Shown here one piece after another: positions 1 through 64,000 of a stretch of DNA of 64,000 bases (the first letter of the stretch is position 1; the number at the start of each line of letters is the position of its first letter). The notes beneath the pieces were generated by a model. That model did not search any database. It was given only the letters and a program-made list of their open reading frames with translations, and was not told where the DNA came from. The DNA is from Candidatus Melainabacteria bacterium (GTDB lineage: Bacteria > Cyanobacteriota > Vampirovibrionia > 2-02-FULL-35-15). A program made the position numbers and the translations under genes. Where the stretch lies: assembly GCA_016201905.1 (NCBI GenBank), contig JACQBQ010000001.1, forward strand, positions 3,405 to 67,404, in the 5' to 3' direction.

Positions 1-65
1 ATGTACCGAGTAAATCCTATCATTTCTTAGGTACAAGAACTGAACGAGTTGTTTTCCTTACTTTA

Positions 66-1796
66 ATGACTTTGCTCTCCGTTGCACCTATAATTTTCGG
101 AAAAACTATTCCAAGTCATGCAGACTGGCATATTCATATTGAGCATGCTTATAACTTTAAAAGATGTTTCTGGCAAGGACAATTATTGCCAAGGTGGATT
201 GATGTACAGGTAAATGGATATGGTGAACCAATATTTAACTACTATGCACCTTTGGTTTATTATCTCTTTACGTTCCTAGAAATATTTTTTAGAGATCCAA
301 TTCTTTCAATGAAATGGTCATTTGTTATTCCAATGGTTTTATGCACGGTATTTGGTTATATTTACCTGAGACGCCATGGTTCTGCAGTTTCATCTGCAAT
401 GGCAATGGCATTTATAATATTTTCTCCTGCAATTCATATTTTTATTTATAATACTAACTGGCCTACAAGCACATTAGGTCTTGCATTTTTGTTTTTAACG
501 TATTACGGAATAGATAGTTTTAATAAAAATGCTGATTTTGATTTTAAGTCTTTTTTAACTACATCAATTGGTTTTGCTGGTATGGCACTGGCACATTTAG
601 CGACAGCATTTCTTTTTATACTTTTATCAGTACCTTACTTTTTTCTTAGTTTATATATTTATAGAAGTAAAAAGTTTGTAAAAAGCTTTTTTTTGAGTCT
701 TGCCCTAGGTGCAGCTATGGCGGGATTTTATTTATTTCCTGCATGTCTTGAAAAAAATGTCGTGCGTACTGATGAAGTACTAACTGCAGGACCTTTATGG
801 GATTACTCAAAAAACTTTTTGTATACGTATCTGGACAGACATAGAGATGATGGTTATGCATGGGCAATTTTTGATCACAGATATTATGAAGTGAGCAATG
901 CACTCTTTTCTTTGGCAGTATTGTTTTGTTTGATTCCACTACTTCTGAACATGGATAAAGTGAAACGTTACTTTGCAGAACCTTTTAGAGTTAATATTGC
1001 AATCACTATGTTTACCGTTTGCTTTTTAATGATGACTCCAGTATCTATGCTGGTTTGGCTTATGATAAAACCAATGCAAACGGTTCAGTTTCCATGGAGA
1101 TTTACAAGTTTTATTCTCCCTTTTGGTGCATCTATTTTGGTATATGCTTTTGATTTGATTGGCAAGCTTGTTAAGGAAAAAATAGATATGTCCGGTTATA
1201 AAATTATTTTATATTGCCTAGGATGTATATTTTCCATGCTTGTGTTTGTAGATTTTATAAATGTATATTATTGGAAATGGGTTCCACAGCAGAATTTAAT
1301 TAAAGCAGGAATAAATGTTCTTTGGGGAAATGAAGAATACAGACCAAACCTGACTGGTGATCCAAACTGGAAACAGATAGATTTCAAGCATGACTTTTCA
1401 CCGACAATTGTTACAAGTTCGCCAACTGATATTACACTTGTGAAATGGGTGTCACACGAACGTATTTTTGAGGTTTTTTCACAGGAAGATAATCAAATTA
1501 GACTAAGGATTTTTAATTTCCCGGGGTGGGCAGTATATATTGATGGAAATAAAACTCAGATTGATATGGATCCAAAATCTGGCTCTATATTATTTAAAGT
1601 ATTGCCTGGGAAGCATCAGGTAATTGTAAGGTTTGAACATACCCCTTTAAGAAAAGCCTCTGGTTATATTAGTTTAGGTGCATTTATCTTATATTTATAT
1701 TTGTTATCAAAGTCTATTCAAAACAGGAAATTTTTAATTAGAAATTTAGCTGAAACACGTGATGAAAAAATATCTACTGAGGTGCCAACAACTTGA
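66..1796 (+). CDS. Polytopic membrane protein, possible GT-C-type (ArnT/PMT/YfhO-like) membrane glycosyltransferase: N-terminal multi-TM region plus a C-terminal soluble domain
   Basis: 576-aa ORF. About 10 hydrophobic helices fill the first ~400 aa, followed by a hydrophilic ~170-aa tail. The family call rests on general architecture only. Confidence 0.35.
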   Translation: MTLLSVAPIIFGKTIPSHADWHIHIEHAYNFKRCFWQGQLLPRWIDVQVNGYGEPIFNYYAPLVYYLFTFLEIFFRDPILSMKWSFVIPMVLCTVFGYIYLRRHGSAVSSAMAMAFIIFSPAIHIFIYNTNWPTSTLGLAFLFLTYYGIDSFNKNADFDFKSFLTTSIGFAGMALAHLATAFLFILLSVPYFFLSLYIYRSKKFVKSFFLSLALGAAMAGFYLFPACLEKNVVRTDEVLTAGPLWDYSKNFLYTYLDRHRDDGYAWAIFDHRYYEVSNALFSLAVLFCLIPLLLNMDKVKRYFAEPFRVNIAITMFTVCFLMMTPVSMLVWLMIKPMQTVQFPWRFTSFILPFGASILVYAFDLIGKLVKEKIDMSGYKIILYCLGCIFSMLVFVDFINVYYWKWVPQQNLIKAGINVLWGNEEYRPNLTGDPNWKQIDFKHDFSPTIVTSSPTDITLVKWVSHERIFEVFSQEDNQIRLRIFNFPGWAVYIDGNKTQIDMDPKSGSILFKVLPGKHQVIVRFEHTPLRKASGYISLGAFILYLYLLSKSIQNRKFLIRNLAETRDEKISTEVPTT

Positions 1797-2767
1797 AATA
1801 TTCCGTCATATTAAGCTTATTTTTATTAATTCTTCCTACCTGGTTAACTAATCTTAGTAAGGATAAATTGATAGTATTTGCATCACTGTCTTATTATGGC
1901 TGTGATTTTGATGGAGATAAACTTACTGATCTTTCTCTTTGGGATCCAAAAACAAATACCTTGTACTATCAGTTATCAACTACTAAGCGTTCTTATCAAA
2001 AAAGATTTTTTGAAAGCGATATATCATTTGAACCTGTTTTTGCAGATTATGATGGTGATGGAAAAACTGATTTTGCTTTTTTTCAAAAGGATTCTGGTCA
2101 GTGGGTTGTAAGTTTAACTTCAAATCCTAACAGGCCTCAGAAAACATTTTTAGGATCAATAGGAGATATGCCTGTTCCAACTGACATAAAAGGTACCGGG
2201 AGTTATAAACCAGCAATTTGGAGACCAAATGCAAGTAGCTGGTTAATAACAGAGGTCACAAATGAAGGACAAGAAATACAGCGTAGAGTTTTAGAAGGAC
2301 AATATCAGGATTGTCCTTCCTCAGCAGATTATGATGGTGATGGAATATCTGATCTTTCAGTATGGAGACCTGACGATGGTTACTGGCATATTGTAAAATC
2401 ATCTGCTGACTTTGATTTTGGCAAAAGTGATCATACTAAACACGGGCAAGAATGGGATGTAATAGTGCCAAATGACTATGATGGAGATGGAAAATGTGAT
2501 CTTGTCTTCTGGAGACCAGAAAATCAGGTTTGGTACTTTTTATATTCGGGTACAAATGAACAAAATCAAATAAAATTTGGTTTTAAAGATGACATACCGC
2601 TTTCTGGTGATTTAGATGGTGACGGTATACCTGAACTCATTACCTGGAGTAAGGCAAAGAATTCATGGAATGTCCTGAATTTCAGAAAGCAAGAGTCTTT
2701 TTCATATAAGTGGACAGTTCCGAATGATTGTTTACCAGCCGTTTCAATATTACAGAAGTATGAGTAA
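1793..2767 (+). CDS. Secreted FG-GAP/VCBS-type repeat protein (Ca-binding beta-propeller repeats)
   Basis: Signal-peptide-like N-terminus. DYDGDG(K/I)xD motifs each followed by W/F recur 4-5 times (DYDGDGKTD, DYDGDGISD, DYDGDGKCD, DLDGDGIPE). TTG start overlaps the upstream stop by 4 nt. Confidence 0.6.
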   Translation: MKYSVILSLFLLILPTWLTNLSKDKLIVFASLSYYGCDFDGDKLTDLSLWDPKTNTLYYQLSTTKRSYQKRFFESDISFEPVFADYDGDGKTDFAFFQKDSGQWVVSLTSNPNRPQKTFLGSIGDMPVPTDIKGTGSYKPAIWRPNASSWLITEVTNEGQEIQRRVLEGQYQDCPSSADYDGDGISDLSVWRPDDGYWHIVKSSADFDFGKSDHTKHGQEWDVIVPNDYDGDGKCDLVFWRPENQVWYFLYSGTNEQNQIKFGFKDDIPLSGDLDGDGIPELITWSKAKNSWNVLNFRKQESFSYKWTVPNDCLPAVSILQKYE

Positions 2768-4691
2768 AAGGATTATATTTTTTTTTGCAATAATATGCAC
2801 CTTTTTTTTCTTTGGTTGTTCGAATTCAGATACTCCTTTTGGTTTTTTAAATCACCAGACACAAAATATAAATAACCTAATTGATTTTAATGGTGACAAA
2901 TGCTCTGAACTTGTTTTCTGGAATACTTCATCCATGTCTAAGTCTGATAAGTTTCTTGAGCTTTGTTTTTTTGAAACTTTGAACTTAAAAGAAAACAAAT
3001 ATTCAAAATTAAATCTAGGAGAAGTTGGTGATATTCCTTTTGTTGGATACTTTGATGAAGACTCAGTTGCAGATTATGGACTTTATAGAAGTAGTTCAGA
3101 AGGTTTTGGTAGCTGGATTATACAAAGTGGTGCAAATTCAAATCTAGTTAACATAAAGTTTGGAAAGTCTGGAGATATTCCTGTTCCAAATGATTATGAT
3201 GGAGATGAAAAATATGACATTGCAATTTATCATCCACTAGATAGTAGCTTTGAGGGAATTTTTAGCAGAAACCAGATTCCATTTCACTTCAAGCTTGGCA
3301 TAAATGGTGATATTCCTGTATCAAAGGACTATGACGGTGATGGTAAAGCTGACTTTACGACATACAGACCCAGAAACGGTGTCTGGACAATAAGATCATC
3401 GAGAGATGGAAGTGTTACAGAAAAAGAACTTGGCGGTCCATATTTTTTGCCTATACCTAGTGACTATGATGGTGATGGTAAGGCTGATTTATGTGCATGG
3501 AATAGTTTTAATAATTCATTAAAAGTAATATTAACTTCCTTTAAGGCACCATTATCAGGTGATATTTTAGAAAAGATTCAGAATGAATTAAATGGCAAAG
3601 ACTTTTTTCCTGTTCCTTTAGATTATGATGGTAATGGAGTTAGTGAGCTTGCTTTCTGGAGTAACTCATTAAAAATACTTTTAACATTTGACATAAGAGG
3701 GAATTTAAAACAAAAAACTTATTATTTCCCTAAAGTAACGAATTCGCTCCCCGTTAACAATTTCCTTTTAAGAAAACTAGTCTTAGAAAATATTAGTAGA
3801 ACTTCTGCTGTACTTTTTAAAGATGGTGAGATTATTCGTTATCCGCTTTCCGGGCTTAAAACTAAAAGCTTACACATATTTAAATGGAATAAAAAAGAAA
3901 AAGTTATACCGTTTGCTTCTGATTTTGATGGAGATTATGTTTTAGATTCGTGCTTGTGGTCAGTTAACACTGGAACATTTTTATGTAGTTCAAGTAGAGT
4001 TGGCTGGAAATTTGCTCTACCGCTTGGTCAGAAGATAGATGTGCCAGTAGTTGGCAATTTTAATAGCGATAATATTACTGACATAGGTGTTTATAGAAAT
4101 GCTGAAAGAAGTTTTTATTACCGATTTTTGGGGAAATCAGCACCGAAGGAAATCCAAACTTTTCAGTTAAGTGAAGATGCAGGTGTGTATGGTGTGCCAC
4201 AAATAGCTGATTATGATGGAGACAGAATAGATGACTTTGCGATTTTTAATCCTCAAAACAATATTTTTATAATTAAAAGATCATCTGATTTGCTGGAAGC
4301 GAAGATAAACCTAACTAATACCGGTGAATCTATCCCTGTAGTTGGGGATTTTGATGGTGATGGCAAAGCAGATCCTGCCATTATTAGTACTGACCAGCAC
4401 GATTCTAAATTTACTTATTATTCCAGTACATATGGAAAGTCATTTGATTTTCCTATTAGTGCATTTTATGGACTACCAATTGCTTCTGATATTGATCATG
4501 ACTTAAAATCCGATCTACTGTTTTTTGACAATAATAAAGGAAACTTAGTCATTGCTCTGTCTTCTCAAAATCAGGGAGGTAATAAAGAAAAACTCCTTGA
4601 TTATAAGTTTATAAAAGATGCCAGCCCAGTAAATTGTCCATGGCTATATAATATTATTTATGCAAAAACAAAAAATAAAAATAGTTCTTGA
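2760..4691 (+). CDS. FG-GAP repeat lipoprotein, a larger paralog of the preceding gene
   Basis: The N-terminus MSKRIIFFFAIICTFFFFGCS has a lipobox-like FGC. At least 8 DYDGDGKAD/DFDGDGKAD-type repeats follow. The ORF track opens at 2724; the Met at 2760 is the more likely start. Confidence 0.55.
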   Translation: MSKRIIFFFAIICTFFFFGCSNSDTPFGFLNHQTQNINNLIDFNGDKCSELVFWNTSSMSKSDKFLELCFFETLNLKENKYSKLNLGEVGDIPFVGYFDEDSVADYGLYRSSSEGFGSWIIQSGANSNLVNIKFGKSGDIPVPNDYDGDEKYDIAIYHPLDSSFEGIFSRNQIPFHFKLGINGDIPVSKDYDGDGKADFTTYRPRNGVWTIRSSRDGSVTEKELGGPYFLPIPSDYDGDGKADLCAWNSFNNSLKVILTSFKAPLSGDILEKIQNELNGKDFFPVPLDYDGNGVSELAFWSNSLKILLTFDIRGNLKQKTYYFPKVTNSLPVNNFLLRKLVLENISRTSAVLFKDGEIIRYPLSGLKTKSLHIFKWNKKEKVIPFASDFDGDYVLDSCLWSVNTGTFLCSSSRVGWKFALPLGQKIDVPVVGNFNSDNITDIGVYRNAERSFYYRFLGKSAPKEIQTFQLSEDAGVYGVPQIADYDGDRIDDFAIFNPQNNIFIIKRSSDLLEAKINLTNTGESIPVVGDFDGDGKADPAIISTDQHDSKFTYYSSTYGKSFDFPISAFYGLPIASDIDHDLKSDLLFFDNNKGNLVIALSSQNQGGNKEKLLDYKFIKDASPVNCPWLYNIIYAKTKNKNSS

Positions 4692-5634
4692 TGACGATAA
4701 AATCAAAAAAGTTTTAAAGATAAAAGATGTAATTAAAGTAGTAGAAGAAGGATTTAAAAAAAAAGGACTAGGCTTAGTAAATTTGCCACCAAAACTTGGA
4801 CCCAAACTTGATACTCTTGGTGCATTTGCTGATTCTATGACAGTATCTGTGTTTACTAATGGAGGTGGGCGAGCGTATCCCCACCTCCAAATATTTGGAG
4901 TTAAGTGGCTTAGTGCATATACTAGCAATTTAAAAAAAAGATTGCCTTATTTAAACAGTGTAATTGTTTTAAATGAACCTGAATGCGGCATGCCAATTGC
5001 AGTTCTAAGCGGAAACTGGATTACAGCTATTCGTACAGCAGGAGTTAGTGCGGTTTGTGCCAAGTACTTAGCACCAAAGAAAAAAGAGCTAACTGTTGGA
5101 ATGTTTGGGCTTGGTGTGCAGGCATATGTTCATGTCTTAGCATTTAAATCAATTTTTAAGAATGTAAAATTTATACTGTATAATCATGATTCAAAATTAC
5201 TGAGTGATTTTTTAAGAAAGTTTCCAAAAGAAAGATTTAAAGTCACAAAGGATTTTCATGAAGTAGTAAAAAACTCTGACGTGATTTTATCTGCCACAAC
5301 ATTTCCACCCAAAATTGCCCCATATATTTTTTCTCGGGATTTAAAAAATGATGTATTAATCTTGCCTCTAGAATATGGAACAAGAATTGATCCTGGACTT
5401 TATAAGAAACTAGATGAGATTTATACAGATGATATTCCTCAGTATGAACTAAAGAGCAAATTCAGAAATTATTTTCCCCAGAACAAACCCAAAATAAAAA
5501 AAGAAATCGGTGAAATTATTGCAAAAAATTATAAGAGAGGAAATAAACCTAAAAAAATTCTTGTCTTCAATCTAGGTATTGCGCTTTTTGATATTTTGAC
5601 TGCAAAGGAATTTTTGAATAGGTTGCAAAGTTAA
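4660..5634 (+). CDS. Ornithine cyclodeaminase/mu-crystallin family NAD(P)-dependent enzyme
   Basis: Rossmann motif VGMFGLGVQA preceded by the ITAIRTAGVSAV block typical of the OCD/mu-crystallin family. The start is uncertain because it overlaps the upstream gene. Confidence 0.55.
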   Translation: MQKQKIKIVLDDDKIKKVLKIKDVIKVVEEGFKKKGLGLVNLPPKLGPKLDTLGAFADSMTVSVFTNGGGRAYPHLQIFGVKWLSAYTSNLKKRLPYLNSVIVLNEPECGMPIAVLSGNWITAIRTAGVSAVCAKYLAPKKKELTVGMFGLGVQAYVHVLAFKSIFKNVKFILYNHDSKLLSDFLRKFPKERFKVTKDFHEVVKNSDVILSATTFPPKIAPYIFSRDLKNDVLILPLEYGTRIDPGLYKKLDEIYTDDIPQYELKSKFRNYFPQNKPKIKKEIGEIIAKNYKRGNKPKKILVFNLGIALFDILTAKEFLNRLQS

Positions 5635-6033
5635 GAGTTTAATTTTATTGCCTGCAAAGGCTTTCGTAGAAAGCCATAGAATGCTATAAATAATCATTTC
5701 AATAGAATGGTTAAGCACCTTAACCTTAATATGAAGTACAAATCTGAAAATAAGATAAAGAAGTGCCTAATTATGCAAAATATGAATGTTAGAATCAATA
5801 CGTTTTAAGAATGTATGAAGTCCTTACATTTTCAACTCAATAATTTCAGAAGACATATTTAAATAATATAGAAACGACAAATCAATGGCGATGGGGTCGA
5901 GAAAATTTAATAAAAAGTTTAGATGTTTCCTGAACATAGGCCTTGTCAACTGTTTTGGTAATATCTTTTTGTTCCATGAAACAAAATCACAAAATAATTT
6001 TAAAAAGCAGGATTATTCAAAGGAGAATAAGAC

Positions 6034-9000
6034 TTGACATCAATAAGAAAATCAAATTTATCTTCTAGCAACACAATTCCTATACAGGTTTTAAGAACTG
6101 AAAAATCAACCCCATTAGTTCCAGAGCAAGCTGGTAAAACACAAACAATCAGTTCAGATGCAAAGCGATCTTTACTTAAAAGCTTGTGGGAGCGGACAGT
6201 TGATTTTGTTAAGAGTCTTTTTGGTATTGCTAGACCTGATGGCACTCTTCATCAGAAGTTTGAAGAAAGATTTATAAGTGAGATTCAAAACGAACCTCAA
6301 GATCCTAAGCATAGTAAAAATCCTAGGGCTGTAGTTTCTCTAAAGTATGCTGGTGCTGCAATAAAGTATGCAGATGAAAATAATACGAAAATAGTACCTG
6401 CTGATAAAGGTATTCCAAGATCATCTAAATTACAGTTTTTAGCTGATGGTCCAGAGCAGGATTACTACTATAACTGCATAATTAATTTTATTGCATCAAG
6501 CATCTTAGATGGCTATAGTATTGAATCTCATGAAGACATGGATGATACAAATACTCATAAAGTTGAAGCTTATAGTACAGCAGCTCTTCAGCCTGTTTCA
6601 CAAATTTATGAGCTTAGACAGACTATAAAAGCACTAAGGGAAGAAGGTGCAAAAATATTTATTAACACTGCAAGATCTTTATTCCGTACAAGAATATTTG
6701 TAAGAAATAAAGGACTGGAAGGTGAATCTACAATTGTAACCCTTGATGATGCTTTGAATGAACTGGGTGCATTTTCGACAAAGGAAAAACTTGAGCTATC
6801 AAAAGAAATCGGAATTGCTGCTTTTACAGGCGGTATAGTTCATACGCCTCTTGAAAAAACTGAGTGGTCTCCTGAGTTATTGCTCATGATGGATTTGCTT
6901 AAATTCCTTGGTCCAGAATTTATTCAAGAATGTTTTATTGATCCTACTATTAAACATGAGTTTGCTCAGCTTGAACCAAAGGCACTGTTTGCAGGTATTC
7001 ATGATTTACAGCGAACTACCGGGAAGTCCTACTATCCACATAGCTTTAATATTGTTGAGCTAAAAGAAAAGTTTGTAGATAATAGAAATTCTAATAAATC
7101 AATTGAAGAGGGATGGAAGGATTTTGCTTGTGCTGTAAAAGAAAATATTGATGCAGGGGCACAACGTATACCACAGTTAGAACATTCTATTGAAGAAATT
7201 CAACAAGAGTTAAATCAGCTAAAAGCATCAAATCAAGATCAAGAGTTGAATAAAAAAGTTGAAGAGCTTGAACAAAAATTAAAAAATAAAAAAGAAGAAT
7301 ATTTTTCCTATATAAGAGTTCCTGGTTCTCCATTGGATCCAAAAACAACTTACGTGAATGGCTGGGGAAAAACTGTACAGTGTCCGGATTATTATGACTT
7401 TTTATGTGAAGTGCCAAAGCAGTCAGAGCTAAAAGCTATGTCAAAAGAAGAAAGGGCTCAAGCCTTCTTTGAATTATATACAGATGGCAAAGCAGGCGCT
7501 ATGTGTTTTCATTTTTATAACAGTAGACAAACACCATATCAAAATGCCATACCAGACTTTATATCTATGTTAAGAGGGCATGCTAACGGTATAAAAGTTG
7601 ATGAAGGTAATGAAGTCTTAGCTAGAGACATATTCAGACGTTTAAACTACACCTTTAAAAAAGATAATCCTGATGTGAAAGCATTTGTGGCAAAAGGTAA
7701 GAAAATCTTTAATAATGGTAGTCCAACCTGTGTTCAAAGCTACCTTATGTGGCGCTTGCTTAGACACATGAAGCATACTTACAATAAAGAAGAAAGAGAC
7801 AATTCTTCAATCCTTGTCTTTAAAAATAGCACAGTTAGGTTTAGTGATGGTTTTTTACAGGAGTGGAAAGATTTTTGTAAAGAAAATAAGCTCAATGAAA
7901 GTGCTAGCCCATTTGAATTTAAAAACTGGTTAAATAAACGACTTACCAAGTCTAATGGAATTGAAAGAGAATTAGTAGAATATATTGAAACAATTTTCCC
8001 TCCGGATTTTTTTGAGCAACGTAATAAATTTCATCTCTCAGAAGAATACTTTTATCCAGATGAATTATTTAGCAGGAATAACAGAGATGGTAATGGTAAT
8101 TATTCATTTATTTCTAACTCATCAGTAGTAGATAAAACTACCCCAATTAGAAAATCTGCTAATGGGTATGGTGAGTTTCAGCCTGATCAGGATAAAAAAA
8201 ATGTTCTTCCTTCCTTTAGGCAGTGTGTAGAAAATTATATAAGGCCGATAGCTGCTGGTGATAGCCCGTCTGATATTGGTATGCTTGTTGGATCTCTTGA
8301 AAGGAATGGCTTGGCTATTGTTGTTTCAAATAAAACAACTGATAGAGGACTTTATAATGAAGCCATTAAACAGCGTATTAAATACGTAAAAGAAGCAAAG
8401 ATAATGGATGACAGCTTTGATTATCTAGCTGAAACATGTAGCAGGTTTGGAATTTATGGACTTGAATCAGTAAATGGTGGATATAGAAAAATAACAAGCC
8501 TCTCTGATACGGAGCATCAGGATAAAAAAATATATTCTAAAGAAGAAATCATTGAAGATTTAAAATCGCATTATAAACATAGGATAGCTCGTGTAGAATC
8601 TCCTGCTGCTAAGATTCGCACAATGGCAGAAGCACTTAGGTGTTTAACTGGAATTGATATAGACTTTGATAGAGCGAAATTTAAAAAAGCAAAAGAAATA
8701 TTTAAAAATAATCCAGATGGTATAGGGTTATCAAAATCAGATAGGGACTTATTTGAAGCTTATAGGTGGGCAGTGGTTCGAGAAAAGAACCGCTTTGTAT
8801 TGTCTGATGATTCCACCAGATTCAGGGCATTTTTTGAATATCATTACTATAATCCTAATACTGAGAAAAAAGAAATTTTTATAAAAAGGAAGTCAGATGG
8901 AAAGCTAGTTAATAAAGATGCATTTTTATTCCGAAAGGAAGAATTGTTTACTGGGGATGAAAGTGAATTAAAAAGAGTTTTAATTAAACGAAACAACCAA

Positions 9001-10365
9001 GGTGTATTTGTTAAGTATTTTGGTGATAAAGAAGATGTTATTAAAGATCCTACTTATCTAAATTATTGCTTTCCTGAAGAAGAATTCTTACCAAGTACAT
9101 CTCCTATTAAGGGGATATTTGCACGAGAAGGACTTTTAAAATTCATAGGATTGGGAAATATTGATAAAGGTAGAAAACATTTAAAGAATTTTCTTGTTAA
9201 ACTCCCACTTGGATTTAATAAAATGCTTGAGTGGTGTGGTGGATTGATGGCTCTGGGTGGCTTAGTCAGGCTTGGCAGTAAGCTAACTGGTGGTTTTGAA
9301 GAACCGATTTATAAAGCTGGCTACTGGTTATCAAATAGTATTAGAGCAGTTTCTGCACTTGCTGGTGGTTTACGTGGTCAGTTTAATGTTCAAAAATATC
9401 ATGATATTACGTTTGCTGAAATAATAAATATCTTCTCTGCTCTAAAACTTCCTAATGGATTCAAGCATCTTGGTATAGGTGTTGGAAACTTTCTTTTGTT
9501 TTTAGGCAGAGGCAGGCAAAGAGCACAGGCTCAGCAGATGGTAAACAGTCTTACTCCTAAAGAAGTTAAAACTGATAAACCAGAAGAAGGTGTTATTGAC
9601 CCAAGACCATTTGTAAGAGACATTACAAAATTTAGTAATGAGGATATGATCTTAAGTCTTAAAAATGCAGCAAGAAAAAATGCTCAACCTCCAATTTTAG
9701 GGGAAATTGTTGGAAACATGGCAAGTGCAATAATGACACCTGTAAAGATGATGAAAGATATAATTCAAAATCCTAAGCTAATCTTCCAGATGAAAAAGAG
9801 AGTATCTGAAAGATCAGGAAATATATATAGAACTGTACCAAGTGCTGGTCACTTGATGACTTTAGTCGGTGCTTTAAGTGGTATCGGAGCACTTATAGGA
9901 GGGACATTTGGAAGAATTGGTGAAGTAGCAGAAGATGGATTTAATAGACTAGGTAAGTATGCAATTTCATTTGCAAATTCAATACCAGCGCTTGGAATAA
10001 TTGCAAATGGGTTTGAGGTAGCTGCAAGTCCACAAGGATTACAAAAAACATATGGAAGTATTGATGGAAGTGATTCTACATATGATCCAAAAGGTGCCGG
10101 TTTAGGTCAGGTGCTAGCAGGAATAGGTTATGGTATTTTACCTTGGTTTGGCTTGCACAATAATTCAGTTGCTGCTTCTTATGATGTTGTAAATGGGTTG
10201 TACTTTGGATTACCTAATGCAGGTATTAGTGTTTCTGAAGAAGAGAAACATAATACAGAAAGTTTAGTTAGAAGTATTTTAATAGAAGGACAAGAATTGT
10301 ATACTGAAAATGAGTCTAGTTTAATGGCTTCTAAAAAATCAAAGCAAAAAGGTGCTGCTGATTAA
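6034..10365 (+). CDS. Very large (1443 aa) hypothetical protein with a coiled-coil segment, a HAD-like GDSPSDIGM motif and a C-terminal glycine-zipper hydrophobic region; candidate secreted effector or toxin
   Basis: Uninterrupted 4.3-kb ORF. A TTG start lies 8 nt after a perfect AGGAG. Coiled-coil stretch EIQQELNQLKASNQDQELNKKVEELEQKLKNKK. The C-terminal ~400 aa are rich in GxxxG/AxxxG (GALSGIGALIGGTFGRIG, VLAGIGYGILPWFG). Confidence 0.7.
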   Translation: MTSIRKSNLSSSNTIPIQVLRTEKSTPLVPEQAGKTQTISSDAKRSLLKSLWERTVDFVKSLFGIARPDGTLHQKFEERFISEIQNEPQDPKHSKNPRAVVSLKYAGAAIKYADENNTKIVPADKGIPRSSKLQFLADGPEQDYYYNCIINFIASSILDGYSIESHEDMDDTNTHKVEAYSTAALQPVSQIYELRQTIKALREEGAKIFINTARSLFRTRIFVRNKGLEGESTIVTLDDALNELGAFSTKEKLELSKEIGIAAFTGGIVHTPLEKTEWSPELLLMMDLLKFLGPEFIQECFIDPTIKHEFAQLEPKALFAGIHDLQRTTGKSYYPHSFNIVELKEKFVDNRNSNKSIEEGWKDFACAVKENIDAGAQRIPQLEHSIEEIQQELNQLKASNQDQELNKKVEELEQKLKNKKEEYFSYIRVPGSPLDPKTTYVNGWGKTVQCPDYYDFLCEVPKQSELKAMSKEERAQAFFELYTDGKAGAMCFHFYNSRQTPYQNAIPDFISMLRGHANGIKVDEGNEVLARDIFRRLNYTFKKDNPDVKAFVAKGKKIFNNGSPTCVQSYLMWRLLRHMKHTYNKEERDNSSILVFKNSTVRFSDGFLQEWKDFCKENKLNESASPFEFKNWLNKRLTKSNGIERELVEYIETIFPPDFFEQRNKFHLSEEYFYPDELFSRNNRDGNGNYSFISNSSVVDKTTPIRKSANGYGEFQPDQDKKNVLPSFRQCVENYIRPIAAGDSPSDIGMLVGSLERNGLAIVVSNKTTDRGLYNEAIKQRIKYVKEAKIMDDSFDYLAETCSRFGIYGLESVNGGYRKITSLSDTEHQDKKIYSKEEIIEDLKSHYKHRIARVESPAAKIRTMAEALRCLTGIDIDFDRAKFKKAKEIFKNNPDGIGLSKSDRDLFEAYRWAVVREKNRFVLSDDSTRFRAFFEYHYYNPNTEKKEIFIKRKSDGKLVNKDAFLFRKEELFTGDESELKRVLIKRNNQGVFVKYFGDKEDVIKDPTYLNYCFPEEEFLPSTSPIKGIFAREGLLKFIGLGNIDKGRKHLKNFLVKLPLGFNKMLEWCGGLMALGGLVRLGSKLTGGFEEPIYKAGYWLSNSIRAVSALAGGLRGQFNVQKYHDITFAEIINIFSALKLPNGFKHLGIGVGNFLLFLGRGRQRAQAQQMVNSLTPKEVKTDKPEEGVIDPRPFVRDITKFSNEDMILSLKNAARKNAQPPILGEIVGNMASAIMTPVKMMKDIIQNPKLIFQMKKRVSERSGNIYRTVPSAGHLMTLVGALSGIGALIGGTFGRIGEVAEDGFNRLGKYAISFANSIPALGIIANGFEVAASPQGLQKTYGSIDGSDSTYDPKGAGLGQVLAGIGYGILPWFGLHNNSVAASYDVVNGLYFGLPNAGISVSEEEKHNTESLVRSILIEGQELYTENESSLMASKKSKQKGAAD

Positions 10366-10592
10366 GTTTTACTTATGATACTTTCTTTGTCTTTGGTTAT
10401 TTTAAAAATATTTGTTAGTGGATGAAGAAATGCAGCAATTGTTAAAATAGGTTTTCTTTTTAAGAGATTATAAACCCTATTCATTACGTCATTTATATTT
10501 TCTTGCCTGGCTCGTTTTTTAATTTCTTTTTTTAACTGTTTGAGCTCAACTTTTCTTTCAATTTCTTCTTCGAAAATTGGATTGTAAATCAT
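10362..10592 (-). CDS. Small basic hypothetical protein (76 aa)
   Basis: AAGAGG lies 9 nt upstream of the ATG. The ORF is convergent with the giant ORF and overlaps it by 4 nt. Confidence 0.35.
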   Translation of the reverse strand: MIYNPIFEEEIERKVELKQLKKEIKKRARQENINDVMNRVYNLLKRKPILTIAAFLHPLTNIFKITKDKESIISKT

Positions 10593-10878
10593 GGCCTTAT
10601 ACCTCTTTGTATTTTAATTGTCCTTCCTACATAGGCTTTAAGATTGTGATGTCACTAACTCAGGACCAACCCTAAACCTTTTATACCCATAATATAGATT
10701 TTTATGGTTATAGGACTGTTAAATTACCTAATAATTTTTTAGGACTAAACCTCTTTTTAAGCAGTCCACAGATAAGAAATTTCTGACGACCATTGCTTGT
10801 TTTGTCAGTTTAAAAAAAGAATTTGTCTCGAGGTGTTAAAGATTTGATTAAATAAAAAAGTTGCTAGAATAAACTTCT

Positions 10879-11610
10879 ATGACAAGAATTGATAATAGAA
10901 AAAGCGACGAACTTAGGCCAATGACGTTTAAATGCGATTTTGCTAAAAATGCTGACGGGTCTGTGCTTGTTGAACTTGGACAAACAAAGGTTCTGGTTAC
11001 AGCCATGATAGAAGAAAGAGTCCCGCAATTTTTAGAAGGCTCAAATAAAGGCTGGCTTACAGCTGAGTATTCTTTATTGCCAGGTTCAACAAAGCCAAGA
11101 AATGTCAGAGAAGTTACAAAAGGACGACCTTCAGGAAGAACAAATGAGATACAAAGATTAATCGGAAGAAGTTTAAGAGCTGCATTTGATTTAAATTCTT
11201 TGGGCCCACGAACAGTAGCAATTGATGCGGATGTAATTAATGCAGATGCTTCAACAAGAGTTGCCAGCATATGTGGAGGATATATTGCAGTCTATAAAGC
11301 ACTTTCTAAGTTAAAAAATAAAAGAATTATTTCTGAAATACCATTAATAGAACCAGTTGCTGCAGTTAGTGTTGGAATAGTAAATGGTGAGATACTTTTA
11401 GATCTTTCTTATAATGAGGACTCAAAGGCTGAAGTAGATTGTAATGTTGTTATGAACAAATCGGGTCAGATCATTGAATTACAAATGACTGCTGAAGGAA
11501 AACCGTTTAATCCAGAACTTGTAAATAAGTTTGTAAGTATGGCTTATAAAGGGATTAAAGAAATTATTCAAAAACAAATTCAAGTTACTGAACTGTCTCT
11601 TGTTTCCTAA
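10879..11610 (+). CDS. rph: Ribonuclease PH
   Basis: RNase PH motifs across the full length: RPMTFKCDFAKNADGSVLVELGQTKVLVTA, RPSGRTNEIQRLIGRSLR, DADVINADASTRVASICGGYIA. Confidence 0.9.
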   Translation: MTRIDNRKSDELRPMTFKCDFAKNADGSVLVELGQTKVLVTAMIEERVPQFLEGSNKGWLTAEYSLLPGSTKPRNVREVTKGRPSGRTNEIQRLIGRSLRAAFDLNSLGPRTVAIDADVINADASTRVASICGGYIAVYKALSKLKNKRIISEIPLIEPVAAVSVGIVNGEILLDLSYNEDSKAEVDCNVVMNKSGQIIELQMTAEGKPFNPELVNKFVSMAYKGIKEIIQKQIQVTELSLVS

Positions 11611-11780
11611 ACCTGATACTTATACACCAAAACATTTTTTAGTAACCAGGGTTATCTTTAATAATTTCATAAGCTTGAAATTTTAAGCTGTCTACCATGT
11701 TTCTCAAGAGGGATACCTGCAAAGCCAATATTAAAGATCTAGTTCAAACGAACGATACCTAAATCAGGAGTAGAAAGTTT

Positions 11781-12296
11781 ATGAAAAGGGTTGAAAGACT
11801 TTTTCTGGTCTCAATTATAGGATTTTTTTTATCTTTTAATAATTTTTTACTTGCTGAGGAAATAAAATATTCTTTTGGCCCGGTTTGTAAAAATGGAGAA
11901 GTCATTTGCCCTGACAAAAATGAAAAAGCAGTTTGTTTTTCTACAGATACAAGAATCCATTTAACAAAGATAATAATAAACGGTGAAATTAAAAATCAAT
12001 ATCAACCCAGCTGTGGTACTTATAACAACAATTTAATACCTATGTGCATTGATGAAGCTCGTCCTGACGAACAAGTTCCAAGCCATATTGTTATTGGTTG
12101 TGTTGAATTTCCGACTTGTACAATAAAAGAAAATAATAAATTAGTCTCAGTTTGTTCAGATGGAAAACTACCAACATGCCTTGGCGATGATGACGAGCCC
12201 AATTGTGATCCAGATGCTAATTCTGTTTGTAAGAAAGGTGTAGCAGTATGTGACTATAACTGGCAAGCAAGTGCATATAGTCCTTCTTATCAATAA
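11781..12296 (+). CDS. Secreted cysteine-rich small protein (171 aa, about 20 Cys)
   Basis: Signal peptide MKRVERLFLVSIIGFFLSFNNFLLA. Cys residues are regularly spaced through the mature part. Confidence 0.5.
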   Translation: MKRVERLFLVSIIGFFLSFNNFLLAEEIKYSFGPVCKNGEVICPDKNEKAVCFSTDTRIHLTKIIINGEIKNQYQPSCGTYNNNLIPMCIDEARPDEQVPSHIVIGCVEFPTCTIKENNKLVSVCSDGKLPTCLGDDDEPNCDPDANSVCKKGVAVCDYNWQASAYSPSYQ

Positions 12297-12303
12297 TAAA
12301 GCT

Positions 12304-12510
12304 TTATAAAAGTCCTACACCTTTATCAAAATACTCTTTCATTAATTTTTTGATTTTTTCTCTCTGTTCTTCAGAACGTGCACGCTCAAGACACCATACA
12401 AAAGCTGTCCTTGGACTTACATTTCTTGTGGCACAAAACTTATCTATCTCAAGCTCACCGCTTAAGACTAAATCCAAATCTGATCCCATGTCTCTTCGTC
12501 TTGAGGTCAT
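12304..12510 (-). CDS. Small hypothetical protein (68 aa)
   Basis: The ATG is preceded by GAGG and by the conserved hairpin motif. Confidence 0.4.
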   Translation of the reverse strand: MTSRRRDMGSDLDLVLSGELEIDKFCATRNVSPRTAFVWCLERARSEEQREKIKKLMKEYFDKGVGLL

Positions 12511-12524
12511 AATTTTTTTACCTC

Positions 12525-12603
12525 GGAAAAATCTCGCTTTGAAACAAGATTTTTCCTTTTCCTTCCCGGCGCTCAGAATATTGCTTACCGCAACATTCTT
12601 TGC
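12525..12603 (-). promoter_or_regulatory. Conserved two-hairpin element, copy A, ending 14 nt before the start codon of the 68-aa ORF
   Basis: Minus-strand sequence GAATGTTGC-GGTAA-GCAATATTC ... GGAAAAATCT-TGTTTCAAAGCG-AGATTTTTCC, then GAGG and ATG. Confidence 0.5.
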
Positions 12604-12655
12604 TTATCTTATGCTGCTTTTTGAGTTAATCTCCTCCTCAAGCTTTTTTTATTAA

Positions 12656-12877
12656 TTATGCTGTTTTCTGAGTTAGTTTTCTTTTTAAACTCTCTTTATT
12701 AATGAGTTGTAGTGATTCATACAGTTCAAGAGTCCATTTCCCACGATTTTTCCTGGCGATTTTACGCATCTTGTCACGAATGCTTAATATATTTTTATCT
12801 GACCATTTTGAAAAATCGCCAAATTTTTTCTTACTGCCTTTATACAGTTTAATGGCCTTTTTAACTACATCTGCCAT
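12656..12877 (-). CDS. Small, very basic hypothetical protein (73 aa)
   Basis: ORF with an AT-rich promoter-like upstream region. No recognisable domain. Confidence 0.35.
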   Translation of the reverse strand: MADVVKKAIKLYKGSKKKFGDFSKWSDKNILSIRDKMRKIARKNRGKWTLELYESLQLINKESLKRKLTQKTA

Positions 12878-12971
12878 GTGAATACCTCCAGTGATTAGTT
12901 GATAATTGGTAATTTCCTAGATTATTATATTACGTAATAATGATGATAGTATACCTAATAGAAAACAAACA

Positions 12972-13700
12972 ATGAATAACCTTACACTAGAACTTGCTTA
13001 TCTCTATCCAAAACTTTTGAATATTTATGGAGATCGTGGCAATGTATTAACTTTGCTGTTTAGATGTAAAGCTAGAGGAATTAATTTAAATGTGTCAACA
13101 ATAGGACTTGGGGACAGGCTTGACCATGCAAAATTTGATATTTACTTTATTGGTGGAGGACAGGATCAGCAACAAATCCTGGTTTCAAATGATTTACAGA
13201 CTAAAAAAGAGGGCTTAGTTTCTGCAATAGAAAATAAAACTATTTTCTTAACTGTTTGTGGTGGGTATCAATTGCTTGGTAAGTATTACAAAACGCATGA
13301 TGGAACAGAGCTTAAGGGTATAGAAGCATTGGATCTTTTTACTGTTGCTGGAAGTAAAAGAATGATAGGAAATGTTTTATGCAAAGAGCTTGAGTCCGGT
13401 AAAACTCTTGTTGGCTTTGAAAATCATTCAGGGAAAACTTATTTAGCAAAATCATTAACACCGCTTGCAAAAGTCTTACGTGGTAATGGAAATAATAGTG
13501 AAGACGGTTTTGAAGGCGTAAGATATAAAAATGTTTTTGGAACTTACTTACATGGCTCGTTGTTACCAAAAAATTCACATCTTGCAGATAAAATCATTAG
13601 ACTTGCTTTGGAAAAAAAAGGATTACAAATGCCGGATTTGAAAGTAGACGATACGTTTGAGATGCTAGCTCATAAAAAAGCTGAACAGCTCAGCTACTAG
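12972..13700 (+). CDS. gatD: Lipid II isoglutaminyl synthase glutaminase subunit GatD (CobB/CobQ-like type-1 glutamine amidotransferase)
   Basis: Near-identical blocks to GatD as recalled from memory: TVCGGYQLLGKYYKTHDGTELKGIEALD, VGFENHSGKTY, YKNVFGTYLHGSLLPKN. No murT is adjacent. Confidence 0.75.
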   Translation: MNNLTLELAYLYPKLLNIYGDRGNVLTLLFRCKARGINLNVSTIGLGDRLDHAKFDIYFIGGGQDQQQILVSNDLQTKKEGLVSAIENKTIFLTVCGGYQLLGKYYKTHDGTELKGIEALDLFTVAGSKRMIGNVLCKELESGKTLVGFENHSGKTYLAKSLTPLAKVLRGNGNNSEDGFEGVRYKNVFGTYLHGSLLPKNSHLADKIIRLALEKKGLQMPDLKVDDTFEMLAHKKAEQLSY

Positions 13701-13703
13701 ACA

Positions 13704-13799
13704 TGTCATTGCGAGCCCGACTCAGGCGGGCGAAGCAATCCCAAATGTTTTCATATTACAATCTGGACTGCTTCATTGCTTATGCTCCTTGCAGTGACA
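13704..13799. repeat. GC-rich palindromic mini-element, copy 1 (termini TGTCATTGCGAGC...GCAGTGACA), in the convergent intergenic region gatD / M16 peptidase
   Basis: About 60% GC in a ~30% GC background. Shares the CGAAGCAATC module and terminal inverted repeats with the other copies. Confidence 0.7.
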
Positions 13800-13801
13800 A
13801 A

Positions 13802-15076
13802 CTACCCCAGGCTAAACTTTTTAGGCATTTCATTTCTTGGTCCAACTGCTGTAAGTGTGTAATATTTAGAATTAAATATTACATTTGCTAGTTTAATAAT
13901 TCTTTCATTGGTAATTAATTGTACCGAACTATTTATTTCATCTGGTGTTAAAAATCTCTTGTAGTATAAGTCATATAATGCATTTCTCGATGCTCTAACC
14001 ATTGTTGATTCGAGTTCAAGAAATAAGCTGGTTTTTAGTTGCATCTTTGCTCTTTCAAGTTCATCAGGCTTTAGCCCATCTTTTTTAACTGCATTTAACT
14101 CTTTTAAAATAAGCTCTATAACATGGCTTGATTCTTTGGCAGTAGTTCCTGCATAAACCCCAAATAGTCCACCTAATTTATTCGTGTGATAGTAAGAAGA
14201 AATTACATAAGCAAGGCCTCGCTTTTCCCTCACTTCTTGAAAGAGCCTTGAACTCATGCCTCCACCCATTGCAATGTCAATTACAGCCAGCGTATATCTT
14301 TCTTCATCGTAGACTGAAACACCTTTTGTAGCAAAGCTCAGATGGGTTTGTTCAATATCTTTGTCTTTAATGAATATATCTGGAGTTATTATTAATGGCG
14401 GTGCATCTTTCTTTTTGTTTTTGTTATTTATGTTAGAAGTGAGTTTTTCGGTTTTTTGTATAATTGCAGCCAGGTCATATTTACCAGCCAGTGAAATTAT
14501 CATATTATCAGGGGTGTAAAGATCACTTAAAAAATTGAATACTGATTTTTTCTTAAGGTTTGTAATTGATTCTATAGTTCCGGTAATTGGTTTTCCAAGA
14601 GGATGTCCTTTCCATACAACTTCATATAAGAGATCCTGAACAAGATCTTCAGGAGTATCTTCATACATTTTAATTTCTTCTAGGATTACTTGTTTTTCAA
14701 GGTCAAAATCGTTGTCCTGCATTCTTGAATTAAATAACATATCTAAGAAAAGCTCCAGTGCAACTAAAACATGTTCACTTAAGATCCGCGTATGGTAACA
14801 GGTATGTTCTCTGTCAGTAAATGCATTCAGGTTAGCTCCAACATTTTCACTTTGTTCGGCAATCTCTAAAGCAGTTCTTGTTTTTGTACCCTTAAAAATT
14901 ATATGTTCAATAAAGTGTGAAACGCCATTATTACTTACTTCTTCATCAATCGATCCTACGTTAATCCATATACTCAATGTGCATGATAATGCACCTGGAA
15001 TTTCTTCTGAAATTATTCTTAAGCCATTTTCTAAAGTTATTATTTTAGGTGGCTTGTAATTTGCTGAAGTTAACAT
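13802..15076 (-). CDS. M16 family (insulinase/pitrilysin-like) zinc peptidase
   Basis: Inverted zinc motif HFIEHIIFKGT (HxxEH), followed by NAFTDREHTCYH and a C-terminal inactive M16 domain. Confidence 0.85.
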   Translation of the reverse strand: MLTSANYKPPKIITLENGLRIISEEIPGALSCTLSIWINVGSIDEEVSNNGVSHFIEHIIFKGTKTRTALEIAEQSENVGANLNAFTDREHTCYHTRILSEHVLVALELFLDMLFNSRMQDNDFDLEKQVILEEIKMYEDTPEDLVQDLLYEVVWKGHPLGKPITGTIESITNLKKKSVFNFLSDLYTPDNMIISLAGKYDLAAIIQKTEKLTSNINNKNKKKDAPPLIITPDIFIKDKDIEQTHLSFATKGVSVYDEERYTLAVIDIAMGGGMSSRLFQEVREKRGLAYVISSYYHTNKLGGLFGVYAGTTAKESSHVIELILKELNAVKKDGLKPDELERAKMQLKTSLFLELESTMVRASRNALYDLYYKRFLTPDEINSSVQLITNERIIKLANVIFNSKYYTLTAVGPRNEMPKKFSLG

Positions 15077-15137
15077 TGGGGCTTTTGATTTTAGGGTTGC
15101 GATTTATAAGTAGTAATAAAATACTACTCGTAATCTT

Positions 15138-17108
15138 TTATTCCTTTGTTCTTAAAATATGCCAGTTTCTATTTACTGTTACTTTATCTACTGTTGGAGT
15201 AATTGTTACACTAATTTCATCATTAGCGCCATTTTCACATGTGACATTTACTGTAGCTGTATCTGAAACTTCATTGCTAATTAAATTCAGAGCTTCTGCC
15301 TTTGGAACTATCAGCATAAATGTTTTACTGGTCATTGAAGAGCTTAATGAAAACTTTGCTGGTCTGGTTTTTAAATGAGTATTATTTTCGCTTGATGTAA
15401 AAACCTTACATTTGCTGCTAGCTGAAAAATCTGTTGCCATGGCCATTATTGAAGCCTTGTTTGAACCTACTGGCTTTAGAATTATTGAGTCTGGTCCAGA
15501 TAAATTTAATACAGGTATTCCTTGAGAACCTCCCGACACAGTTAGTGCAAGTGTGTAAGGTGTAGTACCACTAAATGCACCCACACCGAGTAAATAAGTG
15601 CCTGCCATGAGTGATTTGGTGATTAATTCATCTACATTCCCTGTTTGACTAGAAGTATCTATAATTTCTGAGGCATTTGAATTAAATAAAACCAGATCAA
15701 GATCATTTCCAGGTGAATCACTTTCAAGAGTTAAAAGAGCATTAATACTTGTTGATTGTGTAAGGGTGAATTTAAAAATATCACTAATTGTAATCATGGC
15801 TCCAGTATCAGAACCAAGCTCTATATCACCTGTATCTGAAGATGAGCAATTGCCTAATATAGAAACTGGTGGAGTAATGACTTGTGCTTGTGCAACTGAA
15901 TCATTGGGCTCTTCTTCGTTTATTAGATTTGGAGATCCTGATGAACTGGTGCTTGAGCTTGAAGCTACGCTTTCTGAAGCAATAATATTTGCATTGCTTA
16001 TTGCCTGTCCTGCATGTACTGTGACAACCTGTGCTTTACTTTGATCAGTGGTAATTGGTAAGTCTGGTCCAGTGTAAAATCCTTTTGGTACAGGGTCTTG
16101 GAATGATTTATCTGTTTTACTTGCTGCAAATGGACCCACGCCTGAGCCTCCAGTGAAAGAAAGATCAATTGGCTCAAGTTCAATCCTATAATCTCCTGGT
16201 GGAACTGCAAATAGAGTATAAGAACCTGATTCGTTATTAAGGTAATCAGATACGGACGAAATTGCTTCTAGTGCGGGGTCATTTATATTTCTTGCAATTA
16301 CATTTGCACCTTGTACTATTGTCATTCCATTTGCTCTAAAAATCTTGCCTTCAATTTTTCCAAATCCTGTAAGTTGACTTTGATTTGGATATAACAATGA
16401 TACTGCTGATGCATCATCACGTCTGATTAAAAATAAATCATTTACAGCAACAGGAAACATTAATGGTACAGTATCTTTTATCGTTTGTGAGGAACCAGGC
16501 TTTATTGCTTCTAAGTTTATTTGTGCGTGGTCTAACCCAATGCCATGGCCAGTTTCATGGATAATAGTACCTTTAAGAGCATCAGGACTTGATTCAGGAT
16601 CAGAAGGTGTATCAATGCCATTTACAAATTTGCCGTTAAAAATTGCTTGAGATTCAGCAATCTGATTAACTAGAGGCCCTGAGCTTACTGTAATAGGTCC
16701 AGAAAGTCCAAGAACAGAATTGCCAGCACCATTTCCTAAGAAAGCATCAAGTAATTTTCCATCGGTGTCAAAAATTACAGGTGTATAACCTAAAAGATCC
16801 TGGGAATTTAATATCGGGTCAAAGTTTTTTTCAGTAACATCAACGTCTAATGAGCCGGGGTTATCACGCTCGAATTTTATTTCACCGGTTGGAACTGCCT
16901 GCCAGGACATATATAAACTTTCGATAATATCAATGGCTTCAGAATTTGAAAATGTTCCAAGTGTACCTTTGTCATATCTGTAAAGAAAAGGCCTTGTACC
17001 ATAAGTAACTGCCATTCCACCTTTTACTACAAGTGGACCACCAGCATATGCATTGCAATAGCTTGTTGCAATAAAAATTAGAATTATAAATAATAATATT
17101 TTCTTCAT
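15138..17108 (-). CDS. Secreted metzincin-type zinc metalloprotease with a carboxypeptidase-regulatory-like domain and a C-terminal PPC (pre-peptidase) domain
   Basis: Signal peptide. HETGHGIGLDH (HExxHxxGxxH) with a downstream Met-turn (LMFP). PPC-type block NEEEPNDSVAQAQ...DTGD...D.FKFTL. Confidence 0.65.
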   Translation of the reverse strand: MKKILLFIILIFIATSYCNAYAGGPLVVKGGMAVTYGTRPFLYRYDKGTLGTFSNSEAIDIIESLYMSWQAVPTGEIKFERDNPGSLDVDVTEKNFDPILNSQDLLGYTPVIFDTDGKLLDAFLGNGAGNSVLGLSGPITVSSGPLVNQIAESQAIFNGKFVNGIDTPSDPESSPDALKGTIIHETGHGIGLDHAQINLEAIKPGSSQTIKDTVPLMFPVAVNDLFLIRRDDASAVSLLYPNQSQLTGFGKIEGKIFRANGMTIVQGANVIARNINDPALEAISSVSDYLNNESGSYTLFAVPPGDYRIELEPIDLSFTGGSGVGPFAASKTDKSFQDPVPKGFYTGPDLPITTDQSKAQVVTVHAGQAISNANIIASESVASSSSTSSSGSPNLINEEEPNDSVAQAQVITPPVSILGNCSSSDTGDIELGSDTGAMITISDIFKFTLTQSTSINALLTLESDSPGNDLDLVLFNSNASEIIDTSSQTGNVDELITKSLMAGTYLLGVGAFSGTTPYTLALTVSGGSQGIPVLNLSGPDSIILKPVGSNKASIMAMATDFSASSKCKVFTSSENNTHLKTRPAKFSLSSSMTSKTFMLIVPKAEALNLISNEVSDTATVNVTCENGANDEISVTITPTVDKVTVNRNWHILRTKE

Positions 17109-17755
17109 TTTTTATTTACCAGATATCTGACTGCTTCAATAAACTCTCTATATCTCATGGACAATCCAAGCTCTGAGCAGCGGTGAACATAGTCATTTAC
17201 GAACTTATTATTTTCAATTGAAATCCTTTTTTGTGTTTTAAGATTTCTGCTTAATCCTTTGTTTCCAAGTCTGTTCCTTACGATCTCTCTTTTTAAAATG
17301 AAACCTTCTTCTAATATTTCAAAATAACCTTGCCCATCTGTGCCAATTGTACTTGTTAAGCCTCTGCTACTTTCAGGATATAAAAAAAGTACATATTTTT
17401 TCCCAATCTCATAACCAACAGATCTTGCAGTTGGCTGCCATTGTTTAAAAGTAATTTCGTTTTGATCATCTACACCTTTTATTCCTTCAGTAATTTTAAA
17501 TGTGTACTTAATCACTGGTAGATGTGATTCCGGATCGTTTTCAATTTCTTCAACGCCTGTACAAATCCCAGCAAAAATTTTTCCTGAGTATTTTATAATC
17601 TCTTCCAGATTCATTGGAATAGCTTCAAATATAAAATGTCTCTCAAGTTTTGGCTTAGATTTTTCAGGCTCATTTCCAAAAGATAAACCACAGTAAGAAA
17701 AGATAAATATAAACGAAATGAATAGTGTTGTTAGAAGTTTATTTATTTTTTTCAA
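17105..17755 (-). CDS. Secreted hypothetical protein, translationally coupled to the downstream metalloprotease
   Basis: 216-aa ORF with an N-terminal signal peptide. Its stop overlaps the protease start (ATGA). Confidence 0.5.
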   Translation of the reverse strand: MKKINKLLTTLFISFIFIFSYCGLSFGNEPEKSKPKLERHFIFEAIPMNLEEIIKYSGKIFAGICTGVEEIENDPESHLPVIKYTFKITEGIKGVDDQNEITFKQWQPTARSVGYEIGKKYVLFLYPESSRGLTSTIGTDGQGYFEILEEGFILKREIVRNRLGNKGLSRNLKTQKRISIENNKFVNDYVHRCSELGLSMRYREFIEAVRYLVNKK

Positions 17756-17901
17756 TTTTAATCTCCAGCAGTTGTAAACAGCTCTTAGGGTATTAATACC
17801 CGGCTCTTTGCTAAAGCTAACTTTTTAATGTAACTTTAAAGTCAAACAAATAAATAGGAGCTAGCCTAAGGTTATTTTGTTCCATATATAATTAAATCTG
17901 T

Positions 17902-20442
17902 ATGGTTACATCTTTTATTTTATATAATCCAAAACAAATTGAAAATAAATGGCAAAAACATTGGGAATCAACTCAGATTTATAAGGCTATTGATTTTGAT
18001 AGTAAACCTAAATACTACTCACTGGTAATGTTTCCATATCCAAGTGGGGATTTGCATATGGGCCATATGAGGGTTTACACGATTAGTGATGTTATCTCAA
18101 GACACAGACGCATGTGTGGTTTCAATGTACTCAATCCAATGGGTTTTGATGCATTTGGATTGCCGGCAGAAAATGCAGCTATTGAAAGAAAAATACCGCC
18201 TGCTGAATGGACACAAAAAAATATTGACTACATGAAAAACCAGCAGTTAAAAAGAATGGGTACAAGCTATGACTGGAGCCGTGAGGTAATTTCATGTAAT
18301 AGTGATTATTACAAATGGACACAGTGGCTATTTTTACAGTTTTATAAAAACAATCTTGCTTATCAGAAAGAAGCTCCGGTGAATTGGTGTACTAAGTGTC
18401 AAACCGTTTTAGCTAATGAACAGGTTGAAGACGGAATGTGCTGGCGTCACGATGATACACCTGTAGAAAGAAAGATGATGCGACAGTGGTTTTTGAAAAT
18501 CACTAATTATGCTGAAGAACTTTTAAGTGATCTTGATAAGTTAACCGGTTGGCCTGAGCGTGTAAAGTTAATGCAAAAAAACTGGATTGGGAAATCACTT
18601 GGAGCTGAAATTGATTTTTTAATAGATGGAAAACCAAATATTAAAATTCCTGTTTACACAACAAGACCTGATACAGCTTTTGGGATTACTTATCTGGTTT
18701 TAGCTCCTGAACATAATCTGGTTGAAAAGCTGTCAGGTGAGCAAAATAAATCAAAGGTTCAAGAGTATATAAAAAAGACAAGTCTATTATCTGAGATTGA
18801 AAGACTAGCAGAAGGAAAAGAAAAAACAGGTGTACCGCTTGGCAGTTTTGCAATAAATCCTTTTAACGGAAAGAAGATCCCTATATGGACTAGTGATTAT
18901 GTTCTTTTAGAGTATGGGACTGGGGCTGTAATGGGTGTGCCTGCTCATGACCAGAGAGATTTTGAATTTGCCAAAAAGTTTAAGCTTGAAATTAAACAAG
19001 TAATTTCACAGGATGGCTTGGAAAGGCAGTTGACAAGTGCTTATACAGATCCTGGAATTATGATTAACTCTGATATTTTTAATGGGCTGAGTAATGAAGA
19101 CGGAAAGAAGAAAATCATTGACCATGCAGAAAAAAATGGTTTTGGCAGGCATAAAGTAACCTATCGTTTGCGTGACTGGTTAATTAGCAGACAAAGATAC
19201 TGGGGATGCCCGATTCCAATTGTTTACTGTGCATCGTGTGGACTTTTGCCTGTAGAGGAAAATAGTCTTCCAGTTCTTTTGCCTGAAGGTGGCATTGAGT
19301 TTGCTGGGAGCGGAGGATCGCCACTTGAAAAATGTACTGAGTGGTTAAGTATTAATTGTCCACAATGCGGACAAAAAGCAAAAAGAGAAACCGACACCAT
19401 GGATACATTTATTTGTTCAAGCTATTATTACCTTCGCTATGCTGATGCAAATAATGACAAAAAAATCTTTGATAAAGAAAAAGTAAACTACTGGCTGCCT
19501 GTGGATCAATATGTAGGTGGAATTGAACATGCTATTTTGCATCTCTTATATTCCAGGTTTTTTACAAAGGCGCTCTACGACTTTGGTCTTTTAACTTTTG
19601 ATGAACCGTTTACAAATCTTCTTAGCCAGGGCATGGTAACGATGCATAGTCCTAAAGAAGGTAAGATTGCCAAAATGTCAAAGTCCAAAGGTAATGTTGT
19701 TGGTACTTCAGAGTTCTTTGATGAGTATGGTGCAGATGCTGCTAGATTATTTATTTTATTTGCAGCACCTCCTGAGCAGGAAGTAGAATGGTCAACACAG
19801 GGTGCTATAGGGCAGTATCGTTTTCTTGAAAGGATCTGGAGGTTATTTTTTAATTTAAAAGAAAACGCCAGCTTGCGAATTGTTGAGGCAATTCATGTAA
19901 AGGTAATTCATGAATTACCTCAACAGGGGCTACCTTTGCGAGACTTATACAGAATTGCAAACTATACTATTAAATCTGTCTCTGAAGATATTTCTGATAA
20001 AAAATATATTTTCAATACAGCTATTGCAAGGATGACTGAACTGGTTAATAATATGTACAAATTTATCCTGGACAAAAAATCTTATACAGATATTGAGTGT
20101 CAGGTATTAAGTTTTTCTTTTACAAATCTCATAAAACTTTTAGCACCATTTGCACCACATATTTCTGAAGAGCTTTGGGAAAAACTTGATGGACAGGATT
20201 CGATTCACAGGCAAAAATGGCCGACTTATGATAAGGAATCTTTAGTTACAGATGAAATAGAACTTGTTATTCAAATGGGTGGCAAAAAAGTTGATGTCCT
20301 TACTACTAAGAAAGGTCAATCGCAAAAAGAGCTTGAAAATATTGCATTGAATCAAGAAAAGGTAAAGGCAAAATTAGAAGGAAAAGAACTTGTAAAAGTT
20401 GTCGTAATTCCTGACAAGATTGTAAATATAGTCGTGAAATGA
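17902..20442 (+). CDS. leuS: Leucine--tRNA ligase
   Basis: HMGH ([11 protein letters not shown]) and KMSKS motifs, zinc-binding cysteines, and class I LeuS architecture along the full length. Confidence 0.95.
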
Positions 20443-20448
20443 CCTGTA

Positions 20449-20474
20449 GGGGCGTGCCAGTGGCGCGCCTTTCT
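20449..20474 (+). terminator. GC-rich hairpin (GGCGTGCC-AGT-GGCGCGCC) followed by TTTC immediately after the leuS stop; possible terminator or attenuator
   Basis: A 7/8-bp GC stem inside an AT-rich context; only a short T-run follows. Confidence 0.3.
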
Positions 20475-20501
20475 AATACATTAAGGAAAAATAGAATAAC
20501 A

Positions 20502-21080
20502 ATGAAAAAGAAAATATCCTTAATTGATTTTGGTGCAGGTAATTTGCACAGTGTTTATAAAGCATTTAAGTTTATTGGTGCTGATATTGAGATTACAAAT
20601 GATTCAAATAAAATTGAAAAATCAGATGCAGTGGTATTTCCTGGTGTTGGTGCATTTGGTGAAGTGATGAAATCAATAAGAAATAATAACCTGGAGGAAA
20701 TAATTGTAAAGTCAGCAAAAAGTTCTAAGCCCTTTCTTGGTATATGTGTAGGGATGCAGGTTTTATTTGAGTGTGGTGAAGAAAATCCTTATGAAAAAGG
20801 ACTCAGTATTTTTAAGGGTAAAGTAATTAAATTTAAGAAAGCAAAAAAGATTCCGCATATTGGATGGAATGATGTAAACGGACAAAAATATTATTTCGTC
20901 CATTCTTATTATGTTTTACCAGAAGATAAAAACATTATTTGTGGAGAAACTGATTATGATGGTGAAAAGTTTACTTCAATGATAAAAAAAGATAATTTGC
21001 TTGCAGTTCAGTTCCATCCCGAAAAGAGTGGGGATGCTGGACTTGAGCTATTAAAGTCATTTATTTTTGATTTGTCTTAA
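20502..21080 (+). CDS. hisH: Class I glutamine amidotransferase, HisH-like (imidazole glycerol phosphate synthase glutaminase subunit family)
   Basis: ISLIDFGAGN, GICVGMQVLFE (catalytic Cys), HIGWN and FHPEKSG motifs. The Met at 20502 with AAGGA upstream is preferred over the ORF-track start at 20439. No hisF or other his genes are nearby. Confidence 0.7.
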   Translation: MKKKISLIDFGAGNLHSVYKAFKFIGADIEITNDSNKIEKSDAVVFPGVGAFGEVMKSIRNNNLEEIIVKSAKSSKPFLGICVGMQVLFECGEENPYEKGLSIFKGKVIKFKKAKKIPHIGWNDVNGQKYYFVHSYYVLPEDKNIICGETDYDGEKFTSMIKKDNLLAVQFHPEKSGDAGLELLKSFIFDLS

Positions 21081-22219
21081 ATGACCGGAGTTAGATTTTT
21101 GACGTCATATCCTGTACTTTTGATCTTTGAAAGAATTAAATTAGCAATGTCCTGAGTAGCATTAGGCTTACTAAAAGATTTTGTGATAGTAGACATTTTA
21201 TTTAATTTATTTAAATCGTTTAAAAGTTCTTGAATTGTACTTAACAAAGCTTTGCTTCGTAAGCCTTTCTGTTTGAGCAATATACAGCCACCTGCATTTA
21301 CTAAGTGTGTAACATTTGCTTCCTGATGATTTCCTGCAAATGGGTATGGGATAAATATTGCTGGCTTGCCAAGAGTTATAATTTCTGTAGTGGTCATTGC
21401 ACCAGAACGGGAAATAACTAAATCAGCCAGGTGGTAACACTTCTCTGGGTTTTCAAAGAATGGCTTTGCAATGTAGTTTGTGGTTTCAAGTACTCTTGCT
21501 GGTATTCTTTTTGTAAAAGCTTCATGAGTATATTCACCAGTCTGATGAATGATTTGAATATCATGGTTTAAAACTAATTCTTTCAATATTTCTAGAAGTG
21601 ACTCGTTAATTGCATTTGCACCTTGTGAACCACCGATTACAAAAATCACTTTTTTATTTGGATCTAAATTAAATTCTTTATATAAAACTGATTTATCTGT
21701 TTTTTCAATTTCTAAAAAGCTGTTTCTTACAGGATTTCCTGTGATTACAATGTTTGAATTATTGGGAAGAATTTCCTCCTCTGGTTTAAACCCAAGTGTT
21801 AGGATTGCTGCTCCAGTTGAACAAAATTTGTTTGCAAGTCCAAGTCTTACATCAAGATTGTGTATTATGTATGGGATTCCCAGTCTTTTTGCTGCAATAA
21901 AGACAGGAGCTGCAGAATATCCTCCTGTGCCAAAAACCATATCAGGCTTAAAATGTTTTAAGTAGAGTTTTGCTTTTGACACTGCATTTAAAAGCTTAAA
22001 TGGCCAAAATAAAATCTCTGTTTCTAACTTTCTTGGAAAACCGGAGAATTCATAGCCGTAAAAATCAATTCCATTTTTCTCAGCGATTAATTCTTCAGGC
22101 TTGCCTGTTACGCCAATGTAAAACAAATCACAGTTTTCTTTCTTTAAAATCTCACTAACAGCAATACTTGGGAAAATGTGCCCACCTGTTCCACCACCAC
22201 ACAGTACAATTTTTTTCAT
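21077..22219 (-). CDS. murG: Undecaprenyldiphospho-muramoylpentapeptide beta-N-acetylglucosaminyltransferase
   Basis: N-terminal GGGTGGHIFP motif and the C-terminal GT28 domain. Confidence 0.9.
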   Translation of the reverse strand: MKKIVLCGGGTGGHIFPSIAVSEILKKENCDLFYIGVTGKPEELIAEKNGIDFYGYEFSGFPRKLETEILFWPFKLLNAVSKAKLYLKHFKPDMVFGTGGYSAAPVFIAAKRLGIPYIIHNLDVRLGLANKFCSTGAAILTLGFKPEEEILPNNSNIVITGNPVRNSFLEIEKTDKSVLYKEFNLDPNKKVIFVIGGSQGANAINESLLEILKELVLNHDIQIIHQTGEYTHEAFTKRIPARVLETTNYIAKPFFENPEKCYHLADLVISRSGAMTTTEIITLGKPAIFIPYPFAGNHQEANVTHLVNAGGCILLKQKGLRSKALLSTIQELLNDLNKLNKMSTITKSFSKPNATQDIANLILSKIKSTGYDVKNLTPVI

Positions 22220-22236
22220 GTTCGTTCTTTTAAATC

Positions 22237-22683
22237 CTACCCTGTTGATTGCACAGGTACTAATCTACATTCAAATGGAATATTGCAAACTGATTCCATA
22301 GGTCCTTCTTGTCTGCCGATTGAAATAGTGACAAAGTAAACCCCTGTTTCACGAAGAGTAAGCATCATTGAAAATGAATCAATACACCAATGACAGGAAA
22401 TTGGAGGACTTGATGTAATAGTAAACTGATTTTTTCTTTCTGCAAGCAATTGTCCGCTGGGCGTAAAGATTTCTAATTGTTGTAAAAATGTGCCCTGAGC
22501 ATTGGTCCATTGATTTGCTACTACAAACTGTGAAAGTGTAGCAGGCAGTGTTGGTGTTTGAAAAACATTTTGAATGTTTAGAAGATGAACAGCATGAGTG
22601 ACTTTATCAAAGCTTACCTGACTGCATATTGCACCAATATTATGTCTTGGGAGAGAGGTTGTCATGTCTATTATTATACCCAA
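22237..22683 (-). CDS. Hypothetical protein between ctpA and murG
   Basis: 148-aa ORF, same strand, tightly spaced within the ctpA-murG string. Confidence 0.4.
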   Translation of the reverse strand: MGIIIDMTTSLPRHNIGAICSQVSFDKVTHAVHLLNIQNVFQTPTLPATLSQFVVANQWTNAQGTFLQQLEIFTPSGQLLAERKNQFTITSSPPISCHWCIDSFSMMLTLRETGVYFVTISIGRQEGPMESVCNIPFECRLVPVQSTG

Positions 22684-22685
22684 CT

Positions 22686-23891
22686 TTACAAAGAAGCAAG
22701 CCTTGCTTTTTCTTTATTACTTTTTAAAGTAAGCAGAATTTCTTTTGCTCTTTCTAATTGTTTATTTTCATTAAGAACGATTTCATCTGGTATTAAACCA
22801 ATCTTGTTTAAACTCTTACCACTTGGGGTCAAGTAAGCCCCGATTGTTACATGTAGTGCAGAGTCATCTGGTAGTTTTACAATTTCCTGAACAAGCCCTT
22901 TTCCAAAAGTCCTTTTGCCAATTACAATAGCTCTTTGATTTTCTTTCAGCGCGCCAGTTAAAATCTCACTTGCACTTGCTGTGTTTTCATTTACAAGGAT
23001 AATTATATTTGAGTCATATAACTGACTAGAATTAGCATACTCATTTACTTTTGCTAAATTGTTTATAGTGCTGACTATTTTACCTTCACTTAAAAACATA
23101 TCAGCAATTTCAACTGCGTTTTTAACAAGACCACCTGAATTATTCCTGAGGTCAAGAATAAGCCCATTTGCAGACATTAATTTTAAGAGCTCATCTTTGA
23201 AGGCTTTGCTTGTATTCTCTGGAATAAAAGAATCAATTTTTACAAGCGCTATATCGTTATCTAAAAGCTCAGTTGAAACAGTTTTAAAATTAAACTCTTT
23301 ACGTATAAGAGTTTTGGTTATTATTTCATCATGTCTTTTTATTTTAATCGTGAGGCTGGAATCTTTAGGTCCTCTTATTAAGTTTGCTACCTGGCTTGAG
23401 CTTAAGCCAAATGTACTTTTGTCATTTACACTTAAAATATAATCGTTTGGTTTTAAGCCCCCTGCATAAGCAGGACTATTAGTCAGAATATCTATAATAA
23501 AAGGGTTTTTACTTCCAAGCTTTACACCTATTCCAATAAGGGTTGAGTTCATTATGTTCTGTTCGTCTTTAAACTCTTCTTTTGTTAAAAACCTTGTATA
23601 AGGATCTTTAAGTTCTTTTACTAACTTATTTATATATTTGTGTGCATCGTTAAGATCGTTGATTTTGTTTGAGAATTTGTTTTGCCATCTATCCAGATTA
23701 ATTTTTGATTTGAAATAAAATTTTTCATTTATGGTGTTCCAGGCAACATTATAAACTTCATATGCCTTTGGATCTCCAAAATCAGCACTAACTTTCTCGC
23801 CAAAGATTGTTGCAGAAGAAAATAAAAATAAGACAAGGAAAGTTAATAAATTAAACTTTAAATAATTTTTTGTATCGTTTTTATAGTGCAT
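22686..23891 (-). CDS. ctpA: Carboxy-terminal processing protease (S41 family, PDZ domain)
   Basis: PDZ region, DLRNNSGG, and GKRTFGKGLVQ with the catalytic Ser/Lys region; signal/anchor N-terminus. Confidence 0.85.
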   Translation of the reverse strand: MHYKNDTKNYLKFNLLTFLVLFLFSSATIFGEKVSADFGDPKAYEVYNVAWNTINEKFYFKSKINLDRWQNKFSNKINDLNDAHKYINKLVKELKDPYTRFLTKEEFKDEQNIMNSTLIGIGVKLGSKNPFIIDILTNSPAYAGGLKPNDYILSVNDKSTFGLSSSQVANLIRGPKDSSLTIKIKRHDEIITKTLIRKEFNFKTVSTELLDNDIALVKIDSFIPENTSKAFKDELLKLMSANGLILDLRNNSGGLVKNAVEIADMFLSEGKIVSTINNLAKVNEYANSSQLYDSNIIILVNENTASASEILTGALKENQRAIVIGKRTFGKGLVQEIVKLPDDSALHVTIGAYLTPSGKSLNKIGLIPDEIVLNENKQLERAKEILLTLKSNKEKARLASL

Positions 23892-23954
23892 TTTGTAATA
23901 TCTTATTCTTTAATTGAAGACATATACTATTCTATAACATAGCTCGTATGCGTG

Positions 23955-24036
23955 CTGAGCGAAGAATATTGCGGTGAGCAATATTCTAAGCGTCGGGAAG
24001 GAAAAGGAAAAATCTTGTTCAAAGCGAGATTTTTCC
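23955..24036 (+). promoter_or_regulatory. Conserved two-hairpin element, copy B, in the 5' region of the Na+/Ca2+ exchanger gene
   Basis: GAATATTGC-GGTGA-GCAATATTC ... GGAAAAATCT-TGTTCAAAGCG-AGATTTTTCC; about 90% identical to copy A over 75 nt. One stem position is A-U in one copy and G.U in the other. Confidence 0.5.
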
Positions 24037-24047
24037 GCTTAAAAAAC

Positions 24048-25115
24048 GTGGAAACTTTATTTTATTTTATTATTTCACTTTTTGCAATTTTAATTTCCTG
24101 CATTATTTTTAGCAATTCTGTTGAATGGCTTGGTGCAAGGCTAAATTTATCCCATGGCATCACTGGAAGCATTCTGGCAGCCGTAGGCACGGCTTTACCT
24201 GAAACTGTAGTCCCATTAGTGGCAATTTTTTGGGGTATAAATAAAGAAAATTTGGTTAAGGTTTTAACGGGTCATGCAGATTCCCTTAACTCTGTTAACC
24301 AAATAAGCATGGGGGCAATAATCGGAGCTCCATTTATGCTTAGCACCGTAGCATTTTTTTTAATAGGCTTTAGCAGCTGGACTTATTTTAAAACAGGCAG
24401 AAGAAAATCAAAAATAATAAATATGGATAAAACGGTTCTGGAGAGAGATCTTACATTTTTTATTGTTTCTTTTTCACTTGCATTTTTAGCTATTTTTTTA
24501 AGCCATTTATTTCATGTGATCTTTGCAGTTTTAATGCTAATTCTTTATGCAGTTTATCTTTATTTAACAATAAAAGAAGAATCAAATAATGAGTATAAAG
24601 GGGAAGAGCTTGAAGAAAACTTAGATCCTTTTTTACTCACAAAAATTATTCCTGCATTAAAACCAACAATGTTTTTAATCTGGTTACAATTAATTGTTTC
24701 TTTGGCTTTACTTATATTTAGTGCACACTATTTTGTGGAAGTGATAAAAGAGGTTTCAAGCCAATTGTTGCTTCCTGCATTTGTTATAAGTCTTTTACTT
24801 ACACCAATTGCTACTGAGCTTCCTGAAAAGTTTAATAGCTGGATGTGGATTAGACAAAAAAAAGATACTCTTGCAGTTGGCAATATATCTGGTGCTCTTG
24901 TCTTCCAGAGCACTTTTCCGGTTACAATTGGACTTTTATTTACAAGCTGGCAGGTACAATCATCAATTTCATATTTAATTTTTATCTTCTGTTTAATATG
25001 TGCAAGCATAGTTTTATTTGCACTAAAGAAAAATAAACTTAGCTATAAAACGTTTCTGTTCTGTGGGGTATTTTATTTAATTTATTTAACTTTAGTCTTT
25101 TGTAGGTGTAGATGA
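24048..25115 (+). CDS. CaCA-family Na+/Ca2+ (cation/Ca2+) exchanger
   Basis: Alpha-repeat motifs GITGSILAAVGTALPE and GNISGALVFQ; about 10 TM helices. The ORF track starts at 23952 but that N-terminus translates a conserved hairpin element. An in-frame GTG at 24048 is a plausible true start; the start remains uncertain. Confidence 0.65.
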   Translation: METLFYFIISLFAILISCIIFSNSVEWLGARLNLSHGITGSILAAVGTALPETVVPLVAIFWGINKENLVKVLTGHADSLNSVNQISMGAIIGAPFMLSTVAFFLIGFSSWTYFKTGRRKSKIINMDKTVLERDLTFFIVSFSLAFLAIFLSHLFHVIFAVLMLILYAVYLYLTIKEESNNEYKGEELEENLDPFLLTKIIPALKPTMFLIWLQLIVSLALLIFSAHYFVEVIKEVSSQLLLPAFVISLLLTPIATELPEKFNSWMWIRQKKDTLAVGNISGALVFQSTFPVTIGLLFTSWQVQSSISYLIFIFCLICASIVLFALKKNKLSYKTFLFCGVFYLIYLTLVFCRCR

Positions 25116-25724
25116 GATAGCTTCACGCCAAAGAATTGCTTCCATAGCTAACAGAGCTTCCCTATTAAAGCCCCTTTTATCTGAGTAATCTTTAGAGAAT
25201 TCATGCAAAGCATCATACCCTTCTTTACCACCAACATATTTCAAAGCAGTTATTGCTGCGTCACAAACCTGAAAATCAGGGTCATTTAAGTGCTTAACTA
25301 AAAGTGGCAAAACACGGTCTTTTTCCCTATTATGATTTTGTCCAATTGTTAAAATAGCAGCTTCACGTATATAAGGGCTTTTATCACCAAGGAGATTAAT
25401 TAAGTGCTCTATATTTTCTTTATGACGAAAATGTCCAAAGCATTTTATTGCCTGGCAACGATATTTTATATCCTCTTTTTCACTTGACATAACTTCACTA
25501 AGCCAATTTACGATTTCGTCTTGCTTTCTGAAGTATTTTTGTACTAATTTTTCCCTGAGATTATGTACTTTGGCTTCATGGCCTTCTTCACCAGAGTACC
25601 TAGAATAAACTTTGCCTATTTCTTTTAACTCGTCTAAAAAATGTTCTTTATCTAAAACTATTGGCTTAGGATTATAAACTAGACCAACAGCACCTTTTAT
25701 TGCATTAGATATTATTCTTGTCAT
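25092..25724 (-). CDS. HEAT-like (PBS-lyase type) repeat protein
   Basis: Repeated ...VR.AA..ALG.IGG... units; paralogous to the two genes upstream. Confidence 0.6.
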   Translation of the reverse strand: MTRIISNAIKGAVGLVYNPKPIVLDKEHFLDELKEIGKVYSRYSGEEGHEAKVHNLREKLVQKYFRKQDEIVNWLSEVMSSEKEDIKYRCQAIKCFGHFRHKENIEHLINLLGDKSPYIREAAILTIGQNHNREKDRVLPLLVKHLNDPDFQVCDAAITALKYVGGKEGYDALHEFSKDYSDKRGFNREALLAMEAILWREAISSTPTKD

Positions 25725-25750
25725 TTTAAGTTACCTCCAAATATTTAGCT

Positions 25751-26572
25751 TCAAGACCTATCGTATACACCTTTAATTAAAGCTTTAAAAGCCTTTTCTC
25801 TAGGAGCTTCTTCAAGACATTTTGCTGCTTCTTCAATATCTTTTCTTTCTAAATCAAAATTCAAAGCAATGTCAGCAAGCACCTCTAAAGTTTTTTCTTC
25901 ACCATACATATCAGTAAACTTTTCAATGATCTGAACCCGCCTTGCTTTCATTTCTTTTTCAGATTCTGTTATTGGCCCACTGTCAAATTCACCTAAAACT
26001 TCCTCAAGAATATTTCCATTAATAATCTCTAAAGCGTCACTCAAGCAGTCTTTGTGAAGACAGCCTTCATCAGCTTTTCTAGCATCTAATATTTTACGAG
26101 CTTCTTTTCCACCTATTTCACCTATTGCTTTTGCTGCTGCAGCACAGACATAATAATCTTTGTGATTTAAATATTTTGCAAATAGTGGCAAAAACCTTTC
26201 ATCTCTTAAAACTGATAATTTTCTAATTGCCTCTTCACGAACAAAGGTTATATTTCCATCTTCTGCACATTTTTCAAGACATGAAATAATCTCAGGATTT
26301 CTACTGAAAAATTTTGTGACTAAAACTGCCTGATATTGATATTCTACCTTCTCTTTTTTATTAAGAGCTATCTCAGTAATCCACTGTACTACTTCATCCT
26401 CTCTGCCAGTGTATTTAGATACAAGGGCAGTTAATAAATGATCTTTTGTTGAAGAGTGGTCTTCCCCATCGCATATTTTTTTTAGCTGTGCAATAAAATA
26501 ATTTTTATCTAGAACAACAGGTTTGCCCCAGCTAGCTATTTTATTTAATGCCCCAGTTACAAGCTTTGACAT
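25751..26572 (-). CDS. HEAT-like repeat protein (paralog)
   Basis: Its N-terminal block GKPVVLDKNYFIAQLKKI parallels NPKPIVLDKEHFLDELKEI of the downstream paralog. HEAT-like AAAKAIGEIGGKEA. Confidence 0.6.
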   Translation of the reverse strand: MSKLVTGALNKIASWGKPVVLDKNYFIAQLKKICDGEDHSSTKDHLLTALVSKYTGREDEVVQWITEIALNKKEKVEYQYQAVLVTKFFSRNPEIISCLEKCAEDGNITFVREEAIRKLSVLRDERFLPLFAKYLNHKDYYVCAAAAKAIGEIGGKEARKILDARKADEGCLHKDCLSDALEIINGNILEEVLGEFDSGPITESEKEMKARRVQIIEKFTDMYGEEKTLEVLADIALNFDLERKDIEEAAKCLEEAPREKAFKALIKGVYDRS

Positions 26573-27191
26573 TTGTTACCTCCGACTTTTTCAATATTTC
26601 CCTTATAGATTTTTGAGCTTGGAGATATATTGGATCATCTTCTTCTACTTTCTCTAGAACTTCTAAGGCTACCTTGCCTCCAATATAACCAAGTCCCATT
26701 GCTGCTACTTCCCGTACCCCAGGATCATCACTATCTACAATTACACGATATATGAAAGTAAGAGCTGCACTTTTATCTTTTCTGTCAATTAATTCATCTA
26801 CAGCTAAACTGCGAGCAATGGGATTGTTTTCTTCAGTGCTTACATAGTCATGGAGTTCCAGGTTTTCTTTTCCAGCCAAAATTTTATTTATAAATAAAGT
26901 AGCTTGATCTCTTACCTCTTTAGAATGTACTTTACTTATGGATATATAACTAAAAATATCTATTAGCTCAGCTTCATTAAACTCCATTAAAAAATCATCT
27001 AAGAGAATTTCTCTTTTTTCTTTTTGTTCTTTCCGGTTTGCTTCAGATACCTCAGTAAGTTTTTCTATAAAAGATCCTGATTGTTGTAAGTTACCAAATA
27101 CTTTTATTTGATGATTATTTAAATTAGAGCCGGCCATTGTATTTCTGGCTGTCCCAAATAAGCTTGAAAAAAGTCTTCTTATACCTAGCAT
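26541..27191 (-). CDS. HEAT-like repeat protein (paralog)
   Basis: REVAAMGLGYIGGKVALEVL HEAT-like unit. Overlaps the downstream paralog by about 30 nt. Confidence 0.5.
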   Translation of the reverse strand: MLGIRRLFSSLFGTARNTMAGSNLNNHQIKVFGNLQQSGSFIEKLTEVSEANRKEQKEKREILLDDFLMEFNEAELIDIFSYISISKVHSKEVRDQATLFINKILAGKENLELHDYVSTEENNPIARSLAVDELIDRKDKSAALTFIYRVIVDSDDPGVREVAAMGLGYIGGKVALEVLEKVEEDDPIYLQAQKSIREILKKSEVTNVKACNWGIK

Positions 27192-27272
27192 TTATAATTT
27201 TCACTAACTTTAGAAATTGTTTTTAATTATAAACCTATTGCTGAAATTACAAAGCAAGTAATACTTGTTAGG

Positions 27273-28034
27273 CTATTTCTTAGTCTTAGTAAAATGCTCT
27301 AATGTTTCTCTAGCTTCTTGGCTTAGCTTGTGCTTGCTGGAAGTGTCATTTAAAAGTCCGTGTAAAGCATTGTGCCCGATTTTTTCTAAGGCTAAAACCA
27401 CTGCTTCTAAAACTGTTTTAATCTTTTTTGTAGAAAGATTTTCTTTTAACCAGGTTATTAAAGGCTCTATTGCTTTTTGTACTTTTTCTAATTCCATTTT
27501 GCCTAATTCTTTAGCAGCTTGTGCACGTGTTTTAACATCATAGTCTTTATTTTTGACTTCGTTTCGTACTATAGCAATTAATTCCTTTATGCTTAGATCT
27601 TTTAAACCATTTGTTTCTTGTTGCTCTGCTTTTTTCCTTGAGGCTTTTTTCTTTGAAATACTTTGCTCAGAATTTGCTGGAGCCTTATCGATATTGTCTT
27701 CTAGTTGTTGTGGATTTACTATTTTAGAAGGAGTAATAAGTAATCTTTCTTCCTCTTCTTCTTTTTTACCAACAACTCCGCCAATAATACCTCCTAAGCC
27801 AACTAAAGATAAAATGGCACCAAATGCTTTTCCGCCTTTTTCACTGAACAGTGCAATGAGTGCACCAAAAGCTGAGATGATAAACCCACCAAGAGTTAAA
27901 TAATTCATCCTTTGAATTGGATTTAGATCTTTTTTCAGCCAGTCAGATTTTTCTTGTTTATATTCTATTGGGCTTAAGTTTTTTCTGCTTGGAGTAAATC
28001 CAGATGGCCTGAGTGCTATTTCATAAATTCCCAT
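27273..28034 (-). CDS. Membrane-anchored protein with a glycine-zipper TM segment and a C-terminal HEAT-like region
   Basis: TM segment GALIALFSEKGGKAFGAILSLVGLGGIIGGVVG; the C-terminus has DVKTRAQAAKELGKM / VLALEKIGHNALHGLL. Confidence 0.45.
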   Translation of the reverse strand: MGIYEIALRPSGFTPSRKNLSPIEYKQEKSDWLKKDLNPIQRMNYLTLGGFIISAFGALIALFSEKGGKAFGAILSLVGLGGIIGGVVGKKEEEEERLLITPSKIVNPQQLEDNIDKAPANSEQSISKKKASRKKAEQQETNGLKDLSIKELIAIVRNEVKNKDYDVKTRAQAAKELGKMELEKVQKAIEPLITWLKENLSTKKIKTVLEAVVLALEKIGHNALHGLLNDTSSKHKLSQEARETLEHFTKTKK

Positions 28035-28243
28035 TTTAAAAATATCCTTATAATAGTAAGATTTAACAAGATTATTTAGTAGTTATTATTGTATTTCAAT
28101 ACCGGCTAGCAAAAGTTAAGAAACTACCCATAGGATAGTAATTAGATTATAAATTTAGAATTATTTAATAATTTCCAGTTAAAAAATAGTGCAGTGCTAA
28201 GATTTAACAAAACAGGGTATTTAACCATGGGGAGATTAAGGCT

Positions 28244-28735
28244 ATGACAAAAACAAATGGAAAAACATTAAATGAGACAGGATTTTTATTACAAGCTGGT
28301 GAAACTTTACAGACAGCAATAGTTGGTGTACTGGATGGAAGCAGCACAATTTTTAGGTCGATTTTTGGGACTTTGAAGGACTCAGCAGTTTTTGCAATCA
28401 GATCTACAAAAGAAGTAACAGATGAAATGGGCAGAAGTGTAAAATCAAGTACCTTAGGAACTATTGAAGGAACACATGAAGTTAGTGTTAAAGCAGCAAA
28501 TACTTTAGGAAAAGCTATTGTTGATCTTAGTCAGTGTGCTTACAATACCGGAGCTAAAGTAGGTGATATTGCTAAGACTGCTGCACTAAATACAATACGT
28601 GGTACAGCAGAAATTGGAGAAGAACTTTTTGGGAAAATAAAATCTAGTGTTGGTGGTGTGATTAATCTAGAAAAAGTAAGACTGGGCAAAAAGAAAATTG
28701 TTAATGGTCCAGGTGAAAATATAGAAAATAATTAG
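28244..28735 (+). CDS. Hypothetical protein (163 aa, Ala/Gly/Thr-rich amphipathic)
   Basis: ORF with upstream GGAG. No recognisable domain. Confidence 0.4.
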   Translation: MTKTNGKTLNETGFLLQAGETLQTAIVGVLDGSSTIFRSIFGTLKDSAVFAIRSTKEVTDEMGRSVKSSTLGTIEGTHEVSVKAANTLGKAIVDLSQCAYNTGAKVGDIAKTAALNTIRGTAEIGEELFGKIKSSVGGVINLEKVRLGKKKIVNGPGENIENN

Positions 28736-30072
28736 GATTTAGTTACTGGTTCTTTAATTCTCTTAGAAGCTAATAATCCTGCTGCTTCTCCCATAGCCCA
28801 GCAATTTGCCTGAATACGTGCTGATCCCTGTGCTTCAAAAGTAGCTGAGAGACATCGCCCTGCAACAATTAAATTTTTTATTTCATTTTCCTTTGGTAGA
28901 AGTGATCTAAGAGGTATTTGATAGTAATCATCTTTTGGTGGATGACGTAATTGTCCTTTTTCATTTATATTCGATGGGTGAATATCTATAGGCCAATTAG
29001 AATTTGCAACAGAGTCTTCAAATTTTTTCCCATTTAGTACATCATTAGCTGTTAGAACATACTGTCCAATAAGTCTTCTTGATTCACGTACACCAATATT
29101 AGGGGCAATCTGGCAAACATATGAACTGCTAAATCCAGGCAAGTACTTTTTACAAAAGGCACTTATCCTTTTTATCATTTGTCTGCCTTGAACTAAAACC
29201 CATGAGGTGTCTTCATTGTTTAAAGGGTCTAAGGTTTTATTTTCTGGTGTAAGTCTTGGGCAGTTAAATGCAATAAGCCCTGGAGAGCCTGGTACTGAAA
29301 AGATCTGAAAATAAGCCGCATCCTCTTTTTTTAAATCCTTGTTTTTTAAAGCAGCCTCAAAAAATGATTTTAAAGTCCAGTCTTTTTCAAATGTATAAGC
29401 ACTTGAAAGTAAAATGTCTCCATTGTCGAGAAAGTAAACCGGTGAGTCGCCTGATTTATCATTTTCTTGCAGCCATTTAGCAAAAGTTCTCAAATCAATA
29501 TTACTCATCATAAAGCGAAGAGACATAGCTTGTCTTGCATTATCTTTCCCGGATTCATAACTAATACCTGATAGTGTAACCAGATCCGCATCACCGGTGC
29601 AGTCAATGAACTCTTTTGCACAAATCGAAAAACAACCGCTTTTGTTAATAAAAAAAACTTTTTTAATTTCTTTATTTATAATTTCTGCTGAAACAAGGTG
29701 ATTTTCAAACATAAGCTTGACACCAGCTTCAATGCACATTTCATCCAGCACCCACTTATAAATCTCAGGATTAAACCAGCCTGGATTGCCATCTTTGAAA
29801 GTGGCTCCGCCACCTGCTTTTACAAGACGTTCACACGCTTCTAAAAATAAACCTTTTGTTAAAATATTTTTAGCATCCAGTGCATTTTTCATCATTGGTG
29901 TAACAAGAGCACCAGTTGCCATGCCACCTAGAAATGTACTTTTTTCAATTAAAACTGTTTTTGCACCTGATCTTCCTGCACTGACTGCAGCACTAACACC
30001 AGCTGAACCGCCACCAGCTACAAGCACATCGCATGGTGGTAATTCTTTGTAAGTTAGTTCTAGCTTTGGCAT
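28732..30072 (-). CDS. FAD-dependent oxidoreductase
   Basis: N-terminal dinucleotide-binding motif VLVAGGGSAGVSAAVSAGRSGAKTVLIEKSTFLGG; C-terminal GEAAG. Confidence 0.7.
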   Translation of the reverse strand: MPKLELTYKELPPCDVLVAGGGSAGVSAAVSAGRSGAKTVLIEKSTFLGGMATGALVTPMMKNALDAKNILTKGLFLEACERLVKAGGGATFKDGNPGWFNPEIYKWVLDEMCIEAGVKLMFENHLVSAEIINKEIKKVFFINKSGCFSICAKEFIDCTGDADLVTLSGISYESGKDNARQAMSLRFMMSNIDLRTFAKWLQENDKSGDSPVYFLDNGDILLSSAYTFEKDWTLKSFFEAALKNKDLKKEDAAYFQIFSVPGSPGLIAFNCPRLTPENKTLDPLNNEDTSWVLVQGRQMIKRISAFCKKYLPGFSSSYVCQIAPNIGVRESRRLIGQYVLTANDVLNGKKFEDSVANSNWPIDIHPSNINEKGQLRHPPKDDYYQIPLRSLLPKENEIKNLIVAGRCLSATFEAQGSARIQANCWAMGEAAGLLASKRIKEPVTKS

Positions 30073-30249
30073 TTTACTTTCAATAAAGTAGCATAACTTG
30101 AGGCAAAATTCTAATTTCTGTGCTGAATCTTTAGCGAAAAGTTCAAACTTACTTTAATTTAATGATAAAATATTTTCTCTCATGAGGAAGATAGTGGAAC
30201 TAATTTAGCTAGTCTCATTTCTTTTTTCCTTAAAGGTAGAACAATAACT

Positions 30250-32169
30250 ATGTCAGCACCTTCACCAGCCTTAATAGCTAAAGATGAAAAAATGAGTGCT
30301 GCCAATACTATAAAGAGATTTTTGTTAAGTTTGAATCAAAGTTTTAGTGAAAAAAAAATAATAGAACAAATATTTACTAATAAACAGTTCTTATCTCAAG
30401 TTTTTATGGGAGAAGAACAGAGGATGGAAATCAATCTTGAAATTAATGATGAATACAAATCTGTAAATCGGCTCTTGAAAGAGCTTTCAATTCAAATACA
30501 TATAGAAACAGGTGCCTCCCTTTATTTTTATACAGTATCTCCATTTATGGGTTCAGGCTGGGTTGTAAGGAAAGAAAAACCTGCTAATAGGAAAGTAGCA
30601 GGACTTATAGAAGATGAACCACCTGAAATTAAAGATATTGATCTGGATAAGTTTGTAGAAATTATAATGGATGCCACAAAAAAGATATATTATGTTTCCT
30701 TGTTTGAAAATAAGATAAAAAACATAGCATTTTTTTCTCACAATAGAGACGTGATCTTAAAAACAGTAGAAGAATTTGTAGAAAACTTTATTTTTTTTGG
30801 ACATACAAAGAGCGGATTAAACTTGTTTATTTTAGATGATTCTGATGATTCTGAAAGAAAAGTTAGAAAAAATAAAATTATAGACTTTGCTTCCAGTAGA
30901 TGTAAAGAAGCTGGAATAACAGTATTTTATTTAGGAGAAGAAGAAAAAAATAACAAAATCAACGATTATGAAAAAACAATCTCTAACATTCCACAGTTAA
31001 AACTAGAAAAGGGGAAAATTATAAGACTAATAAATTCAGCATTAGGACTGAAAGGAGGTCCTGGAGCAAATAGGAACTGGGCTTTTTTGCATAACTGTAT
31101 TCAAATAGATGATGATGTTCATCCATATACAAAGGTAAAAATTGATGGAGTGGAAAAAAATATTCCGATTGATATTCTTACTGGAATTAATAGAAGCTTA
31201 TTAAAGGAAGAAAGCAATGGAGTAAATTATGAATATTGTGGAGCAAGAGATGGTCCAGGTATAAGAAAACTTGCATTGTATTTTTCTGTTGATAAAGAGC
31301 CATATCCTCTTAGTTATCATTTAGATTATCTTTCTATGGTCAATGAAGACAAGCCTTTATTTACTCTTTATTCTTATTTTGATCCACGCAATTATCCTCC
31401 TCATGGAGGTGTTTTTGCTGTATTGCCAATGAACAATGATGTGCCAATTGTTCCTTCATCACCTACTTGTGAGAATTACTTAAGAGTAGAAGATTTTATC
31501 TTTCCTGCCATTGTTGAAAGAATAATTCTCATAAGGAGCAATAATAAAAGCAAAGGAAAGTTTTATCATCCTGGCGGAGCAGTATTTCATGAGCCTAAAT
31601 TTGGTCAAGCGCCAATAAATATTGCCAAGTCTGTAATAAATGAAATAATTGGTTTTATTTTTATTTATATTGTTATTAATGTATTTAAAAAAGAGGTGAT
31701 TAGCAAAAATGACCTTACTGAATTAGAGAAAAATTATACTGGCCTTTTAGAAAGATTAGGTGAAGCCTTAAATCAAATTATAGTAAACGATCAAATTGAA
31801 TTTTATGTTAAGTCATGGATTGAAAATACTGAAAGTCCAGACTTCGCGCTAGAAAGTGATTTCAAAGGTTTTAGCAAAAAAATAAATCTATTTTTTTCAT
31901 TATATGATAAACACAATCATTTACTTAATGAAACCAATCATCCTAAAAAAGCAGCAGTCGAAAGTATAAAAACAGTTTTAAAAGAATTAAACTGGTTAAC
32001 ATCTTTTGAAGAATGGAAGAGTAATAATTGCTCTATTGATTGGAAAAAATTAGATTTTTCTAAAGTCAACGATATCTTAAAAAAGGAAATAAAAACCTAT
32101 GCTGATACATTAATTATTTGGCCTTACTTACTTATAGCAGCTGGCTTGAATAATAAAAACGCTTTCTGA
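30250..32169 (+). CDS. Large hypothetical protein (639 aa)
   Basis: Uninterrupted ORF with one internal hydrophobic segment (IIGFIFIYIVINVF). No confident family assignment. Confidence 0.55.
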   Translation: MSAPSPALIAKDEKMSAANTIKRFLLSLNQSFSEKKIIEQIFTNKQFLSQVFMGEEQRMEINLEINDEYKSVNRLLKELSIQIHIETGASLYFYTVSPFMGSGWVVRKEKPANRKVAGLIEDEPPEIKDIDLDKFVEIIMDATKKIYYVSLFENKIKNIAFFSHNRDVILKTVEEFVENFIFFGHTKSGLNLFILDDSDDSERKVRKNKIIDFASSRCKEAGITVFYLGEEEKNNKINDYEKTISNIPQLKLEKGKIIRLINSALGLKGGPGANRNWAFLHNCIQIDDDVHPYTKVKIDGVEKNIPIDILTGINRSLLKEESNGVNYEYCGARDGPGIRKLALYFSVDKEPYPLSYHLDYLSMVNEDKPLFTLYSYFDPRNYPPHGGVFAVLPMNNDVPIVPSSPTCENYLRVEDFIFPAIVERIILIRSNNKSKGKFYHPGGAVFHEPKFGQAPINIAKSVINEIIGFIFIYIVINVFKKEVISKNDLTELEKNYTGLLERLGEALNQIIVNDQIEFYVKSWIENTESPDFALESDFKGFSKKINLFFSLYDKHNHLLNETNHPKKAAVESIKTVLKELNWLTSFEEWKSNNCSIDWKKLDFSKVNDILKKEIKTYADTLIIWPYLLIAAGLNNKNAF

Positions 32170-32193
32170 GAATTGAGCAATTTGTAAGCTATA

Positions 32194-32961
32194 CTACTTT
32201 ATCCCAAATAACTTCTTTGTGTTTTTAGATGTAATCTCTCCTACTTCATCTACGCTGACATTGTGAATCTTTGCAAGTTCTTCTGCAACAAATCTTACAT
32301 ACTTTGGTTCATTGCGTTTACCACGATGAGGAATTGGTGTTAAAAATGGGCAATCCGTTTCAATAAGACTATTTGTTAATGAGATCTCTCTAGCTGCTTC
32401 TTTTAGTTTTGTGGCATTGTTGAAAGTTAAAATCCCAGACCAGGAAATATAAAAACCAAGTTTAATTGCTTCTCTTGCTGTCTGTAAGTCTCCTGTGTAA
32501 CAGTGAAAAACCCCTGCACATTCCGGCTTTTCTTCTTTTAACATTTCAAGCGCTTCTTTAAATGCATCACGACAATGGATAATTAATGGAAGTGAAACTT
32601 CTTTTGCAATTTTTATTTGTTCTTTAAATGCAAGAAGTTGTTCTTCTTTAGAACTGTAGTTATAATAAAAATCTAAACCTGTTTCACCTATTGCTATTAC
32701 TGTTTCTTCTTTTGTGTATTTAATGATTGTGTCTTTTGTCACAGCTTGCCACAATTTTGCTTCATGAGGGTGAATTCCAACACTTGAATACAGATTTTTA
32801 TACTTTTTTGTTAAGATTAGATTCCTTTCTACCTCCTCGAGATTATCGCAAGACTGGACAATATGTGTAATTCCGTTAGAAAATGCTTCTTGTATAACTG
32901 TATCCCTGTCGTTATTAAACGGTTCGAGAATTAAATGGGAATGTGAGTCAATGAAAGTCAT
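32194..32961 (-). CDS. tatD: TatD family metal-dependent DNase/hydrolase
   Basis: Starts MTFIDSHSHL and carries the TatD His/Glu/Asp pattern (IVQSC, GLDFYY, HCRDA, ETDCPFL). Confidence 0.85.
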   Translation of the reverse strand: MTFIDSHSHLILEPFNNDRDTVIQEAFSNGITHIVQSCDNLEEVERNLILTKKYKNLYSSVGIHPHEAKLWQAVTKDTIIKYTKEETVIAIGETGLDFYYNYSSKEEQLLAFKEQIKIAKEVSLPLIIHCRDAFKEALEMLKEEKPECAGVFHCYTGDLQTAREAIKLGFYISWSGILTFNNATKLKEAAREISLTNSLIETDCPFLTPIPHRGKRNEPKYVRFVAEELAKIHNVSVDEVGEITSKNTKKLFGIK

Positions 32962-32988
32962 AGGTTTCTTAAAAATGGAAAAAAGAAC

Positions 32989-34953
32989 ATGAAAAAAACA
33001 AAAGAAGTTGAAAAGTATTTGATAAGAAAGAGACTTTTAGGACTTGCTCTTGGACTTGTTCTGGCTATTATTGTACTAAATGTAGATAAAAAATTGTGGT
33101 GGCCACTGGAACTTGAAACTACAAACAGCCGTAATACCAGGAATTGGTTGGTCAAGGATAAACTATCAACGAAAGATATTGTGGTTATCCTTTTTGATGA
33201 TAAAACACAATTTTTGCTCAGGCAGCATGGCATGCCCATAAAAGATTTCGAAAAAAAAGGCAGAGATTTAATTAATGTAGCGATTCAAAAACTTGAAGCA
33301 AGTCATGTGAGAGCCATAGGAATAAATTTAAACTTAAATAGTTCCTCCGAAACAAAATCAGATGAAAAGCTCGCAAGCACTATCTCGAAATATAAGAATA
33401 TAGTTATTGCTGATTCAATAAATTCTATTCTTGCATCTTCTTCAAATAAAATTTTAAAACGTGCCTCAAGTATTGGTTATGGTGAATTATATGCTGATTA
33501 TGACAGAATCGTTCACAAGATAAAGTTGGTTGATAAGGGATATAGAGACATTCAGTCTTTTTCTTATGCCTTATATAAAGTGGCAGCTAGGTCAGATGTT
33601 CCTTCTGATTTAAAAAATAGAAATGAGTTTTTTTTAAAGTATTCACAAGAACCAGTCATCAAATATTCCTTTATAGACTTAATTCAAGGAAAAATTAATC
33701 CGACCATGTTAAGTGGAAAAATTGTTGTTTTGGGTCTTGGTTTAAACAGCAAGCTAATCAGGGAGCAGCTTTTAAATCCTTATGAGAAAGATTCATTTAC
33801 TTCTGGCAGTGAGGTCCAGGCTACATCTTTAGCAAATCTTTTAAGTAAATCTTATTTGTTTAATTTTAGTTTTGATGAATATCCATTACATTTTATAATT
33901 CTAAGTGTAATATTGGGTACTATTTTTAGCAGTATACCGATTTTTAGAGGCTTTATAATTGCTCTTGTTCTTTTTATCGTGCAGGTTTTAATTAGTCATC
34001 TTGCTTATGACTACCATCAGATTTTACTTGACATAGTTCCTCTTTCATTCATACTGTTAGGAAATTTTGTTATTGGCTCTCTTATTTTCCTTCAGTTGAA
34101 TTTACAAGAACAAAACCTGGAGCTCGCTGAAGCCCTTACTATGTTGAGTTTACGAGGCAATGAACTAGAAAATTCTCAAAAGCAGCTTGAAAATAAAAAT
34201 ATTCAGTTAAGTAGCGCTCTTACAGAATTACACAAAAAAGTAAATGAATTAAAAGAGGTAAGAAAGCAGTTATCAGGTAGAAGTGAAGAAGAAAGAAAAA
34301 GAATAGCAAGAGAGTTGCATGATGATACTTTGGCAAGAGTGACTGACTTAAGAATTTGCATTGAATCAATGTTGAGCTCGAAAGGTTTTCCTTTAAATGA
34401 AAAAAGACAACTTGGCGGATTAATTCAGATTTTAGACAATGTAACCTGTGAAGTAAGAAGAATTATTAATGCTTTAAGGCCTTCTATGCTGGACAATGTT
34501 TTGGGATTAATTCCTGCAATTGAAAGTCTTTTAGATGAGCTTTCCGGAAGATCAAACCATAAAATACAAACAAAACTTACTACTTCTATTTCAAGATTAA
34601 AATTATCTGAGTCAGATGAAATAAATCTCTACCGCATAATCCAGGAGTCTTTAAATAATGTTTTTAAACATTCAAATGCTACAAAAGTCGAAATTATAAT
34701 TGACGAACAACCAGGGCAAGTTTTATTTTTAGTGCGTGATAATGGAGTCGGACTTAGTAGTGATAGCGGCAGTAGGGGCTTTGGTCTTGTAGACATGAAT
34801 GAAAGAGCTGAACTTATAGGTGCTTCTCTTCAGTACTTAAATAAACCAGCAGGTACTGGAGTTACTCTGGAAATCACCATTCCAATTAGTAAAATTATAA
34901 AGATTGAAAAAATAAGTTTTGAAAATGAAGTATTAGTGCATTCTGGTAAATAG
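32989..34953 (+). CDS. Sensor histidine kinase with a periplasmic CHASE2 domain, HisKA_3 (NarX/LiaS-type) and HATPase_c
   Basis: N-terminal TM, a ~270-aa extracytoplasmic domain, a TM cluster, H-box RIARELHDDTLAR, and ATP-lid motifs (NALRP, VRDNGVGL, GFGLVDMNERAELIGA). No response regulator is adjacent. Confidence 0.8.
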   Translation: MKKTKEVEKYLIRKRLLGLALGLVLAIIVLNVDKKLWWPLELETTNSRNTRNWLVKDKLSTKDIVVILFDDKTQFLLRQHGMPIKDFEKKGRDLINVAIQKLEASHVRAIGINLNLNSSSETKSDEKLASTISKYKNIVIADSINSILASSSNKILKRASSIGYGELYADYDRIVHKIKLVDKGYRDIQSFSYALYKVAARSDVPSDLKNRNEFFLKYSQEPVIKYSFIDLIQGKINPTMLSGKIVVLGLGLNSKLIREQLLNPYEKDSFTSGSEVQATSLANLLSKSYLFNFSFDEYPLHFIILSVILGTIFSSIPIFRGFIIALVLFIVQVLISHLAYDYHQILLDIVPLSFILLGNFVIGSLIFLQLNLQEQNLELAEALTMLSLRGNELENSQKQLENKNIQLSSALTELHKKVNELKEVRKQLSGRSEEERKRIARELHDDTLARVTDLRICIESMLSSKGFPLNEKRQLGGLIQILDNVTCEVRRIINALRPSMLDNVLGLIPAIESLLDELSGRSNHKIQTKLTTSISRLKLSESDEINLYRIIQESLNNVFKHSNATKVEIIIDEQPGQVLFLVRDNGVGLSSDSGSRGFGLVDMNERAELIGASLQYLNKPAGTGVTLEITIPISKIIKIEKISFENEVLVHSGK

Positions 34954-35553
34954 TCCTGAAAACACTATGCTTACTAAGTTTGCAAGCAAAAAAGTAAATA
35001 AGAAAAGCCCAAGAAGAAATGGAATAATTGCCATTAAAAGAACTCTCCATGCCTCCAGCTGAAAACTTTTAGCCAGCGCAATCCAAAATAAAACAAAACC
35101 CCAGATGCTTACTATTACTTCAAAAAAATTATATATTGAAGGATTTATAAAACCACTGATTAAATTAATAGGTGCCATTAGTAAAAAAGGAATACTGGAT
35201 AATCCAGTGAAACCAAGAAGTCTTGCCATATTGTTGTTTGGAGTTTTAAAGACTATGCTGAAGAAAGTAATAAACAACCCTACAAAAAACCAGCTTACAA
35301 AACCAATTACTTCAACACCAATAATATTCAGAATGCTTATATTATTAGGCTCTAGCTTCCCGAGATTTGATAAAAATACAGCTAAAATCCCATAGACAAT
35401 TACAGCAAAATTATCCTCAGTATATAATTCCTGAAAAGTAGTTCTTGGAGAAAATAAAATCCCATAAAATACTTCTAAAAAACTAATTTTTGGTCCGTCA
35501 GTTGGTAGGTTCTGCTCAAAATTTATATTTTCTGTATTCATTTTAATTCTCAA
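34933..35553 (-). CDS. Yip1-like polytopic membrane protein
   Basis: 206 aa with about 5 TM helices. Weak family call. Confidence 0.4.
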   Translation of the reverse strand: MRIKMNTENINFEQNLPTDGPKISFLEVFYGILFSPRTTFQELYTEDNFAVIVYGILAVFLSNLGKLEPNNISILNIIGVEVIGFVSWFFVGLFITFFSIVFKTPNNNMARLLGFTGLSSIPFLLMAPINLISGFINPSIYNFFEVIVSIWGFVLFWIALAKSFQLEAWRVLLMAIIPFLLGLFLFTFLLANLVSIVFSGLFTRMH

Positions 35554-35568
35554 TTCTTAATTCTGTTC

Positions 35569-36867
35569 TTATCTCACAATCTCATGGACTAATTTTAATT
35601 TACCAGGCTCATTCTGTCCAAATTTTAAAGCTGAAGATAATTTTCTCTTAGCAAACTCGGCATCTTCTTTGCATTTAGCATGGATTTCTAAAATAGGCTC
35701 GTCTTTAACCACTTTATCGCCATGTTTTTTATGGAATAAAATTCCAACTGAGTGATCTATTTGGTCAGATACAGATTTTCTGCCAGCACCAAGTTCATGA
35801 ACTACTTCACCGATTAAAAGAGCATCTATATTTTGTATATAGCCTTCACAATTACTTTTTAAAGATTCAATGTATTTTGCTTTTTTCTCTGGATTAAAGA
35901 TAGACTTTAAATTACCGCCTTGAGCTGAAATCATCTCTTCAAACTTTTTTAAGGCTTTACCGTGTAAAAGAATTTCTCTTAATTTACTTTCCAGATTTCC
36001 TTCTTGGGGTTTTAGATTTGCTCCTGCAATAGCTTCTTTTGCAAGACATATAACAATTTCAATTAAATCTTTTATTTCTTTTCCTGACAAAACTTCAAGT
36101 ACTTCTTTAATTTCTAAAGTATTGCCTACTGCATAACCTAGTGGCTGGTTCATATCTGAAATAACAGCCTTGGTATTTTTGTTTAGGTTTTTTCCTATAG
36201 TTACCATCTTTCTTGCAAGAGCTTGAGCCTCTTTTAAAGTTTTCATAAATGCTCCAGAGCCAAACTTTACATCAAGAATAATATTCTTTGATCCGCCCGC
36301 GATTTTTTTACTCATTATGGAAGATGCAATCAGTGGAATTGAATCTACAGTATCAGTCACGTCACGTATGAAATAAAGCTTTTTGTCGGCAGGAGCAAGT
36401 TCAGTGCTTGCACTACAGATAGCAAGCCCAATCTTTTTTACTTGTTCTTTTATTTGTTCAGTGCTTAAATTTGTTTTAAATCCTGATATTGACTCAAGCT
36501 TATCAATAGTCCCCCCGGAAAATCCAAGAGAGCGTCCTGAAAGTTTTGGTACGTTAATTCCATATGCTGCAATAAGTGGTGCAAAAAGCAAGGTCACTTT
36601 ATCACCGATGCCACCTGTACTATGCTTATCAATAGTAGGTTCCAGCCCTTCCCAGCTAAGCACAGTGCCTGAGTTTGCCATTGCTAAAGTTAAAGAAGTG
36701 GTTTCTTTATCATCCATTCCATTTCTCTTTACTGCTTTTAGCCATTCTGTAATTTCATCTTGAGTGAATTGACTCAAGTTTTTTATAAAAAAATTAATTT
36801 CTTCTTCTGTATGTGACTTAGAATCTTGTTTTGTTTTTATAAAATCTTTTATTTCTAGGGTTTGCAT
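35569..36867 (-). CDS. deoA: Thymidine/pyrimidine-nucleoside phosphorylase
   Basis: HSTGGIGDKVTL motif and family-wide similarity along the length. Confidence 0.9.
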   Translation of the reverse strand: MQTLEIKDFIKTKQDSKSHTEEEINFFIKNLSQFTQDEITEWLKAVKRNGMDDKETTSLTLAMANSGTVLSWEGLEPTIDKHSTGGIGDKVTLLFAPLIAAYGINVPKLSGRSLGFSGGTIDKLESISGFKTNLSTEQIKEQVKKIGLAICSASTELAPADKKLYFIRDVTDTVDSIPLIASSIMSKKIAGGSKNIILDVKFGSGAFMKTLKEAQALARKMVTIGKNLNKNTKAVISDMNQPLGYAVGNTLEIKEVLEVLSGKEIKDLIEIVICLAKEAIAGANLKPQEGNLESKLREILLHGKALKKFEEMISAQGGNLKSIFNPEKKAKYIESLKSNCEGYIQNIDALLIGEVVHELGAGRKSVSDQIDHSVGILFHKKHGDKVVKDEPILEIHAKCKEDAEFAKRKLSSALKFGQNEPGKLKLVHEIVR

Positions 36868-36869
36868 TT

Positions 36870-37634
36870 TTATTCCTTTGTGACCGCATTTAAAATTTCT
36901 TCCTTGATGTCAAAATTGGAATAAACATTCTGAACGTCATCATGGTCTTCTATGGCTTCAAGCAATTTTACAATGTTTTTTGCAGCTTCAATATCTGTAA
37001 TTTCAATATGTTCTTTGGGGCTGTAGGAGATCTGTGTTTCATTTGGTTTTATATTTTTTGCAAGAATATTTTTTTGTACTTTTTCCAGCTCTTCAGGCTT
37101 TGTAATTATGACGGCATAGTCATCGTCAGAAAAGTCAATGTCACTGGCTCCAGCTTCAATTGCAAGCTCATAGATTTCATCCTGATTTTTAAAGGAGGAG
37201 TTAGGTATTTTTATTTCACCACGTTTAATAAACATCCAGCTTACAGCACCTGCTTCGGCTAGTTTCCCGTGATATTTTGTAAAATAACTTCTCAGGTCAG
37301 AAACAGTTCTGTTTTTATTGTCAGTTGTGCACTGTATTAAAACTGCAGCACCACCAGGGCCATATCCTTCGTAAATGATTTCTTCGATTTTATAATCTTC
37401 CTGACCAATGCCTGCACCTTTTTCAATGGCTCTTTGAATATTGTTTTGTGGTACAAGACTTGTCTTTGCTTTTTCAATTGCAAATCTTAAACGAAAGTTG
37501 GCTTGCGGATCAGGTCCACCAAGTCTGGCAGCTACCATAATTTCCTTTGCAATTTTTGAAAATACAGCACCTCTTTTAGCATCTGTAACTGCCTTTTTAC
37601 GTTTTATTTGTGCCCATTTAGAATGTCCTGACAT
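36870..37634 (-). CDS. yebC: YebC/PmpR family DNA-binding transcriptional regulator
   Basis: N-terminus MSGHSKWAQIKRKKAVTDAKRG is the family hallmark. Confidence 0.9.
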   Translation of the reverse strand: MSGHSKWAQIKRKKAVTDAKRGAVFSKIAKEIMVAARLGGPDPQANFRLRFAIEKAKTSLVPQNNIQRAIEKGAGIGQEDYKIEEIIYEGYGPGGAAVLIQCTTDNKNRTVSDLRSYFTKYHGKLAEAGAVSWMFIKRGEIKIPNSSFKNQDEIYELAIEAGASDIDFSDDDYAVIITKPEELEKVQKNILAKNIKPNETQISYSPKEHIEITDIEAAKNIVKLLEAIEDHDDVQNVYSNFDIKEEILNAVTKE

Positions 37635-37740
37635 GGTTTTTATTTACAGTCTATCATTTTATTTTCCTTAGCTGCTATATTCTTATAGGTAAAATGTAAT
37701 CGGCAACGATACAAAGTAAGGAAATAAAAAAAACACGGAA

Positions 37741-38685
37741 ATGAAAGTCGATATAGTTAAGTTTAGATGGTTTTGGTTTGGATTTTCTCTTGCAGTATTA
37801 ATTCCAGGTATCTTTGCAATAGGAATGTGCATCAGTAAATATGGAGCACCGATAAAACTTGGACTGGATTTTACAGGTGGTACAAAACTCGAATATAAGT
37901 TTTCTCACAAAGTAGAATTAGAAGAAGTAAGAAAGATTTTAGATAGCCATAGGCTAGGTGGCAGTAACATTCAGCTTTCAAAACCAGCTAGTGATGGTTC
38001 ACAGGTAGTAATCATTAGATCAAAGGCTATTAAGGAAAGAAAATCCACACAAAAAAAAGCCAGTCAAAAAGAAAAACTAGATCAAAATCTCAGACAATCG
38101 CTTGGGGATTTTGAAATTTTATCCATAGACACGGTTAGCCCACTTATAGGCCCGGAGCTTTTGACTTCTGGACTGCTTGCTATGTTATTTACTATGGTTG
38201 GTATAGTGCTTTATATCAGCTATAGGTTTAAAAGAGACTATGCTATCTGTGCAATCATTGCTTTGCTTCATGACGTATTTATTTTAGTTGGTTTGTTTGC
38301 AATTTTTAGTTTATTGTGGGGTTTGGAAATTGATAGTTTGTTTATAACAGCCACATTAACCGTAATTGGTTTTTCTGTTCATGACACTATTGTTGTCTTT
38401 GACAGGATAAGGGAAAATTCAAAATATTTAAATAAAAATAAAGCATTTGGTGAGATAGCAAATGACAGCATAAATCAGACTCTCGTTCGCAGTATAAATA
38501 CGTCCATGACTACTTTAATTACTCTGGCTACATTGTATCTGCTCGGTGGGGAGACCACAAAAATGTTTGTCGGAGCTATGTTTCTTGGAATTGCCTCAGG
38601 TACCTATTCAAGTATTTTTGTAGCAAGCGCTCTTTTAGTCTGGTGGAGAGAAATGGCTAAAAGAAAAAGACTAAAGACAGCATGA
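37741..38685 (+). CDS. secF: Protein translocase subunit SecF
   Basis: GLDFTGGT motif and the 6-TM SecF architecture. No secD is adjacent. Confidence 0.85.
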   Translation: MKVDIVKFRWFWFGFSLAVLIPGIFAIGMCISKYGAPIKLGLDFTGGTKLEYKFSHKVELEEVRKILDSHRLGGSNIQLSKPASDGSQVVIIRSKAIKERKSTQKKASQKEKLDQNLRQSLGDFEILSIDTVSPLIGPELLTSGLLAMLFTMVGIVLYISYRFKRDYAICAIIALLHDVFILVGLFAIFSLLWGLEIDSLFITATLTVIGFSVHDTIVVFDRIRENSKYLNKNKAFGEIANDSINQTLVRSINTSMTTLITLATLYLLGGETTKMFVGAMFLGIASGTYSSIFVASALLVWWREMAKRKRLKTA

Positions 38686-38831
38686 TTAACCAGGACTTAC
38701 TAATCGGCGCAGGGTGTGCTTTTACAATATTAACCATCATCTTTACTTTATATTTAACTGTTTTTAGAAAAATTATGCCTGATCACAAAGAAGAAGATGG
38801 CAAACCATTTTTTCCTTTTGATGAGAAATAA
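38682..38831 (+). CDS. Possible 49-aa single-TM small protein, translationally coupled to secF
   Basis: Its ATG overlaps the secF stop (ATGA). One hydrophobic helix: LLIGAGCAFTILTIIFTLYLTVF. Too short to confirm. Confidence 0.3.
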   Translation: MINQDLLIGAGCAFTILTIIFTLYLTVFRKIMPDHKEEDGKPFFPFDEK

Positions 38832-38891
38832 TTCTACATGAGAAGTCATGATAAAATAAAATCTAGTTTTAATTTCTAAAGGAGGACTTAC

Positions 38892-39482
38892 ATGCGAATT
38901 TTCCCAGCGTCAATGCTTAAAGGTTTATCAAGTACTTATAAAAATGCACCTGACAGAGTAAATGGATTATTTTTTCTAGCAGTAGAAGCAGGAGATATAA
39001 AAGCAGTTAATAAAATAATTTCTATACCAGGTTTTGATGTTAACAAACCAAAAGATGTTCGTGGACACACAGCTTTAATGAATGCAGCTTTTAATAACTG
39101 TTATAAAATTGTTCAAGCTTTAATTAATAAAGGTGCAAATGTAAATGTAAAAACTGAAGGCCCTGCAGGAGGTTATACAGCGCTTCATGCTGCTATTGAA
39201 GGCAGTGTTCTTGAAGATACAGATGGAAACATAGGTATTATTAATTTACTTTTAAAGCATGGCGCAAATATAAATGGAGGGGATGGGTTTACTCCTTTAA
39301 TGGAAGCAGCAATACAGGCAAATAAAGAGATAGTAGAACTACTTCTCAGTAACGGTGCAGATCCCAATCTTAAGGATAATGAAGGACACACAGCACTTGA
39401 TTTTATAAAAGATGGAAGAGCTCATGGAAATACTCAGTTAATACGAGAACTGACTGATCTGTTAAGTAAAGCAATGAAATAA
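38892..39482 (+). CDS. Ankyrin repeat protein
   Basis: At least 4 ANK repeats (G.TALM.AA..N....V..L...GANVN; GYTALHAAIEGS; GFTPLMEAAIQANKEIVELLLSNGADPN; GHTALDF). Confidence 0.85.
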   Translation: MRIFPASMLKGLSSTYKNAPDRVNGLFFLAVEAGDIKAVNKIISIPGFDVNKPKDVRGHTALMNAAFNNCYKIVQALINKGANVNVKTEGPAGGYTALHAAIEGSVLEDTDGNIGIINLLLKHGANINGGDGFTPLMEAAIQANKEIVELLLSNGADPNLKDNEGHTALDFIKDGRAHGNTQLIRELTDLLSKAMK

Positions 39483-39490
39483 TTTTTTAG

Positions 39491-39550
39491 TGTCATTCCA
39501 GGCTTGACCTGCAATCCAGTATAGGTACGCTTGTAGAAATGGCATGATCA
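39491..39550. repeat. Possible degenerate remnant of the same element (TGTCATTCC...GGCATGATC)
   Basis: Left terminus resembles TGTCATTGC; weak overall. Confidence 0.2.
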
Positions 39551-39555
39551 AATTG

Positions 39556-40641
39556 TTAGTTCTCAGCAACTCTAAGAGCAATAGTTTTTTGTTCGATTTT
39601 CTTTTTAATTTTTGGCAGCATGTTTATTGCTTCTTCTTCGCCTACTTTAATTGCTTTTGCAAGACTTACTTTATCAAGGTTTAATATGCCCACTTCTTTT
39701 AAGTCCGGGCTTATAACAATATCTGCTTTATCCAGAGCTGCCTCTGACTGTGCCCTTAATCCAAGACCAATAACACGGATAATAATGCCTTCAAAAGATC
39801 TAAAGTTTTCTGATTTTATTTCTTCAAGCTTTCTATCGACATCCACAGCAATAACAATATCTGCTCCCATTTTTTTTGCCTCATCAACAGGAATATTTTT
39901 TAAAATCCCGCCATCGACAAGTAGCTGGTTGTTAATCGGAATTGGCTGACGCAGTGTAGGTATTGAAGTGCTTGCCTGAACTGCAAGGCCAACATCCCCG
40001 GATTTTATTACCACTGGCAAGCCACTAATTAAATCAACTGCAATAATGTGTAATGGAATACTTATGTTAATTGTTCCATCTTTTTTTGAAATCAGTTGGT
40101 TTACAAAATGATGTAATCTATGGTCATTATATAAGCCAGCATAAAAAGGTTTTCCTACAATAGTCCGAAATCCTCTATTTAGATAGAGGAAAAATGCTCT
40201 AAAGATAGAAAAATCTGTTTTATATACTTTTGTTATTGCACCTGTTAAAACCTGCTCTTCAATTTCATCTGGACTTAGTCCTCCTGAATATAGTGCTGCA
40301 ATTAAAGCTCCAGCACTAGTACCGACAAGGTAATCAACAGGAATATTTTCTCTTTCAAGAACTCTTAAAACACCAATTTGTGCAGCACCACGTGCGCCAC
40401 CACCGCCCAACGCTAATCCAATCTTTGGTCTTATTACAGAACTATTTTTTGCAAGGGCAGATGAGGTAGTAAAAATGAGTAGAAAGCAAAGAAAAAGAGA
40501 AAAGTTCTTTACGTCATTGCGAGGAGTGAAAAGACGTTGCATGCAACGTCTCCACGGCAATCTCCCAAACGTTAATGAGATTGCTTCGTCGTCCGCCTGG
40601 GCGGACTCCTCGCAATGACGTGTCACATTTTTTTTCTTCAC
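39556..40641 (-). CDS. Patatin-like phospholipase
   Basis: GGGARGAAQIG, GTSAGAL (catalytic Ser) and VDGGILKN (catalytic Asp). The first ~35 codons, including both candidate start ATGs at 40641 and 40542, come from a GC-rich repeat element. Confidence 0.8.
   Translation of the reverse strand: MKKKNVTRHCEESAQADDEAISLTFGRLPWRRCMQRLFTPRNDVKNFSLFLCFLLIFTTSSALAKNSSVIRPKIGLALGGGGARGAAQIGVLRVLERENIPVDYLVGTSAGALIAALYSGGLSPDEIEEQVLTGAITKVYKTDFSIFRAFFLYLNRGFRTIVGKPFYAGLYNDHRLHHFVNQLISKKDGTINISIPLHIIAVDLISGLPVVIKSGDVGLAVQASTSIPTLRQPIPINNQLLVDGGILKNIPVDEAKKMGADIVIAVDVDRKLEEIKSENFRSFEGIIIRVIGLGLRAQSEAALDKADIVISPDLKEVGILNLDKVSLAKAIKVGEEEAINMLPKIKKKIEQKTIALRVAEN
40513..40619. repeat. GC-rich palindromic mini-element, copy 2 (GTCATTGCGAGGAG...CTCCTCGCAATGAC), forming the 5' coding end of the patatin gene
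   Basis: Perfect 14-nt terminal inverted repeats. Internal palindromes GACGTTGCATGCAACGTC and GTCCGCCTGGGCGGAC. Confidence 0.8.
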
Positions 40642-40644
40642 ACT

Positions 40645-41217
40645 TTATACCCCAATAAAACCATTTTCTTTTAACCACTTTAAAATTTTATCAGCGCTTT
40701 CTTCTGGACTTTGTTTATCAGTCTCGACAATAATTTCAGGATTTAAGGGCTCTTCATATGGATCGGATATCCCTGTAAATTGGGGCAACTCACCTGCCCT
40801 TGCTTTTTTGTATAAACCTTTTACATCTCTTTTTTCTGCAACTTCAAGTGGGCATTTTGCATAGACTTCTACAAAGTTTTCATGTAGGTTTCTTACTTCA
40901 TTTCTGATTTCCCTATATGGCGAGATGGCAGCAGTAACAGCAATGACGCCGTTTCTTGAGAGAAGACTTGCAACATATCCGATTCTTCTGATGTTTGCGT
41001 CGCGATCTTCTTTACTAAAACCAAGACCTTTACTTAGGTGGGTTCTAACAACATCACCGTCCAGAATTTCAATTTTTAGTCCTTGGGTTTTAAATCTTTT
41101 TTCAAGTATGTCAGCTATGGTAGATTTTCCTGCACCTGATAATCCTGTAAACCACAGGGTAAAGCCTATTTGTGTTTTGCTTGATTTTTTGCTTGTTTCA
41201 GTCGTTATGGAATTCAT
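40645..41217 (-). CDS. cysC: Adenylylsulfate (APS) kinase
   Basis: P-loop [18 protein letters not shown] and the full APS-kinase fold. No sulfate adenylyltransferase is adjacent. Confidence 0.9.
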
Positions 41218-41245
41218 TTTTATATATTACTATACTCTTTGTTTT

Positions 41246-41878
41246 TTATTCTTGGTTTTCTTTTTTTTCTTCTTTTTCTTCTTTTTCTTCTTCCTTGATA
41301 GATACTGATACAAGAGCCGGCCTGATTACTTTTTTATTTAATGTATAGCCTTTTTTTAAGACCTGCATTACTGTGTGGTCTGGAAGCTCATTTGTGGGAA
41401 CCTGATGAAGAGGTTCATGATAAAAAGGATCAAAAGGTATTCCTGTTTCATCTATTGGATCCAATCCTATATCTTTTAAGCATTTTAATAACATCTCAAA
41501 AACCAAATTAAAGTCTTCAACTATTTTTTCAGTTTTTGAATCTGGCTTTACGGCAGATTTTGCATAATCAAAAGTATCCAGCGCTGGTAAAAGTACTTCA
41601 ATGGTTTTTTGAGCAGCAAATTTATAAAGCTCTTCTTTTTCCTGAGTAGTTCTCTTTTGAAGGTTTTGGTAATCGGCCAAAAGTCTAAGATACTGATTTT
41701 CTGTGCTTATAAGTTTTTCTTTAATTTTTTGAAGTTCCTCTACTGAGATATCTGGTTTTTCTAAATTTTGGTTTAAGGGTTGTTCTTCTTCTTTTATTTG
41801 ATTAGAAGGTTCTAGGGTTTCATTTGGTTGATTCATTTCTTTTTCTTCCTTTTTTCTTTCTTTATTATCCTTTGACAT
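41246..41878 (-). CDS. grpE: Nucleotide exchange factor GrpE with E/K-rich low-complexity termini
   Basis: Core LLPALDTFDYA and the C-terminal beta-domain. N- and C-terminal (GAA/AAG)n-encoded EEKEEKEEK tails. Confidence 0.8.
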   Translation of the reverse strand: MSKDNKERKKEEKEMNQPNETLEPSNQIKEEEQPLNQNLEKPDISVEELQKIKEKLISTENQYLRLLADYQNLQKRTTQEKEELYKFAAQKTIEVLLPALDTFDYAKSAVKPDSKTEKIVEDFNLVFEMLLKCLKDIGLDPIDETGIPFDPFYHEPLHQVPTNELPDHTVMQVLKKGYTLNKKVIRPALVSVSIKEEEKEEKEEKKENQE

Positions 41879-42015
41879 GGCTAATCCCTTTATAAATTTA
41901 GCTAAATTTTAACTTTTTTTAGTAATGACCCCGCCTACTTCAAAACCTTTTCATAACCTTTATGTAGGATTCTATTACCCATCAGGACAGAGCCAGTAAC
42001 TCAAAAGAGGGAAAT

Positions 42016-42495
42016 ATGAAGACAAATACACATGAAGAAATATCATTTACCAATTGCTACGCTGGTATTTATTTAAATAAGAAGGAAGGGACAATAGCTG
42101 TAGACTTTAAATCGTCTGAAATTGTTCTATACCTAAATACATCTTTATATCAATCCTTTGCCTGGCTTTTAAGCAGCGCTAGCGAGTCCAAAGAATTAAT
42201 GGATTTTGTAACCTGGACAATAGATCCTAAGTCTGCCAGTAGAAATGCTTTAATTGAAGTTCACGGGCCGGAGCATGCAGCATGTTTGATTTGCTCACCT
42301 TTGCATGAAAGGGTTCAATTAAATTTAGAAATAGGGCTTTCAATAGATCTTAAGTTTACTGATTTTAAAGGTTTAACTGAGCTTATAAAAGAAGCACAAA
42401 ACGATCTGGAGTGGAGACGTCAGCTTTTACAATGGACCCTTGAAAGAGATATAAGAGATCATCAAAGCGACAGCAAAGATAGAAAAGCAATATAA
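42016..42495 (+). CDS. Hypothetical protein (159 aa)
   Basis: ORF with balanced composition. No domain recognised. Confidence 0.4.
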   Translation: MKTNTHEEISFTNCYAGIYLNKKEGTIAVDFKSSEIVLYLNTSLYQSFAWLLSSASESKELMDFVTWTIDPKSASRNALIEVHGPEHAACLICSPLHERVQLNLEIGLSIDLKFTDFKGLTELIKEAQNDLEWRRQLLQWTLERDIRDHQSDSKDRKAI

Positions 42496-42636
42496 AAAGA
42501 GAATTTAAGCTAGCTGGGAAATCTGCTATAGGGATTTTGAGGTGAGCTTTAGGTCCATAGGAATATTTATTGTATCTATTTTCTTTCCGGACTTAATTGT
42601 ATAATATAAAAAATGAGTTGCAAACGGTTTACAAAT

Positions 42637-42745
42637 ATCGGATTTGAGTGATTTTCCACCTGAGGCGGACCAGCCTTTGGCTGGATTCACCAAATCCGAT
42701 CCTGTGAAAGGGATCGACAGAAGGAAGGTTCAACTTGTTTGAACC
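42637..42745 (+). promoter_or_regulatory. Structured, comparatively GC-rich 5' leader upstream of the PDRP-ppdK operon (nested hairpins)
   Basis: A 10-bp perfect stem ATCGGATTTG/CAAATCCGAT (+4 bp after a bulge) encloses CCAGCC-TTT-GGCTGG. A GGTTCAA-CTTG-TTGAACC hairpin sits 16 nt before the ATG. Confidence 0.35.
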
Positions 42746-42761
42746 TATATAAATAAAAGAA

Positions 42762-43568
42762 ATGTTTAAGGTTTACACGCTATCGGACTCCAGCGGTGAA
42801 ACAGCTGAGCTTGTTGCCAAATCAGCTTTAAGTCAGTTTGAATCTTATAAGACAGAGATTCACAGGCTTCCTCAGGTTAGATCAGCTGAACAGGTAAAAG
42901 AGCTTTTTTCAAATGAAATAAAATCCCCAGCTATTATAGTTTATACATTAGTTTTACCTGAAGTCAGGCAGGCGCTAATTGAACAAGCTCAAAAGCACTC
43001 AATACCTATTTATGATGTGCTTGGGGATTTAGTTAGCAAATTAGAAGGCATTCTTCATGCCCCGCCTTTGCGTGAACCTGGTCTTAGATTAAAAGTCGAT
43101 CAATCTTATTTCAATAGGATGGATGCAATTCACTATGCGATTAAGTTTGATGATGGTCAGAGTTTAAATGGAATTGAAAGTGCTGATGTGGTTTTAATAG
43201 GTGTATCAAGAACTGGTAAAACACCAAGCTGTATGTATCTAGCACAACACTATGGCTTAAAAGCAGCAAATATTCCAATTGTTTCTGGAGTTGAACTACC
43301 CAAAAAATTGTTTCAGGTTCCAAGCAGTAAAATCATAGGACTAATGTGTGATCCTTTAATTTTACAGTCATTTAGAAGTACAAGAGCAAGCTCACTTCAA
43401 ATGGATTATAGTTCTGAGTATTGTGATTTTGATCATATTACAAAAGAAGTTGAACATTCAAAAAAAATCTTTCGTGACTTAAAATGTGAAGTGGTAGATA
43501 TGACAAATAGAGCTGTAGAAGAAACTGCAGTTGAGATAGTAGCAAAATTGCAACTAGTAAAGAAATGA
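42762..43568 (+). CDS. Pyruvate, phosphate dikinase regulatory protein (PDRP, DUF299, bifunctional kinase/pyrophosphorylase)
   Basis: P-loop VLIGVSRTGKTP plus family-wide similarity. Stop overlaps the ppdK start. Confidence 0.85.
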   Translation: MFKVYTLSDSSGETAELVAKSALSQFESYKTEIHRLPQVRSAEQVKELFSNEIKSPAIIVYTLVLPEVRQALIEQAQKHSIPIYDVLGDLVSKLEGILHAPPLREPGLRLKVDQSYFNRMDAIHYAIKFDDGQSLNGIESADVVLIGVSRTGKTPSCMYLAQHYGLKAANIPIVSGVELPKKLFQVPSSKIIGLMCDPLILQSFRSTRASSLQMDYSSEYCDFDHITKEVEHSKKIFRDLKCEVVDMTNRAVEETAVEIVAKLQLVKK

Positions 43569-46243
43569 AAAAAGTTTTCTTGTTTTCTGAAGCATTTAAA
43601 GCTTTTAATGGTGATGATTCCTTAATGCGTGAATATCTTGGCGGTAAAGGTACTGGCTTAGCCCAGATGACTAATGCAGGACTTAATGTGCCACCTGGAT
43701 TGACCATTACTACTAAAGCATGTGTGGAATACATGCAGAGTAAAAACATGTTTCCGCAAGGACTTTTTGATGAAATATTAGAAAAGTTGTCAGTTATCGA
43801 AGGTGAGCTGGGAAAAAAATTAGGTGATAAAAATAAACCGCTTTTAGTATCTGTCCGCTCTGGTGCCAGATTTTCAATGCCGGGCATGATGGATACAGTT
43901 TTAAATCTGGGTTTAAACGATGAAACTGTTGTAGGACTTGCCAAAGCTACTGCTAATGAGCGTTTTGCACTGGATAGCTATAGAAGGTTTATCCAGATGT
44001 TCGGTGATATTGTACTTGGGATTAATAAAGAATCCTTTGAGAGAGTTTTAACTGACTTTAAATCAAAAACAAAAATAACTTCAGATGCCCAGTTAGACGT
44101 CAGTGTATTGAAGGAGATAATTAAAGAGTTTAAAAACATTGTAAAAGAAAAAACAAAAAATGATTTTGTGCAGGATGTAAAAATCCAGCTTAAACTTGCT
44201 ATTGAAGCGGTTTTCAAATCCTGGAATAATCCCCGTGCCAAGTACTATAGAAAGTTAAATAAAATACCTGATGAGTCTGGAACTGCTGTAAGTGTTCAGG
44301 CAATGGTCTTTGGAAATATGGGCGATGATTCTGCAACTGGTGTTGCATTTACAAGAAATCCATCTACCGGGGAAGCTGAGCTTTATGGCGAATATTTGAT
44401 CTGTGCTCAGGGAGAAGATGTAGTAAGTGGCATCAGAACGCCAAAAAAAATAAGCGAAATGGGTAAAGAGCTGCCAAGTGTCTATAAACAATTTACCGAA
44501 TGTGCAAAAAAAATGGAAACTTACTATAGAGATGTTCAGGATATTGAGTTTACGATTGAATCTGGAAGGCTTTGGGTTTTACAGACAAGAGCAGCTAAAA
44601 GAACAGCACAAGCCTCTGTAAAAATTGCAGTTGATTTTGTCAGTGATAAAATTATCTCAAAAGAAGAAGCAATAACCAGAATTGATCCTGTGATCTTAAA
44701 TCAGTTTTTATTAAAAAGCTTTAACCCGAAAGCAAAAGAGCTTGCTCAAAAAGAAGGAAAACTACTTGCAGTTGGTTTAAATGCATCTCCAGGTGCAGCG
44801 ATTGGAAAAATTGTTTTTAATCCTGATGAATCTGAAAAACTTTCTTTAGCCGGGCAAAAAGTTATTTTAATAAGAGTAGAAACATGCCCTGATGACATTC
44901 ATGGAATAGTGTCTGCCGAGGGTGTTCTAACAAGTCGTGGTGGCATGACGAGCCATGCAGCAGTGGTAGCACGTGGCATGGGAAAACCATGTGTTGTTGG
45001 CTGTGAGGCTTTAAAGATTGATCTGGAAAAAGAAATTGTTTCAAGCAATGGTTACATTTTAAAAAAAGGAGATTTAATTTCTATCGATGGTTCTACTGGA
45101 CAGGTTTTTACTGGTGACATAGAGACTCAAGAACCAAAGATGAGTAAAGAACTTAAAACTTTGCTTTTGTGGGCAGATGAAATTAAAAAGCTTGGTGTTA
45201 GAGCAAATGCAGATACACCGACTGATGCTAAAAGAGCCTTGGACTTTGGGGCTTGCGGCATTGGGCTTTGCAGAACAGAGCATATGTTTATGCAGCAGGA
45301 GCGTTTAGTCTGGGTACAGAAGATGATTATGGCAAGCACTCACAGCGAAAGAGAAGAAGCCTTAAAAAAACTTTTGCCTTTTCAAAAACAAGATTTTAAA
45401 GATATTTTTAAAGTAATGGCAGGGCTTCCAGTAACTATTAGACTTTTGGATCCACCGCTACATGAGTTTTTGCCAAAACGTGATGAATTAATTGCTCAGG
45501 TGGGTGACTTAAAGTGTAAAGGACTTGATTATTCAAAAGAAGAAAAACTTTTAAATAAAGTCAGACATCTTCATGAAGTAAATCCAATGATGGGCTTACG
45601 TGGCTGTAGGCTGGGGATTTCTTATCCGGAAATAAATAAAATGCAGGTTGAGGCAATCTTTGAAGCAGCTTGTGAACTTGTGCAGGAAAAAATTGATGTA
45701 AAAGTAGAGATAATGATTCCGTTAATTAGTGAAGCAAAAGAACTAAAGCATGTTAAAGATCAACTTGAAAATACTGCAAAAGAAATTATGGAAAAATATA
45801 AAACACAAATTGATTATAAATTTGGCACGATGATTGAGGTTCCACGTGCTGCACTGACTGCTTATGAAATAGCTGAACATGCTGAGTTTTTTAGTTTTGG
45901 GACAAATGATCTGACTCAGATGACATTTGCTTTTAGCCGTGATGATGCAGAAGGCAACTTTTTACCCAAATACATTGAAACAAAAATCTTACCTGAAAAC
46001 CCATTTGAAGTTTTGGATACAAAAGGAGTAGGACGTCTTATGAGAATAGCTGTTGAAGACGGTAGAAAAAAAAGAAAAGATTTAAAGATTGGAATATGCG
46101 GAGAGCATGGCGGTGAACCTAAATCCATATCTTTTGCAAATGAGTTAGGTCTTGACTATGTAAGCTGTTCACCGTTTCGTATTCCTATAGCTAGATTAGC
46201 TGCAGCACAAGCTTGTTTGAAAGTAAAAGAGAGAGATAAGTAA
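43565..46243 (+). CDS. ppdK: Pyruvate, phosphate dikinase
   Basis: GGKGTGLAQM (ATP-grasp), catalytic His region GGMTSHAAVVARGMGKPCV, and the PEP-utilising C-terminal TIM barrel (GLCRTEHMF, NDLTQ). Confidence 0.95.
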   Translation: MKKVFLFSEAFKAFNGDDSLMREYLGGKGTGLAQMTNAGLNVPPGLTITTKACVEYMQSKNMFPQGLFDEILEKLSVIEGELGKKLGDKNKPLLVSVRSGARFSMPGMMDTVLNLGLNDETVVGLAKATANERFALDSYRRFIQMFGDIVLGINKESFERVLTDFKSKTKITSDAQLDVSVLKEIIKEFKNIVKEKTKNDFVQDVKIQLKLAIEAVFKSWNNPRAKYYRKLNKIPDESGTAVSVQAMVFGNMGDDSATGVAFTRNPSTGEAELYGEYLICAQGEDVVSGIRTPKKISEMGKELPSVYKQFTECAKKMETYYRDVQDIEFTIESGRLWVLQTRAAKRTAQASVKIAVDFVSDKIISKEEAITRIDPVILNQFLLKSFNPKAKELAQKEGKLLAVGLNASPGAAIGKIVFNPDESEKLSLAGQKVILIRVETCPDDIHGIVSAEGVLTSRGGMTSHAAVVARGMGKPCVVGCEALKIDLEKEIVSSNGYILKKGDLISIDGSTGQVFTGDIETQEPKMSKELKTLLLWADEIKKLGVRANADTPTDAKRALDFGACGIGLCRTEHMFMQQERLVWVQKMIMASTHSEREEALKKLLPFQKQDFKDIFKVMAGLPVTIRLLDPPLHEFLPKRDELIAQVGDLKCKGLDYSKEEKLLNKVRHLHEVNPMMGLRGCRLGISYPEINKMQVEAIFEAACELVQEKIDVKVEIMIPLISEAKELKHVKDQLENTAKEIMEKYKTQIDYKFGTMIEVPRAALTAYEIAEHAEFFSFGTNDLTQMTFAFSRDDAEGNFLPKYIETKILPENPFEVLDTKGVGRLMRIAVEDGRKKRKDLKIGICGEHGGEPKSISFANELGLDYVSCSPFRIPIARLAAAQACLKVKERDK

Positions 46244-46294
46244 TTTATGTTATTTGTGAATAGTAATTCATCAAACTAGTTCTTGCCATTGGTG

Positions 46295-47790
46295 CTAGTT
46301 GCAAGTATATTGATAAAACAAAGTTTTTTCAGGTTTTCCTATACCTTCTTTAGAAATTGTATAATTCTGTATTAAATAGATTTCAAATGATTTTATTTTC
46401 TTATCTTCTGGATGATTAGAGTTCCAGTCATTGCATAGAAATTTAGCATAAGAAGGCAAGTAATAAGGGTTATTTGGACCCCAGACAGTTGTTCTTAAAA
46501 TATAAACTAACCAGTAGTGGTTCTTAAAAATAGCTGAAAGATTTTTGGATTTTTCCCAGCTAACTGGTTGTCCATTTCTAAACAAATCAACTTCTTCTCC
46601 ATTTTTAAGTTTTGCAGGAATTACAGGCCATGTGCTGTATCTCTGTATAGGTGAAAACATATTCCATTTTTGTTCTATTAAAAGTGATTTTCCTATCCAC
46701 TTATATTTTTCAGGGATTAACTGTTTTGAACAAAGCCCTCCTAAGTTCCAAAGGAATATATATGTTATAAAAAATAACGATAAGAAATTTGCAATTGGTA
46801 AATTTTTTAAGTCAGCAAAATTATTACCTGTAAACTTAGAATTAGTCATTTTATCCCAAAAAACAGGAGGTATAAAAATAAACAAAGCTGCAATATCAAC
46901 AAAATGAAATAAGCCTAAATTAAAAAAAATAGAAAAAATTAAGTGTAAACAAATAAGCACTGTTACTGCAAAAAGACGAATTAATCCATTCTTTCTAGGA
47001 GCCAATAGGAATAACGGCAAAATGACTTCAGCCAAGACTATTGCATAAGTAAGAAATGTTAAAAAGTTCTTAGGAAGGTTCAAAAGAAAAGATGCTGCTG
47101 GTCTTGCATATTGTGCTAGGTTTAAAGAAAAATATAATGCAGATCCATTTTGCCATTCAGAAGTCTGTAATTTACATGCAACTGAAAACCAATATATAAA
47201 TAAAACTTGTAGAATGATTCCCATAGTGCAAAAAGATGCAATTTGCTTCGACAATTTTTTTTTATTAAAACCAAAAAAATTATCTAATGAATAACACTCT
47301 CCCATCGGCAAAAATAAGCTCCAGAAAAATAGCAATCTGAGCATTAGGTCTCCCCCTGAAAGAATGTGATCATTTCTGGCATGCAACGATATCAATAAAT
47401 ACCAACATATAAATGTTGTAATTCTAGTTTTAAATCCTAATATAAGAAGTAATGCAAATATTCCAGAAACAACAAATAGCATTACCTGTACAGAGTAGTC
47501 TCCGCTTATATCATAAATAGATGGTAGTAAAGGGTGTAATGAATAATAGCGTTCAATTTCTCTAGGAAAAATACCTTCATCTGTATAAAATGCTTTTATG
47601 TCAGAGGAACGAAGAACTAATTCAACAATAAATAATAAAGGCTATGCTTATCCTAAAAAGAGCAAGGGATCTTATATCAATGCCAAATAATTCGATGATT
47701 TTAGATTTAAATAGTGTTAAAATTTTTTTTCTCTCCTGGAATGCTCTTATACACTAGAGCAATTAAGAAAAATAAAAGTAGCAATTCCAT
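46295..47790 (-). pseudogene. HTTM-domain (vitamin K-dependent gamma-carboxylase-like) membrane protein gene, interrupted by two frameshifts near its 5' end. The intact C-terminal ORF is 46295..47482.
   Basis: The main ORF has LISLHARNDHILSGGDLMLRLLFFWSLFLPMGECYSLDN. Upstream, other frames encode IDIRSLALFRISIAFIIY and ELVLRSSDIKAFYTDEGIFPR, matching the HTTM N-terminus as recalled (RSLAAFRI...L.RL.D.EAFYSD.G.LPR). Frame changes sit at an A8 run (47723-47730) and a TTATT-rich run (about 47625-47640). Confidence 0.5.
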
Positions 47791-47805
47791 ATTTTATGAA
47801 TTATT

Positions 47806-48102
47806 CTATTCTTTGCTCATCTTGCCAATTACTTCTTTTATAATCTTTACACCCTTATATTCATCTGGTAGTTTTTTTAATGAATCATTTGTTTCTCCAT
47901 AAATAAAGATAACCCAATTAGTTTTCTTACTATTAGGATCTTTAACTTTATCCCATCCATAACTAATATCCTGTCTTCCTTTGAAAAACTTTTTCTCATA
48001 TTCTTCAGCTAATTTTTCTATTTCTTTCTTTGTAAGATTTTTGCTATGGTTTGCTTTATTAATATTGGATGGATTTGTAGAGTCCTTTGGTATTTTTGGC
48101 AT
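47806..48102 (-). CDS. Hypothetical 98-aa hydrophilic protein
   Basis: Perfect AAGGAG lies 8 nt before the ATG. Same strand, between the HdrDE-like and HTTM genes. Confidence 0.5.
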   Translation of the reverse strand: MPKIPKDSTNPSNINKANHSKNLTKKEIEKLAEEYEKKFFKGRQDISYGWDKVKDPNSKKTNWVIFIYGETNDSLKKLPDEYKGVKIIKEVIGKMSKE

Positions 48103-48129
48103 TGTTAAGTCTCCTTTATTTATAATAAG

Positions 48130-50280
48130 CTACATAGTTGCACTAGCAACCAATTCACTAATATCTTTTACAGTTGGTGGTTCCCCGCTTTTATCAAGTG
48201 TTCTTGCAGTTTCAAGCATAATAGTACAGAAAGGACATGCGCTTGCAGCTGTCTTTGCACCTGATTCTTTAATTTCATTTAACCTCATAACGTTAATTTG
48301 TTTTCCAGGTGCTTCATACCAGAGCTGTGCTCCACCACCACCACAGCATGTCCCTTTTTCACGAGAGTTTTCCATTTCAATATATTTTAAGCCGGGGATT
48401 TTATTTAAAATGTTTCTTGGAGCATCATATTGACCATTATGACGACCAAGATAACAAGAATCGTGATAAGTTATTTCTTCACTGATTTCCTTTGTCATTG
48501 AGAGCTTTCCTTCTTTTATTAATTCCCATAAGATTTCAGTATGATGAAATACGCTGACATCTTTTAAGCCAAAGTCTGGATATTCATTTTTAAATGTATT
48601 AAAACAGTGGGGACAATGAGTAATAATTTTTTTAACATTTTTGCCTTTAAATATTTCAATATTTTCAATTGCCAGTTCCTGAAAAAGCCCTTCATCGCCA
48701 GCTCTGCGAGCTGTATCACCTGTGCATTTTTCTTTTTTGCCTAAAATTGCAAACTTTACATTTGCTTTTTTAAGTAAACTTACCATTGTCTTTGCAATAT
48801 TTTGATTTCTTGAATCATAAGCTCCAGCACAACCAACCCAGTATAAATATTCAAAGTCACTGGTAGTTTCAATGTTTGGAACATTCAGACCTTCTGTCCA
48901 TTTTTCACGATCTTCTGGTGGCTGCCCCCATGGATTTGAACGTGAACGAATATTTTTTAGGGTATTAAGCAGATTATTTGGTGCTTTATTTTCTGAAATT
49001 AATGACCTTCTTAAATCAATGATTTTTGTTAATTGATCAATTCCAACAGGGCAGGTCTCTACACAAGCTCGACAGGAAGTGCATGACCATAGGGTTTCAG
49101 GAGTAAGTAGATCAGATAAAGTTAGCGTTGTAGTGTCATTGCGAGCCGAAGGCAAAGCAATCTCGCTAACTGTTTCACGTTGTTGAGATTGCTTCGCTCG
49201 CCTCGTCGGAGACGAGTCGGAGCGGGTCGCTGCACTCCTCGCAATGACGCTATTCGGTTTCTCTTCCTGCTTTCCACCTTTAAACCCATGATTGAGAATA
49301 GGTTCCTTATTCATGATTTGCTTCAAATCTAAAATTATCCATTTAGGTGAAAGTGGTTTTTCTGAATTTGTTGCAGGACATACTTCATGACATTTTCCAC
49401 AGGCTGTACATGTGTCCAGATCCATTAAATCTTTCCATGTAAAATCTTCTATCTTTGAAACTGTTTGTGCAAAATCATCTGGTGGATTTTCCATTGCCAT
49501 GATCTCTACTAAGTTAAACGGTGTACTTAAAGCCCCTTTTGGTTTTAAGTCGCTAAAAAATATATTTATTGGTGCTATAAACATATGACTAAACTTTGTA
49601 AATGGAATTAGAGCAATAAATGAAAATGTTTGTATTGAATGAAGCCACCATAAAATGAGATGTAGTGTCTTTTGTGTTTCATAAGAAAATCCTTGAACGC
49701 TATTTGCTATAAGTGCTCCAAGAAATGCATAAGGTTCAATCTGATCTGTTGCTGATTGTCTTAAACCTTCGATTAAAAATCCAAGAACTACAAATAATGC
49801 CAAGTAGACTAATTGAAACCAATCGTTCTGAAAATTATCTAGTCTTTTTGGTTTTACAACATACCTAATAAATGCAAAAAATCCAAGACCAACGAGCATT
49901 AACACGCCAGATAAGTCCATTAAAAAAGAATAGGACTTGTAAAACATGCCATGAAAAAAATATTCAGGCATGCGATCCTGAACTGTAAGTATGTCAGTCC
50001 CTATCCACAAAACAAAAAATCCATAAAAAACTAATATATGTGCAAGGATTGGAAGCTTATCCTTTCCCCAGCCTTTATATAAAAAACTTCTTACAAACAT
50101 GTTTTGAATGCGCTTGCTGAAGTCAGTAAGGTTATTTTTTGGTTTGCCTCTTGCCCAGCTTTTAATTTTTAAATAAAACCCAGAGATAAAAAATATTGCT
50201 GAAATAAAAAATAAAGAATAGAAAATTTCTTTGTAATGAGGCACATCGTGAATATTCCACCATAGACCGCGTGTTTCCAT
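48130..50280 (-). CDS. HdrDE/DsrMK-like membrane-bound Fe-S oxidoreductase: N-terminal NarI-like di-heme b membrane domain fused to two [4Fe-4S] ferredoxin motifs and two CCG cysteine-rich domains
   Basis: 5-6 TM helices with paired His (ILAHILVFYGFF, HLILWWLHSIQT). CTACGKCHEVCP and CTSCRACVETCP motifs. CCG-type clusters (CCGGGG, CPFC, HCPHC). Carries an in-frame 114-nt repeat insertion. Confidence 0.7.
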   Translation of the reverse strand: METRGLWWNIHDVPHYKEIFYSLFFISAIFFISGFYLKIKSWARGKPKNNLTDFSKRIQNMFVRSFLYKGWGKDKLPILAHILVFYGFFVLWIGTDILTVQDRMPEYFFHGMFYKSYSFLMDLSGVLMLVGLGFFAFIRYVVKPKRLDNFQNDWFQLVYLALFVVLGFLIEGLRQSATDQIEPYAFLGALIANSVQGFSYETQKTLHLILWWLHSIQTFSFIALIPFTKFSHMFIAPINIFFSDLKPKGALSTPFNLVEIMAMENPPDDFAQTVSKIEDFTWKDLMDLDTCTACGKCHEVCPATNSEKPLSPKWIILDLKQIMNKEPILNHGFKGGKQEEKPNSVIARSAATRSDSSPTRRAKQSQQRETVSEIALPSARNDTTTLTLSDLLTPETLWSCTSCRACVETCPVGIDQLTKIIDLRRSLISENKAPNNLLNTLKNIRSRSNPWGQPPEDREKWTEGLNVPNIETTSDFEYLYWVGCAGAYDSRNQNIAKTMVSLLKKANVKFAILGKKEKCTGDTARRAGDEGLFQELAIENIEIFKGKNVKKIITHCPHCFNTFKNEYPDFGLKDVSVFHHTEILWELIKEGKLSMTKEISEEITYHDSCYLGRHNGQYDAPRNILNKIPGLKYIEMENSREKGTCCGGGGAQLWYEAPGKQINVMRLNEIKESGAKTAASACPFCTIMLETARTLDKSGEPPTVKDISELVASATM
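49135..49248. repeat. GC-rich palindromic mini-element, copy 3, inserted in-frame (114 nt = 38 codons) in the HdrDE-like gene
   Basis: Termini GTCATTGCGAGC...CCTCGCAATGAC. Internal CTCGTCGGAGACGAG and GCAAAGCAATCTC/GAGATTGCTTCGC. Confidence 0.8.
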
Positions 50281-50339
50281 AGGAAATAATTTTAACAGTG
50301 GTATCTGGCACCAAGCGACTGGTAAGTATAAAAGTTAAT

Positions 50340-50720
50340 CTATGCTAGTGCTTTTTCTATTCCGGGTAAGTTATCTAATAGTATTTGCTTAGTATCTATA
50401 TTATTTAAAAATAATTCTTTGCAAACCTCAAAATTTGCACGAGTCATTTTCTTAGTACTTGAAACACCTGGTCCTCCAGGACTAAGCACCAATAATTCTG
50501 GTAAACCTCTTGTTTCCTTAGTTCCTTGCAAGTTGATAAAGTATCTTTTACCATCTTGATGGTTTACACCAAGTCCGTATGGGTTACCAGTTTCCTCTTT
50601 TACAAAAAGTTGAGGTTCACATAATGGAAACTCAAGAATCACTTTATTCTGCTTATCTCTTTTGCAAGGAGCATGACCTGGATATGGACCATTAAGCTGA
50701 GTTGAAAGTATTTTTACCAT
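50340..50720 (-). CDS. Hypothetical protein (126 aa)
   Basis: ORF on the same strand between the TPR lipoprotein and HdrDE-like genes. Confidence 0.4.
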   Translation of the reverse strand: MVKILSTQLNGPYPGHAPCKRDKQNKVILEFPLCEPQLFVKEETGNPYGLGVNHQDGKRYFINLQGTKETRGLPELLVLSPGGPGVSSTKKMTRANFEVCKELFLNNIDTKQILLDNLPGIEKALA

Positions 50721-50746
50721 TTGTTTTCCTCCTGATTTTCTTCTAT

Positions 50747-51634
50747 TTAGCCTGTAGCGTGATTTGTTTGTCTTATACCTTTTGCTCTGTCAGCAAAAAT
50801 TTTAGCTTCATTTTCTTTGCCCAGCTTTTTACAAACCTCTGCCATATTTTCAAGTACGACTACTGTTTCAGGATGGTTTTTACCCAGCTTTTTTTCAAGT
50901 ATAGATAATGTTTGCTTGAAAAGAGACTCTGATTCAGGATATTTGCCTTGGAAGTAATAAACTGTTGCAAGGTCATTTAAAGATTTTGCATAAGCAGGTT
51001 CTTCTTTCTTATTTGCTTTTTCAAAAATTGAAAGAAGTCTTTTTAAAGCCAGCTCTGAATCAAGATATTTTCCTTCTATTTTATAGAGGTCAGCCAAATT
51101 GTTTAGTGGTGTTTGTAATTCTATATGTTCTTTTCCTAGTTGCTTTTCTAATATTGACAGAGATTCTTTATAAAGGGATTCGGCTTGATTATATTTCTTT
51201 TGTGAAACATAAAGTGTTGCAAGATTATTTAAAGATAATGAAACGTCTGGATGCTCATTTCCTAACACTTGTTTTCTCATTAAAAGTGCTTGATTGTAAT
51301 ATGATTCTGCTTTTTTAAAATCGCCTTGAACACGATAAAGTTCTGCTAAATTGTTTAGAGATGTAGCTACTTTTGCATTGCTTGATCCAAATGCTTTTTT
51401 TGCAAAGTTTAGTGCATCATTAGCTGCAGATGTTGCTTCTCTAATTTTTCCTTGCTGGTAAAGTTGAACAGCTTTTATGTTAAGTGATTTCCACTCTTCC
51501 TGTTTTTTTAATATTTCTCCAGGACTTTGATTGCTGGCACATTGTAAGCATGGTACTTTAGCGCAGCCTGTAAAAGAAATAGCTATAACTAGAATTAGTA
51601 GTGTACTAATAAAACTTTTTAATCTCAGCATCAT
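50747..51634 (-). CDS. TPR-repeat lipoprotein
   Basis: Signal peptide plus lipobox (ISFTGC). About 6 TPR units with LNNLA.LY..QG.Y..AE consensus. Confidence 0.75.
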   Translation of the reverse strand: MMLRLKSFISTLLILVIAISFTGCAKVPCLQCASNQSPGEILKKQEEWKSLNIKAVQLYQQGKIREATSAANDALNFAKKAFGSSNAKVATSLNNLAELYRVQGDFKKAESYYNQALLMRKQVLGNEHPDVSLSLNNLATLYVSQKKYNQAESLYKESLSILEKQLGKEHIELQTPLNNLADLYKIEGKYLDSELALKRLLSIFEKANKKEEPAYAKSLNDLATVYYFQGKYPESESLFKQTLSILEKKLGKNHPETVVVLENMAEVCKKLGKENEAKIFADRAKGIRQTNHATG

Positions 51635-51737
51635 ATTTTTATCTCCATTTATTTGTTAGGCATAAAACAATGATAATTTTAGCTTGCAACCTATTATTTG
51701 AATATGTTAATCAGTCCAATTTTCTAAGTATTACAGT

Positions 51738-51980
51738 TTAATTCTTAGCTTTTTCCTTGAATACATTACACTTAGCAATTGCTCCATCTTCTTCAAAAAT
51801 TACATCCGGTCTTAAATTAAAAATACACCTTACACCAGGCTGGTAAGGTTTTTGTGGTGCAAAGAATTGACATTTATTACAAAGCTCATAACGAGCAGTA
51901 GTGGTTGCCTTGCGACGCCACGGATCGCTTGTTATTTCTGAATCAACATTTTCATTTAGGTCGGACATGAATCCTCTCAC
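51738..51980 (-). CDS. Small hypothetical protein (80 aa) with a CxxC pair
   Basis: ORF only. Confidence 0.3.
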   Translation of the reverse strand: MRGFMSDLNENVDSEITSDPWRRKATTTARYELCNKCQFFAPQKPYQPGVRCIFNLRPDVIFEEDGAIAKCNVFKEKAKN

Positions 51981-52038
51981 AAGATCTCTTTCAAATAAAC
52001 ATTGACAGGGCAGGATAAATCCTGCTCCTACAACTTTG

Positions 52039-52494
52039 CTACGTAATTGCTTTTATCAAAGCTTGCAGTCCTAATAGATAGCTATCTTTCCCAAATCCTG
52101 TTATCTGCCCCATACTAACAGGTGCTATAAGGGACTTATGCCTAAACTCTTCTCTTTGGTAAATATTTGACAGGTGTACTTCTACTGTAGGCAGTTTTAT
52201 AGCAAGGATTGCATCTCTTATTGCAACGCTTGTATGTGTGTATGCTGCTGGGTTTATGAGTATCCCTTTGATTCTGCCTCTTGAAGCTTTCTGAATAAAG
52301 TTTACAATCTCACCTTCAATATTTGACTGCTTTATTTCAAGATCAATATTTGAATCCTTTGCTAGTTTTTTTAGCTCAGCATTAATCTTTTCCAGGCTTA
52401 TTTTCCCATAAACATTTTTTTCTCTTTTGCCCAGCATGTTTAAGTTAGGGCCATGAAGAACAAGGATTTTCTTATGTTTGTTTTTCTTTGGCAT
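52039..52494 (-). CDS. aroQ: 3-dehydroquinate dehydratase, type II
   Basis: [32 protein letters not shown], and [13 protein letters not shown]. Confidence 0.9.
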
Positions 52495-52511
52495 ATGGTT
52501 ATTAATTATAA

Positions 52512-52585
52512 CGCTCCTTGCTCGCCTCTCTACGCGGGTCGCCTTTGGCGAATCTTGCTAGGGGTGGGGAGAGCGGACAATGACA
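52512..52585. repeat. Truncated or degenerate copy of the GC-rich element in the aroQ / 71-aa ORF divergent region
   Basis: Right terminus GGACAATGACA; shares a CCTTTGGC module with copy 6; GC-rich. Confidence 0.45.
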
Positions 52586-52623
52586 TAAAATGTGTTATCT
52601 TATTCTTTCAGGAGGTATTTAAA

Positions 52624-52836
52624 ATGTCATCAATTTTAAAAAATGTTTCAAATGAAGAAAAACTAAAAGCAGTAAAAGATATTGTTGTAGCTTATATAAA
52701 CAGCTCAGTAAGAAAAAAAGGTGATGATGCTGAACCTACAATAAAGCCAGATCAAGTATGCGAGCTTATAAAAAAAGTGTTTAATACTATGGAAGAGCTT
52801 TTGCCTGTTACAGAGACAAAGGTGGGACTACATTAA
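52624..52836 (+). CDS. Small hypothetical protein (71 aa)
   Basis: AGGAGG lies 9 nt upstream of the ATG at 52624. The longer ORF-track start at 52453 overlaps aroQ and a repeat. Confidence 0.4.
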   Translation: MSSILKNVSNEEKLKAVKDIVVAYINSSVRKKGDDAEPTIKPDQVCELIKKVFNTMEELLPVTETKVGLH

Positions 52837-52876
52837 GCTTAGACTGGTTTTTGCCTAATGAGCTATAATTTTACTT

Positions 52877-53716
52877 ATGACTACGGCAATAATCATTCCT
52901 GCCCGCTATGAAAGTATTCGCTTTCCTGGAAAGCCACTAGCATTAATTAGTGGAAAACCAATGATTGAGTGGGTTCTTAGTGCTGCTAAAAAATCAAAGC
53001 TTGCAAATAAAATAATCGTTGCAACGGAGGACAAAAGGATTTTTGACTTTGTAAAAGAAAAATTAAATGCAGAAGCCTGCTTAACTTCTAAAGATCATAA
53101 ATGCGGCACAGATAGAATTACTGAAGTTGTTAAAAAGCACCCTGATGTTAAATATATAGTTAACTTGCAGGGTGATGAGCCTCTTATGCCACCTGAATAT
53201 ATTGATAAAGTACTTGAGCCTTTACTGGAATCCAGCTCCATTCAAATGTCAAGCCTTGTTGCACCCATAACAAACCCTGAAGAACTAAATAATCCAAATA
53301 TAGTTAAAGCTGTAGTAGACAAAGATGGATTTGCACTTTATTTTTCAAGATCACAAATTCCATATAACAGGGACAACAGAAAAAATATTCAATATTATAA
53401 ACATATTGGGATTTATGCTTATACAAGAGAAACTATTTTACAGTTTAGCCTGTTACCTCAATCTTCACTTGAGATAGCAGAACAATTAGAACAACTTAGA
53501 GCACTTGAAAATGGGATTAAAATTAAACTTGCAGTAGTTCCGAAATCTTATCCTGCAGTAGACAGACCTGAAGATGTAAAAGTTGTAGAGAGTTTACAGC
53601 TAATTAACTTCAGTAGTCATCATGGTTTGACCAGTTTCTTGGTCTTGTTGTATTTTATGAATAGTTTGAGTTCCATTTTGAAGGCGGGATTTTGCAGCCT
53701 CGCCTTCACCATTTAA
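52877..53716 (+). CDS. kdsB: 3-deoxy-manno-octulosonate cytidylyltransferase (CMP-Kdo synthetase)
   Basis: IIPARY.S.R.PGKPL, VQGDEPL, YFSR..IPY, HIGIYAY, LEQLR.LE.G. The ~30-aa C-terminal tail overlaps the convergent gene and may be spurious. Confidence 0.85.
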   Translation: MTTAIIIPARYESIRFPGKPLALISGKPMIEWVLSAAKKSKLANKIIVATEDKRIFDFVKEKLNAEACLTSKDHKCGTDRITEVVKKHPDVKYIVNLQGDEPLMPPEYIDKVLEPLLESSSIQMSSLVAPITNPEELNNPNIVKAVVDKDGFALYFSRSQIPYNRDNRKNIQYYKHIGIYAYTRETILQFSLLPQSSLEIAEQLEQLRALENGIKIKLAVVPKSYPAVDRPEDVKVVESLQLINFSSHHGLTSFLVLLYFMNSLSSILKAGFCSLAFTI

Positions 53717-55024
53717 CTTATTACTTCTAGACTTGTCTGGGTTTTGTTTTAATAAATCATCTTTTATTTTATTTACCCGCAAGTATAAGCTTATTGCAAT
53801 GCTTTTAGCAGTGCCCAATTCCTCTCTGAGTGAATTAGCTTTAGATTCAAACCCAGGGATTGCTTCGACTTTTTGTTGCAATGATGCGATTTTTTCATGT
53901 AGTTTTTCTATTGTTTCAGTTTTATCCTGGAGTTCTTTCTCCATATTTGCATTTCTTTCTTCTGTAGTCTTTGACTTCTCATTTAAATTCAATAAATCGT
54001 GTTCAAGCTGGTTTTTTACAAAAACTATATTTTCGTAGTCAGACTGTAATTTTTGTACAAGAAAAGCCTTTTCACTAATTTGCTTGTTTGCTTTACCGTT
54101 TAAGTTATTTATCTCGTTTATAGAATTTATTACCTCATCGATTTTTTGGATAACACCTTCTTTGTTTTTTACTTTTCCTGAGAATAATTTACTTAAAACT
54201 CCACCTTCATGAGACTCGTTTACAATTTCCTGAACTTCTTTTAATTGTTCTATTATATTTTCAATTAATTTGTTTTGGTCTTTCAGGTCAGCCTGACTAG
54301 ACATTTCTCCGTCAGCTGATTTTTTATAGGTATTAAAAATGGTTTGATAACTTGATAGCAACTCTTTAAACCTGGTTTCTGAAATGTTTTTTGGGAAATA
54401 CTTTTCAACAAACCTTTCACAGAGTCTCTGCATTGTTTTACCGACTTTTTCACTGACAGCAGGAAACTTTTCCTTAAACTCACTAACAAGTATCGAAGAT
54501 AATCCCTGAATGGTTACAGCTAAATCCATGTTTAAATTAGCTAAAATAATTCTGCATAGCCACATAGCCTGGATATTTATATCTAAATCGTTTTGGATGG
54601 ATAAATCTTTTTGGAATTTTCTAAACTTTCCAAGATTTTTCCCTTCTACAGTGAGAACTGCTTGAATGTGCCTGATTAAATCCTTTGGGACCTTAGATTG
54701 TTTGTTTTGTAGCCTGATTTGATTAAACTCGGCTACAGTTGTTTCTTTTTGTTTTGTTGGAAGTAGAAATAAAATCTGTGTTTCTAAAGTCCATATGAAA
54801 TCGAGTATTTCTTTTTGAGTATCTTCTGGTGTAGCTCTATGCCAGTTTTTATTTGGTGAGATGCTGTGAATAACCTGTAGAATTTCTTCCTGAGTGATTT
54901 TATTTACTCTGCTTTTAAGAAGCAATGATAGTTCCTCAACTGTTAAAGTAGGCTGTTCGCTAATTGTCTTTAGAACAATTTTTTGTGTTTCTTTTGTAAC
55001 TGCTTGAATTTCCTGTGTTGGCAT
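53600..55024 (-). CDS. Hypothetical protein with an N-terminal globular region and a long C-terminal coiled coil
   Basis: Start at Met16 (AAGGA 7 nt upstream) is preferred over the ORF-track start 55069. Heptad-rich C-terminal half. Confidence 0.5.
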   Translation of the reverse strand: MPTQEIQAVTKETQKIVLKTISEQPTLTVEELSLLLKSRVNKITQEEILQVIHSISPNKNWHRATPEDTQKEILDFIWTLETQILFLLPTKQKETTVAEFNQIRLQNKQSKVPKDLIRHIQAVLTVEGKNLGKFRKFQKDLSIQNDLDINIQAMWLCRIILANLNMDLAVTIQGLSSILVSEFKEKFPAVSEKVGKTMQRLCERFVEKYFPKNISETRFKELLSSYQTIFNTYKKSADGEMSSQADLKDQNKLIENIIEQLKEVQEIVNESHEGGVLSKLFSGKVKNKEGVIQKIDEVINSINEINNLNGKANKQISEKAFLVQKLQSDYENIVFVKNQLEHDLLNLNEKSKTTEERNANMEKELQDKTETIEKLHEKIASLQQKVEAIPGFESKANSLREELGTAKSIAISLYLRVNKIKDDLLKQNPDKSRSNKLNGEGEAAKSRLQNGTQTIHKIQQDQETGQTMMTTEVN

Positions 55025-55040
55025 TTGTTTTCCTTTAAAG

Positions 55041-56228
55041 TCAGTTTTCAAGTTTTTCCCCTGTATCACCTTCCAGATTGCATAAAGGCAGATTATCTAA
55101 ACTAAGCTGTGGACTGGCTATGGTTAAGCTATCCTCATCACTTTCAGGTGTTGGAGATTGAGTTTGTTCTTGTTGTTGTTGATTTTGTTCTCCACTTTCT
55201 ATTTTTTGTTCTATGTTTCTAAATGAGAGCCCAACTTTTCTTTGTTCAAGATCAATTTTAATTATTTTTGTGGTTATAACAGTACCAACTTTTGGTTTTT
55301 CCATTCCTTCGGGAATTTCAGAATTGTGTAATAGTGCTTCAATGCCTGGTTTTAACTGAACAAATACTCCAAAAGGAGCCTCACTAATAACTTTTCCAGA
55401 TACAAGGTTATCAACTTCAAGCTCATTATGAATTTGTTCCCATGGATCTCCTAAAACCTGTTTAATACTAAGAGCAACTCTTTGATTTCCTCTTTCAATT
55501 CTAAAAATCCTGGCTTGAATAACCTGACCTGTTCTAACTACTTCTTTTGGGTGTCCAAACCTTCCCCAGCTAAGCTCAGATGCTGGAATTAATCCATCAA
55601 GCCCGCCAAGATCTACAAATACCCCAAAATCTGCAACCCTTAAAACTGGAGCTTCTACAATATCTCCTTCATTTAATTTTTGAATTGTTACTTCAGCTCT
55701 TTTTTGTTTTTCAATGTCAATTGCTTTTTTATGATTTAAAATTATTTTCTTTTCTTTATAGTCAAGTTCTTCAATAAGAACCTCTATTTCCTGATTTATC
55801 CAGTTTTCCTGGCTAATGCCTGGCAGTCTTATATATCTGCCCGGTAAAAATGCTCTTAGTCCGTCGATAAAAACCTCAGCACCACCTTTTACTACTTTTG
55901 AAATTGTAACTTTAAGTGCTGTGTTTTCTTCTTTTGTTTTTTCTAGCTTTTCAAAACCTTGCTTTTCTTTTAGTGCCTTTGGAGAAACCATATAACGATC
56001 GCTTTTATCTGGTCCTGAAATTACAAGTGCTTGAAATGACTCTTGCAGGGCTTGTTCACTTCCAGCATTATTTATGTGGCTGCTTGGTATAAAACCTTCC
56101 CATTCATTGTTTACATCGACAAGATAACCATCTTTTAACTTTGCAAGGAACTTACAGGTTACTTCATTTTCTTTTGTAAGCTTATTTTGATATTTGTTTT
56201 TTAATTCTTCAAAAGTTGTTGCTGACAT
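55041..56228 (-). CDS. rpsA: S1 RNA-binding domain protein (short ribosomal protein S1-like, about 4 S1 domains)
   Basis: Repeated S1-domain blocks (G.V...GAEV.IDGLRAFLP; G.IV.A.V....DFGVFVDLGGLDGLI; VSGKV......FGVFV.L..GIEAL). Q/E-rich C-terminus. Confidence 0.7.
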   Translation of the reverse strand: MSATTFEELKNKYQNKLTKENEVTCKFLAKLKDGYLVDVNNEWEGFIPSSHINNAGSEQALQESFQALVISGPDKSDRYMVSPKALKEKQGFEKLEKTKEENTALKVTISKVVKGGAEVFIDGLRAFLPGRYIRLPGISQENWINQEIEVLIEELDYKEKKIILNHKKAIDIEKQKRAEVTIQKLNEGDIVEAPVLRVADFGVFVDLGGLDGLIPASELSWGRFGHPKEVVRTGQVIQARIFRIERGNQRVALSIKQVLGDPWEQIHNELEVDNLVSGKVISEAPFGVFVQLKPGIEALLHNSEIPEGMEKPKVGTVITTKIIKIDLEQRKVGLSFRNIEQKIESGEQNQQQQEQTQSPTPESDEDSLTIASPQLSLDNLPLCNLEGDTGEKLEN

Positions 56229-56240
56229 TTACGGACCTCT

Positions 56241-56660
56241 TTACTGATTCTTGTCATTAAAAAATATTTTACTAGCATACACTAAAGCAATACCAACTGC
56301 CAGATAGATTATCCCTAAAATTGGTCTATCAATAGGACTACGCCTTAAAATCCCACCCATCCCCATCATAAGACCAATTAGAACAAATCCTCTTACACCT
56401 AGTATTTTTATCCAGCCTATTAGTATGTCATTTTTATTAAACTGGATAACATCAGCTCTCTTATAATATTTTAAAGCAATTTTCTGAAGTATAAATCTTC
56501 CTTTTAGCAGGCCCACAGTTACACTTGATGTAATAAAAATAATTAGTTTTATACCAAAGCTTAGTTTTAATAACCAGCTTATCCCGGCAATCGATAATCC
56601 TAAACCTACAAGTAGCCAAATTATTCCAACAATTACCAGACTGGCTTTTTTAGTATTCAT
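56241..56660 (-). CDS. Small polytopic membrane protein (139 aa)
   Basis: 4 TM helices. Preceded by the conserved hairpin element. Confidence 0.5.
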   Translation of the reverse strand: MNTKKASLVIVGIIWLLVGLGLSIAGISWLLKLSFGIKLIIFITSSVTVGLLKGRFILQKIALKYYKRADVIQFNKNDILIGWIKILGVRGFVLIGLMMGMGGILRRSPIDRPILGIIYLAVGIALVYASKIFFNDKNQ

Positions 56661-56667
56661 TTTTTGT

Positions 56668-56700
56668 CAAAAAAATCCTGCTTTGAACAAGATTTTTTCT
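56668..56700 (-). promoter_or_regulatory. Third, partial copy (second hairpin only) ending 8 nt before the start codon of the 139-aa membrane protein
   Basis: Minus strand AGAAAAAATCTTG-TTCAAAG-CAGGATTTTTTT. The loop TTGTTCAAAGC is conserved; the stem is kept by a U.G pair. Confidence 0.4.
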
Positions 56701-57109
56701 TTTCCCTTTACTTATTTTTTTTGTCTACTAACATTAATTTATTATCACGTAAAATATTCATAACAACAAGTAAAATGTTAAAAGATAAAGTTGATGAGAT
56801 AATTTGCTAACAATTGTTGTCGGTATATGTCTTTTTTTTAGAAGATATTTACCTCTTAATCAACTTCCGGCTCCCTTCAAAACGGTACGTAATAAGGTTT
56901 ATAAACCATTCTGAATATAAAATTTTTTTAATCTTTAGCCTTATTATGTGACTTAAGAGCTATTTTCTTATTAATTCTCTCGAAGATTAAATTTTTCTTA
57001 TTTGATTTACTTGTTTAAAGTCTTTTAAATTACCTCTAAAAAAGCTATTATTGTGTCATAAGTAATTTTTACTTATTAAAGATAAAGTTAAGAACAGTTA
57101 AAGGAAAGA

Positions 57110-57418
57110 ATGAGACAAAATCCAAAGAATGAAATTGTAGGTTCAATAAGGGCACTTGACCAAGAGTTAATTGATCGCTTATATAAAGATCTTACTAAAG
57201 AATTATCAGAGTTAATTAAAGAGCTGAATGACTCATCCAAAATAGGTGCATTTGGTGCAATGGCTACCTTATCAACTAAAATTTCAGATATGGCCTCAGA
57301 TTTAAAAAAATTACAGCACTTACCTACTATGCTTACAAATCCTTTTATAATGGCAGACCCAAGAACTATTCTTGATGAAATAAGCAAGAAGTACGGGAAG
57401 AAGAAAAATAAAAAGTAA
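57110..57418 (+). CDS. Hypothetical hydrophilic protein (102 aa)
   Basis: AAGGA upstream of the ATG and balanced composition. Preferred over the overlapping antisense ORF 57088..57429. Confidence 0.45.
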   Translation: MRQNPKNEIVGSIRALDQELIDRLYKDLTKELSELIKELNDSSKIGAFGAMATLSTKISDMASDLKKLQHLPTMLTNPFIMADPRTILDEISKKYGKKKNKK

Positions 57419-57423
57419 AAAAG

Positions 57424-57574
57424 TGTCATTGCCCGGCTCCGCCTCGTCGGAGACGAGGCGAGCGAGGAGCGAAGCGACGAAGCAATCCCGATCGCAATTA
57501 AATCAAGACTTAACTAATAACCATTTTCATAATATTCTTAGTCTGGGACTGCTTTGCCTTTAGCTCGCAGTGAC
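57424..57574. repeat. Composite ~150-nt copy of the GC-rich element (TGTCATTGCCCGG...AGCTCGCAGTGACA) in the convergent region between the 102-aa ORF and pilC
   Basis: Termini match copy 1. It shares CCTCGTCGGAGACGAGG with copy 3 and GAAGCAATCCC with copy 1. The AT-rich middle suggests a two-module arrangement. Confidence 0.6.
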
Positions 57575-57579
57575 AATAA

Positions 57580-58923
57580 TTACTTAATCTGTGATATCAC
57601 AGTAAATATCGGCAAATACATTCCTATAACTATTGCACCGACAAGACCACCAAGTGTAACTATCATAAAAGGCTCCATAAGTGAAGTTAATCCTTCCACT
57701 GCTGTTGCTACTTCTATATCATAAAAGTCAGCTACTTTTTCGAGCATATTTTCAAGCTGACCGGTTTCTTCACCGATGGCTATCATCTGAGTAACCATTT
57801 GGGGAAACAATTTGCTTTCAGACATTGGTCCGCTTATTGTTCCGCCTTCCTGGACCTTTGCCTGAACAGCTTCTACTGCTCTTGCTAAAACTGCATTTCC
57901 AGCAGAATCTTTTACTACTTCAAGTGCAGTTATTATTGGAACTCCGCTTTTAGTAAGTGTTCCAAATGTTCTTGTAAATCTTGCTACAGCAACTTTCCTT
58001 AAAATATCTCCGAGCACTGGCAACTTGAGCATTGTAAAGTCAAGGGTAAACTTACCTTCTTTTGTCTGGTACCAATTTTTTAAAGCCCAAACTGTTCCTA
58101 CTATAATTCCAATCACAGCAAGCATATACCACGATCTTAAAAACTCACTGATTCTAATCAAAAGTCTTGTGTAAGCAGGCAGTTCACTTCCAAGCGAATT
58201 AAATAATCCTGAAAAAGTTGGAAGTACGAGAGTTAACATTGCATAGAAGACACCAACTGCAATAAACATAACAACTACAGGGTATGTCATTGCTGCTTTG
58301 ACTTGCTGTGTAAGGCGGCTGCGCTCTTCCATAAACATTGCTAAACGATTTAAGACTTGATCTAGAACACCGCCTGCTTCTCCAGCTTTAACCATTGAAA
58401 TATACAGGCGATCAAAAATTTTTGGATGTTTGTCAAGTGCATCAGAAAGAGTGCTTCCTTGTTCAATATCGTATCTAACTTGACTCAATGCTTTTTTTAG
58501 TCTTGGGTTTTGAGTTTGCTCAGTCATGACGTTAAGTGCTCTGAGCATTGCAACGCCGGCTTCTACCATTGAAGCAAACTGTCTTGAAAAAATAACCATA
58601 TCTTTTAAAGATATAGGCTGATACTTTGTTAAAAAATCTTCCAGGAAAGGCTTAGCTTTTTTTATTGCAGTTGCACTAGCTGGCTCTTCTATCTCAGTTC
58701 TTGGATCTGAACTTTCAGCTCTTTGTGTTGTAAAAGGCATTGCAGAACCAAAATCTCCCACATCAACTTCTTTTGATTCAGCTGCATCAATTTGTTTTAG
58801 GTCAAGTACCCAAAGTCCTTCTTGCTTTAGTGAAGCTTTTGCTTGATCCGGTGTATCAGCTAAAATGGATGATTCTTTTAGTTCTCCTTTATTGTTTCTT
58901 GCTTTGTATGTAAATGTAGGCAT
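57580..58923 (-). CDS. pilC: Type II secretion / type IV pilus inner-membrane platform protein (GspF/PilC family)
   Basis: Two T2SSF repeats with 3 TM helices and family-wide similarity. No pilB/pilT is adjacent. Confidence 0.85.
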   Translation of the reverse strand: MPTFTYKARNNKGELKESSILADTPDQAKASLKQEGLWVLDLKQIDAAESKEVDVGDFGSAMPFTTQRAESSDPRTEIEEPASATAIKKAKPFLEDFLTKYQPISLKDMVIFSRQFASMVEAGVAMLRALNVMTEQTQNPRLKKALSQVRYDIEQGSTLSDALDKHPKIFDRLYISMVKAGEAGGVLDQVLNRLAMFMEERSRLTQQVKAAMTYPVVVMFIAVGVFYAMLTLVLPTFSGLFNSLGSELPAYTRLLIRISEFLRSWYMLAVIGIIVGTVWALKNWYQTKEGKFTLDFTMLKLPVLGDILRKVAVARFTRTFGTLTKSGVPIITALEVVKDSAGNAVLARAVEAVQAKVQEGGTISGPMSESKLFPQMVTQMIAIGEETGQLENMLEKVADFYDIEVATAVEGLTSLMEPFMIVTLGGLVGAIVIGMYLPIFTVISQIK

Positions 58924-59065
58924 ATAGAAAATTGAGAATTAATAATTGAGAATTAACAATTCACAATTTTGTTCCTTAAGTTATCAATTGTCAATTTTAC
59001 TCTTGTCTTTACTGTAACCTAAGGTTACATAGAAAAGAGATGCAAGATGCTATTATTTCTTTTAA

Positions 59066-61585
59066 ATGAAATACAAATGGCTCATAAGAGAATCAAAAGA
59101 AATTACAAAGGATTTTCTTCATACTGCTTTTGATTCAAGAGTTATTGCCAAGTTACTTTTAAATAGAGGAATTGATTCACCTGAAAAAGCAAAATCTTAT
59201 TTAGAGCCAAAGTTTTATAAAGAATCCAGACCAGAAGAAATCCAGGATCTGATAAAAGCAAAAGATCGAATCATTGAAGCAATAAATAAAAAAGAAAAAA
59301 TTACTATTTTTGGAGATTATGATGTAGATGGTGTTACTTCTACAGCTTGTTTACTAATTGCCCTTAGACAATTTACCGATAACATTGACTTTTATATTCC
59401 AAATAGGCTTACTGAAGGCTATGGATTAAATAATGAAGCAGTTAAAATTATAGCTAAAAAAAATAAAAAGGCTTGCCATGGCAAGCCTTTACTGATTACC
59501 TGTGACTGTGGAATAACAAACCATAAAGAAGTCAAGCTTGCAGGTGAGCTTGGTATGGATGTAATAGTCACTGATCACCATTCTTTACCTGAAGTTTTGC
59601 CCGATGCTTATGCAGTCTTAAATCCAAAACTTTTGCCAGGTGATCATAAACTACACTTTTTGCCCGGAGTAGGCGTTGCTTATAAACTTGCTAAGGCAAT
59701 TTTAGAGGAAAGAAAAGGAGAAGTTTGCAAAGAAGATCTTCTTGATCTTGTAGCACTTGGAATGATTGCTGACCTTGCACCGCTTGTAGATGAAAACAGG
59801 TATTTAGTTCAGATTGGTCTTGAAAAATTAGCAAGAACTGAAAAGATTGGTTTAAGAGAACTGCTTAGGATGTGTGGCTTTACTCCACAGGATAAAAATA
59901 GTCCTACGACAGAACATGTTGGCTTTGGAATTGCACCAAGGATAAATGCTGTAGGCAGGCTTACAGATGCAGCTCTGGCTGTAAGGCTTTTAACTACCTG
60001 TGATTTATTTGAAGCTGTTCAAATAGCTGGTGAACTTGAAAGTCAAAACAGACAGAGACAGTCACTCTGTGAAAGCACATTAAATGAAGCTGTTACGCTT
60101 GTATCTGAGCAGGTAGATTTTAAAAATGATAAATGCATTGTGCTGGCTAAAGATAGCTGGCATCATGGAGTAATTGGGATTGTAGCTTCAAGAGTAGTTG
60201 AAAAATTTAGTTTACCTACTGTTTTAATCGCCATTGATAAAGAACAAAACATAGCGCGAGGTTCAGGGCGCAGCATTGAGAAGTTAAATATTGTAGATGC
60301 TTTAACTAAAAGCTCTAAACATCTTGAGAAATATGGCGGTCATAAAGCTGCATGCGGACTAAGTGTAAAACCTGAGTTTGTTAATGATTTTATTTTTGAT
60401 TTTAAAGACAATGTAAATAAAATGCTTGACAATCAGAATTTAGAACCTGTTTTAAAGATTGATATGGAATTACCGCTTTCAGCTTTAGTTATGGATTTAA
60501 TGAATAAAGTAAATAAATTATCGCCTTTTGGTTTAGGAAATCCTATGTCAATTTTTACAAGCGATGAAATTGAAATAATTGGCATTAAAAATATTGGTAA
60601 AAACGGCCAGCATTTGAAGCTGACCTTAAGAACTTTGGATAGTGTCATTGCGAGGAGCAAAGAGACGTTGCATGCAACGTCTCCACAGCAATCTCAACAA
60701 CATGAAGAAGTGATCGAGATTGCTTCGCCTTTGGCTCGGAATGATGTGAAGCAGTTTGAAGCTCTAATCTGGAATCATAATGTTAATTTGCGATTTAATT
60801 TAGGAGATCAAATAAAAATCGCCTACACGCCAAAGTTAAATAATTACAATGGTGAGACATTTATACAGCTGGAAGTAAAAGACTGGCAGATCTTAAATGA
60901 TAAGAGTTTAGAAAATAAGAAAATTAAAAAAGAAGAAAAAGAAATTGAAATTTATGATTTTAGAGACAAAACACAAGAATTGTTAAGTATTCTTTCCTCA
61001 AGGCTTGATTCTGTAACCTGTTTTGCTGAGATTGAGCAAAAAAATCATTTAGATCTAAAAACCTTTTCAAGAAACAAAATTAAAAAAGCTGAAAGCCTTG
61101 TTTTTTTGGAAATCCCTCCTGACGAGTTTGTCTTTTTAGATATAATAAAACGCTCATGTGCTAAAAAGATTTACTTTGCATTTACCCAGCATCAAAATAA
61201 CTTAGAACCCCAGAATTTATTAAAAAGACTCATTGGTATGCTTAAATATGCAGTAAGCAATAAAAACTCAATCATAAACGAAACGGAGCTCCAGTCAGCT
61301 TTAGGTATAAATAGAACATCACTGGCTTATGCACTGGAAATACTTGTAAAGATAGGACTCTTATCGTATGAAAAGACAAACGGTGAATTAAATATCAATC
61401 TTTTAACTCCTGCTCGACAGAATTTCCTAGAGTTAATAGAATATAACCTGCTGGTTTCAGAGTTAAAACAAATTTTAGATTTTAAGAACTGGCTTTGTGA
61501 ATCTGATATTCTGCAAATAGAAAAGATGTTGAATGAACACAATATTTTGGCAAAGTTTATTTCTTATGAATCAATAAAGGTATAG
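59066..61585 (+). CDS. recJ: Single-stranded-DNA-specific exonuclease RecJ with a ~280-aa C-terminal extension
   Basis: DHH motifs (GDYDVDGVTS, TDHHS), the DHHA1 domain, and an OB-fold region carrying an in-frame GC-rich repeat insertion. Confidence 0.85.
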   Translation: MKYKWLIRESKEITKDFLHTAFDSRVIAKLLLNRGIDSPEKAKSYLEPKFYKESRPEEIQDLIKAKDRIIEAINKKEKITIFGDYDVDGVTSTACLLIALRQFTDNIDFYIPNRLTEGYGLNNEAVKIIAKKNKKACHGKPLLITCDCGITNHKEVKLAGELGMDVIVTDHHSLPEVLPDAYAVLNPKLLPGDHKLHFLPGVGVAYKLAKAILEERKGEVCKEDLLDLVALGMIADLAPLVDENRYLVQIGLEKLARTEKIGLRELLRMCGFTPQDKNSPTTEHVGFGIAPRINAVGRLTDAALAVRLLTTCDLFEAVQIAGELESQNRQRQSLCESTLNEAVTLVSEQVDFKNDKCIVLAKDSWHHGVIGIVASRVVEKFSLPTVLIAIDKEQNIARGSGRSIEKLNIVDALTKSSKHLEKYGGHKAACGLSVKPEFVNDFIFDFKDNVNKMLDNQNLEPVLKIDMELPLSALVMDLMNKVNKLSPFGLGNPMSIFTSDEIEIIGIKNIGKNGQHLKLTLRTLDSVIARSKETLHATSPQQSQQHEEVIEIASPLARNDVKQFEALIWNHNVNLRFNLGDQIKIAYTPKLNNYNGETFIQLEVKDWQILNDKSLENKKIKKEEKEIEIYDFRDKTQELLSILSSRLDSVTCFAEIEQKNHLDLKTFSRNKIKKAESLVFLEIPPDEFVFLDIIKRSCAKKIYFAFTQHQNNLEPQNLLKRLIGMLKYAVSNKNSIINETELQSALGINRTSLAYALEILVKIGLLSYEKTNGELNINLLTPARQNFLELIEYNLLVSELKQILDFKNWLCESDILQIEKMLNEHNILAKFISYESIKV
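60644..60746. repeat. GC-rich palindromic mini-element, copy 6 (near-identical 5' half to copy 2), inserted in-frame in recJ
   Basis: GTCATTGCGAGGAGCAAAGAGACGTTGCATGCAACGTCTCCAC...GAGATTGCTTCG...CTCGGAATGATG. Confidence 0.75.
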
Positions 61586-61587
61586 GA

Positions 61588-62121
61588 ATGACAGTGAAAG
61601 AACCAGAGTTAATAAAGTCAAAAATAAGGGATGTTCCTGATTTCCCACGAGAAGGAATTATCTTTAAAGATATCACTACTGTTTTGCGTGATCATGAAGC
61701 ATTTAAACATTCAGTTGATCTTTTAGCAAAGCATTTTGAGAAACAAAAAATTGATTATATAGCTGGTATTGAAGCAAGAGGATTTATTTTTGGCAGTGCG
61801 CTTGCATATAAGCTTGGAGTTGGTTTTATACCCATACGAAAGCCAGGGAAACTCCCTTCAAAGACTGAACGAATCTCATATGATCTTGAATATGGTAAAG
61901 ATAGCCTTGAGATTCATATAGATGCAATTGAGCCAGGGAAGAGGGTTTTAATAGTAGATGATTTGCTTGCTACAGGTGGTACAGCAGAAGCTGCAATTAA
62001 ACTTGTTAAAAAAATTGGTGGTGTAATTATTGGAATAGCATTTGTAGTTGAACTTGAGTTTTTAAAAGGAAGAGAAAAATTACCTGAGGATTGCAAGATA
62101 ACAAGATTGATTAGTTTTTAA
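61588..62121 (+). CDS. apt: Adenine phosphoribosyltransferase
   Basis: PRPP-binding VLIVDDLLATGGT and the flanking Apt-specific blocks. Confidence 0.9.
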   Translation: MTVKEPELIKSKIRDVPDFPREGIIFKDITTVLRDHEAFKHSVDLLAKHFEKQKIDYIAGIEARGFIFGSALAYKLGVGFIPIRKPGKLPSKTERISYDLEYGKDSLEIHIDAIEPGKRVLIVDDLLATGGTAEAAIKLVKKIGGVIIGIAFVVELEFLKGREKLPEDCKITRLISF

Positions 62122-62290
62122 AAATATTTCATTGTTAAACTTGAAGTTCCTGCTTTTTCCTGAACATAACACATCTAACTTGAAGTAATAAAGAATCTAC
62201 AAACAAATTACAGTGCATTACGAATAAAGCGAATTTGTATTAAGCAATTTTGTTAGAATAAATCTCAAAGTCAATAAAAGGAAATTTCAC

Positions 62291-63835
62291 ATGCCAAGCC
62301 GTATAGATGGGGTCAGGCAAAAGCCTGGCTTTGTACAGTCACAGGAAACCAATCAGGATGCTGCTTCTGCAAAAGCAACATCTACTAAACCTTATATTCA
62401 AAATAATGAAAAGAGTTCAACTTTAAGTAGAATAGCTAGCTTAGCTAGTCTTCTTGCTGCAATATTTGTATTTGAAGCAGGTAGCAAATCTTCTTTAGTA
62501 TCTGACTCACCTTTTAAAGGAATAACTACAGCTGAGAAAACAGATAATATTTTAGGAGACTATTATGCCAGCGAAGACATTGGCAGTGCATTGCGTAACA
62601 TACAAGGCTTTGAAGGAAGAGAAGCATACATTAGATCTTTACTTGGAAGAATGAATCCAGAACTTCTTCTCACTTCATCTAATCCTTATTATGAAACTGC
62701 TCTAGCTGCTTTCAATGAAAGGACTGGCTTACATCTTGCATGCTGGGGTATACAAAAAGGTAGCAATGATTTTATTTTTATAAATGACTTTTTAGGCAGA
62801 AATGCTGAGCCTGTAAGAATTGCTTTAACTTACAATGAAGTATCAAATACCAGAACAAAAGCAGATGTACTTAATTTGTTAGAAGAAAAACTAGCTGGGC
62901 AAAGACGAGAATTAAGTGAACAGTATGCTGTCTGGGCAAGATATCAGGATGGATATGATATTCCAAGAGATGGCAGTACTGCATGTATGGTGGCACTAGC
63001 TCTTAGCAATTTACCTGGTATGGAAACAGATTTAGTAAGAGCAATGGAAGTTTATAGCAGAGATTATGCAATGTCTATTGAATCTATATGTATTGATCCA
63101 GCGCATAAAAATGGAGTAGATGAAGGGGTAAGAGACAGAGGTCTTCGTGATTTACCAGAATACAGATCAGCAACAAGAAGTGAAATACTAAGAGAGTTTG
63201 AACGTGTACTTAAAAAAGCTATTGATGAAGGAAAATCAACAGTCATGTTCCATTACATGACACACGGCGGACAAAACAATCAAATATATGCATCTGACAC
63301 AACAATTGATCCAAGAGAAATAGCAGAATTAATCGCACAGAATTATAATGGAAAACCATTGTGTGCCCAGATAGATATTGTGATTTGGGCAGGCTCTTGT
63401 TATTCCAGAATGCAATTGGACAGAATAAAAGAATATTTTGACCAGCATGAAAACATAGCAGTTAGAAATCTAAGAATAATAAGTGAATCAAAATATACAA
63501 CAGCTGGTGCAAGTACTAGACCAGATAATGCTTCTCTTGTAAGTGACTTAATGACTGATAATTCAGGGCCATTGGATTACTACCGTTCCTGGTACCATGA
63601 ATATTTGCAATATCTTCAAAGTAAAAATATAAGACCAATAAATCCGTTAGGCACTTACCTACATGAAGTTAGATTTGCTGACTTAATGTCACGATTTGAT
63701 ACTTATAATAACCAAGATGCACAAGGCTTTCACTATTACAATGATCCAGAAACACATATGCGAAGTGGACGATTTTTTACCAATTTAAGACCAGTAATAG
63801 TCCAAAACGCAAACAATAAACCAGGATTGGTATAA
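62291..63835 (+). CDS. Hypothetical 514-aa protein with a putative caspase-like (clan CD) His/Cys dyad region
   Basis: STVMFHYMTHGG (beta-strand-His-Gly) then, about 47 aa later, IDIVIWAGSCYS (beta-strand-Ala-Gly-Ser-Cys). N-terminal hydrophobic segment LASLLAAIFVF. Confidence 0.55.
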   Translation: MPSRIDGVRQKPGFVQSQETNQDAASAKATSTKPYIQNNEKSSTLSRIASLASLLAAIFVFEAGSKSSLVSDSPFKGITTAEKTDNILGDYYASEDIGSALRNIQGFEGREAYIRSLLGRMNPELLLTSSNPYYETALAAFNERTGLHLACWGIQKGSNDFIFINDFLGRNAEPVRIALTYNEVSNTRTKADVLNLLEEKLAGQRRELSEQYAVWARYQDGYDIPRDGSTACMVALALSNLPGMETDLVRAMEVYSRDYAMSIESICIDPAHKNGVDEGVRDRGLRDLPEYRSATRSEILREFERVLKKAIDEGKSTVMFHYMTHGGQNNQIYASDTTIDPREIAELIAQNYNGKPLCAQIDIVIWAGSCYSRMQLDRIKEYFDQHENIAVRNLRIISESKYTTAGASTRPDNASLVSDLMTDNSGPLDYYRSWYHEYLQYLQSKNIRPINPLGTYLHEVRFADLMSRFDTYNNQDAQGFHYYNDPETHMRSGRFFTNLRPVIVQNANNKPGLV

Positions 63836-64000
63836 AAGTACTATCTGGTTTTTAACTAATATATAACCTTCTTTGAATTTCCTTTTCAATATAGCTAAAA
63901 ACAAGTAGAAGTTTAGAATATTTTATTGGCTTAAAGTATTAAAAAAAATTAATCTAAACAAATATGAAAATCAATTTTATTGATTCTTTATATCAAGTGG

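Follow-up and report, generated by a model that had tools for sequence, protein, structure and literature searches.

GC-rich inverted pairs of REP-like units in a Melainabacteria-related genome belong to a pan-bacterial family of palindromic elements

The window analysed here is a stretch of 64,000 nt from contig JACQBQ010000001.1 (positions 3,405-67,404 of the forward strand, assembly GCA_016201905.1). Among its genes are recJ, a gene for a membrane-anchored Fe-S oxidoreductase and a gene for a patatin-like phospholipase, each overlapped by one copy of a GC-rich repeat, while two further copies lie between pairs of convergent genes (Table 1). In this AT-rich, Melainabacteria-related genome segment we find at least five copies of a GC-rich, hairpin-forming element, each about 100 nt long. 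The GC content of the copies ranges from 48 to 62% (mean ~53%), against 33.8% for the window; an earlier note on this DNA was thus right about their GC-richness, although its figures of ~60% against ~30% were off.

Table 1 Positions of the element copies, related hairpin units, host genes and neighbouring genes in the window.
Feature	Positions	Strand	Details
Copy 1	13704..13799		profile E = 2e-11, fold z = -2.95
Left neighbour of copy 1	12972-13700	+	GATase_3
Right neighbour of copy 1	13802-15076	-	peptidase M16
Single CGTC-type REP unit	39491..39522	+	TGTC-ATTCCAGG-CTTGA-CCTGCAAT-CCAG; sister subfamily
Patatin-like phospholipase gene	39556..40641	-	host gene; N-terminal ~40 codons overlap copy 2
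Copy 2	40513..40619		profile E = 3e-15, fold z = -8.3
Membrane-anchored Fe-S oxidoreductase gene	48130..50280	-	host gene; HdrD/GlpC/TfrB-related, 716 aa
Copy 3	49135..49248		profile E = 6e-15, fold z = -4.7
Copy 4	52512..52585		no profile match, fold z = -1.1
Left neighbour of copy 5	57110-57418	+	
Copy 5	57424..57574		profile E = 1e-9, fold z = -2.8
Nested GC-rich hairpin CCGGCTCCGCCTCGTCGGAGACGAGGCGAGC, 29 nt	57433..57461		within left terminal box of copy 5
Right neighbour of copy 5	57580-58923	-	T2SSF
recJ	59066..61585	+	host gene; 839 aa; TIGR00644, E = 4e-158
Copy 6	60644..60746		profile E = 4e-10, fold z -2.7 to -3.0

The copies resemble one another beyond chance. The box GTCATTGCGAG, with at most one mismatch, occurs eight times in the window where 0.36 occurrences are expected, and none of 100 shuffles gave eight. 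Moreover, a profile HMM built from 126 elements, all from unrelated bacteria of other phyla, matched copies 1, 2, 3, 5 and 6 with E-values from ~1e-9 to 3e-15, and beyond these its scan of the window gave nothing above noise. The earlier note had listed six copies, and all six sequences are present, but copy 4, the one that the profile leaves out, is a doubtful member: it lacks the left terminus, has only the short modules CGCCTTTGGCG and CAATGACA in common with the family, folds no better than shuffled sequence, and can be regarded as a degraded or rearranged fragment at most. A possible remnant had also been placed at 39491-39550; only its first part holds, as a single unit of a sister subfamily with an 8-bp stem containing one mismatch and a 5-nt loop, located in intergenic DNA directly 3' of the stop codon of gene 38892-39482. 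The Rfam covariance-model search of the window gave zero matches at gathering score; in six element-bearing loci, it gave chance-level matches only.

All five profile-matched copies are inverted dimers: the element consists of two REP-like units in opposite orientation, with their tags outward and a variable spacer between them. Each unit follows the formula YGTC-ATTGC-GAG-[variable mini-hairpin]-(C)GAA-GCAAT-CYN, in which an internal loop, GAG/(C)GAA, interrupts the 5-bp stem ATTGC/GCAAT, and a variable GC-rich mini-hairpin follows. The tag is CGTC on copy 2 and TGTC on copies 1, 3, 5 and 6; among 127 elements, 95% have C or T at position -1 (C in 75, T in 46), and 95% have the mirroring G or A at position +1. 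Of 254 half-sites, 234 contain the inner box GCAAT, and ATTGC...GCAAT is found in all window copies; in these 234 half-sites the tail that follows GCAAT reads CCA 80 times, CTC 75 times and CCC 23 times, the window copies having CTC or CCC. Copy 2 is the best preserved, with two perfect termini, CGTC tags and the side hairpins GACGTTGCATGCAACGTC and GTCCGCCTGGGCGGAC, while the right termini of copy 1 (CTTGCAGTGACA) and copy 6 (CTCGGAATGAT) are degraded. Copy 5 has a long, AT-rich spacer, and its nested CCGGCTCCGCCTCGTCGGAGACGAGGCGAGC module recurs at 49194-49226, within the right arm of copy 3. Furthermore, copies 2 and 6 both contain a nested short hairpin that is independent of the profile and free-standing in relatives. 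The variable middles form mini-hairpins more commonly than shuffled sequences do (37% with z < -1.64). The shared modules described in the earlier note are real, but they are not freely reshuffled; they are variable or nested mini-hairpins occupying one position per half.

Folded as single strands, the copies give a long hairpin with side hairpins, with z-scores from -2.7 to -8.3 in the five matched copies (-2.7 to -3.0 in copies 1, 5 and 6). The GC content of the spacer correlates with that of the host (r = 0.67, p = 6e-10), and the arms hold 63-71% GC across hosts of 33-70% GC. Such a strong constraint on the arm sequence in every host, together with the position of copies 1 and 5 exactly between convergent genes, would suit host-selected cis structures (terminators or attenuators, stabilisers of mRNA 3' ends, gyrase or nucleoid-protein sites) that are kept for their function and are not selfish. 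Roles of this kind, including gyrase and nucleoid-protein binding, have reportedly been proposed for the REPs of Escherichia coli. In line with this, a preferred location 3' of genes is given by Di Nocera et al. (PMC3733652), who nevertheless also describe a patchy distribution among genomes. In the window no copy is followed by a T-run or lies among the sites of the terminator scan, and of the five copies two or three are intragenic; a terminator placed inside a gene would do harm. With the empty sites in syntenic relatives described below, we regard a host-selected cis role as unlikely.

The ~100-nt element was recovered from at least 120 genome stretches in at least nine phyla, and its carriers include Rickettsiaceae (Tisiphia loci L036 and L071, and protein P0122 of a Torix-group Rickettsia). 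The boxes YGTCATTGCGAG and GAAGCAATC are identical in Patescibacteria, Bradyrhizobium and Melainabacteria. The family is pan-bacterial and not lineage-specific. Within the window, the most alike copies have 86% identity over 58-63 nt and near-identical pairs are absent, so that nothing points to the element having been active recently in the host genome.

Three copies overlap protein-coding genes. Copy 6 is in frame in recJ, where it corresponds to residues 527-561 (peptide SVIARSKETLHATSPQQSQQHEEVIEIASPLARND) in a loop joining two strands of the OB-fold domain. In the predicted structure residues 526-560 have pLDDT below 50, the sole long segment of this kind, which coincides with the insert, and the aligned RecJ sequences are hypervariable in length here. 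Copy 3 is in frame on the minus strand in the Fe-S oxidoreductase gene, between two 4Fe-4S cysteine motifs, and encodes SVIARSAATRSDSSPTRRAKQSQQRETVSEIALPSARND. The 5' end of the patatin-like gene is covered by copy 2, and this copy contains the one canonical start codon, an ATG after GGAGA, that precedes the signal-peptide core. The mixture of intergenic and intragenic locations noted earlier is thus borne out, and the intact reading frames suggest that the intragenic copies are translated as extra peptides. These open frames could also point to a module selected at the protein level (VIARS...ARND), or else the copies could be artefacts of assembly or contamination. Both ideas are scarcely credible: the same element DNA is read in differing frames by different proteins (VIARS, RHCEE, SLRG) and the remaining copies are intergenic, which refutes this reading. 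The peptide is moreover predicted to be disordered, and no Pfam or NCBIfam model matched the element peptides. The element is also carried by complete isolate chromosomes, such as that of Bradyrhizobium, and is therefore not an artefact.

Comparison with relatives revealed polymorphism of the insertion sites. The syntenic locus L121 has empty sites for copies 4, 5 and 6: the spacer at the copy 5 site is just 8 bp, and the intergenic spacer that holds copy 4 measures 130 bp in the window against 52 bp in L121. Copy 3 is absent from the L199 orthologue of the Fe-S oxidoreductase (680 aa), and the L121 orthologue has 675 aa, ~40 residues below the window protein. Among recJ orthologues, full elements are found at two permissive loops and in different reading frames; these orthologues carry independent, recurrent insertions of the element. 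The window insertion and that of L198/L199 have both junctions in common, and a single ancient insertion could account for them in place of separate ones. L199 retains an 18-nt footprint where L198 has a whole element, and decay by internal deletion is demonstrated. RecJ identity to the closest relatives is only ~66%, so that exact insertion junctions are unreadable from filled and empty pairs.

Taken as repeated, palindromic sequences without a transposase in the window, found in frame in conserved genes and facing empty sites in relatives, the copies support the proposal of the earlier note that these are non-autonomous palindromic elements like those of Rickettsia. We think it likely that they represent a selfish DNA element of this type. 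Copies would be added at scattered genome sites, leaving the target unduplicated, and insertions in intergenic DNA would survive. Within genes, survival would be expected only when the GC-rich, largely stop-free sequence falls in frame in a surface loop, where it would yield an extra peptide (VIARS...ARND, RHCEE...PRND or SLRG...LAMT).

No partner that could mobilise the element was encountered in the searched sequences. As the earlier note had stated, there is no transposase among the window ORFs of at least 100 aa, each compared with Pfam, and no target-site duplication in the window; in 127 elements elsewhere, direct repeats of 2-8 nt are at chance level. Neither a recurrent neighbouring protein family nor a recurrent transposase was found at 120 element loci. 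These results bear on classical MITEs, internally deleted derivatives of DDE-transposase insertion sequences that move by cut-and-paste through terminal inverted repeats. The terminal inverted repeats of 11-14 nt, the TG start and CA end of several copies, the size of 90-150 nt and the lack of transposase coding capacity all recall MITEs. Yet target-site duplications are at the chance level given above, a search of 196 loci turned up no larger element in which these ends enclose a transposase gene, and the symmetry of the units and their conserved inner box resemble REPs, not the ends of insertion sequences, which makes a MITE origin very improbable.

Strict REPINs, in which a RAYT (a Y1 HUH transposase) present once elsewhere in the genome maintains and copies REP doublets, come closer in architecture. 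In REPINs (Bertels & Rainey 2011, as cited in PMC6006769) the replicating unit is a doublet of REP units in a long hairpin, with a variable spacer and no target-site duplication; the element, with its unpaired 4-nt tag by the stem, shows exactly this pattern of REPINs and IS200/IS605. Cyanobacteria, moreover, commonly have Y1 subclasses (PMC6006769). However, the tag is YGTC rather than GTAG, REPIN populations are genome-specific whereas the boxes of the element are identical between phyla, and no Y1 (RAYT) gene was found in the window or sister loci. CGTC repeats were never seen flanking Y1 genes according to Di Nocera et al. (PMC3733652), and Y1 genes are largely missing from Alphaproteobacteria and Rickettsiales (PMC6006769). 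We consider strict REPINs a touch less likely even than the cis role discussed above.

By analogy with REP/RAYT and IS200/IS605, we infer a mechanism acting in trans on single-stranded DNA. The selfish element would be inserted through a folded single-stranded intermediate, recognised at the tag and ATTGC stem by a nuclease or recombinase encoded elsewhere. A Y1/HUH enzyme is a doubtful candidate for this role, because Alphaproteobacteria, including Rickettsiales, are rich in CGTC repeats yet possess few, if any, Y1 transposase genes (PMC6006769). Rather tentatively, an undiscovered, highly conserved mobilising activity may use the element as its substrate; this activity could be a new family of single-strand nucleases or recombinases, or a housekeeping enzyme exploited by the element.

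If so, the element would be a mobile orphan of pan-bacterial range, with a partner that phylogenetic profiling could bring to light. Since one type of element occurs in distant phyla, its boxes unvaried and no transposase known for it, the window and culturable carriers such as Bradyrhizobium and Mucilaginibacter offer a practical way into the question of how CGTC-type repeats move. In-frame protein-coding palindromes, long seen as a peculiarity of Rickettsia, are also present in a free-standing Melainabacteria-related lineage, where they strike the same kinds of genes (DNA repair and redox enzymes) at permissive loops. In annotation, the elements give rise to spurious small ORFs and N-terminal extensions; they also serve as useful insertion-polymorphism markers in metagenome-assembled genomes.

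GC-rich palindromic mini-elements of very AT-rich genomes are also known as the mobile GC clusters of yeast mitochondria and the double-hairpin elements of fungal mitochondria, which are sometimes in frame within genes and likewise have no known means of mobilisation; unlike the present element, they are organelle-borne, and there is no sequence relationship. Rickettsia palindromic elements (RPEs; Ogata et al. 2000, 2002), as portrayed in PMC10969869, are palindromic repeats as well, 100-150 bp long and hosted by an AT-rich genome, frequently inserted in frame in conserved genes, where they add surface peptides, and have no transposase. The hosts differ, Rickettsia for RPEs and a Melainabacteria-like bacterium here, and the present family is pan-bacterial. 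Identity with RPE-1 was rejected, as 13 distinct element peptides, taken from ORFs of the window, Tisiphia and Bradyrhizobium copies, gave no match to the NCBIfam model of the RPE1 domain, TIGR01045, at E <= 10.

The element fits the superfamily of CGTC-tagged REPs and RPEs (Di Nocera 2013, PMC3733652), a likeness judged by the features that the paper describes in words. This superfamily includes the Neisseria dRS3 and, by published equation, Rickettsia RPE-4 (CGTC-4) and RPE-6 (CGTC-1); the parts of the paper used for this comparison do not list Melainabacteria as hosts. Types CGTC-1 to CGTC-4 have an uninterrupted stem of 8-9 bp and a loop of 4-5 nt, whereas the element has a 5-bp stem, an internal loop and a second hairpin; in the window, only the unit at 39491 agrees with the classic CGTC REP definition. 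CGTC REPs, in which the tag may also be CCTC, and the element have in common an unpaired CGTC or TGTC tag at the 5' end, a stem starting with AT(T), a short CCA or CYN tail, and inverted units with spacers of 20-100 nt that can form one large hairpin. Both lack a linked transposase, have in-frame intragenic copies, often in replication or repair genes, and are strongest in Alphaproteobacteria while reaching distant phyla too.

The repeat family is real, and its interpretation as RPE-like, that is, resembling Rickettsia palindromic elements, is supported. The sequences described in the earlier note are present at all seven stretches, and the terminal box GTCATTGCGAG occurs 8 times in the window with at most one mismatch, against 0.36 occurrences expected. 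A profile HMM built exclusively on 126 elements from unrelated bacteria recovered copies 1, 2, 3, 5 and 6 (E ~1e-9 to 3e-15) and nothing further in the window. Five of the six copies first proposed are thus retained. Copy 4 is not among them: it has no HMM match, lacks the left terminus, folds no better than shuffles (z = -1.1) and has only short modules in common with the family; it can count at most as a degraded fragment. The suspected remnant at 39491-39550 does hold related sequence, reduced to a 32-nt single unit of a related subfamily. The GC content of the copies is 48-62%, which corrects the earlier figure of about 60%, in a window of 33.8% GC.

Positions of the elements and of other features in the window (plain numbers) and in loci fetched from other genomes (L numbers)
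Feature	Position	Context
Copy 1	13704-13799	
Copy 2	40513-40619	patatin-like gene (39556-40641, minus)
Copy 3	49135-49248	Fe-S oxidoreductase gene (48130-50280, minus)
Copy 4	52512-52585	
Copy 5	57424-57574	
Copy 6	60644-60746	recJ (59066-61585)
Single unit	39491-39522	
20-nt palindrome AGACGTTG(CATG/TACA)CAACGTCT, mini-hairpin AGACGTTGCATGCAACGTCT	40532-40551; 60663-60682	copies 2 and 6
Same palindrome, alone	L198:2848; L199:10927	recJ of relatives, in frame
GGAGA-N6-ATG	40540-40560, minus strand	copy 2
Complete elements	L123:10683-10768; L197:2439-2537; L197:3463-3557; L198:3596 onward	recJ orthologues
18-nt footprint GTAATTGCGAGGGGTGAC	L199:11672-11692	recJ, in frame, exact site of the full element in the window and L198
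Classic CGTC REP dimer	L198:2546-2650; L199:10649-10718	recJ, in frame, first hot spot
Terminal-box pairs enclosing 0.4-0.9 kb	L176:8876-9731; L181:692-1580; L191:6116-6502	viral contigs
Large serine recombinase gene	L123:22035-22619; L124:20704-22380	~8-10 kb downstream of recJ
AT-rich repeats	12515-12604; 23958-24046; 56660-56705	
GC-rich triple-hairpin region	42650-42745	intergenic, upstream of pyruvate-phosphate-dikinase regulator gene
1443-aa ORF	6034-10365	
656-aa ORF	15138-17108	
FG-GAP/VCBS-type repeat protein genes	1793-4691	two adjacent genes

When the window copies are set beside 127 elements taken from other genomes, a half-element emerges with the plan YGTC - ATTGC - GAG - variable GC-rich mini-hairpin - (C)GAA - GCAAT - CYN, in which the loop of the mini-hairpin is often GAAG or GTAG. 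Two halves are inverted with their tags outward, on either side of a spacer of roughly 10-50 nt. A pyrimidine at -1 and a purine at +1 are found in 95% of elements (n=127), the GCAAT inner box in 92% of half-sites, and hairpins arise in the variable middles more frequently than in shuffles of them. The reshuffled modules of the earlier note do exist, as variable mini-hairpins within this fixed plan and not as freely reordered blocks. As single strands the window copies fold into an outer stem, an inner stem and side hairpins; the lowest z is -8.3. The mini-hairpin AGACGTTGCATGCAACGTCT also stands alone in the recJ of relatives, and another one, found again in copy 3, is embedded in the terminal box of copy 5; small palindromes therefore nest in larger ones. 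Peptides of the 'RDAINRVST' type in four RecJ orthologues (P0004, P0005, P0008 and P0010) appear to represent mini-palindromes of this class.

The copies occupy both intergenic and intragenic positions, as had been noted. Copies 1 and 5 each lie between convergent genes, while copy 3 is in frame within the Fe-S oxidoreductase gene, between two 4Fe-4S cysteine motifs, and copy 6 is in frame within recJ (residues 527-561). In the AlphaFold model of RecJ the sole long low-confidence segment (pLDDT <50) covers residues 526-560, matching copy 6, and is predicted to sit between two strands of an OB-fold domain; across 21 aligned orthologues the length of this site is hypervariable. Copy 2 overlaps the 5' end of the patatin-like gene. 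Since no ATG, GTG or TTG occurs between it and the signal-peptide core, the start codon lies within or upstream of copy 2, whose own ATG is the only canonical start upstream of that core apart from a GTG at 40641. Judging from the sequence, copy 2 may supply the translation start of this gene.

The best database relatives of the window RecJ are 57-66% identical; those with a name are 'Candidatus Melainabacteria bacterium', with Obscuribacterales more distant, and a look-up of the identical protein found no entry. Judged by this single marker gene, the source genome is probably Melainabacteria-like (Vampirovibrionia). The contigs bearing the closest relatives are syntenic to window 49-64 kb. 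Insertion polymorphism, which the earlier note had proposed checking, is seen: copy 6 is absent from the recJ of one relative (L121) and copy 3 from the Fe-S orthologue of another (L199). The window's Fe-S protein has 716 aa, and its orthologues in L121 (675 aa) and L199 (680 aa) are ~40 residues shorter. The window has spacers of 130 and 161 bp at copies 4 and 5, L121 spacers of 52 and 8 bp. Some recJ orthologues carry complete elements with perfect termini at two loops, in different reading frames. Both junctions are common to the recJ genes of L198 and the window (AGT 5' and GTRAAR 3' of the element), which may reflect a single ancient event or an insertion hot spot. In L199, a close relative of L198, the element is reduced to a footprint, which shows decay by internal deletion. 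Aligning filled with empty sites at the DNA level makes the insertions visible, but the relatives are too diverged (~65-70% identity) for the junctions to be placed to the base. No target-site duplication was found, in agreement with the earlier note. In L123 and L124, two recJ-bearing relatives, a gene for a large serine recombinase (558 aa) is found downstream of recJ, beyond the region that the window covers.

Both terminal boxes, searched 65-95 nt apart in one genome per species, gave at least 120 stretches. Hosts among the matches listed are Alpha- and Gammaproteobacteria (many Bradyrhizobium), Bacteroidota, Chloroflexota, Patescibacteria, Desulfobacterota, Planctomycetota, Clostridia, Legionellales, the rickettsial genus Tisiphia and one 'Caenarcanales' melainabacterium. 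The inner box, absent from the query, is present in all of the at least 120 stretches listed. Spacer GC tracks host GC (r = 0.67), the arms remain at 63-71% GC across hosts, and two melainabacterial loci, L050 and L198, have an identical right arm. Together with the wide range, this makes the elements look like long-term residents rather than recent imports, with arms apparently maintained by selection for their recognising partner, whatever that is. The family resides essentially on chromosomes: in a plasmid collection the Tisiphia copy had no match and a Bradyrhizobium copy matched only 4 plasmids, of Methylocystis/Methylosinus. Viral contigs carry it rarely (71 stretches in 2.9 million contigs), possibly in host flanks.

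No transposase, integrase or HUH domain was detected among window ORFs of at least 100 aa, which bears out the reported lack of a transposase. Among the matches listed, the neighbours of the element at 120 loci include no recurrent protein family except housekeeping ones. A search of 196 fetched loci for orphan terminal-box pairs 0.3-4.5 kb apart found no longer, transposase-bearing version, only a small number of elements with enlarged loops and small ORFs. On three viral contigs the box pairs represent elements whose loops are enlarged or interrupted; their small ORFs encode a membrane protein and a helix-turn-helix protein, and no transposase was seen. Rfam gave no match in the window at the gathering score and nothing meaningful for six element loci at an E-value threshold, a tRNA and tmRNA scan found none, and no copy is followed by a T-run. 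Element peptides matched nothing in Pfam and NCBIfam, the RPE1 model included. A protein search with a Tisiphia element peptide retrieved, besides the query, only a Torix-group Rickettsia protein that contains this peptide; both bear the name 'hypothetical protein' and so gave no RPE label. attC sites, dif sites and ribozyme cores were dropped, their conserved motifs being absent on inspection.

The window holds other repeats and genes. A second, AT-rich family, with 92% identity over 62 nt between two copies, has a hairpin-containing core, GGAAAAGGAAAAATCTTGTTCAAAGCGAGATTTTTCC, without Rfam match; two copies are directly upstream of gene starts (Na/Ca exchanger, small membrane ORF). The GC-rich region with three successive hairpins (CCAGCCTTTGGCTGG, GATCCTGTGAAAGGGATC and GGTTCAACTTGTTTGAACC) also has no Rfam match, lies outside the palindromic-element family and may be a structured leader or small RNA. 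Two long ORFs have no Pfam match at E <=1e-5, the 656-aa one carrying an HExxH-like motif, HETGHGIGLDH. DYDGDG repeats of the FG-GAP/VCBS-type genes dominate the list of direct repeats.

Literature searches on the box sequences and on palindromic repeats in Melainabacteria returned nothing relevant. The likeness to RPEs is one of behaviour, and in that sense holds: the elements are palindromic, lie between genes and in frame within them, and come without a transposase. Among described groups, the one that fits is the CGTC-tagged REP superfamily (PMC3733652). Both have the tag, a stem starting with AT, a short tail, inverted dimers and variable spacers, and both include intragenic copies, often in repair genes, and lack a linked transposase; Rickettsia RPE-4 and RPE-6 belong to that superfamily (PMC3733652). 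The formal definition given there, an uninterrupted 8-9-bp stem with a 4-5-nt loop, is however one from which the unit described here departs, and in the window only the 39491 unit agrees with it. Its loop, CTTGA, is that of the classic CGTC REP dimer units in the recJ of L198 and L199 (TGTC-ATTCCCGA-CTTGA-TCGGGAAT-CCA). A RAYT-type enzyme, the Y1 HUH transposase of REPINs, would be the natural analogue for a tagged hairpin inserting without duplication. Such a mobiliser is doubtful, however, because Y1 genes are reported never to be flanked by CGTC repeats (PMC3733652) and to be largely absent from Alphaproteobacteria (PMC6006769). The kind of element is already known, and what is new here is the lineage of the host, together with a unit whose architecture is somewhat atypical; the part worth pursuing is conservation across phyla combined with a missing enzyme.

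What the first reader, a model, noticed from the sequence alone, without database searches (positions are those of the whole stretch)
23955..24036. Conserved two-hairpin element immediately upstream of unrelated genes (candidate cis-regulatory RNA or operator)
Copy B (plus strand) and copy A (minus strand 12603-12525) are about 90% identical over about 75 nt. Hairpin 1 is GAAT(A/G)TTGC-GGT(G/A)A-GCAATATTC; the A/G difference leaves an A-U pair in one copy and a G.U pair in the other. Hairpin 2 is GGAAAAATCT-TG(T)TTCAAAGCG-AGATTTTTCC. In copy A hairpin 2 ends 14 nt before the ATG, with GAGG in between. In copy B the element lies where the ORF track places the N-terminus of a CaCA Na+/Ca2+ exchanger, so the real start is probably downstream, e.g. 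GTG 24048. The element is AT-rich, has no terminator-like U-tail and matches no riboswitch class I can recall. It could be a translational control hairpin, a protein-binding site, or a regulon operator, since the arms form a 10-bp inverted repeat with an 11-nt spacer.
Basis: seen in the sequence. Interest (0 to 1): 0.65.

Follow-up and report, generated by a model that had tools for sequence, protein, structure and literature searches.

The report
Young dispersed repeat abutting start codons
The two-hairpin element is real, but it is a recently spread, roughly 100-nt repeat that has landed directly in front of the start codons of unrelated genes in one uncultured Melainabacteria lineage; it is not a conserved riboswitch or operator.

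Summary
Copies B (23955-24047, +) and A (12511-12605, -) are 93% identical. A third copy, C, keeps only hairpin 2 (56661-56716, -). Two more copies lie in metagenome contigs. No Rfam family matches.

All five copies point the same way as the gene downstream. In each, hairpin 2 ends 8-14 nt before the start codon.

Related Melainabacteria keep the same gene order at all three window loci and lack the element:
- The CaCA orthologues have a short leader with a normal Shine-Dalgarno sequence.
- The orf73/orf68 pair abuts as TAAATG. The window has 145 extra nt exactly between that stop and that start.
- The 139-aa gene has a leader about 100 nt shorter.

So this is a young, lineage-restricted dispersed repeat inserted at start codons. 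It takes the place of the native ribosome-binding region. Folding favours the mRNA sense strand, through G.U pairs. Copy C kept all 14 pairs of hairpin 2 through five substitutions.

My best reading is a co-transcribed, portable leader or translation-initiation module. The closest analogue is the mycobacterial MIRU. How it moves and what it does remain inferred. GTG 24048 is confirmed as the CaCA start.

The parts
23940..24047 (+). Copy B, the whole stretch present in the window but missing from orthologous Ctp-CaCA spacers. It lies between the conserved CTATTCTATAAC box and the start codon. The conserved core is 23955-24047.
   Evidence: relatives L007 and L008 have 14 nt with AGGAGG or AAGGA here. 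Spacer lengths are 61-102 nt in relatives against 156 nt in the window, and 67 nt on the P0003 contig. The covariance model scores this copy at 110.3 bits.
23963..23987 (+). Copy B hairpin 1: AGAATATTGC-GGTGA-GCAATATTCT
   Evidence: -11.7 kcal/mol.
23988..24005 (+). Copy B purine-rich, unpaired linker (AAGCGTCGGGAAGGAAAA) carrying GGA/AAGGA motifs.
24006..24036 (+). Copy B hairpin 2: a 14-bp stem (GGAAAAATCTTGTT / AGCGAGATTTTTCC) with loop CAA.
   Evidence: -14.8 kcal/mol on the sense strand against -8.8 on the antisense strand.
24037..24047 (+). Copy B A-rich tail (GCTTAAAAAAC) that replaces the Shine-Dalgarno region of the orthologues.
24048..25115 (+). CaCA (Na+/Ca2+ exchanger family) gene with its true start at GTG 24048.
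   Evidence: P0001 is 355 aa and 100% identical.
23927..23938 (+). CTATTCTATAAC box, conserved in relatives upstream of CaCA. It is probably part of the native promoter. It is not part of the repeat but marks the repeat's 5' limit.
12511..12655 (-). Copy A, the 145 nt found in the window exactly between the orf73 stop (TAA 12656-12658) and the orf68 ATG (12510). The conserved core is 12511-12605. The 5' 50 nt include a 17/20 duplicate of the end of orf73.
   Evidence: relative L104 has TAAATG with no spacer. The covariance model scores this copy at 105.9 bits.
12575..12599 (-). Copy A hairpin 1 (AGAATGTTGC-GGTAA-GCAATATTCT), with one G.U pair.
   Evidence: -11.7 kcal/mol sense against -6.3 antisense.
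12525..12556 (-). Copy A hairpin 2, 14 bp with loop TCAA.
12304..12510 (-). orf68, the small conserved gene downstream of copy A.
   Evidence: full-length homologues exist, and P0218 is 79% identical with the same start.
56661..56716 (-). Copy C, an older, partial copy made of the purine tract, hairpin 2 and the A-rich tail. It lies directly before ATG 56660 of a 139-aa membrane-protein gene that precedes rpsA (ribosomal protein S1).
   Evidence: 47.7 bits. Relatives L015 and L017 lack it and have leaders about 100 nt shorter.
56669..56699 (-). Copy C hairpin 2 (GAAAAAATCTTGTT-CAA-AGCAGGATTTTTTT). It has five substitutions relative to A and B, and all 14 pairs are kept.

Best explanation
The element is a member of a young repeat family of about 95-110 nt, restricted to one lineage of uncultured groundwater Melainabacteria. 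It has been inserted directly 5' of the start codons of unrelated genes, always in the orientation of the gene.

It is transcribed as the last ~100 nt of the mRNA leader, or of an intercistronic spacer. On the sense strand it folds into hairpin 1, a purine-rich unpaired linker and hairpin 2 (14 bp). An unpaired A-rich tail of 8-14 nt then runs up to the start codon.

The insertion displaces the native ribosome-binding region, or breaks a stop/start junction (TAAATG). The element must therefore itself provide a usable translation-initiation context. That context is an A-rich, Shine-Dalgarno-poor landing site next to a stable hairpin, with SD-like AAGGA motifs just upstream. In effect it works as a portable leader or initiation module, and it may also alter mRNA stability or translation rate.

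Shown here: it is a repeat; it is an insertion; it abuts start codons; the folding is strand-specific; copy C has conserved hairpin 2. Inferred: it is co-transcribed; it supports or modulates translation; it is or was mobile. The mechanism of spread is unknown.
For: - Repeat family: the covariance model finds A, B and C in the window (110, 106 and 48 bits; the next unrelated hit scores at most 16 bits). It also finds L003 (111 bits), L002 (66) and L001 (58). Short-read contigs L001 and L002 break inside the element, as happens at repeats.
- Insertion at CaCA: spacers are 61-102 nt in relatives against 156 nt in the window. Relatives have AGGAGG or AAGGA 6-8 nt before the start and no element.
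- Insertion at orf73/orf68: the relative has TAAATG, and the window has 145 extra nt exactly between stop and start.
- Insertion at the 139-aa gene: the shared ACAACAATTGTTA box lies about 50 nt from the ATG in L017 and about 150 nt from it in the window.
- No copy was found in about 250 kb of relatives' loci.
- Position: all five copies are co-oriented with the next gene, and hairpin 2 ends 8-14 nt before the start. Random placement within intergenic DNA gives about 2e-7 for five copies and about 1e-4 for the three window copies.
- Inside operons: the L003 copy fills the spacer between the transketolase N- and C-subunit genes. Copy A lies between orf73 and orf68.
- RNA-level structure: hairpin 2 is about 6 kcal/mol more stable on the sense strand than on the antisense strand in every copy, because of U.G pairs.
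- Selection on hairpin 2: copy C has lost hairpin 1 but kept all 14 pairs of hairpin 2 through five substitutions. Random substitution gives this outcome with probability 0.002-0.015.
- Accessibility: the start codon and tail are unpaired in the predicted folds.
- Genome context: A-rich sequence just before the start codon is the norm in this genome, and only about 40% of genes have an SD-like motif.
Against: - Only five copies are known, three of them in about 75 kb of this genome, so the genome-wide pattern is unknown.
- Covariation is not statistically supported: there is one double-sided change, and 94 of 500 shuffles do as well.
- There are no terminal inverted repeats and no consistent target-site duplication. 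No transposase, reverse transcriptase or other mobilising gene was identified, so mobility is inferred only from filled versus empty sites.
- The 5' boundary is fuzzy. The copy A insert carries an unexplained 50-nt 5' part that includes a duplicate of the end of orf73.
- There are no expression data. Transcription, translation support and any regulatory effect are all untested.
- The position bias could come from selection alone: only insertions that keep the gene translatable survive.
Confidence: 0.5

Rival explanations
1. Post-transcriptional regulon element. The conserved leader is the binding site of a trans-acting RNA-binding protein or small RNA (sRNA), for example a CsrA-like protein recognising the GGA motifs in the linker, or a protein recognising the invariant top of hairpin 2. 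On this view the repeat has been kept because it puts the genes under common translational control.
For: - Sequence conservation extends to the unpaired parts. The linker GGGAAGGAAAAGG and the apical segment UCUUGUUCAAAGC are invariant or nearly so.
- Copy C appears to have retained hairpin 2 under selection.
- The position right at the ribosome-binding region is where translational repressors act.
Against: - The downstream genes have no functional link: a CaCA antiporter, a transketolase subunit, two tiny proteins, and a membrane protein upstream of rpsA (ribosomal protein S1).
- The element is absent from orthologous genes in relatives.
- 90-93% identity is equally explained by recent spread.
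- No candidate binding protein was looked for or found.
Confidence: 0.15
2. Upstream-ORF (uORF) coupling of the MIRU kind. The TTG inside the 5' arm of hairpin 2 is preceded by AAGGA at 6 nt and starts a 7-16-codon ORF. That ORF ends close to, or overlaps, the main start codon, so it would deliver ribosomes to the downstream gene by termination-reinitiation.
For: - All five copies have the TTG.
- Four of the five have AAGGA 6 nt upstream of it.
- The short ORF stops 6-7 nt before the main start in A and C, or 13-16 nt after its first base in L002 and L003.
- MIRUs are reported to insert at start codons with an internal ORF coupled to the gene (PMC12548453).
Against: - The stop position and the peptide are not conserved. 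A 1-nt insertion in copy A changes the frame, and in copy B the ORF runs in frame into CaCA.
- In copy C the compensatory G-to-A change destroys the AAGGA and keeps the stem.
- Both the TTG and its SD-like motif are buried in a stem of -15 kcal/mol.
Confidence: 0.1
3. Purely selfish or neutral repeat with no RNA-level role. The hairpins are DNA-level features recognised by a transposase, for example single-strand hairpins used by HUH/Y1 enzymes of the IS200/IS605 or REP-associated tyrosine transposase (RAYT) type. The position next to start codons would then reflect target preference for A-rich DNA plus purifying selection.
For: - There is one hairpin near each end, no terminal inverted repeats and no clear target-site duplication. 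That is the layout of IS200/IS605-derived miniature elements.
- Possible A-run direct repeats flank copies A and C.
- G.T pairs are tolerated in single-stranded DNA hairpins.
Against: - Orientation follows the gene, not one replication strand: the copies run -, +, - within 45 kb.
- The bases 5' of the element differ between copies (GCT, GAT, TAT), so there is no shared target tetranucleotide.
- Copy C lost hairpin 1 but kept hairpin 2 through pair-preserving changes, which is unexpected for a dead transposon end.
- No transposase gene was seen in the loci whose Pfam content was listed.
Confidence: 0.15
4. Ligand-sensing riboswitch or gene-specific cis-regulatory RNA, for example sensing Ca2+ or Na+ for the CaCA gene.
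For: - The element lies in the 5' leader and has a stable, strand-specific fold.
- One of the downstream genes is an ion transporter.
Against: - No Rfam family matches.
- The element is absent upstream of CaCA orthologues at 77-82% identity.
- The downstream genes are unrelated.
- There is no expression platform: no terminator, and neither the SD nor the start codon is sequestered.
- Near-identity of the copies, rather than a conserved core with covarying stems, is not the riboswitch pattern.
Confidence: 0.03
5. DNA operator: the 10-bp inverted repeat with an 11-nt spacer binds a dimeric transcription factor.
For: The outer arms, GGAAAAATCT and AGATTTTTCC, are perfectly symmetric in A, B and L003.
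Against: - The complementarity continues through the supposed spacer as U.G pairs, so the structure is a 14-bp RNA-type stem.
- Copy C keeps pairing only through G.U pairs and so loses the DNA symmetry.
- Copies A and L003 lie between co-oriented ORFs that abut in relatives. They are not at promoters.
Confidence: 0.04

Closest known systems
MIRU (mycobacterial interspersed repetitive units; Supply et al. 1997, as summarised in PMC12548453)
   Same: - They are short (about 50-100 nt) dispersed repeats found in intercistronic spacers.
- They are reported to insert at start codons in a way that preserves expression of the gene behind them.
- Here copy A lies exactly between a stop and a start that abut in a relative, and L003 lies between two transketolase subunit genes.
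   Different: - MIRUs carry an ORF that overlaps the downstream start by 4 nt, and they often form tandem arrays.
- Here the internal TTG ORF ends at variable positions and the copies are single.
- This element is defined by two hairpins plus an A-rich tail.
- There is no sequence similarity, and the phylum is different.
Co-transcribed miniature repeats that alter mRNA fate: Correia/NEMIS (Neisseria) and ERIC/YPAL (enterobacteria, Yersinia), reviewed in PMC2229807
   Same: - They are about 100-170 nt and dispersed.
- Filled and empty sites are seen between relatives.
- They are transcribed with neighbouring genes.
- Their stable RNA stem-loops influence processing and stability.
   Different: - Those elements have terminal inverted repeats and TA target duplications, and fold end-to-end into one long hairpin.
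- They occur in both orientations and mostly not at start codons.
- This element has no terminal inverted repeats, has two independent hairpins, and has a single orientation relative to the gene.
CIR (Caulobacter/Brucella intergenic repeat), PMC2229807
   Same: It lacks terminal inverted repeats, and its 5' and 3' sections fold independently into two stem-loops joined by a linker.
   Different: CIR exposes a GANTC methylation site and is not reported at start codons. There is no sequence similarity.
Hairpin-containing or split ribosome-binding sites and SD-like 5' stabilisers (phage T4 genes 38 and 25; B. subtilis cryIIIA STAB-SD). This comparison rests on my own knowledge and is not tested here.
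   Same: An SD-like purine tract is separated from the start codon by a stable hairpin. Alternatively, an SD-like tract in a leader acts on mRNA stability rather than on initiation.
   Different: Those are single-gene features, not a dispersed repeat. With hairpin 2 folded, AAGGA still lies about 15 nt or more from the start codon, which is longer than the functional spacing in the T4 cases.

Membership tests
Any Rfam family (riboswitches, cis-regulatory RNAs, sRNAs) | The sequence reaches the family's gathering score against its covariance model. | tested here: not met
   There are 0 matches in the whole window at gathering thresholds. In E-value mode, 301-nt scans around copies A and B return only hits 22-181 bits below gathering, with E values of 0.4-9.
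Riboswitch / gene-specific cis-regulatory leader | The element is conserved upstream of orthologous genes in related species. | tested here: not met
   It is absent upstream of CaCA in L004, L007 and L008 and on the P0003 contig. It is absent upstream of the 139-aa gene in L015 and L017 and upstream of orf68 in L104.
Riboswitch / gene-specific cis-regulatory leader | An expression platform is present: an intrinsic terminator, or sequestration of the SD or start codon. | tested here: not met
   No terminator-like site was found. The start codon and tail are unpaired in the minimum-free-energy and centroid folds.
Riboswitch / structured RNA | The helices are supported by covariation. | tested here: inconclusive
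   98% of cells are paired, but there is only one double-sided change among five sequences, and 94 of 500 shuffles do as well. Copy C's five pair-preserving substitutions are suggestive, with probability 0.002-0.015 under random substitution.
MITE (miniature inverted-repeat transposable element) | Multiple dispersed copies, with filled and empty sites between relatives. | tested here: met
   There are five loci. Empty orthologous sites were found for A, B and C.
MITE (miniature inverted-repeat transposable element) | Terminal inverted repeats. | tested here: not met
   By inspection of the aligned copies, the 5' end (RAGCRAAGAAT) and the 3' end (GATTTTTCCG plus the A-rich tail) are not inverted copies of each other. 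The only resemblance is the 9/11 likeness between the 5' arms of the two hairpins, read by eye from the copy sequences printed; it was not scored and is recorded in the notebook.
MITE (miniature inverted-repeat transposable element) | A target-site duplication of fixed length. | tested here: inconclusive
   Possible A-run direct repeats flank copy A (TAAAAAAA) and copy C (GACAAAAAA). None is seen for B or L003, and A-runs are common before start codons in this genome.
REP / REPIN | A short G+C-rich imperfect palindrome, typically 3' of genes, with a REP-associated tyrosine transposase (RAYT) gene in the genome. | tested here: not met
   The element has 37-40% G+C with A-U-rich stems, and it always lies 5' of a gene. 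Presence of a RAYT gene was not tested, because the whole genome is not available.
MIRU-like start-codon repeats | The repeat lies in intercistronic spacers or at start codons. | tested here: met
   Copy A lies between the TAA of orf73 and the ATG of orf68. L003 lies between the transketolase N- and C-subunit genes. In all five copies hairpin 2 ends 8-14 nt from the start codon.
MIRU-like start-codon repeats | An internal ORF overlaps the downstream start with a fixed (-4) spacing, and the repeat forms tandem arrays. | tested here: not met
   The internal TTG ORF ends at -7, -6, +13 or +16, or runs on in frame. All copies are single.
IS200/IS605-type miniature elements (PATE) | Subterminal hairpins, no terminal inverted repeats or target-site duplication, a conserved target oligonucleotide at the left end, and strand bias linked to replication. 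| tested here: inconclusive
   The hairpin layout fits. However, the left flanks differ (GCT, GAT, TAT) and orientation follows the genes (-, +, - within 45 kb). Presence of TnpA was not tested.
Transcription-factor operator | DNA dyad symmetry is maintained, and the site lies at a promoter. | tested here: not met
   Copy C keeps only RNA-type pairing (G.U), and the antisense or DNA symmetry is lost. Copies A and L003 lie inside operons.

The most novel reading that the evidence does not exclude
The element is an active 'leader cassette' that specifically targets the position immediately 5' of start codons and brings its own Shine-Dalgarno-independent initiation signal (hairpin plus A-rich tail). 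It might spread by an RNA-mediated, retroposition-like route. The hints for that route are the A-rich 3' tail, a copy that lacks the 5' half, and variable flanking direct repeats in A-runs. If true, it would be a new kind of bacterial mobile element that rewires translation initiation rather than transcription.
Probability: 0.1. Interest if true: 0.7.

Novelty: new member of a known kind. Interest (0 to 1): 0.4.

Why it matters
This shows that a striking 'conserved structured leader upstream of unrelated genes' can be a recently spread repeat rather than a regulon. That is a useful caution for motif-based riboswitch discovery in metagenome-assembled genomes.

The element has its own interest. 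It lands exactly at start codons, replaces a canonical Shine-Dalgarno sequence, or splits a coupled TAAATG gene pair, and the genes persist. It therefore looks like a natural, portable, SD-poor translation-initiation leader.

If that were confirmed, it would offer a compact test case for how hairpin-plus-A-rich leaders recruit ribosomes in the Cyanobacteria/Melainabacteria lineage. It would also be a second example, after MIRUs, of repeats adapted to insert at start codons.

It also corrects the annotation: CaCA starts at GTG 24048.

Tried and rejected
- Rfam: the whole window at gathering thresholds, and both copies in E-value mode, gave nothing meaningful.
- Core pattern AAAATCTTGTT(N0-1)CAAAGCNRGATTTT: 0 hits in viral contigs, 0 in GTDB genome contigs and 2 in metagenome contigs. 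A looser 16-mer gave 85 loci in viral contigs, all chance: none passes the covariance model.
- No blastn match in the phage or plasmid collections.
- Searching the protein database with the element's three-frame translation, to catch gene calls that run through copies, found no candidates.
- Extending the genome with Logan contigs added about 11 kb and no further copies.
- A weak model hit in relatives (L017 9325-9397, 20 bits) is an unrelated hairpin at a gene's 3' end.
- An intrinsic terminator on the opposite strand (hairpin 2 followed by TTTTCCTTCC) was considered and rejected. No gene ends there for B or C, and the antisense hairpin is weak.
- A DGR template/variable-repeat pair, an integron attC site and a CRISPR repeat were considered and rejected on layout. 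The mismatches are not adenine-specific, the copies are not at the 3' ends of cassettes, and there is no array.
- An internal sigma-70-type promoter was not found on the element's strand.

Full report
**What is there.** The window has 33.8% G+C. It belongs to an NCBI metagenome-assembled genome named Candidatus Melainabacteria bacterium (P0001 and P0121 are 100% identical to window proteins).

Copy B (+, 23955-24047) and copy A (-, 12511-12605) are 93.5% identical over 77 nt. Each copy has four parts:
- Hairpin 1: 10 bp with a 5-nt loop.
- An 18-nt purine-rich linker (..CGGGAAGGAAAA) carrying GGA/AAGGA motifs.
- An A-rich tail of 8-14 nt that runs up to the start codon.

A third copy, C (-, 56661-56716), keeps only the purine tract, hairpin 2 and the tail. 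It lies in front of ATG 56660 of a conserved 139-aa membrane-protein gene that precedes rpsA (ribosomal protein S1).

A covariance model built from the copies scores B at 110 bits, A at 106 and C at 48. Nothing else in the window scores above 19 bits with the filters off, and the best of those low hits are the antisense strands of the copies themselves.

Rfam has no match. No terminator-like site, and no promoter on the element's own strand, was found.

**Copies elsewhere.** An exact-pattern scan found nothing in viral contigs or in the GTDB species genomes. It found two metagenome contigs.
- L003 carries a full copy (111 bits) that fills the spacer between the transketolase N-terminal and C-terminal subunit genes.
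- L002 begins inside a copy, which is followed by a 75-aa ORF.
- A Logan contig from the window's own organism (L001) ends inside copy A.

Contigs that break inside a sequence are typical of multi-copy repeats. In all five loci the element points the same way as the next gene, and hairpin 2 ends 8-14 nt before the start codon. For random placement within intergenic DNA this has a probability of about 1e-4 for the three window copies and about 2e-7 for all five.

**It is an insertion, not an ancestral leader.** This is the decisive result.

(i) CaCA. Orthologues at 77-82% amino-acid identity keep the divergent Ctp (S41 peptidase) neighbour and a CTATTCTATAAC box. Their spacer is 61-102 nt, against 156 nt in the window. 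Between the box and the start they have about 14 nt with a canonical AGGAGG or AAGGA (L007, L008), or a short A-rich stretch (L004). There is no element. A contig without retrievable DNA has a 67-nt spacer.

(ii) orf73/orf68. In relative L104, whose orf68 is 79% identical, the orf73 stop directly abuts the orf68 start as TAAATG. The window has 145 extra nt exactly between that TAA and that ATG. The 3' 95 nt of the extra sequence are copy A.

(iii) The 139-aa gene. L015 and L017 (71-74% identity) keep the gene order and an ACAACAATTGTTA box. In L017 the ATG is about 50 nt from the box; in the window it is about 150 nt. Neither relative has hairpin 2.

The model finds no copy in about 250 kb of relatives' DNA. 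Three independent insertions in one lineage is far more parsimonious than repeated precise losses in several lineages. It also explains the 90-93% identity of the copies, including their unpaired parts.

**RNA or DNA?** Hairpin 2 folds at -10 to -15 kcal/mol on the sense strand and only -4 to -9 on the antisense strand, in every copy. Hairpin 1 in A and L003 is -11.7 against -6.3. Both differences come from G.U pairs.

Copy C has lost any recognisable hairpin 1. Its hairpin 2 differs from the others by five substitutions, and all 14 pairs are kept (G-C to G.U, G-C to A-U, U-A to U.G, U.G to U-A). Random sets of five substitutions achieve this with probability 0.002-0.015 at realistic transition fractions. 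This points to a sense-strand, RNA-level constraint on hairpin 2 and against a double-stranded DNA operator.

Formal covariation over five sequences is not significant. The orientations of the window copies (-, +, -) follow the genes rather than one replication strand.

**How it probably works.** The insert ends at the start codon. It replaces a good Shine-Dalgarno sequence at CaCA, or splits a coupled stop/start junction at orf73/orf68 and very likely at the transketolase subunits. These genes are conserved and intact. The element must therefore supply a workable initiation region.

What it supplies is an unpaired A-rich tail. That matches the usual pre-start context in this genome, where only about 40% of genes have an SD-like motif. 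The tail lies next to a stable hairpin, with an unpaired purine tract carrying AAGGA motifs just 5' of that hairpin.

I therefore read the element as a portable leader or translation-initiation module that is co-transcribed with its gene. It may additionally affect mRNA stability or translation rate. Transcription, translation support and any regulation are inferences, not observations.

**Rival readings.**
- A TTG-initiated short ORF inside hairpin 2 exists in all copies and ends near the main start, which would allow MIRU-like coupling. But its frame, length and stop position vary, and copy C sacrificed its SD-like motif to keep the stem.
- A trans-acting RNA-binding regulator, perhaps recognising the GGA motifs, cannot be excluded.
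- A ligand-sensing riboswitch and a DNA operator are both very unlikely.

**How it spreads is unresolved.** There are no terminal inverted repeats and no consistent target-site duplication.
- Possible A-run direct repeats flank copies A and C.
- The copy A insert has a puzzling 50-nt 5' part that repeats the last 20 nt of orf73 (17/20 matches).
- The 5' arms of hairpins 1 and 2 resemble each other (9/11 matches).
- No mobilising gene was seen, but only about 75 kb of this genome could be examined.
- Gene spacings on two contigs without DNA, from one sample, hint that copy C is older than copy B.

**Comparison with what is known.**
- The closest functional analogue is the mycobacterial MIRU. 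It is described as a mobile short repeat that inserts at start codons so that expression of the target gene is preserved (PMC12548453). The present element shares the position but fails the defining internal-ORF overlap and the tandem arrays.
- It shares co-transcription and stable stem-loops with Correia, ERIC and YPAL elements, but lacks their terminal inverted repeats and single end-to-end hairpin (PMC2229807).
- It shares the layout of two arms plus a linker, without terminal inverted repeats, with Caulobacter CIR (PMC2229807).

It is best filed as a new family within the known kind of small dispersed bacterial repeats. Its distinctive habit is that it abuts start codons.

**Verdict.** Interest is moderate. 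The element is ordinary in kind, but its precise placement at start codons and its replacement of the ribosome-binding site are unusual and testable.

Noticed in passing
window 40513-40575, 60644-60706, 49136-49253, 57433-57465: A second, unrelated, G+C-rich dispersed palindromic repeat family (GTCATTGCGAGGAG...GACGTTGCATGCAACGTCTCCAC.GCAATCTC). It has direct copies at 86% identity and inverted partial copies (families D4, I2, I8, I24).
   Followed up: no
window 13703-13891 (+): A 62-aa ORF beginning MSLRARLRRAKQSQ. From my own knowledge this resembles the translation of 'CATTGCGAG'-type repeats, so it may be a repeat rather than a gene. No repeat at these coordinates was reported by the repeat finder, so any link to the G+C-rich family is untested.
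   Followed up: no
window 12609-12628 and 12656-12675 (minus strand): The 145-nt insert at copy A contains a 17/20 direct duplicate (TAACTCAAAAAGCAGCATAA) of the last 20 nt of the upstream gene orf73 (TAACTCAGAAAACAGCATAA). The duplicate is preceded by a strong SD-like GAGGAGG with no start codon after it. Its origin is unexplained.
   Followed up: partly
window 56809-56821 (minus strand); L017 about 9942-9954: A palindromic box, ACAACAATTGTTA, is conserved upstream of the 139-aa gene/rpsA (ribosomal protein S1) operon in the window and in L017; L015 has only a loosely similar stretch. It is a likely promoter or operator element of that operon.
   Followed up: no
window 23927-23938; L007 and L008 about 9973-9986: The box CTATTCTATAAC is conserved upstream of CaCA in the window and in relatives L007 and L008 (L004 differs). 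It is a probable -10 region or operator and marks the 5' limit of the copy B insertion.
   Followed up: partly
L001 3987-4045; L002 1-68: Short-read contigs from two different assemblies end or begin inside the element. This suggests it is multi-copy in those genomes and breaks assemblies.
   Followed up: partly
window 1900-4400 and 59303-59353: There are coding repeats with a DYDGDGK-type motif. The Pfam hits to FG-GAP on the syntenic proteins are faint. The repeats lie in two or three large adjacent ORFs and are ordinary protein repeats.
   Followed up: no
contigs of sample ERZ27297570 (no DNA retrievable): Gene spacing suggests that a 90%-identical relative may carry the copy C insertion: its spacer is 470 nt, against 449 nt in the window and 285-331 nt in more distant relatives. 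A contig from the same sample has no room for copy B, with a 67-nt spacer. Copy C may therefore predate copies A and B.
   Followed up: partly

What the first reader, a model, noticed from the sequence alone, without database searches (positions are those of the whole stretch)
46295..51634. Candidate undescribed membrane redox module: TPR lipoprotein, 126-aa protein, HdrDE-like heme/Fe-S oxidoreductase, 98-aa protein and HTTM (vitamin-K-carboxylase-like) protein
Five minus-strand genes are spaced 15-60 nt apart and are likely one transcription unit; an 80-aa ORF and aroQ lie upstream on the same strand. The core pairs a NarI/HdrE-like di-heme-b quinone-interacting membrane domain, fused to 2x[4Fe-4S] plus two CCG domains, with an HTTM-domain protein. 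In animals the HTTM enzyme consumes vitamin K hydroquinone to make the epoxide. A quinone- or thiol-cycling system of this composition is, as far as I know, uncharacterised in bacteria. It is also unexpected in a genome that otherwise looks metabolically reduced. The small 126-aa and 98-aa proteins have strong RBSs and no recognisable domains.
Basis: inference. Interest (0 to 1): 0.8.

Follow-up and report, generated by a model that had tools for sequence, protein, structure and literature searches.

The report
EMO-type quinone reductase, decayed HTTM neighbour
The core of this Melainabacteria gene cluster belongs to an already characterised enzyme family (ETF:menaquinone oxidoreductase, EMO/EtfD), the vitamin-K-carboxylase-like gene next to it is broken by two frameshifts, and the pairing recurs only in close relatives, so this is a modest lead and not a new redox system.

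Summary
All the ORFs exist and every domain call holds: HTTM, NarI-like, two 4Fe-4S motifs, two CCG motifs, and a TPR lipoprotein. Three points change the picture.

1. **The 716-aa 'HdrDE-like' protein is a full-length homologue of EMO/EtfD.** It matches PDB 9OJN at E=6e-118, and the three heme-ligand histidines and all cluster cysteines are conserved. Of 72 distant homologue loci, 56 have etfA and 55 have etfB adjacent. The Melainabacteria copies do not.

2. **The HTTM gene is interrupted by two +1 frameshifts.** One lies in an A8 run and one near 47,630. Both are identical in an independent assembly. The gene also lacks the DCC domain that its relatives carry.

3. **The 126-aa and 98-aa genes are lineage-specific insertions.** Their only homologues sit in unrelated contexts.

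EMO–HTTM adjacency is real but narrow. It occurs in 5 of 11 lineages of one Melainabacteria clade, in 0 of 72 distant EMO loci, and in none of the HTTM loci outside that clade. What is conserved in every close relative with readable flanks is the trio of a 76-aa Cys4 protein, a TPR lipoprotein with CxxC, and EMO.

A functional quinol link between EMO and the intact GGCX-like pairs in sister genomes is not excluded, but nothing here demonstrates it.

The parts
52039..52494 (-). aroQ, type II 3-dehydroquinate dehydratase; first gene of the same-strand run
   Evidence: Pfam DHquinase_II 197 bits; NCBIfam aroQ above cutoff. Syntenic upstream of the Cys4 gene in L003, L091, L092, L093 and L096.
51738..51968 (-). 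76-aa cytoplasmic Cys4 protein ('p80'). The true start is ATG 51968, not GTG 51980. Four invariant cysteines (CxxC...C...C). No known family.
   Evidence: Nine orthologues at 64-81% identity lie upstream of TPR/EMO; L093 differs only in gene order, with TPR downstream of EMO. No Pfam, NCBIfam or PDB hit apart from weak zinc-finger-like matches.
50747..51634 (-). TPR lipoprotein: signal peptide, lipobox SFTGC, then a conserved CxxC (PCLQC) 4 residues after the lipidated Cys, then TPR_12 repeats
   Evidence: Pfam TPR_12 235 bits. Orthologues at 45-59% identity flank EMO in all close relatives. The lipobox followed by CxxC is conserved in 10 of 10.
50340..50720 (-). 126-aa soluble protein of unknown function; a lineage-specific insertion between TPR and EMO
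   Evidence: No domain hits. Three homologues at ~70% identity sit between a HAD hydrolase and an EGF-repeat gene, not near EMO. Relatives have only ~25-100 nt between TPR and EMO.
48130..50280 (-). EMO/EtfD-family membrane oxidoreductase: NarI-like five-helix heme-b domain (His81, His214, His232), two cubane 4Fe-4S motifs (C291, C400), and two CCG / non-cubane-cluster motifs
   Evidence: PDB 9OJN_A E=6e-118 over residues 51-692, with His and Cys ligands aligned. Pfam CCG, Fer4 and Nitrate_red_gam. Motifs and hydrophobic segments located. etfA is adjacent in 56 and etfB in 55 of 72 distant homologue loci.
49136..49247 (.). GC-rich palindromic MITE-like element inserted in frame in the EMO gene, in the linker between the two cubane-cluster motifs
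   Evidence: It lies within, and accounts for most of, the ~44 extra residues that relatives lack (716 vs ~672 aa). Inverted ends are GTCATTGCGAG / CTCGCAATGAC. Four more copies occur in the window.
47806..48102 (-). 98-aa lysine-rich soluble protein of unknown function; a lineage-specific insertion between EMO and HTTM
   Evidence: No domain hits. One 78% homologue sits on L173 in a different context, and DNA similarity covers only the RBS and the gene. Absent from every other locus fetched apart from L173 and the window's own Logan contig L002.
46295..47790 (-). GGCX-like HTTM gene, interrupted. It runs from ATG 47790 in three successive frames, with +1 shifts in the A8 run (47723-47730) and at about 47622-47641. 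The longest intact ORF is 46295-47482 (395 aa). There is no DCC insert.
   Evidence: The N-terminus MELLLLFFLIALVY resembles L096 MEWSILLLAFLIALVW. AF2 model of the reconstruction has pLDDT 87.9, and its top PDB hits are all GGCX. It deviates at 16 of 83 highly conserved columns, the most of 21 sequences.
43565..46243 (+). Pyruvate, phosphate dikinase, convergent with HTTM; marks the boundary of the cluster
   Evidence: NCBI name obtained. The same convergent arrangement is seen in L003 and L096. This gene is lost together with HTTM in L001, L088, L089 and L092/95.

Best explanation
This is a chromosomal gene run of a groundwater Melainabacteria (Vampirovibrionia) MAG.

Its functional core is a single-polypeptide membrane oxidoreductase of the EMO/EtfD family. 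In characterised members, reduced electron-transfer flavoprotein docks on the cytoplasmic CCG (non-cubane cluster) domain. Electrons then pass through two cubane [4Fe-4S] clusters to heme b in a five-helix NarI-like domain, where menaquinone is reduced. I infer the same electron path here. The donor (ETF or something else) and the quinone are not shown.

In this clade the gene is always preceded or flanked by a 76-aa Cys4 protein and a TPR lipoprotein with a membrane-proximal CxxC. These are probably clade-specific accessory partners.

The clade's ancestor also carried two tandem GGCX-like HTTM genes downstream. The first had a DCC thiol-oxidoreductase domain and a C-terminal TPR. These genes evolve fast and have been lost repeatedly. 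In this genome only one copy remains. It has no DCC domain and is disabled by two single-base insertions, so it is most likely a pseudogene.

The 126-aa and 98-aa genes are unrelated small genes that landed in two intergenic spacers. A palindromic MITE-like repeat has also inserted in frame into a tolerant linker of the EMO gene.
For: EMO membership:
- 9OJN_A, 398 bits, with the three His and all Cys motifs aligned.
- domain architecture and motif positions.
- etfA next to 56 and etfB next to 55 of 72 homologue loci at 35-40% identity.
- Family definition from bioRxiv 10.64898/2026.08.18.745454, PMC3582634 and PMC8593149/PMC13083937.
- PMC6349859 reports Bcd with non-bifurcating EtfAB in many Melainabacteria.

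Conserved trio.

HTTM decay:
- two frame changes, identical in a second assembly, with homologues covering the reconstruction.
- the highest deviation at conserved columns, including H73Y.
- no DCC insert.

Ancestral tandem pair and repeated loss:
-.
- all seven EMO-adjacent HTTMs cluster together in a neighbour-joining tree.
- they share only 31-44% identity while EMO is 70-76% identical.

Small genes are not members.

MITE-like insert.
Against: - No etfAB, acyl-CoA dehydrogenase or menaquinone-synthesis gene lies in the 64-kb window or next to any Melainabacteria EMO locus. The electron donor and the quinone are therefore unverified.
- The frameshifts could be consensus errors or population variants. 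The second assembly may derive from the same reads.
- Most polar residues conserved across the HTTM family are still present (K187, R119, N120, D128, E235). Any inactivation is therefore recent, or the 395-aa product may retain some role. NCBI annotates it as an intact CDS.
- The adjacency has been kept, tightly spaced and on the same strand, while the HTTM sequences diverged to ~35-45% identity. That hints at a functional link which this explanation treats as dispensable.
Confidence: 0.7

Rival explanations
1. EMO, the TPR proteins and the GGCX-like HTTM enzymes form one quinone/thiol-cycling system. EMO supplies menaquinol to the HTTM enzyme, or re-reduces its DCC CxxC domain, and the HTTM enzyme then modifies a substrate. 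The window would hold a working or recently disabled copy.
For: HTTM genes lie directly downstream of EMO, on the same strand, with gaps of 0-130 nt or overlaps, in L003, L008, L091 and L096. The EMO-adjacent HTTMs form one group in the tree, so the adjacency is old. The fold is GGCX-like, and GGCX uses a naphthoquinol. CxxC motifs recur in the DCC domain, the TPR lipoprotein and the Cys4 protein.
Against: In the window HTTM is frameshifted twice and has no DCC domain. Six of eleven clade lineages keep EMO, TPR and the Cys4 protein without HTTM. None of 72 distant EMO loci has HTTM, and no HTTM locus outside the clade has EMO. Other HTTM paralogues in the same MAGs sit elsewhere. The unrelated genes aroQ and PPDK are just as syntenic, so the adjacency may only reflect shared ancestry. 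In EMO the CCG clusters are described as electron-transfer sites, not disulfide-reducing sites.
Confidence: 0.12
2. The HTTM gene is functional here. Either the frameshifts are sequencing or assembly errors, or they are bypassed (slippage on the A8 run), or the 395-aa ORF starting at ATG 47482 makes an active truncated protein.
For: One shift lies in an A8 homopolymer. Most polar residues conserved in the family are retained. No in-frame stop occurs within the 395-aa body. NCBI annotates it as a CDS.
Against: Two independent assemblies agree base for base. The second shift is not in a homopolymer. The truncated product would lack the first transmembrane helix and the invariant D-x-R-S-L-A-x-F-R motif. 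There is no Shine-Dalgarno sequence before either ATG. The sequence has the most deviations at conserved columns in the set. The gene has clearly been lost in sister lineages.
Confidence: 0.15
3. The 716-aa protein is not an ETF-dependent EMO in this clade. It would be a quinol-linked thiol/disulfide reductase in the manner of HdrDE or DsrMK. The conserved Cys4 protein, or the CxxC lipoprotein, would be its redox substrate or donor.
For: No etfAB lies next to any Melainabacteria copy. A highly conserved Cys4 protein always accompanies the gene. The CCG domains are the catalytic disulfide-reducing sites in true heterodisulfide reductases.
Against: By far the best characterised relative is EtfD, at 398 bits, against ~27 bits for HdrB. 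No NCBIfam Hdr, Dsr or Tmc model reaches its cutoff. ETF genes need not be adjacent, and many Melainabacteria do encode EtfAB. The Cys4 protein has no resemblance to DsrC or TusE, and its structure could not be predicted with confidence.
Confidence: 0.15

Closest known systems
EMO / EtfD: ETF:(methyl)menaquinone oxidoreductase. Examples are Syntrophus aciditrophicus SaEMO; Mycobacterium EtfD (Rv0338c, PDB 9OJN); Syntrophomonas wolfei Swol_0698 'DUF224'.
   Same: One polypeptide with an N-terminal five-helix NarI-like heme-b domain, two cubane 4Fe-4S motifs and two CCG (non-cubane cluster) motifs. The three conserved heme histidines are present. Full-length homology at E=6e-118.
   Different: No etfAB lies adjacent, unlike 56 of 72 distant homologues. 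There is a clade-specific Cys4 protein and a TPR-CxxC lipoprotein beside it, and HTTM genes downstream in some lineages. A repeat-derived insert of ~37 aa lies in the linker. It lacks the long C-terminal extension of the 1042-aa mycobacterial protein. Heme number, donor and quinone are unknown.
HdrDE, the membrane-bound heterodisulfide reductase of Methanosarcina (also DsrMK, HmeCD)
   Same: The same three-module architecture: a NarI-like cytochrome b plus HdrC-like and HdrB-like modules.
   Different: HdrDE and its relatives are two subunits. They use methanophenazine with CoM-S-S-CoB, or DsrC. Sequence similarity to solved Hdr subunits is marginal (E ~1e-5), and no NCBIfam Hdr or Dsr model reaches its cutoff.
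[quoted passage not shown]
   Same: Predicted fold matches over ~490 aligned columns, covering both the membrane domain and the C-terminal beta-rich domain. Pfam HTTM scores above its gathering threshold.
   Different: Only 14-17% identity, and no sequence-level hit to GGCX even with a family profile. The bacterial function is unknown. The copy here is frameshifted. Equivalence of the catalytic lysine was not established.
Bacterial HTTM–DCC1-like proteins (with a DUF5819 partner) and the malonomycin carboxylase MloH
   Same: Relatives of the window protein carry a DCC1-like (DxxCxxC) domain inserted between the HTTM membrane domain and the C-terminal domain, as in the 'YuxK/DCC family' HTTM fusions discussed in bioRxiv 10.64898/2026.08.19.745780.
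   Different: The window copy has lost the DCC segment altogether. Its positional orthologues have a degenerate one (YYNSANNL / YYDGRSNAW). No DUF5819 partner or biosynthetic cluster is nearby.
SdpB (TIGR04033), the HTTM protein needed for SdpC toxin maturation in Bacillus
   Same: A distant HTTM-family relative (53.6 bits).
   Different: Far below the family cutoff of 178 bits. No sdpA- or sdpC-like neighbours.

Membership tests
EMO / EtfD (ETF:menaquinone oxidoreductase) | Single chain combining a NarI-like five-helix domain, two cubane [4Fe-4S] motifs and two CCG/NCB motifs | tested here: met
   Pfam Nitrate_red_gam, Fer4_8 and related families, and CCG x2. CxxCxxCxxxCP at residues 291 and 400, CCG at 645, CPHC/CPFC at 556 and 682, four strongly hydrophobic segments plus a fifth that carries the histidines.
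EMO / EtfD (ETF:menaquinone oxidoreductase) | Three conserved heme-ligand histidines (SaEMO H87, H233, H251; MsEMO H223 equivalent) | tested here: met
   Window H81, H214 and H232 align with His residues of 9OJN_A; H214 aligns with Ms H223. Residue roles are taken from the preprint.
EMO / EtfD (ETF:menaquinone oxidoreductase) | Full-length sequence homology to a biochemically characterised member | tested here: met
   9OJN_A E=6.1e-118, 398 bits, query residues 51-692.
EMO / EtfD (ETF:menaquinone oxidoreductase) | EtfAB partner encoded adjacent or elsewhere in the genome | tested here: inconclusive
   No etfA or etfB in the 64-kb window or in any Melainabacteria locus fetched. etfA is adjacent in 56 and etfB in 55 of 72 distant homologue loci. 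The rest of the MAG could not be searched. The literature reports EtfAB in many Melainabacteria.
EMO / EtfD (ETF:menaquinone oxidoreductase) | Menaquinone or methylmenaquinone present; ETF-dependent quinone reduction | not testable with these tools
   No men or futalosine genes in the window. Activity requires biochemistry.
HdrDE / DsrMK-type heterodisulfide reductases | Meets a curated equivalog model, or is closest to Hdr/Dsr subunits | tested here: not met
   Best NCBIfam hits (TfrB 170 bits vs cutoff 385; DsrK 68 vs 400; QmoC 39 vs 300) are all far below cutoff. PDB HdrB hits reach only E ~1e-5.
HTTM / GGCX-like | Pfam HTTM domain above the gathering score | tested here: met
   PF05090 34.0 bits against a cutoff of 27.7, but only profile positions 61-257 are covered by the intact ORF.
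HTTM / GGCX-like | GGCX-like three-dimensional fold | tested here: met
   The AF2 model of the reconstructed 478-aa protein has pLDDT 87.9 and pTM 0.88. The top 16 PDB hits are all GGCX, E 3e-9 to 1e-3, TM-score ~0.5 normalised to the query.
HTTM / GGCX-like | Intact reading frame that includes the first transmembrane helix and the D-x-R-S-L-A-x-F-R motif | tested here: not met
   The N-terminal 100 or so residues are spread over two other frames. The same sequence appears in a second assembly.
HTTM / GGCX-like | Catalytic base equivalent to GGCX Lys218, and quinol-dependent activity | tested here: inconclusive
   A nearly invariant Lys (K187 of the reconstruction) is retained. Its equivalence to K218 rests on my memory of the GGCX sequence. 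A family profile found no GGCX at E<=10, so no residue-level alignment was obtained.
HTTM–DCC fusion proteins | DCC1-like DxxCxxC domain (PF04134) | tested here: not met
   No PF04134 hit in the window protein, and the alignment shows the whole insert is missing. The domain is present in L008_605, L003_725 and L096_722.
SdpB family (TIGR04033) | Score above the curated cutoff | tested here: not met
   53.6 bits against a cutoff of 178.4.

The most novel reading that the evidence does not exclude
In one clade of groundwater Melainabacteria, five components would form an ancestral operon that works as a bacterial counterpart of the vitamin K cycle. The components are an EMO-type menaquinone reductase, a Cys4 protein, a CxxC-bearing TPR lipoprotein, and two tandem GGCX-like HTTM enzymes, one of which carries a DCC thiol-oxidoreductase domain and a TPR domain. 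Quinol made by EMO would drive an HTTM-catalysed modification of an unknown substrate, and the CxxC modules would recycle the quinone product. The window would preserve a recently inactivated version of this system.
Probability: 0.1. Interest if true: 0.7.

Novelty: new variant of a known kind. Interest (0 to 1): 0.33.

Why it matters
- **Annotation.** A protein labelled only '4Fe-4S dicluster domain-containing protein' or 'HdrDE-like' can now be assigned to the EMO/EtfD family. That gives Melainabacteria, the non-photosynthetic sisters of Cyanobacteria, a plausible route from flavoprotein-linked dehydrogenases into a quinone pool.
- **Clade-specific partners.** EMO in this clade comes with a Cys4 protein and a TPR-CxxC lipoprotein that no characterised EMO has.
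- **A tractable lead on bacterial HTTM proteins.** The old but dispensable adjacency to fast-evolving GGCX-like genes is one of the few genomic hints about what these proteins might use as a cofactor source. It is best pursued in sister genomes with intact genes, not in this one.
- **A caution for gene-neighbourhood reasoning.** A tidy-looking five-gene 'operon' here contains a pseudogene and two unrelated insertions.

Tried and rejected
- **RNA genes.** Rfam at gathering thresholds and tRNA scans of the window found nothing.
- **Promoters and terminators.** The scan gave counts no higher than shuffled sequence and no intergenic terminator, so it says nothing about operon structure.
- **Small proteins and the TPR protein.** PHROGs and PADLOC gave only a generic TPR hit.
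- **Sequence link from HTTM to GGCX.** A profile of 21 HTTM homologues found no PDB sequence even at E<=10. Only the fold comparison links the protein to GGCX.
- **Structure of the Cys4 protein.** The single-sequence model was unusable at pLDDT 55. PDB and Pfam searches gave only weak zinc-finger-like hits.
- **Conserved neighbours of this HTTM subfamily across phyla.** None beyond lineage-level synteny. A CCG protein next to HTTM in a Phycisphaera MAG proved to be GlcF of a glcDEF operon, probably a coincidence.
- **Is the window HTTM a chimera of the two ancestral paralogues?** Segment-wise comparison shows it is closest to the second paralogue (L003_594) throughout, so a simple chimera is not supported. 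Only the first 14 residues resemble paralogue 1 of L096.
- **EMO-like genes of the 43-47% identity Melainabacteria group.** They are solitary, next to metH, with no ETF, TPR, Cys4 or HTTM genes.
- **Exact look-up of the window's EMO gene in the contig index.** Not found.


Full report
**Source and observation**

The window comes from a 'Candidatus Melainabacteria bacterium' MAG. The exact proteins are MBI3589793-97, with locus tags HY094_00230/00240, on an 89,682-bp contig. The best relatives of the large protein are Melainabacteria and Caenarcaniphilales MAG proteins.

Their Pfam and NCBIfam assignments are as predicted:
- TPR_12 for the 295-aa protein, which has a signal peptide and a lipobox.
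- Nitrate_red_gam, several 4Fe-4S families and two CCG domains for the 716-aa protein.
- HTTM for the last gene.
- DHquinase_II for aroQ.
- Nothing for the 126-, 98- and 80-aa ORFs.

The gaps between genes are 26, 59, 27 and 15 nt.

**The HTTM gene is broken**

The 15-nt spacing requires HTTM to start at ATG 47790. That frame ends after 28 codons. The invariant HTTM N-terminal motif (…ELFGIDIRSLALFRI…) is encoded in a second frame. The remaining 395 aa are in a third frame, and this is the only part listed as an ORF. Pfam accordingly matches only profile positions 61-257.

Two single-base insertions explain the frames. One is in an A8 run (47723-47730) and one is at about 47622-47641.

About 120 homologues were listed. 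The unfused forms (~475 aa) align with the stitched sequence over 97-100% of its length. The start MELLLLFFLIALVY resembles the start of the first HTTM gene in relative L096. A Logan assembly of run SRR12113410 is identical across the region.

The stitched protein deviates from the family at 16 of 83 highly conserved columns. That is the most of the 21 sequences compared, although most conserved polar residues remain. It also lacks the DCC1-like thiol-oxidoreductase insert found in many relatives.

An AlphaFold model of the stitched protein is confident (pLDDT 87.9). In the PDB it matches only vitamin K-dependent carboxylase, across both domains. No sequence-level link to GGCX could be obtained. 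The 'vitamin-K-carboxylase-like' label is therefore right at the level of fold, but this copy is most likely a pseudogene.

**The 'HdrDE-like' protein is an EMO/EtfD homologue**

Against PDB sequences the protein matches chain 9OJN_A at E=6e-118 over residues 51-692. That chain is the 'iron-sulfur-binding reductase' of Mycobacterium smegmatis. HdrB and HdrC subunits reach only E ~1e-5.

9OJN is EtfD/EMO, the membrane enzyme that passes electrons from electron-transfer flavoprotein to menaquinone (PMC13083937 and PMC8593149). A 2026 preprint describes the Syntrophus enzyme. It has a five-helix NarI-like domain with three conserved histidines, an HdrC-like domain with two cubane clusters, and an HdrB-like 'CCG' domain with non-cubane clusters that serve electron transfer and not disulfide chemistry. 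The same family was earlier called DUF224 (Swol_0698) in Syntrophomonas.

In the window protein, H81, H214 and H232 align with the histidines of the mycobacterial chain, and H214 aligns with Ms H223. All cysteine motifs are present.

An independent context test agrees. A metagenome scan returned 72 homologue loci at 35-40% identity. Of these, 56 encode EtfA and 55 encode EtfB next to the gene, often together with acyl-CoA dehydrogenases.

The Melainabacteria copies differ in this respect. None has etfAB nearby, whether in the 66-80% identity group or in the 43-47% group. None is in the 64-kb window either, which is mostly housekeeping genes. Published analyses report butyryl-CoA dehydrogenase with non-bifurcating EtfAB in many Melainabacteria (PMC6349859). 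An ETF donor is therefore plausible but is not shown for this genome.

**What is conserved around it**

I could examine eleven lineages with a 70-76% identical EMO: the window, L001, L003/L094, L008, L088, L089, L090, L091, L092/95, L093 and L096.

- *TPR lipoprotein.* It flanks EMO in all eleven.
- *Cys4 protein.* It is present wherever the contig extends far enough upstream, except in L008, where a phosphoglucomutase gene lies upstream instead. The gene order varies once, in L093.
- *Features of the Cys4 protein.* It has four invariant cysteines and is 64-81% identical across orthologues. Its true start is ATG 51968.
- *Features of the lipoprotein.* All ten lipoprotein sequences compared keep a CxxC a few residues after the lipidated cysteine.
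- *HTTM genes.* They follow EMO in five lineages. In L003, L008 and L096 they form a tandem pair. The first copy carries a C-terminal TPR region (with a DCC1-like domain as well in L003 and L096), and the second carries a DCC1-like segment that is degenerate in L003 and L096. L091 has a partial copy at the contig end, and the window has the broken single copy.
- *Lineages without HTTM.* Six have none. There EMO abuts the PPDK-regulator or 159-aa gene, or is followed by a second TPR protein.
- *Origin of the adjacent HTTMs.* The seven EMO-adjacent HTTM proteins group together in a neighbour-joining tree that has no support values. They share only 31-44% identity, while the flanking EMO and PPDK are 70-78% identical.

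The simplest history is an ancestral tandem pair that evolves quickly and is lost repeatedly.

Outside this clade the pairing does not exist. None of the 72 distant EMO loci has an HTTM neighbour. Among 80 HTTM loci from many phyla, only the two Melainabacteria loci already mentioned have an EMO. This HTTM subfamily has no conserved neighbours of any kind.

**The two small genes**

The 126-aa protein has three homologues at ~70% identity. All lie between a HAD hydrolase and an EGF-repeat gene.

The 98-aa protein has one 78% homologue, on a contig where neither flank resembles the window. DNA similarity there covers only the ribosome-binding site and the gene.

Relatives have no room for either gene between TPR, EMO and HTTM. 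Both are real genes, and both have strong Shine-Dalgarno sequences, unlike EMO and HTTM. They are insertions and not conserved parts of a module.

**Interpretation**

The best-supported reading is an EMO-family quinone reductase with two clade-specific companions, followed in this genome by the remains of an accessory GGCX-like gene.

The long-lived, tightly spaced, same-strand arrangement and the recurring CxxC motifs are suggestive. Against it:
- Half the lineages dispense with HTTM.
- Other HTTM paralogues in the same MAGs sit away from EMO.
- Unrelated genes (aroQ, PPDK) are just as syntenic.
- The window's own copy is defective.

I put about 0.1 on that reading. I give 0.15 each to 'HTTM is actually functional here' and to 'this clade's enzyme uses a thiol or Cys4 partner and not ETF'.

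**Verdict**

The core enzyme belongs to a known, characterised family. The gene context (no adjacent etfAB, the Cys4 and TPR-CxxC partners, variable HTTM genes) is a new variant of it. Interest is moderate to low for this window. It is higher for the intact clusters in relatives.

Noticed in passing
window 49136-49247, 60645-60744, 40514-40618, 13706-~13790, 57440-57573: A family of ~100-112-bp GC-rich (49% against 33% for the genome) palindromic MITE-like elements with inverted ends GTCATTGCGAG…CTCGCAATGAC. Two copies sit in frame inside coding genes without breaking them. One is in EMO, where it lies within the ~44 extra residues that relatives lack. The other is in a RecJ-like gene at about residues 526-560. 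This resembles Rickettsia palindromic elements. The 10-mer end occurs 9 times against 2.5 expected. Related copies lie in intergenic DNA of relatives (L003 2990-3033, L091, L022, L001).
   Followed up: partly
window 50747-51634 (N-terminus, near 51540-51634) and orthologues in L001, L003, L008, L088, L089, L091, L092, L093, L096: Every orthologue of the TPR lipoprotein keeps a CxxC motif 4-12 residues after the lipidated cysteine (for example C-AKVP-CLQC). This suggests a membrane-proximal periplasmic redox or metal site next to the EMO gene.
   Followed up: partly
window 51738-51968: The '80-aa ORF' is a 76-aa protein (ATG 51968) with four invariant cysteines and a DPWRxKATTTARYDLC motif. It is 64-81% identical in nine genomes and more conserved than the neighbouring TPR protein. 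It is always near EMO and has no known family. It could be a small metal-binding partner or electron donor.
   Followed up: partly
L003 7824-11785, L008 9884-13581, L096 12039-15968: In relatives the EMO-adjacent HTTM genes form a tandem pair with a division of labour. In L003 and L096 copy 1 has an intact DCC motif (YYDDNCNFC in L096) plus a C-terminal TPR domain, and copy 2 has a DCC-like segment that has lost its cysteines (YYDGRSNAW, YYNSANNL). In L008 copy 1 has the TPR but no detected DCC domain, and copy 2 carries the DCC domain. All copies evolve much faster (31-44% identity) than their neighbours (70-78%).
   Followed up: partly
window 50720 and 48102 compared with 50280 and 47790: The two inserted small genes have strong Shine-Dalgarno sequences (AGGAGG, AAGGAG). 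The resident EMO and HTTM genes have none. This is consistent with a different origin or expression regime for the inserted genes.
   Followed up: no
L035 5865-11461 (Phycisphaera MAG): An HTTM gene lies immediately downstream of a glcD-glcE-glcF (glycolate oxidase) operon whose GlcF has CCG domains. This is the only other CCG–HTTM adjacency among the 80 HTTM loci and is probably a coincidence.
   Followed up: partly
window 46295-47482: The public annotation (NCBI protein matching P0121) presents the 395-aa fragment as an intact 'HTTM domain-containing protein' and not as a pseudogene.
   Followed up: yes
window 25092-27191: Three consecutive minus-strand genes encode HEAT-repeat proteins. Elsewhere in the window there are ankyrin-repeat (38892-39482) and FG-GAP-repeat (1793-4691) proteins, and a 1443-aa ORF with no Pfam hit (6034-10365).
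   Followed up: no
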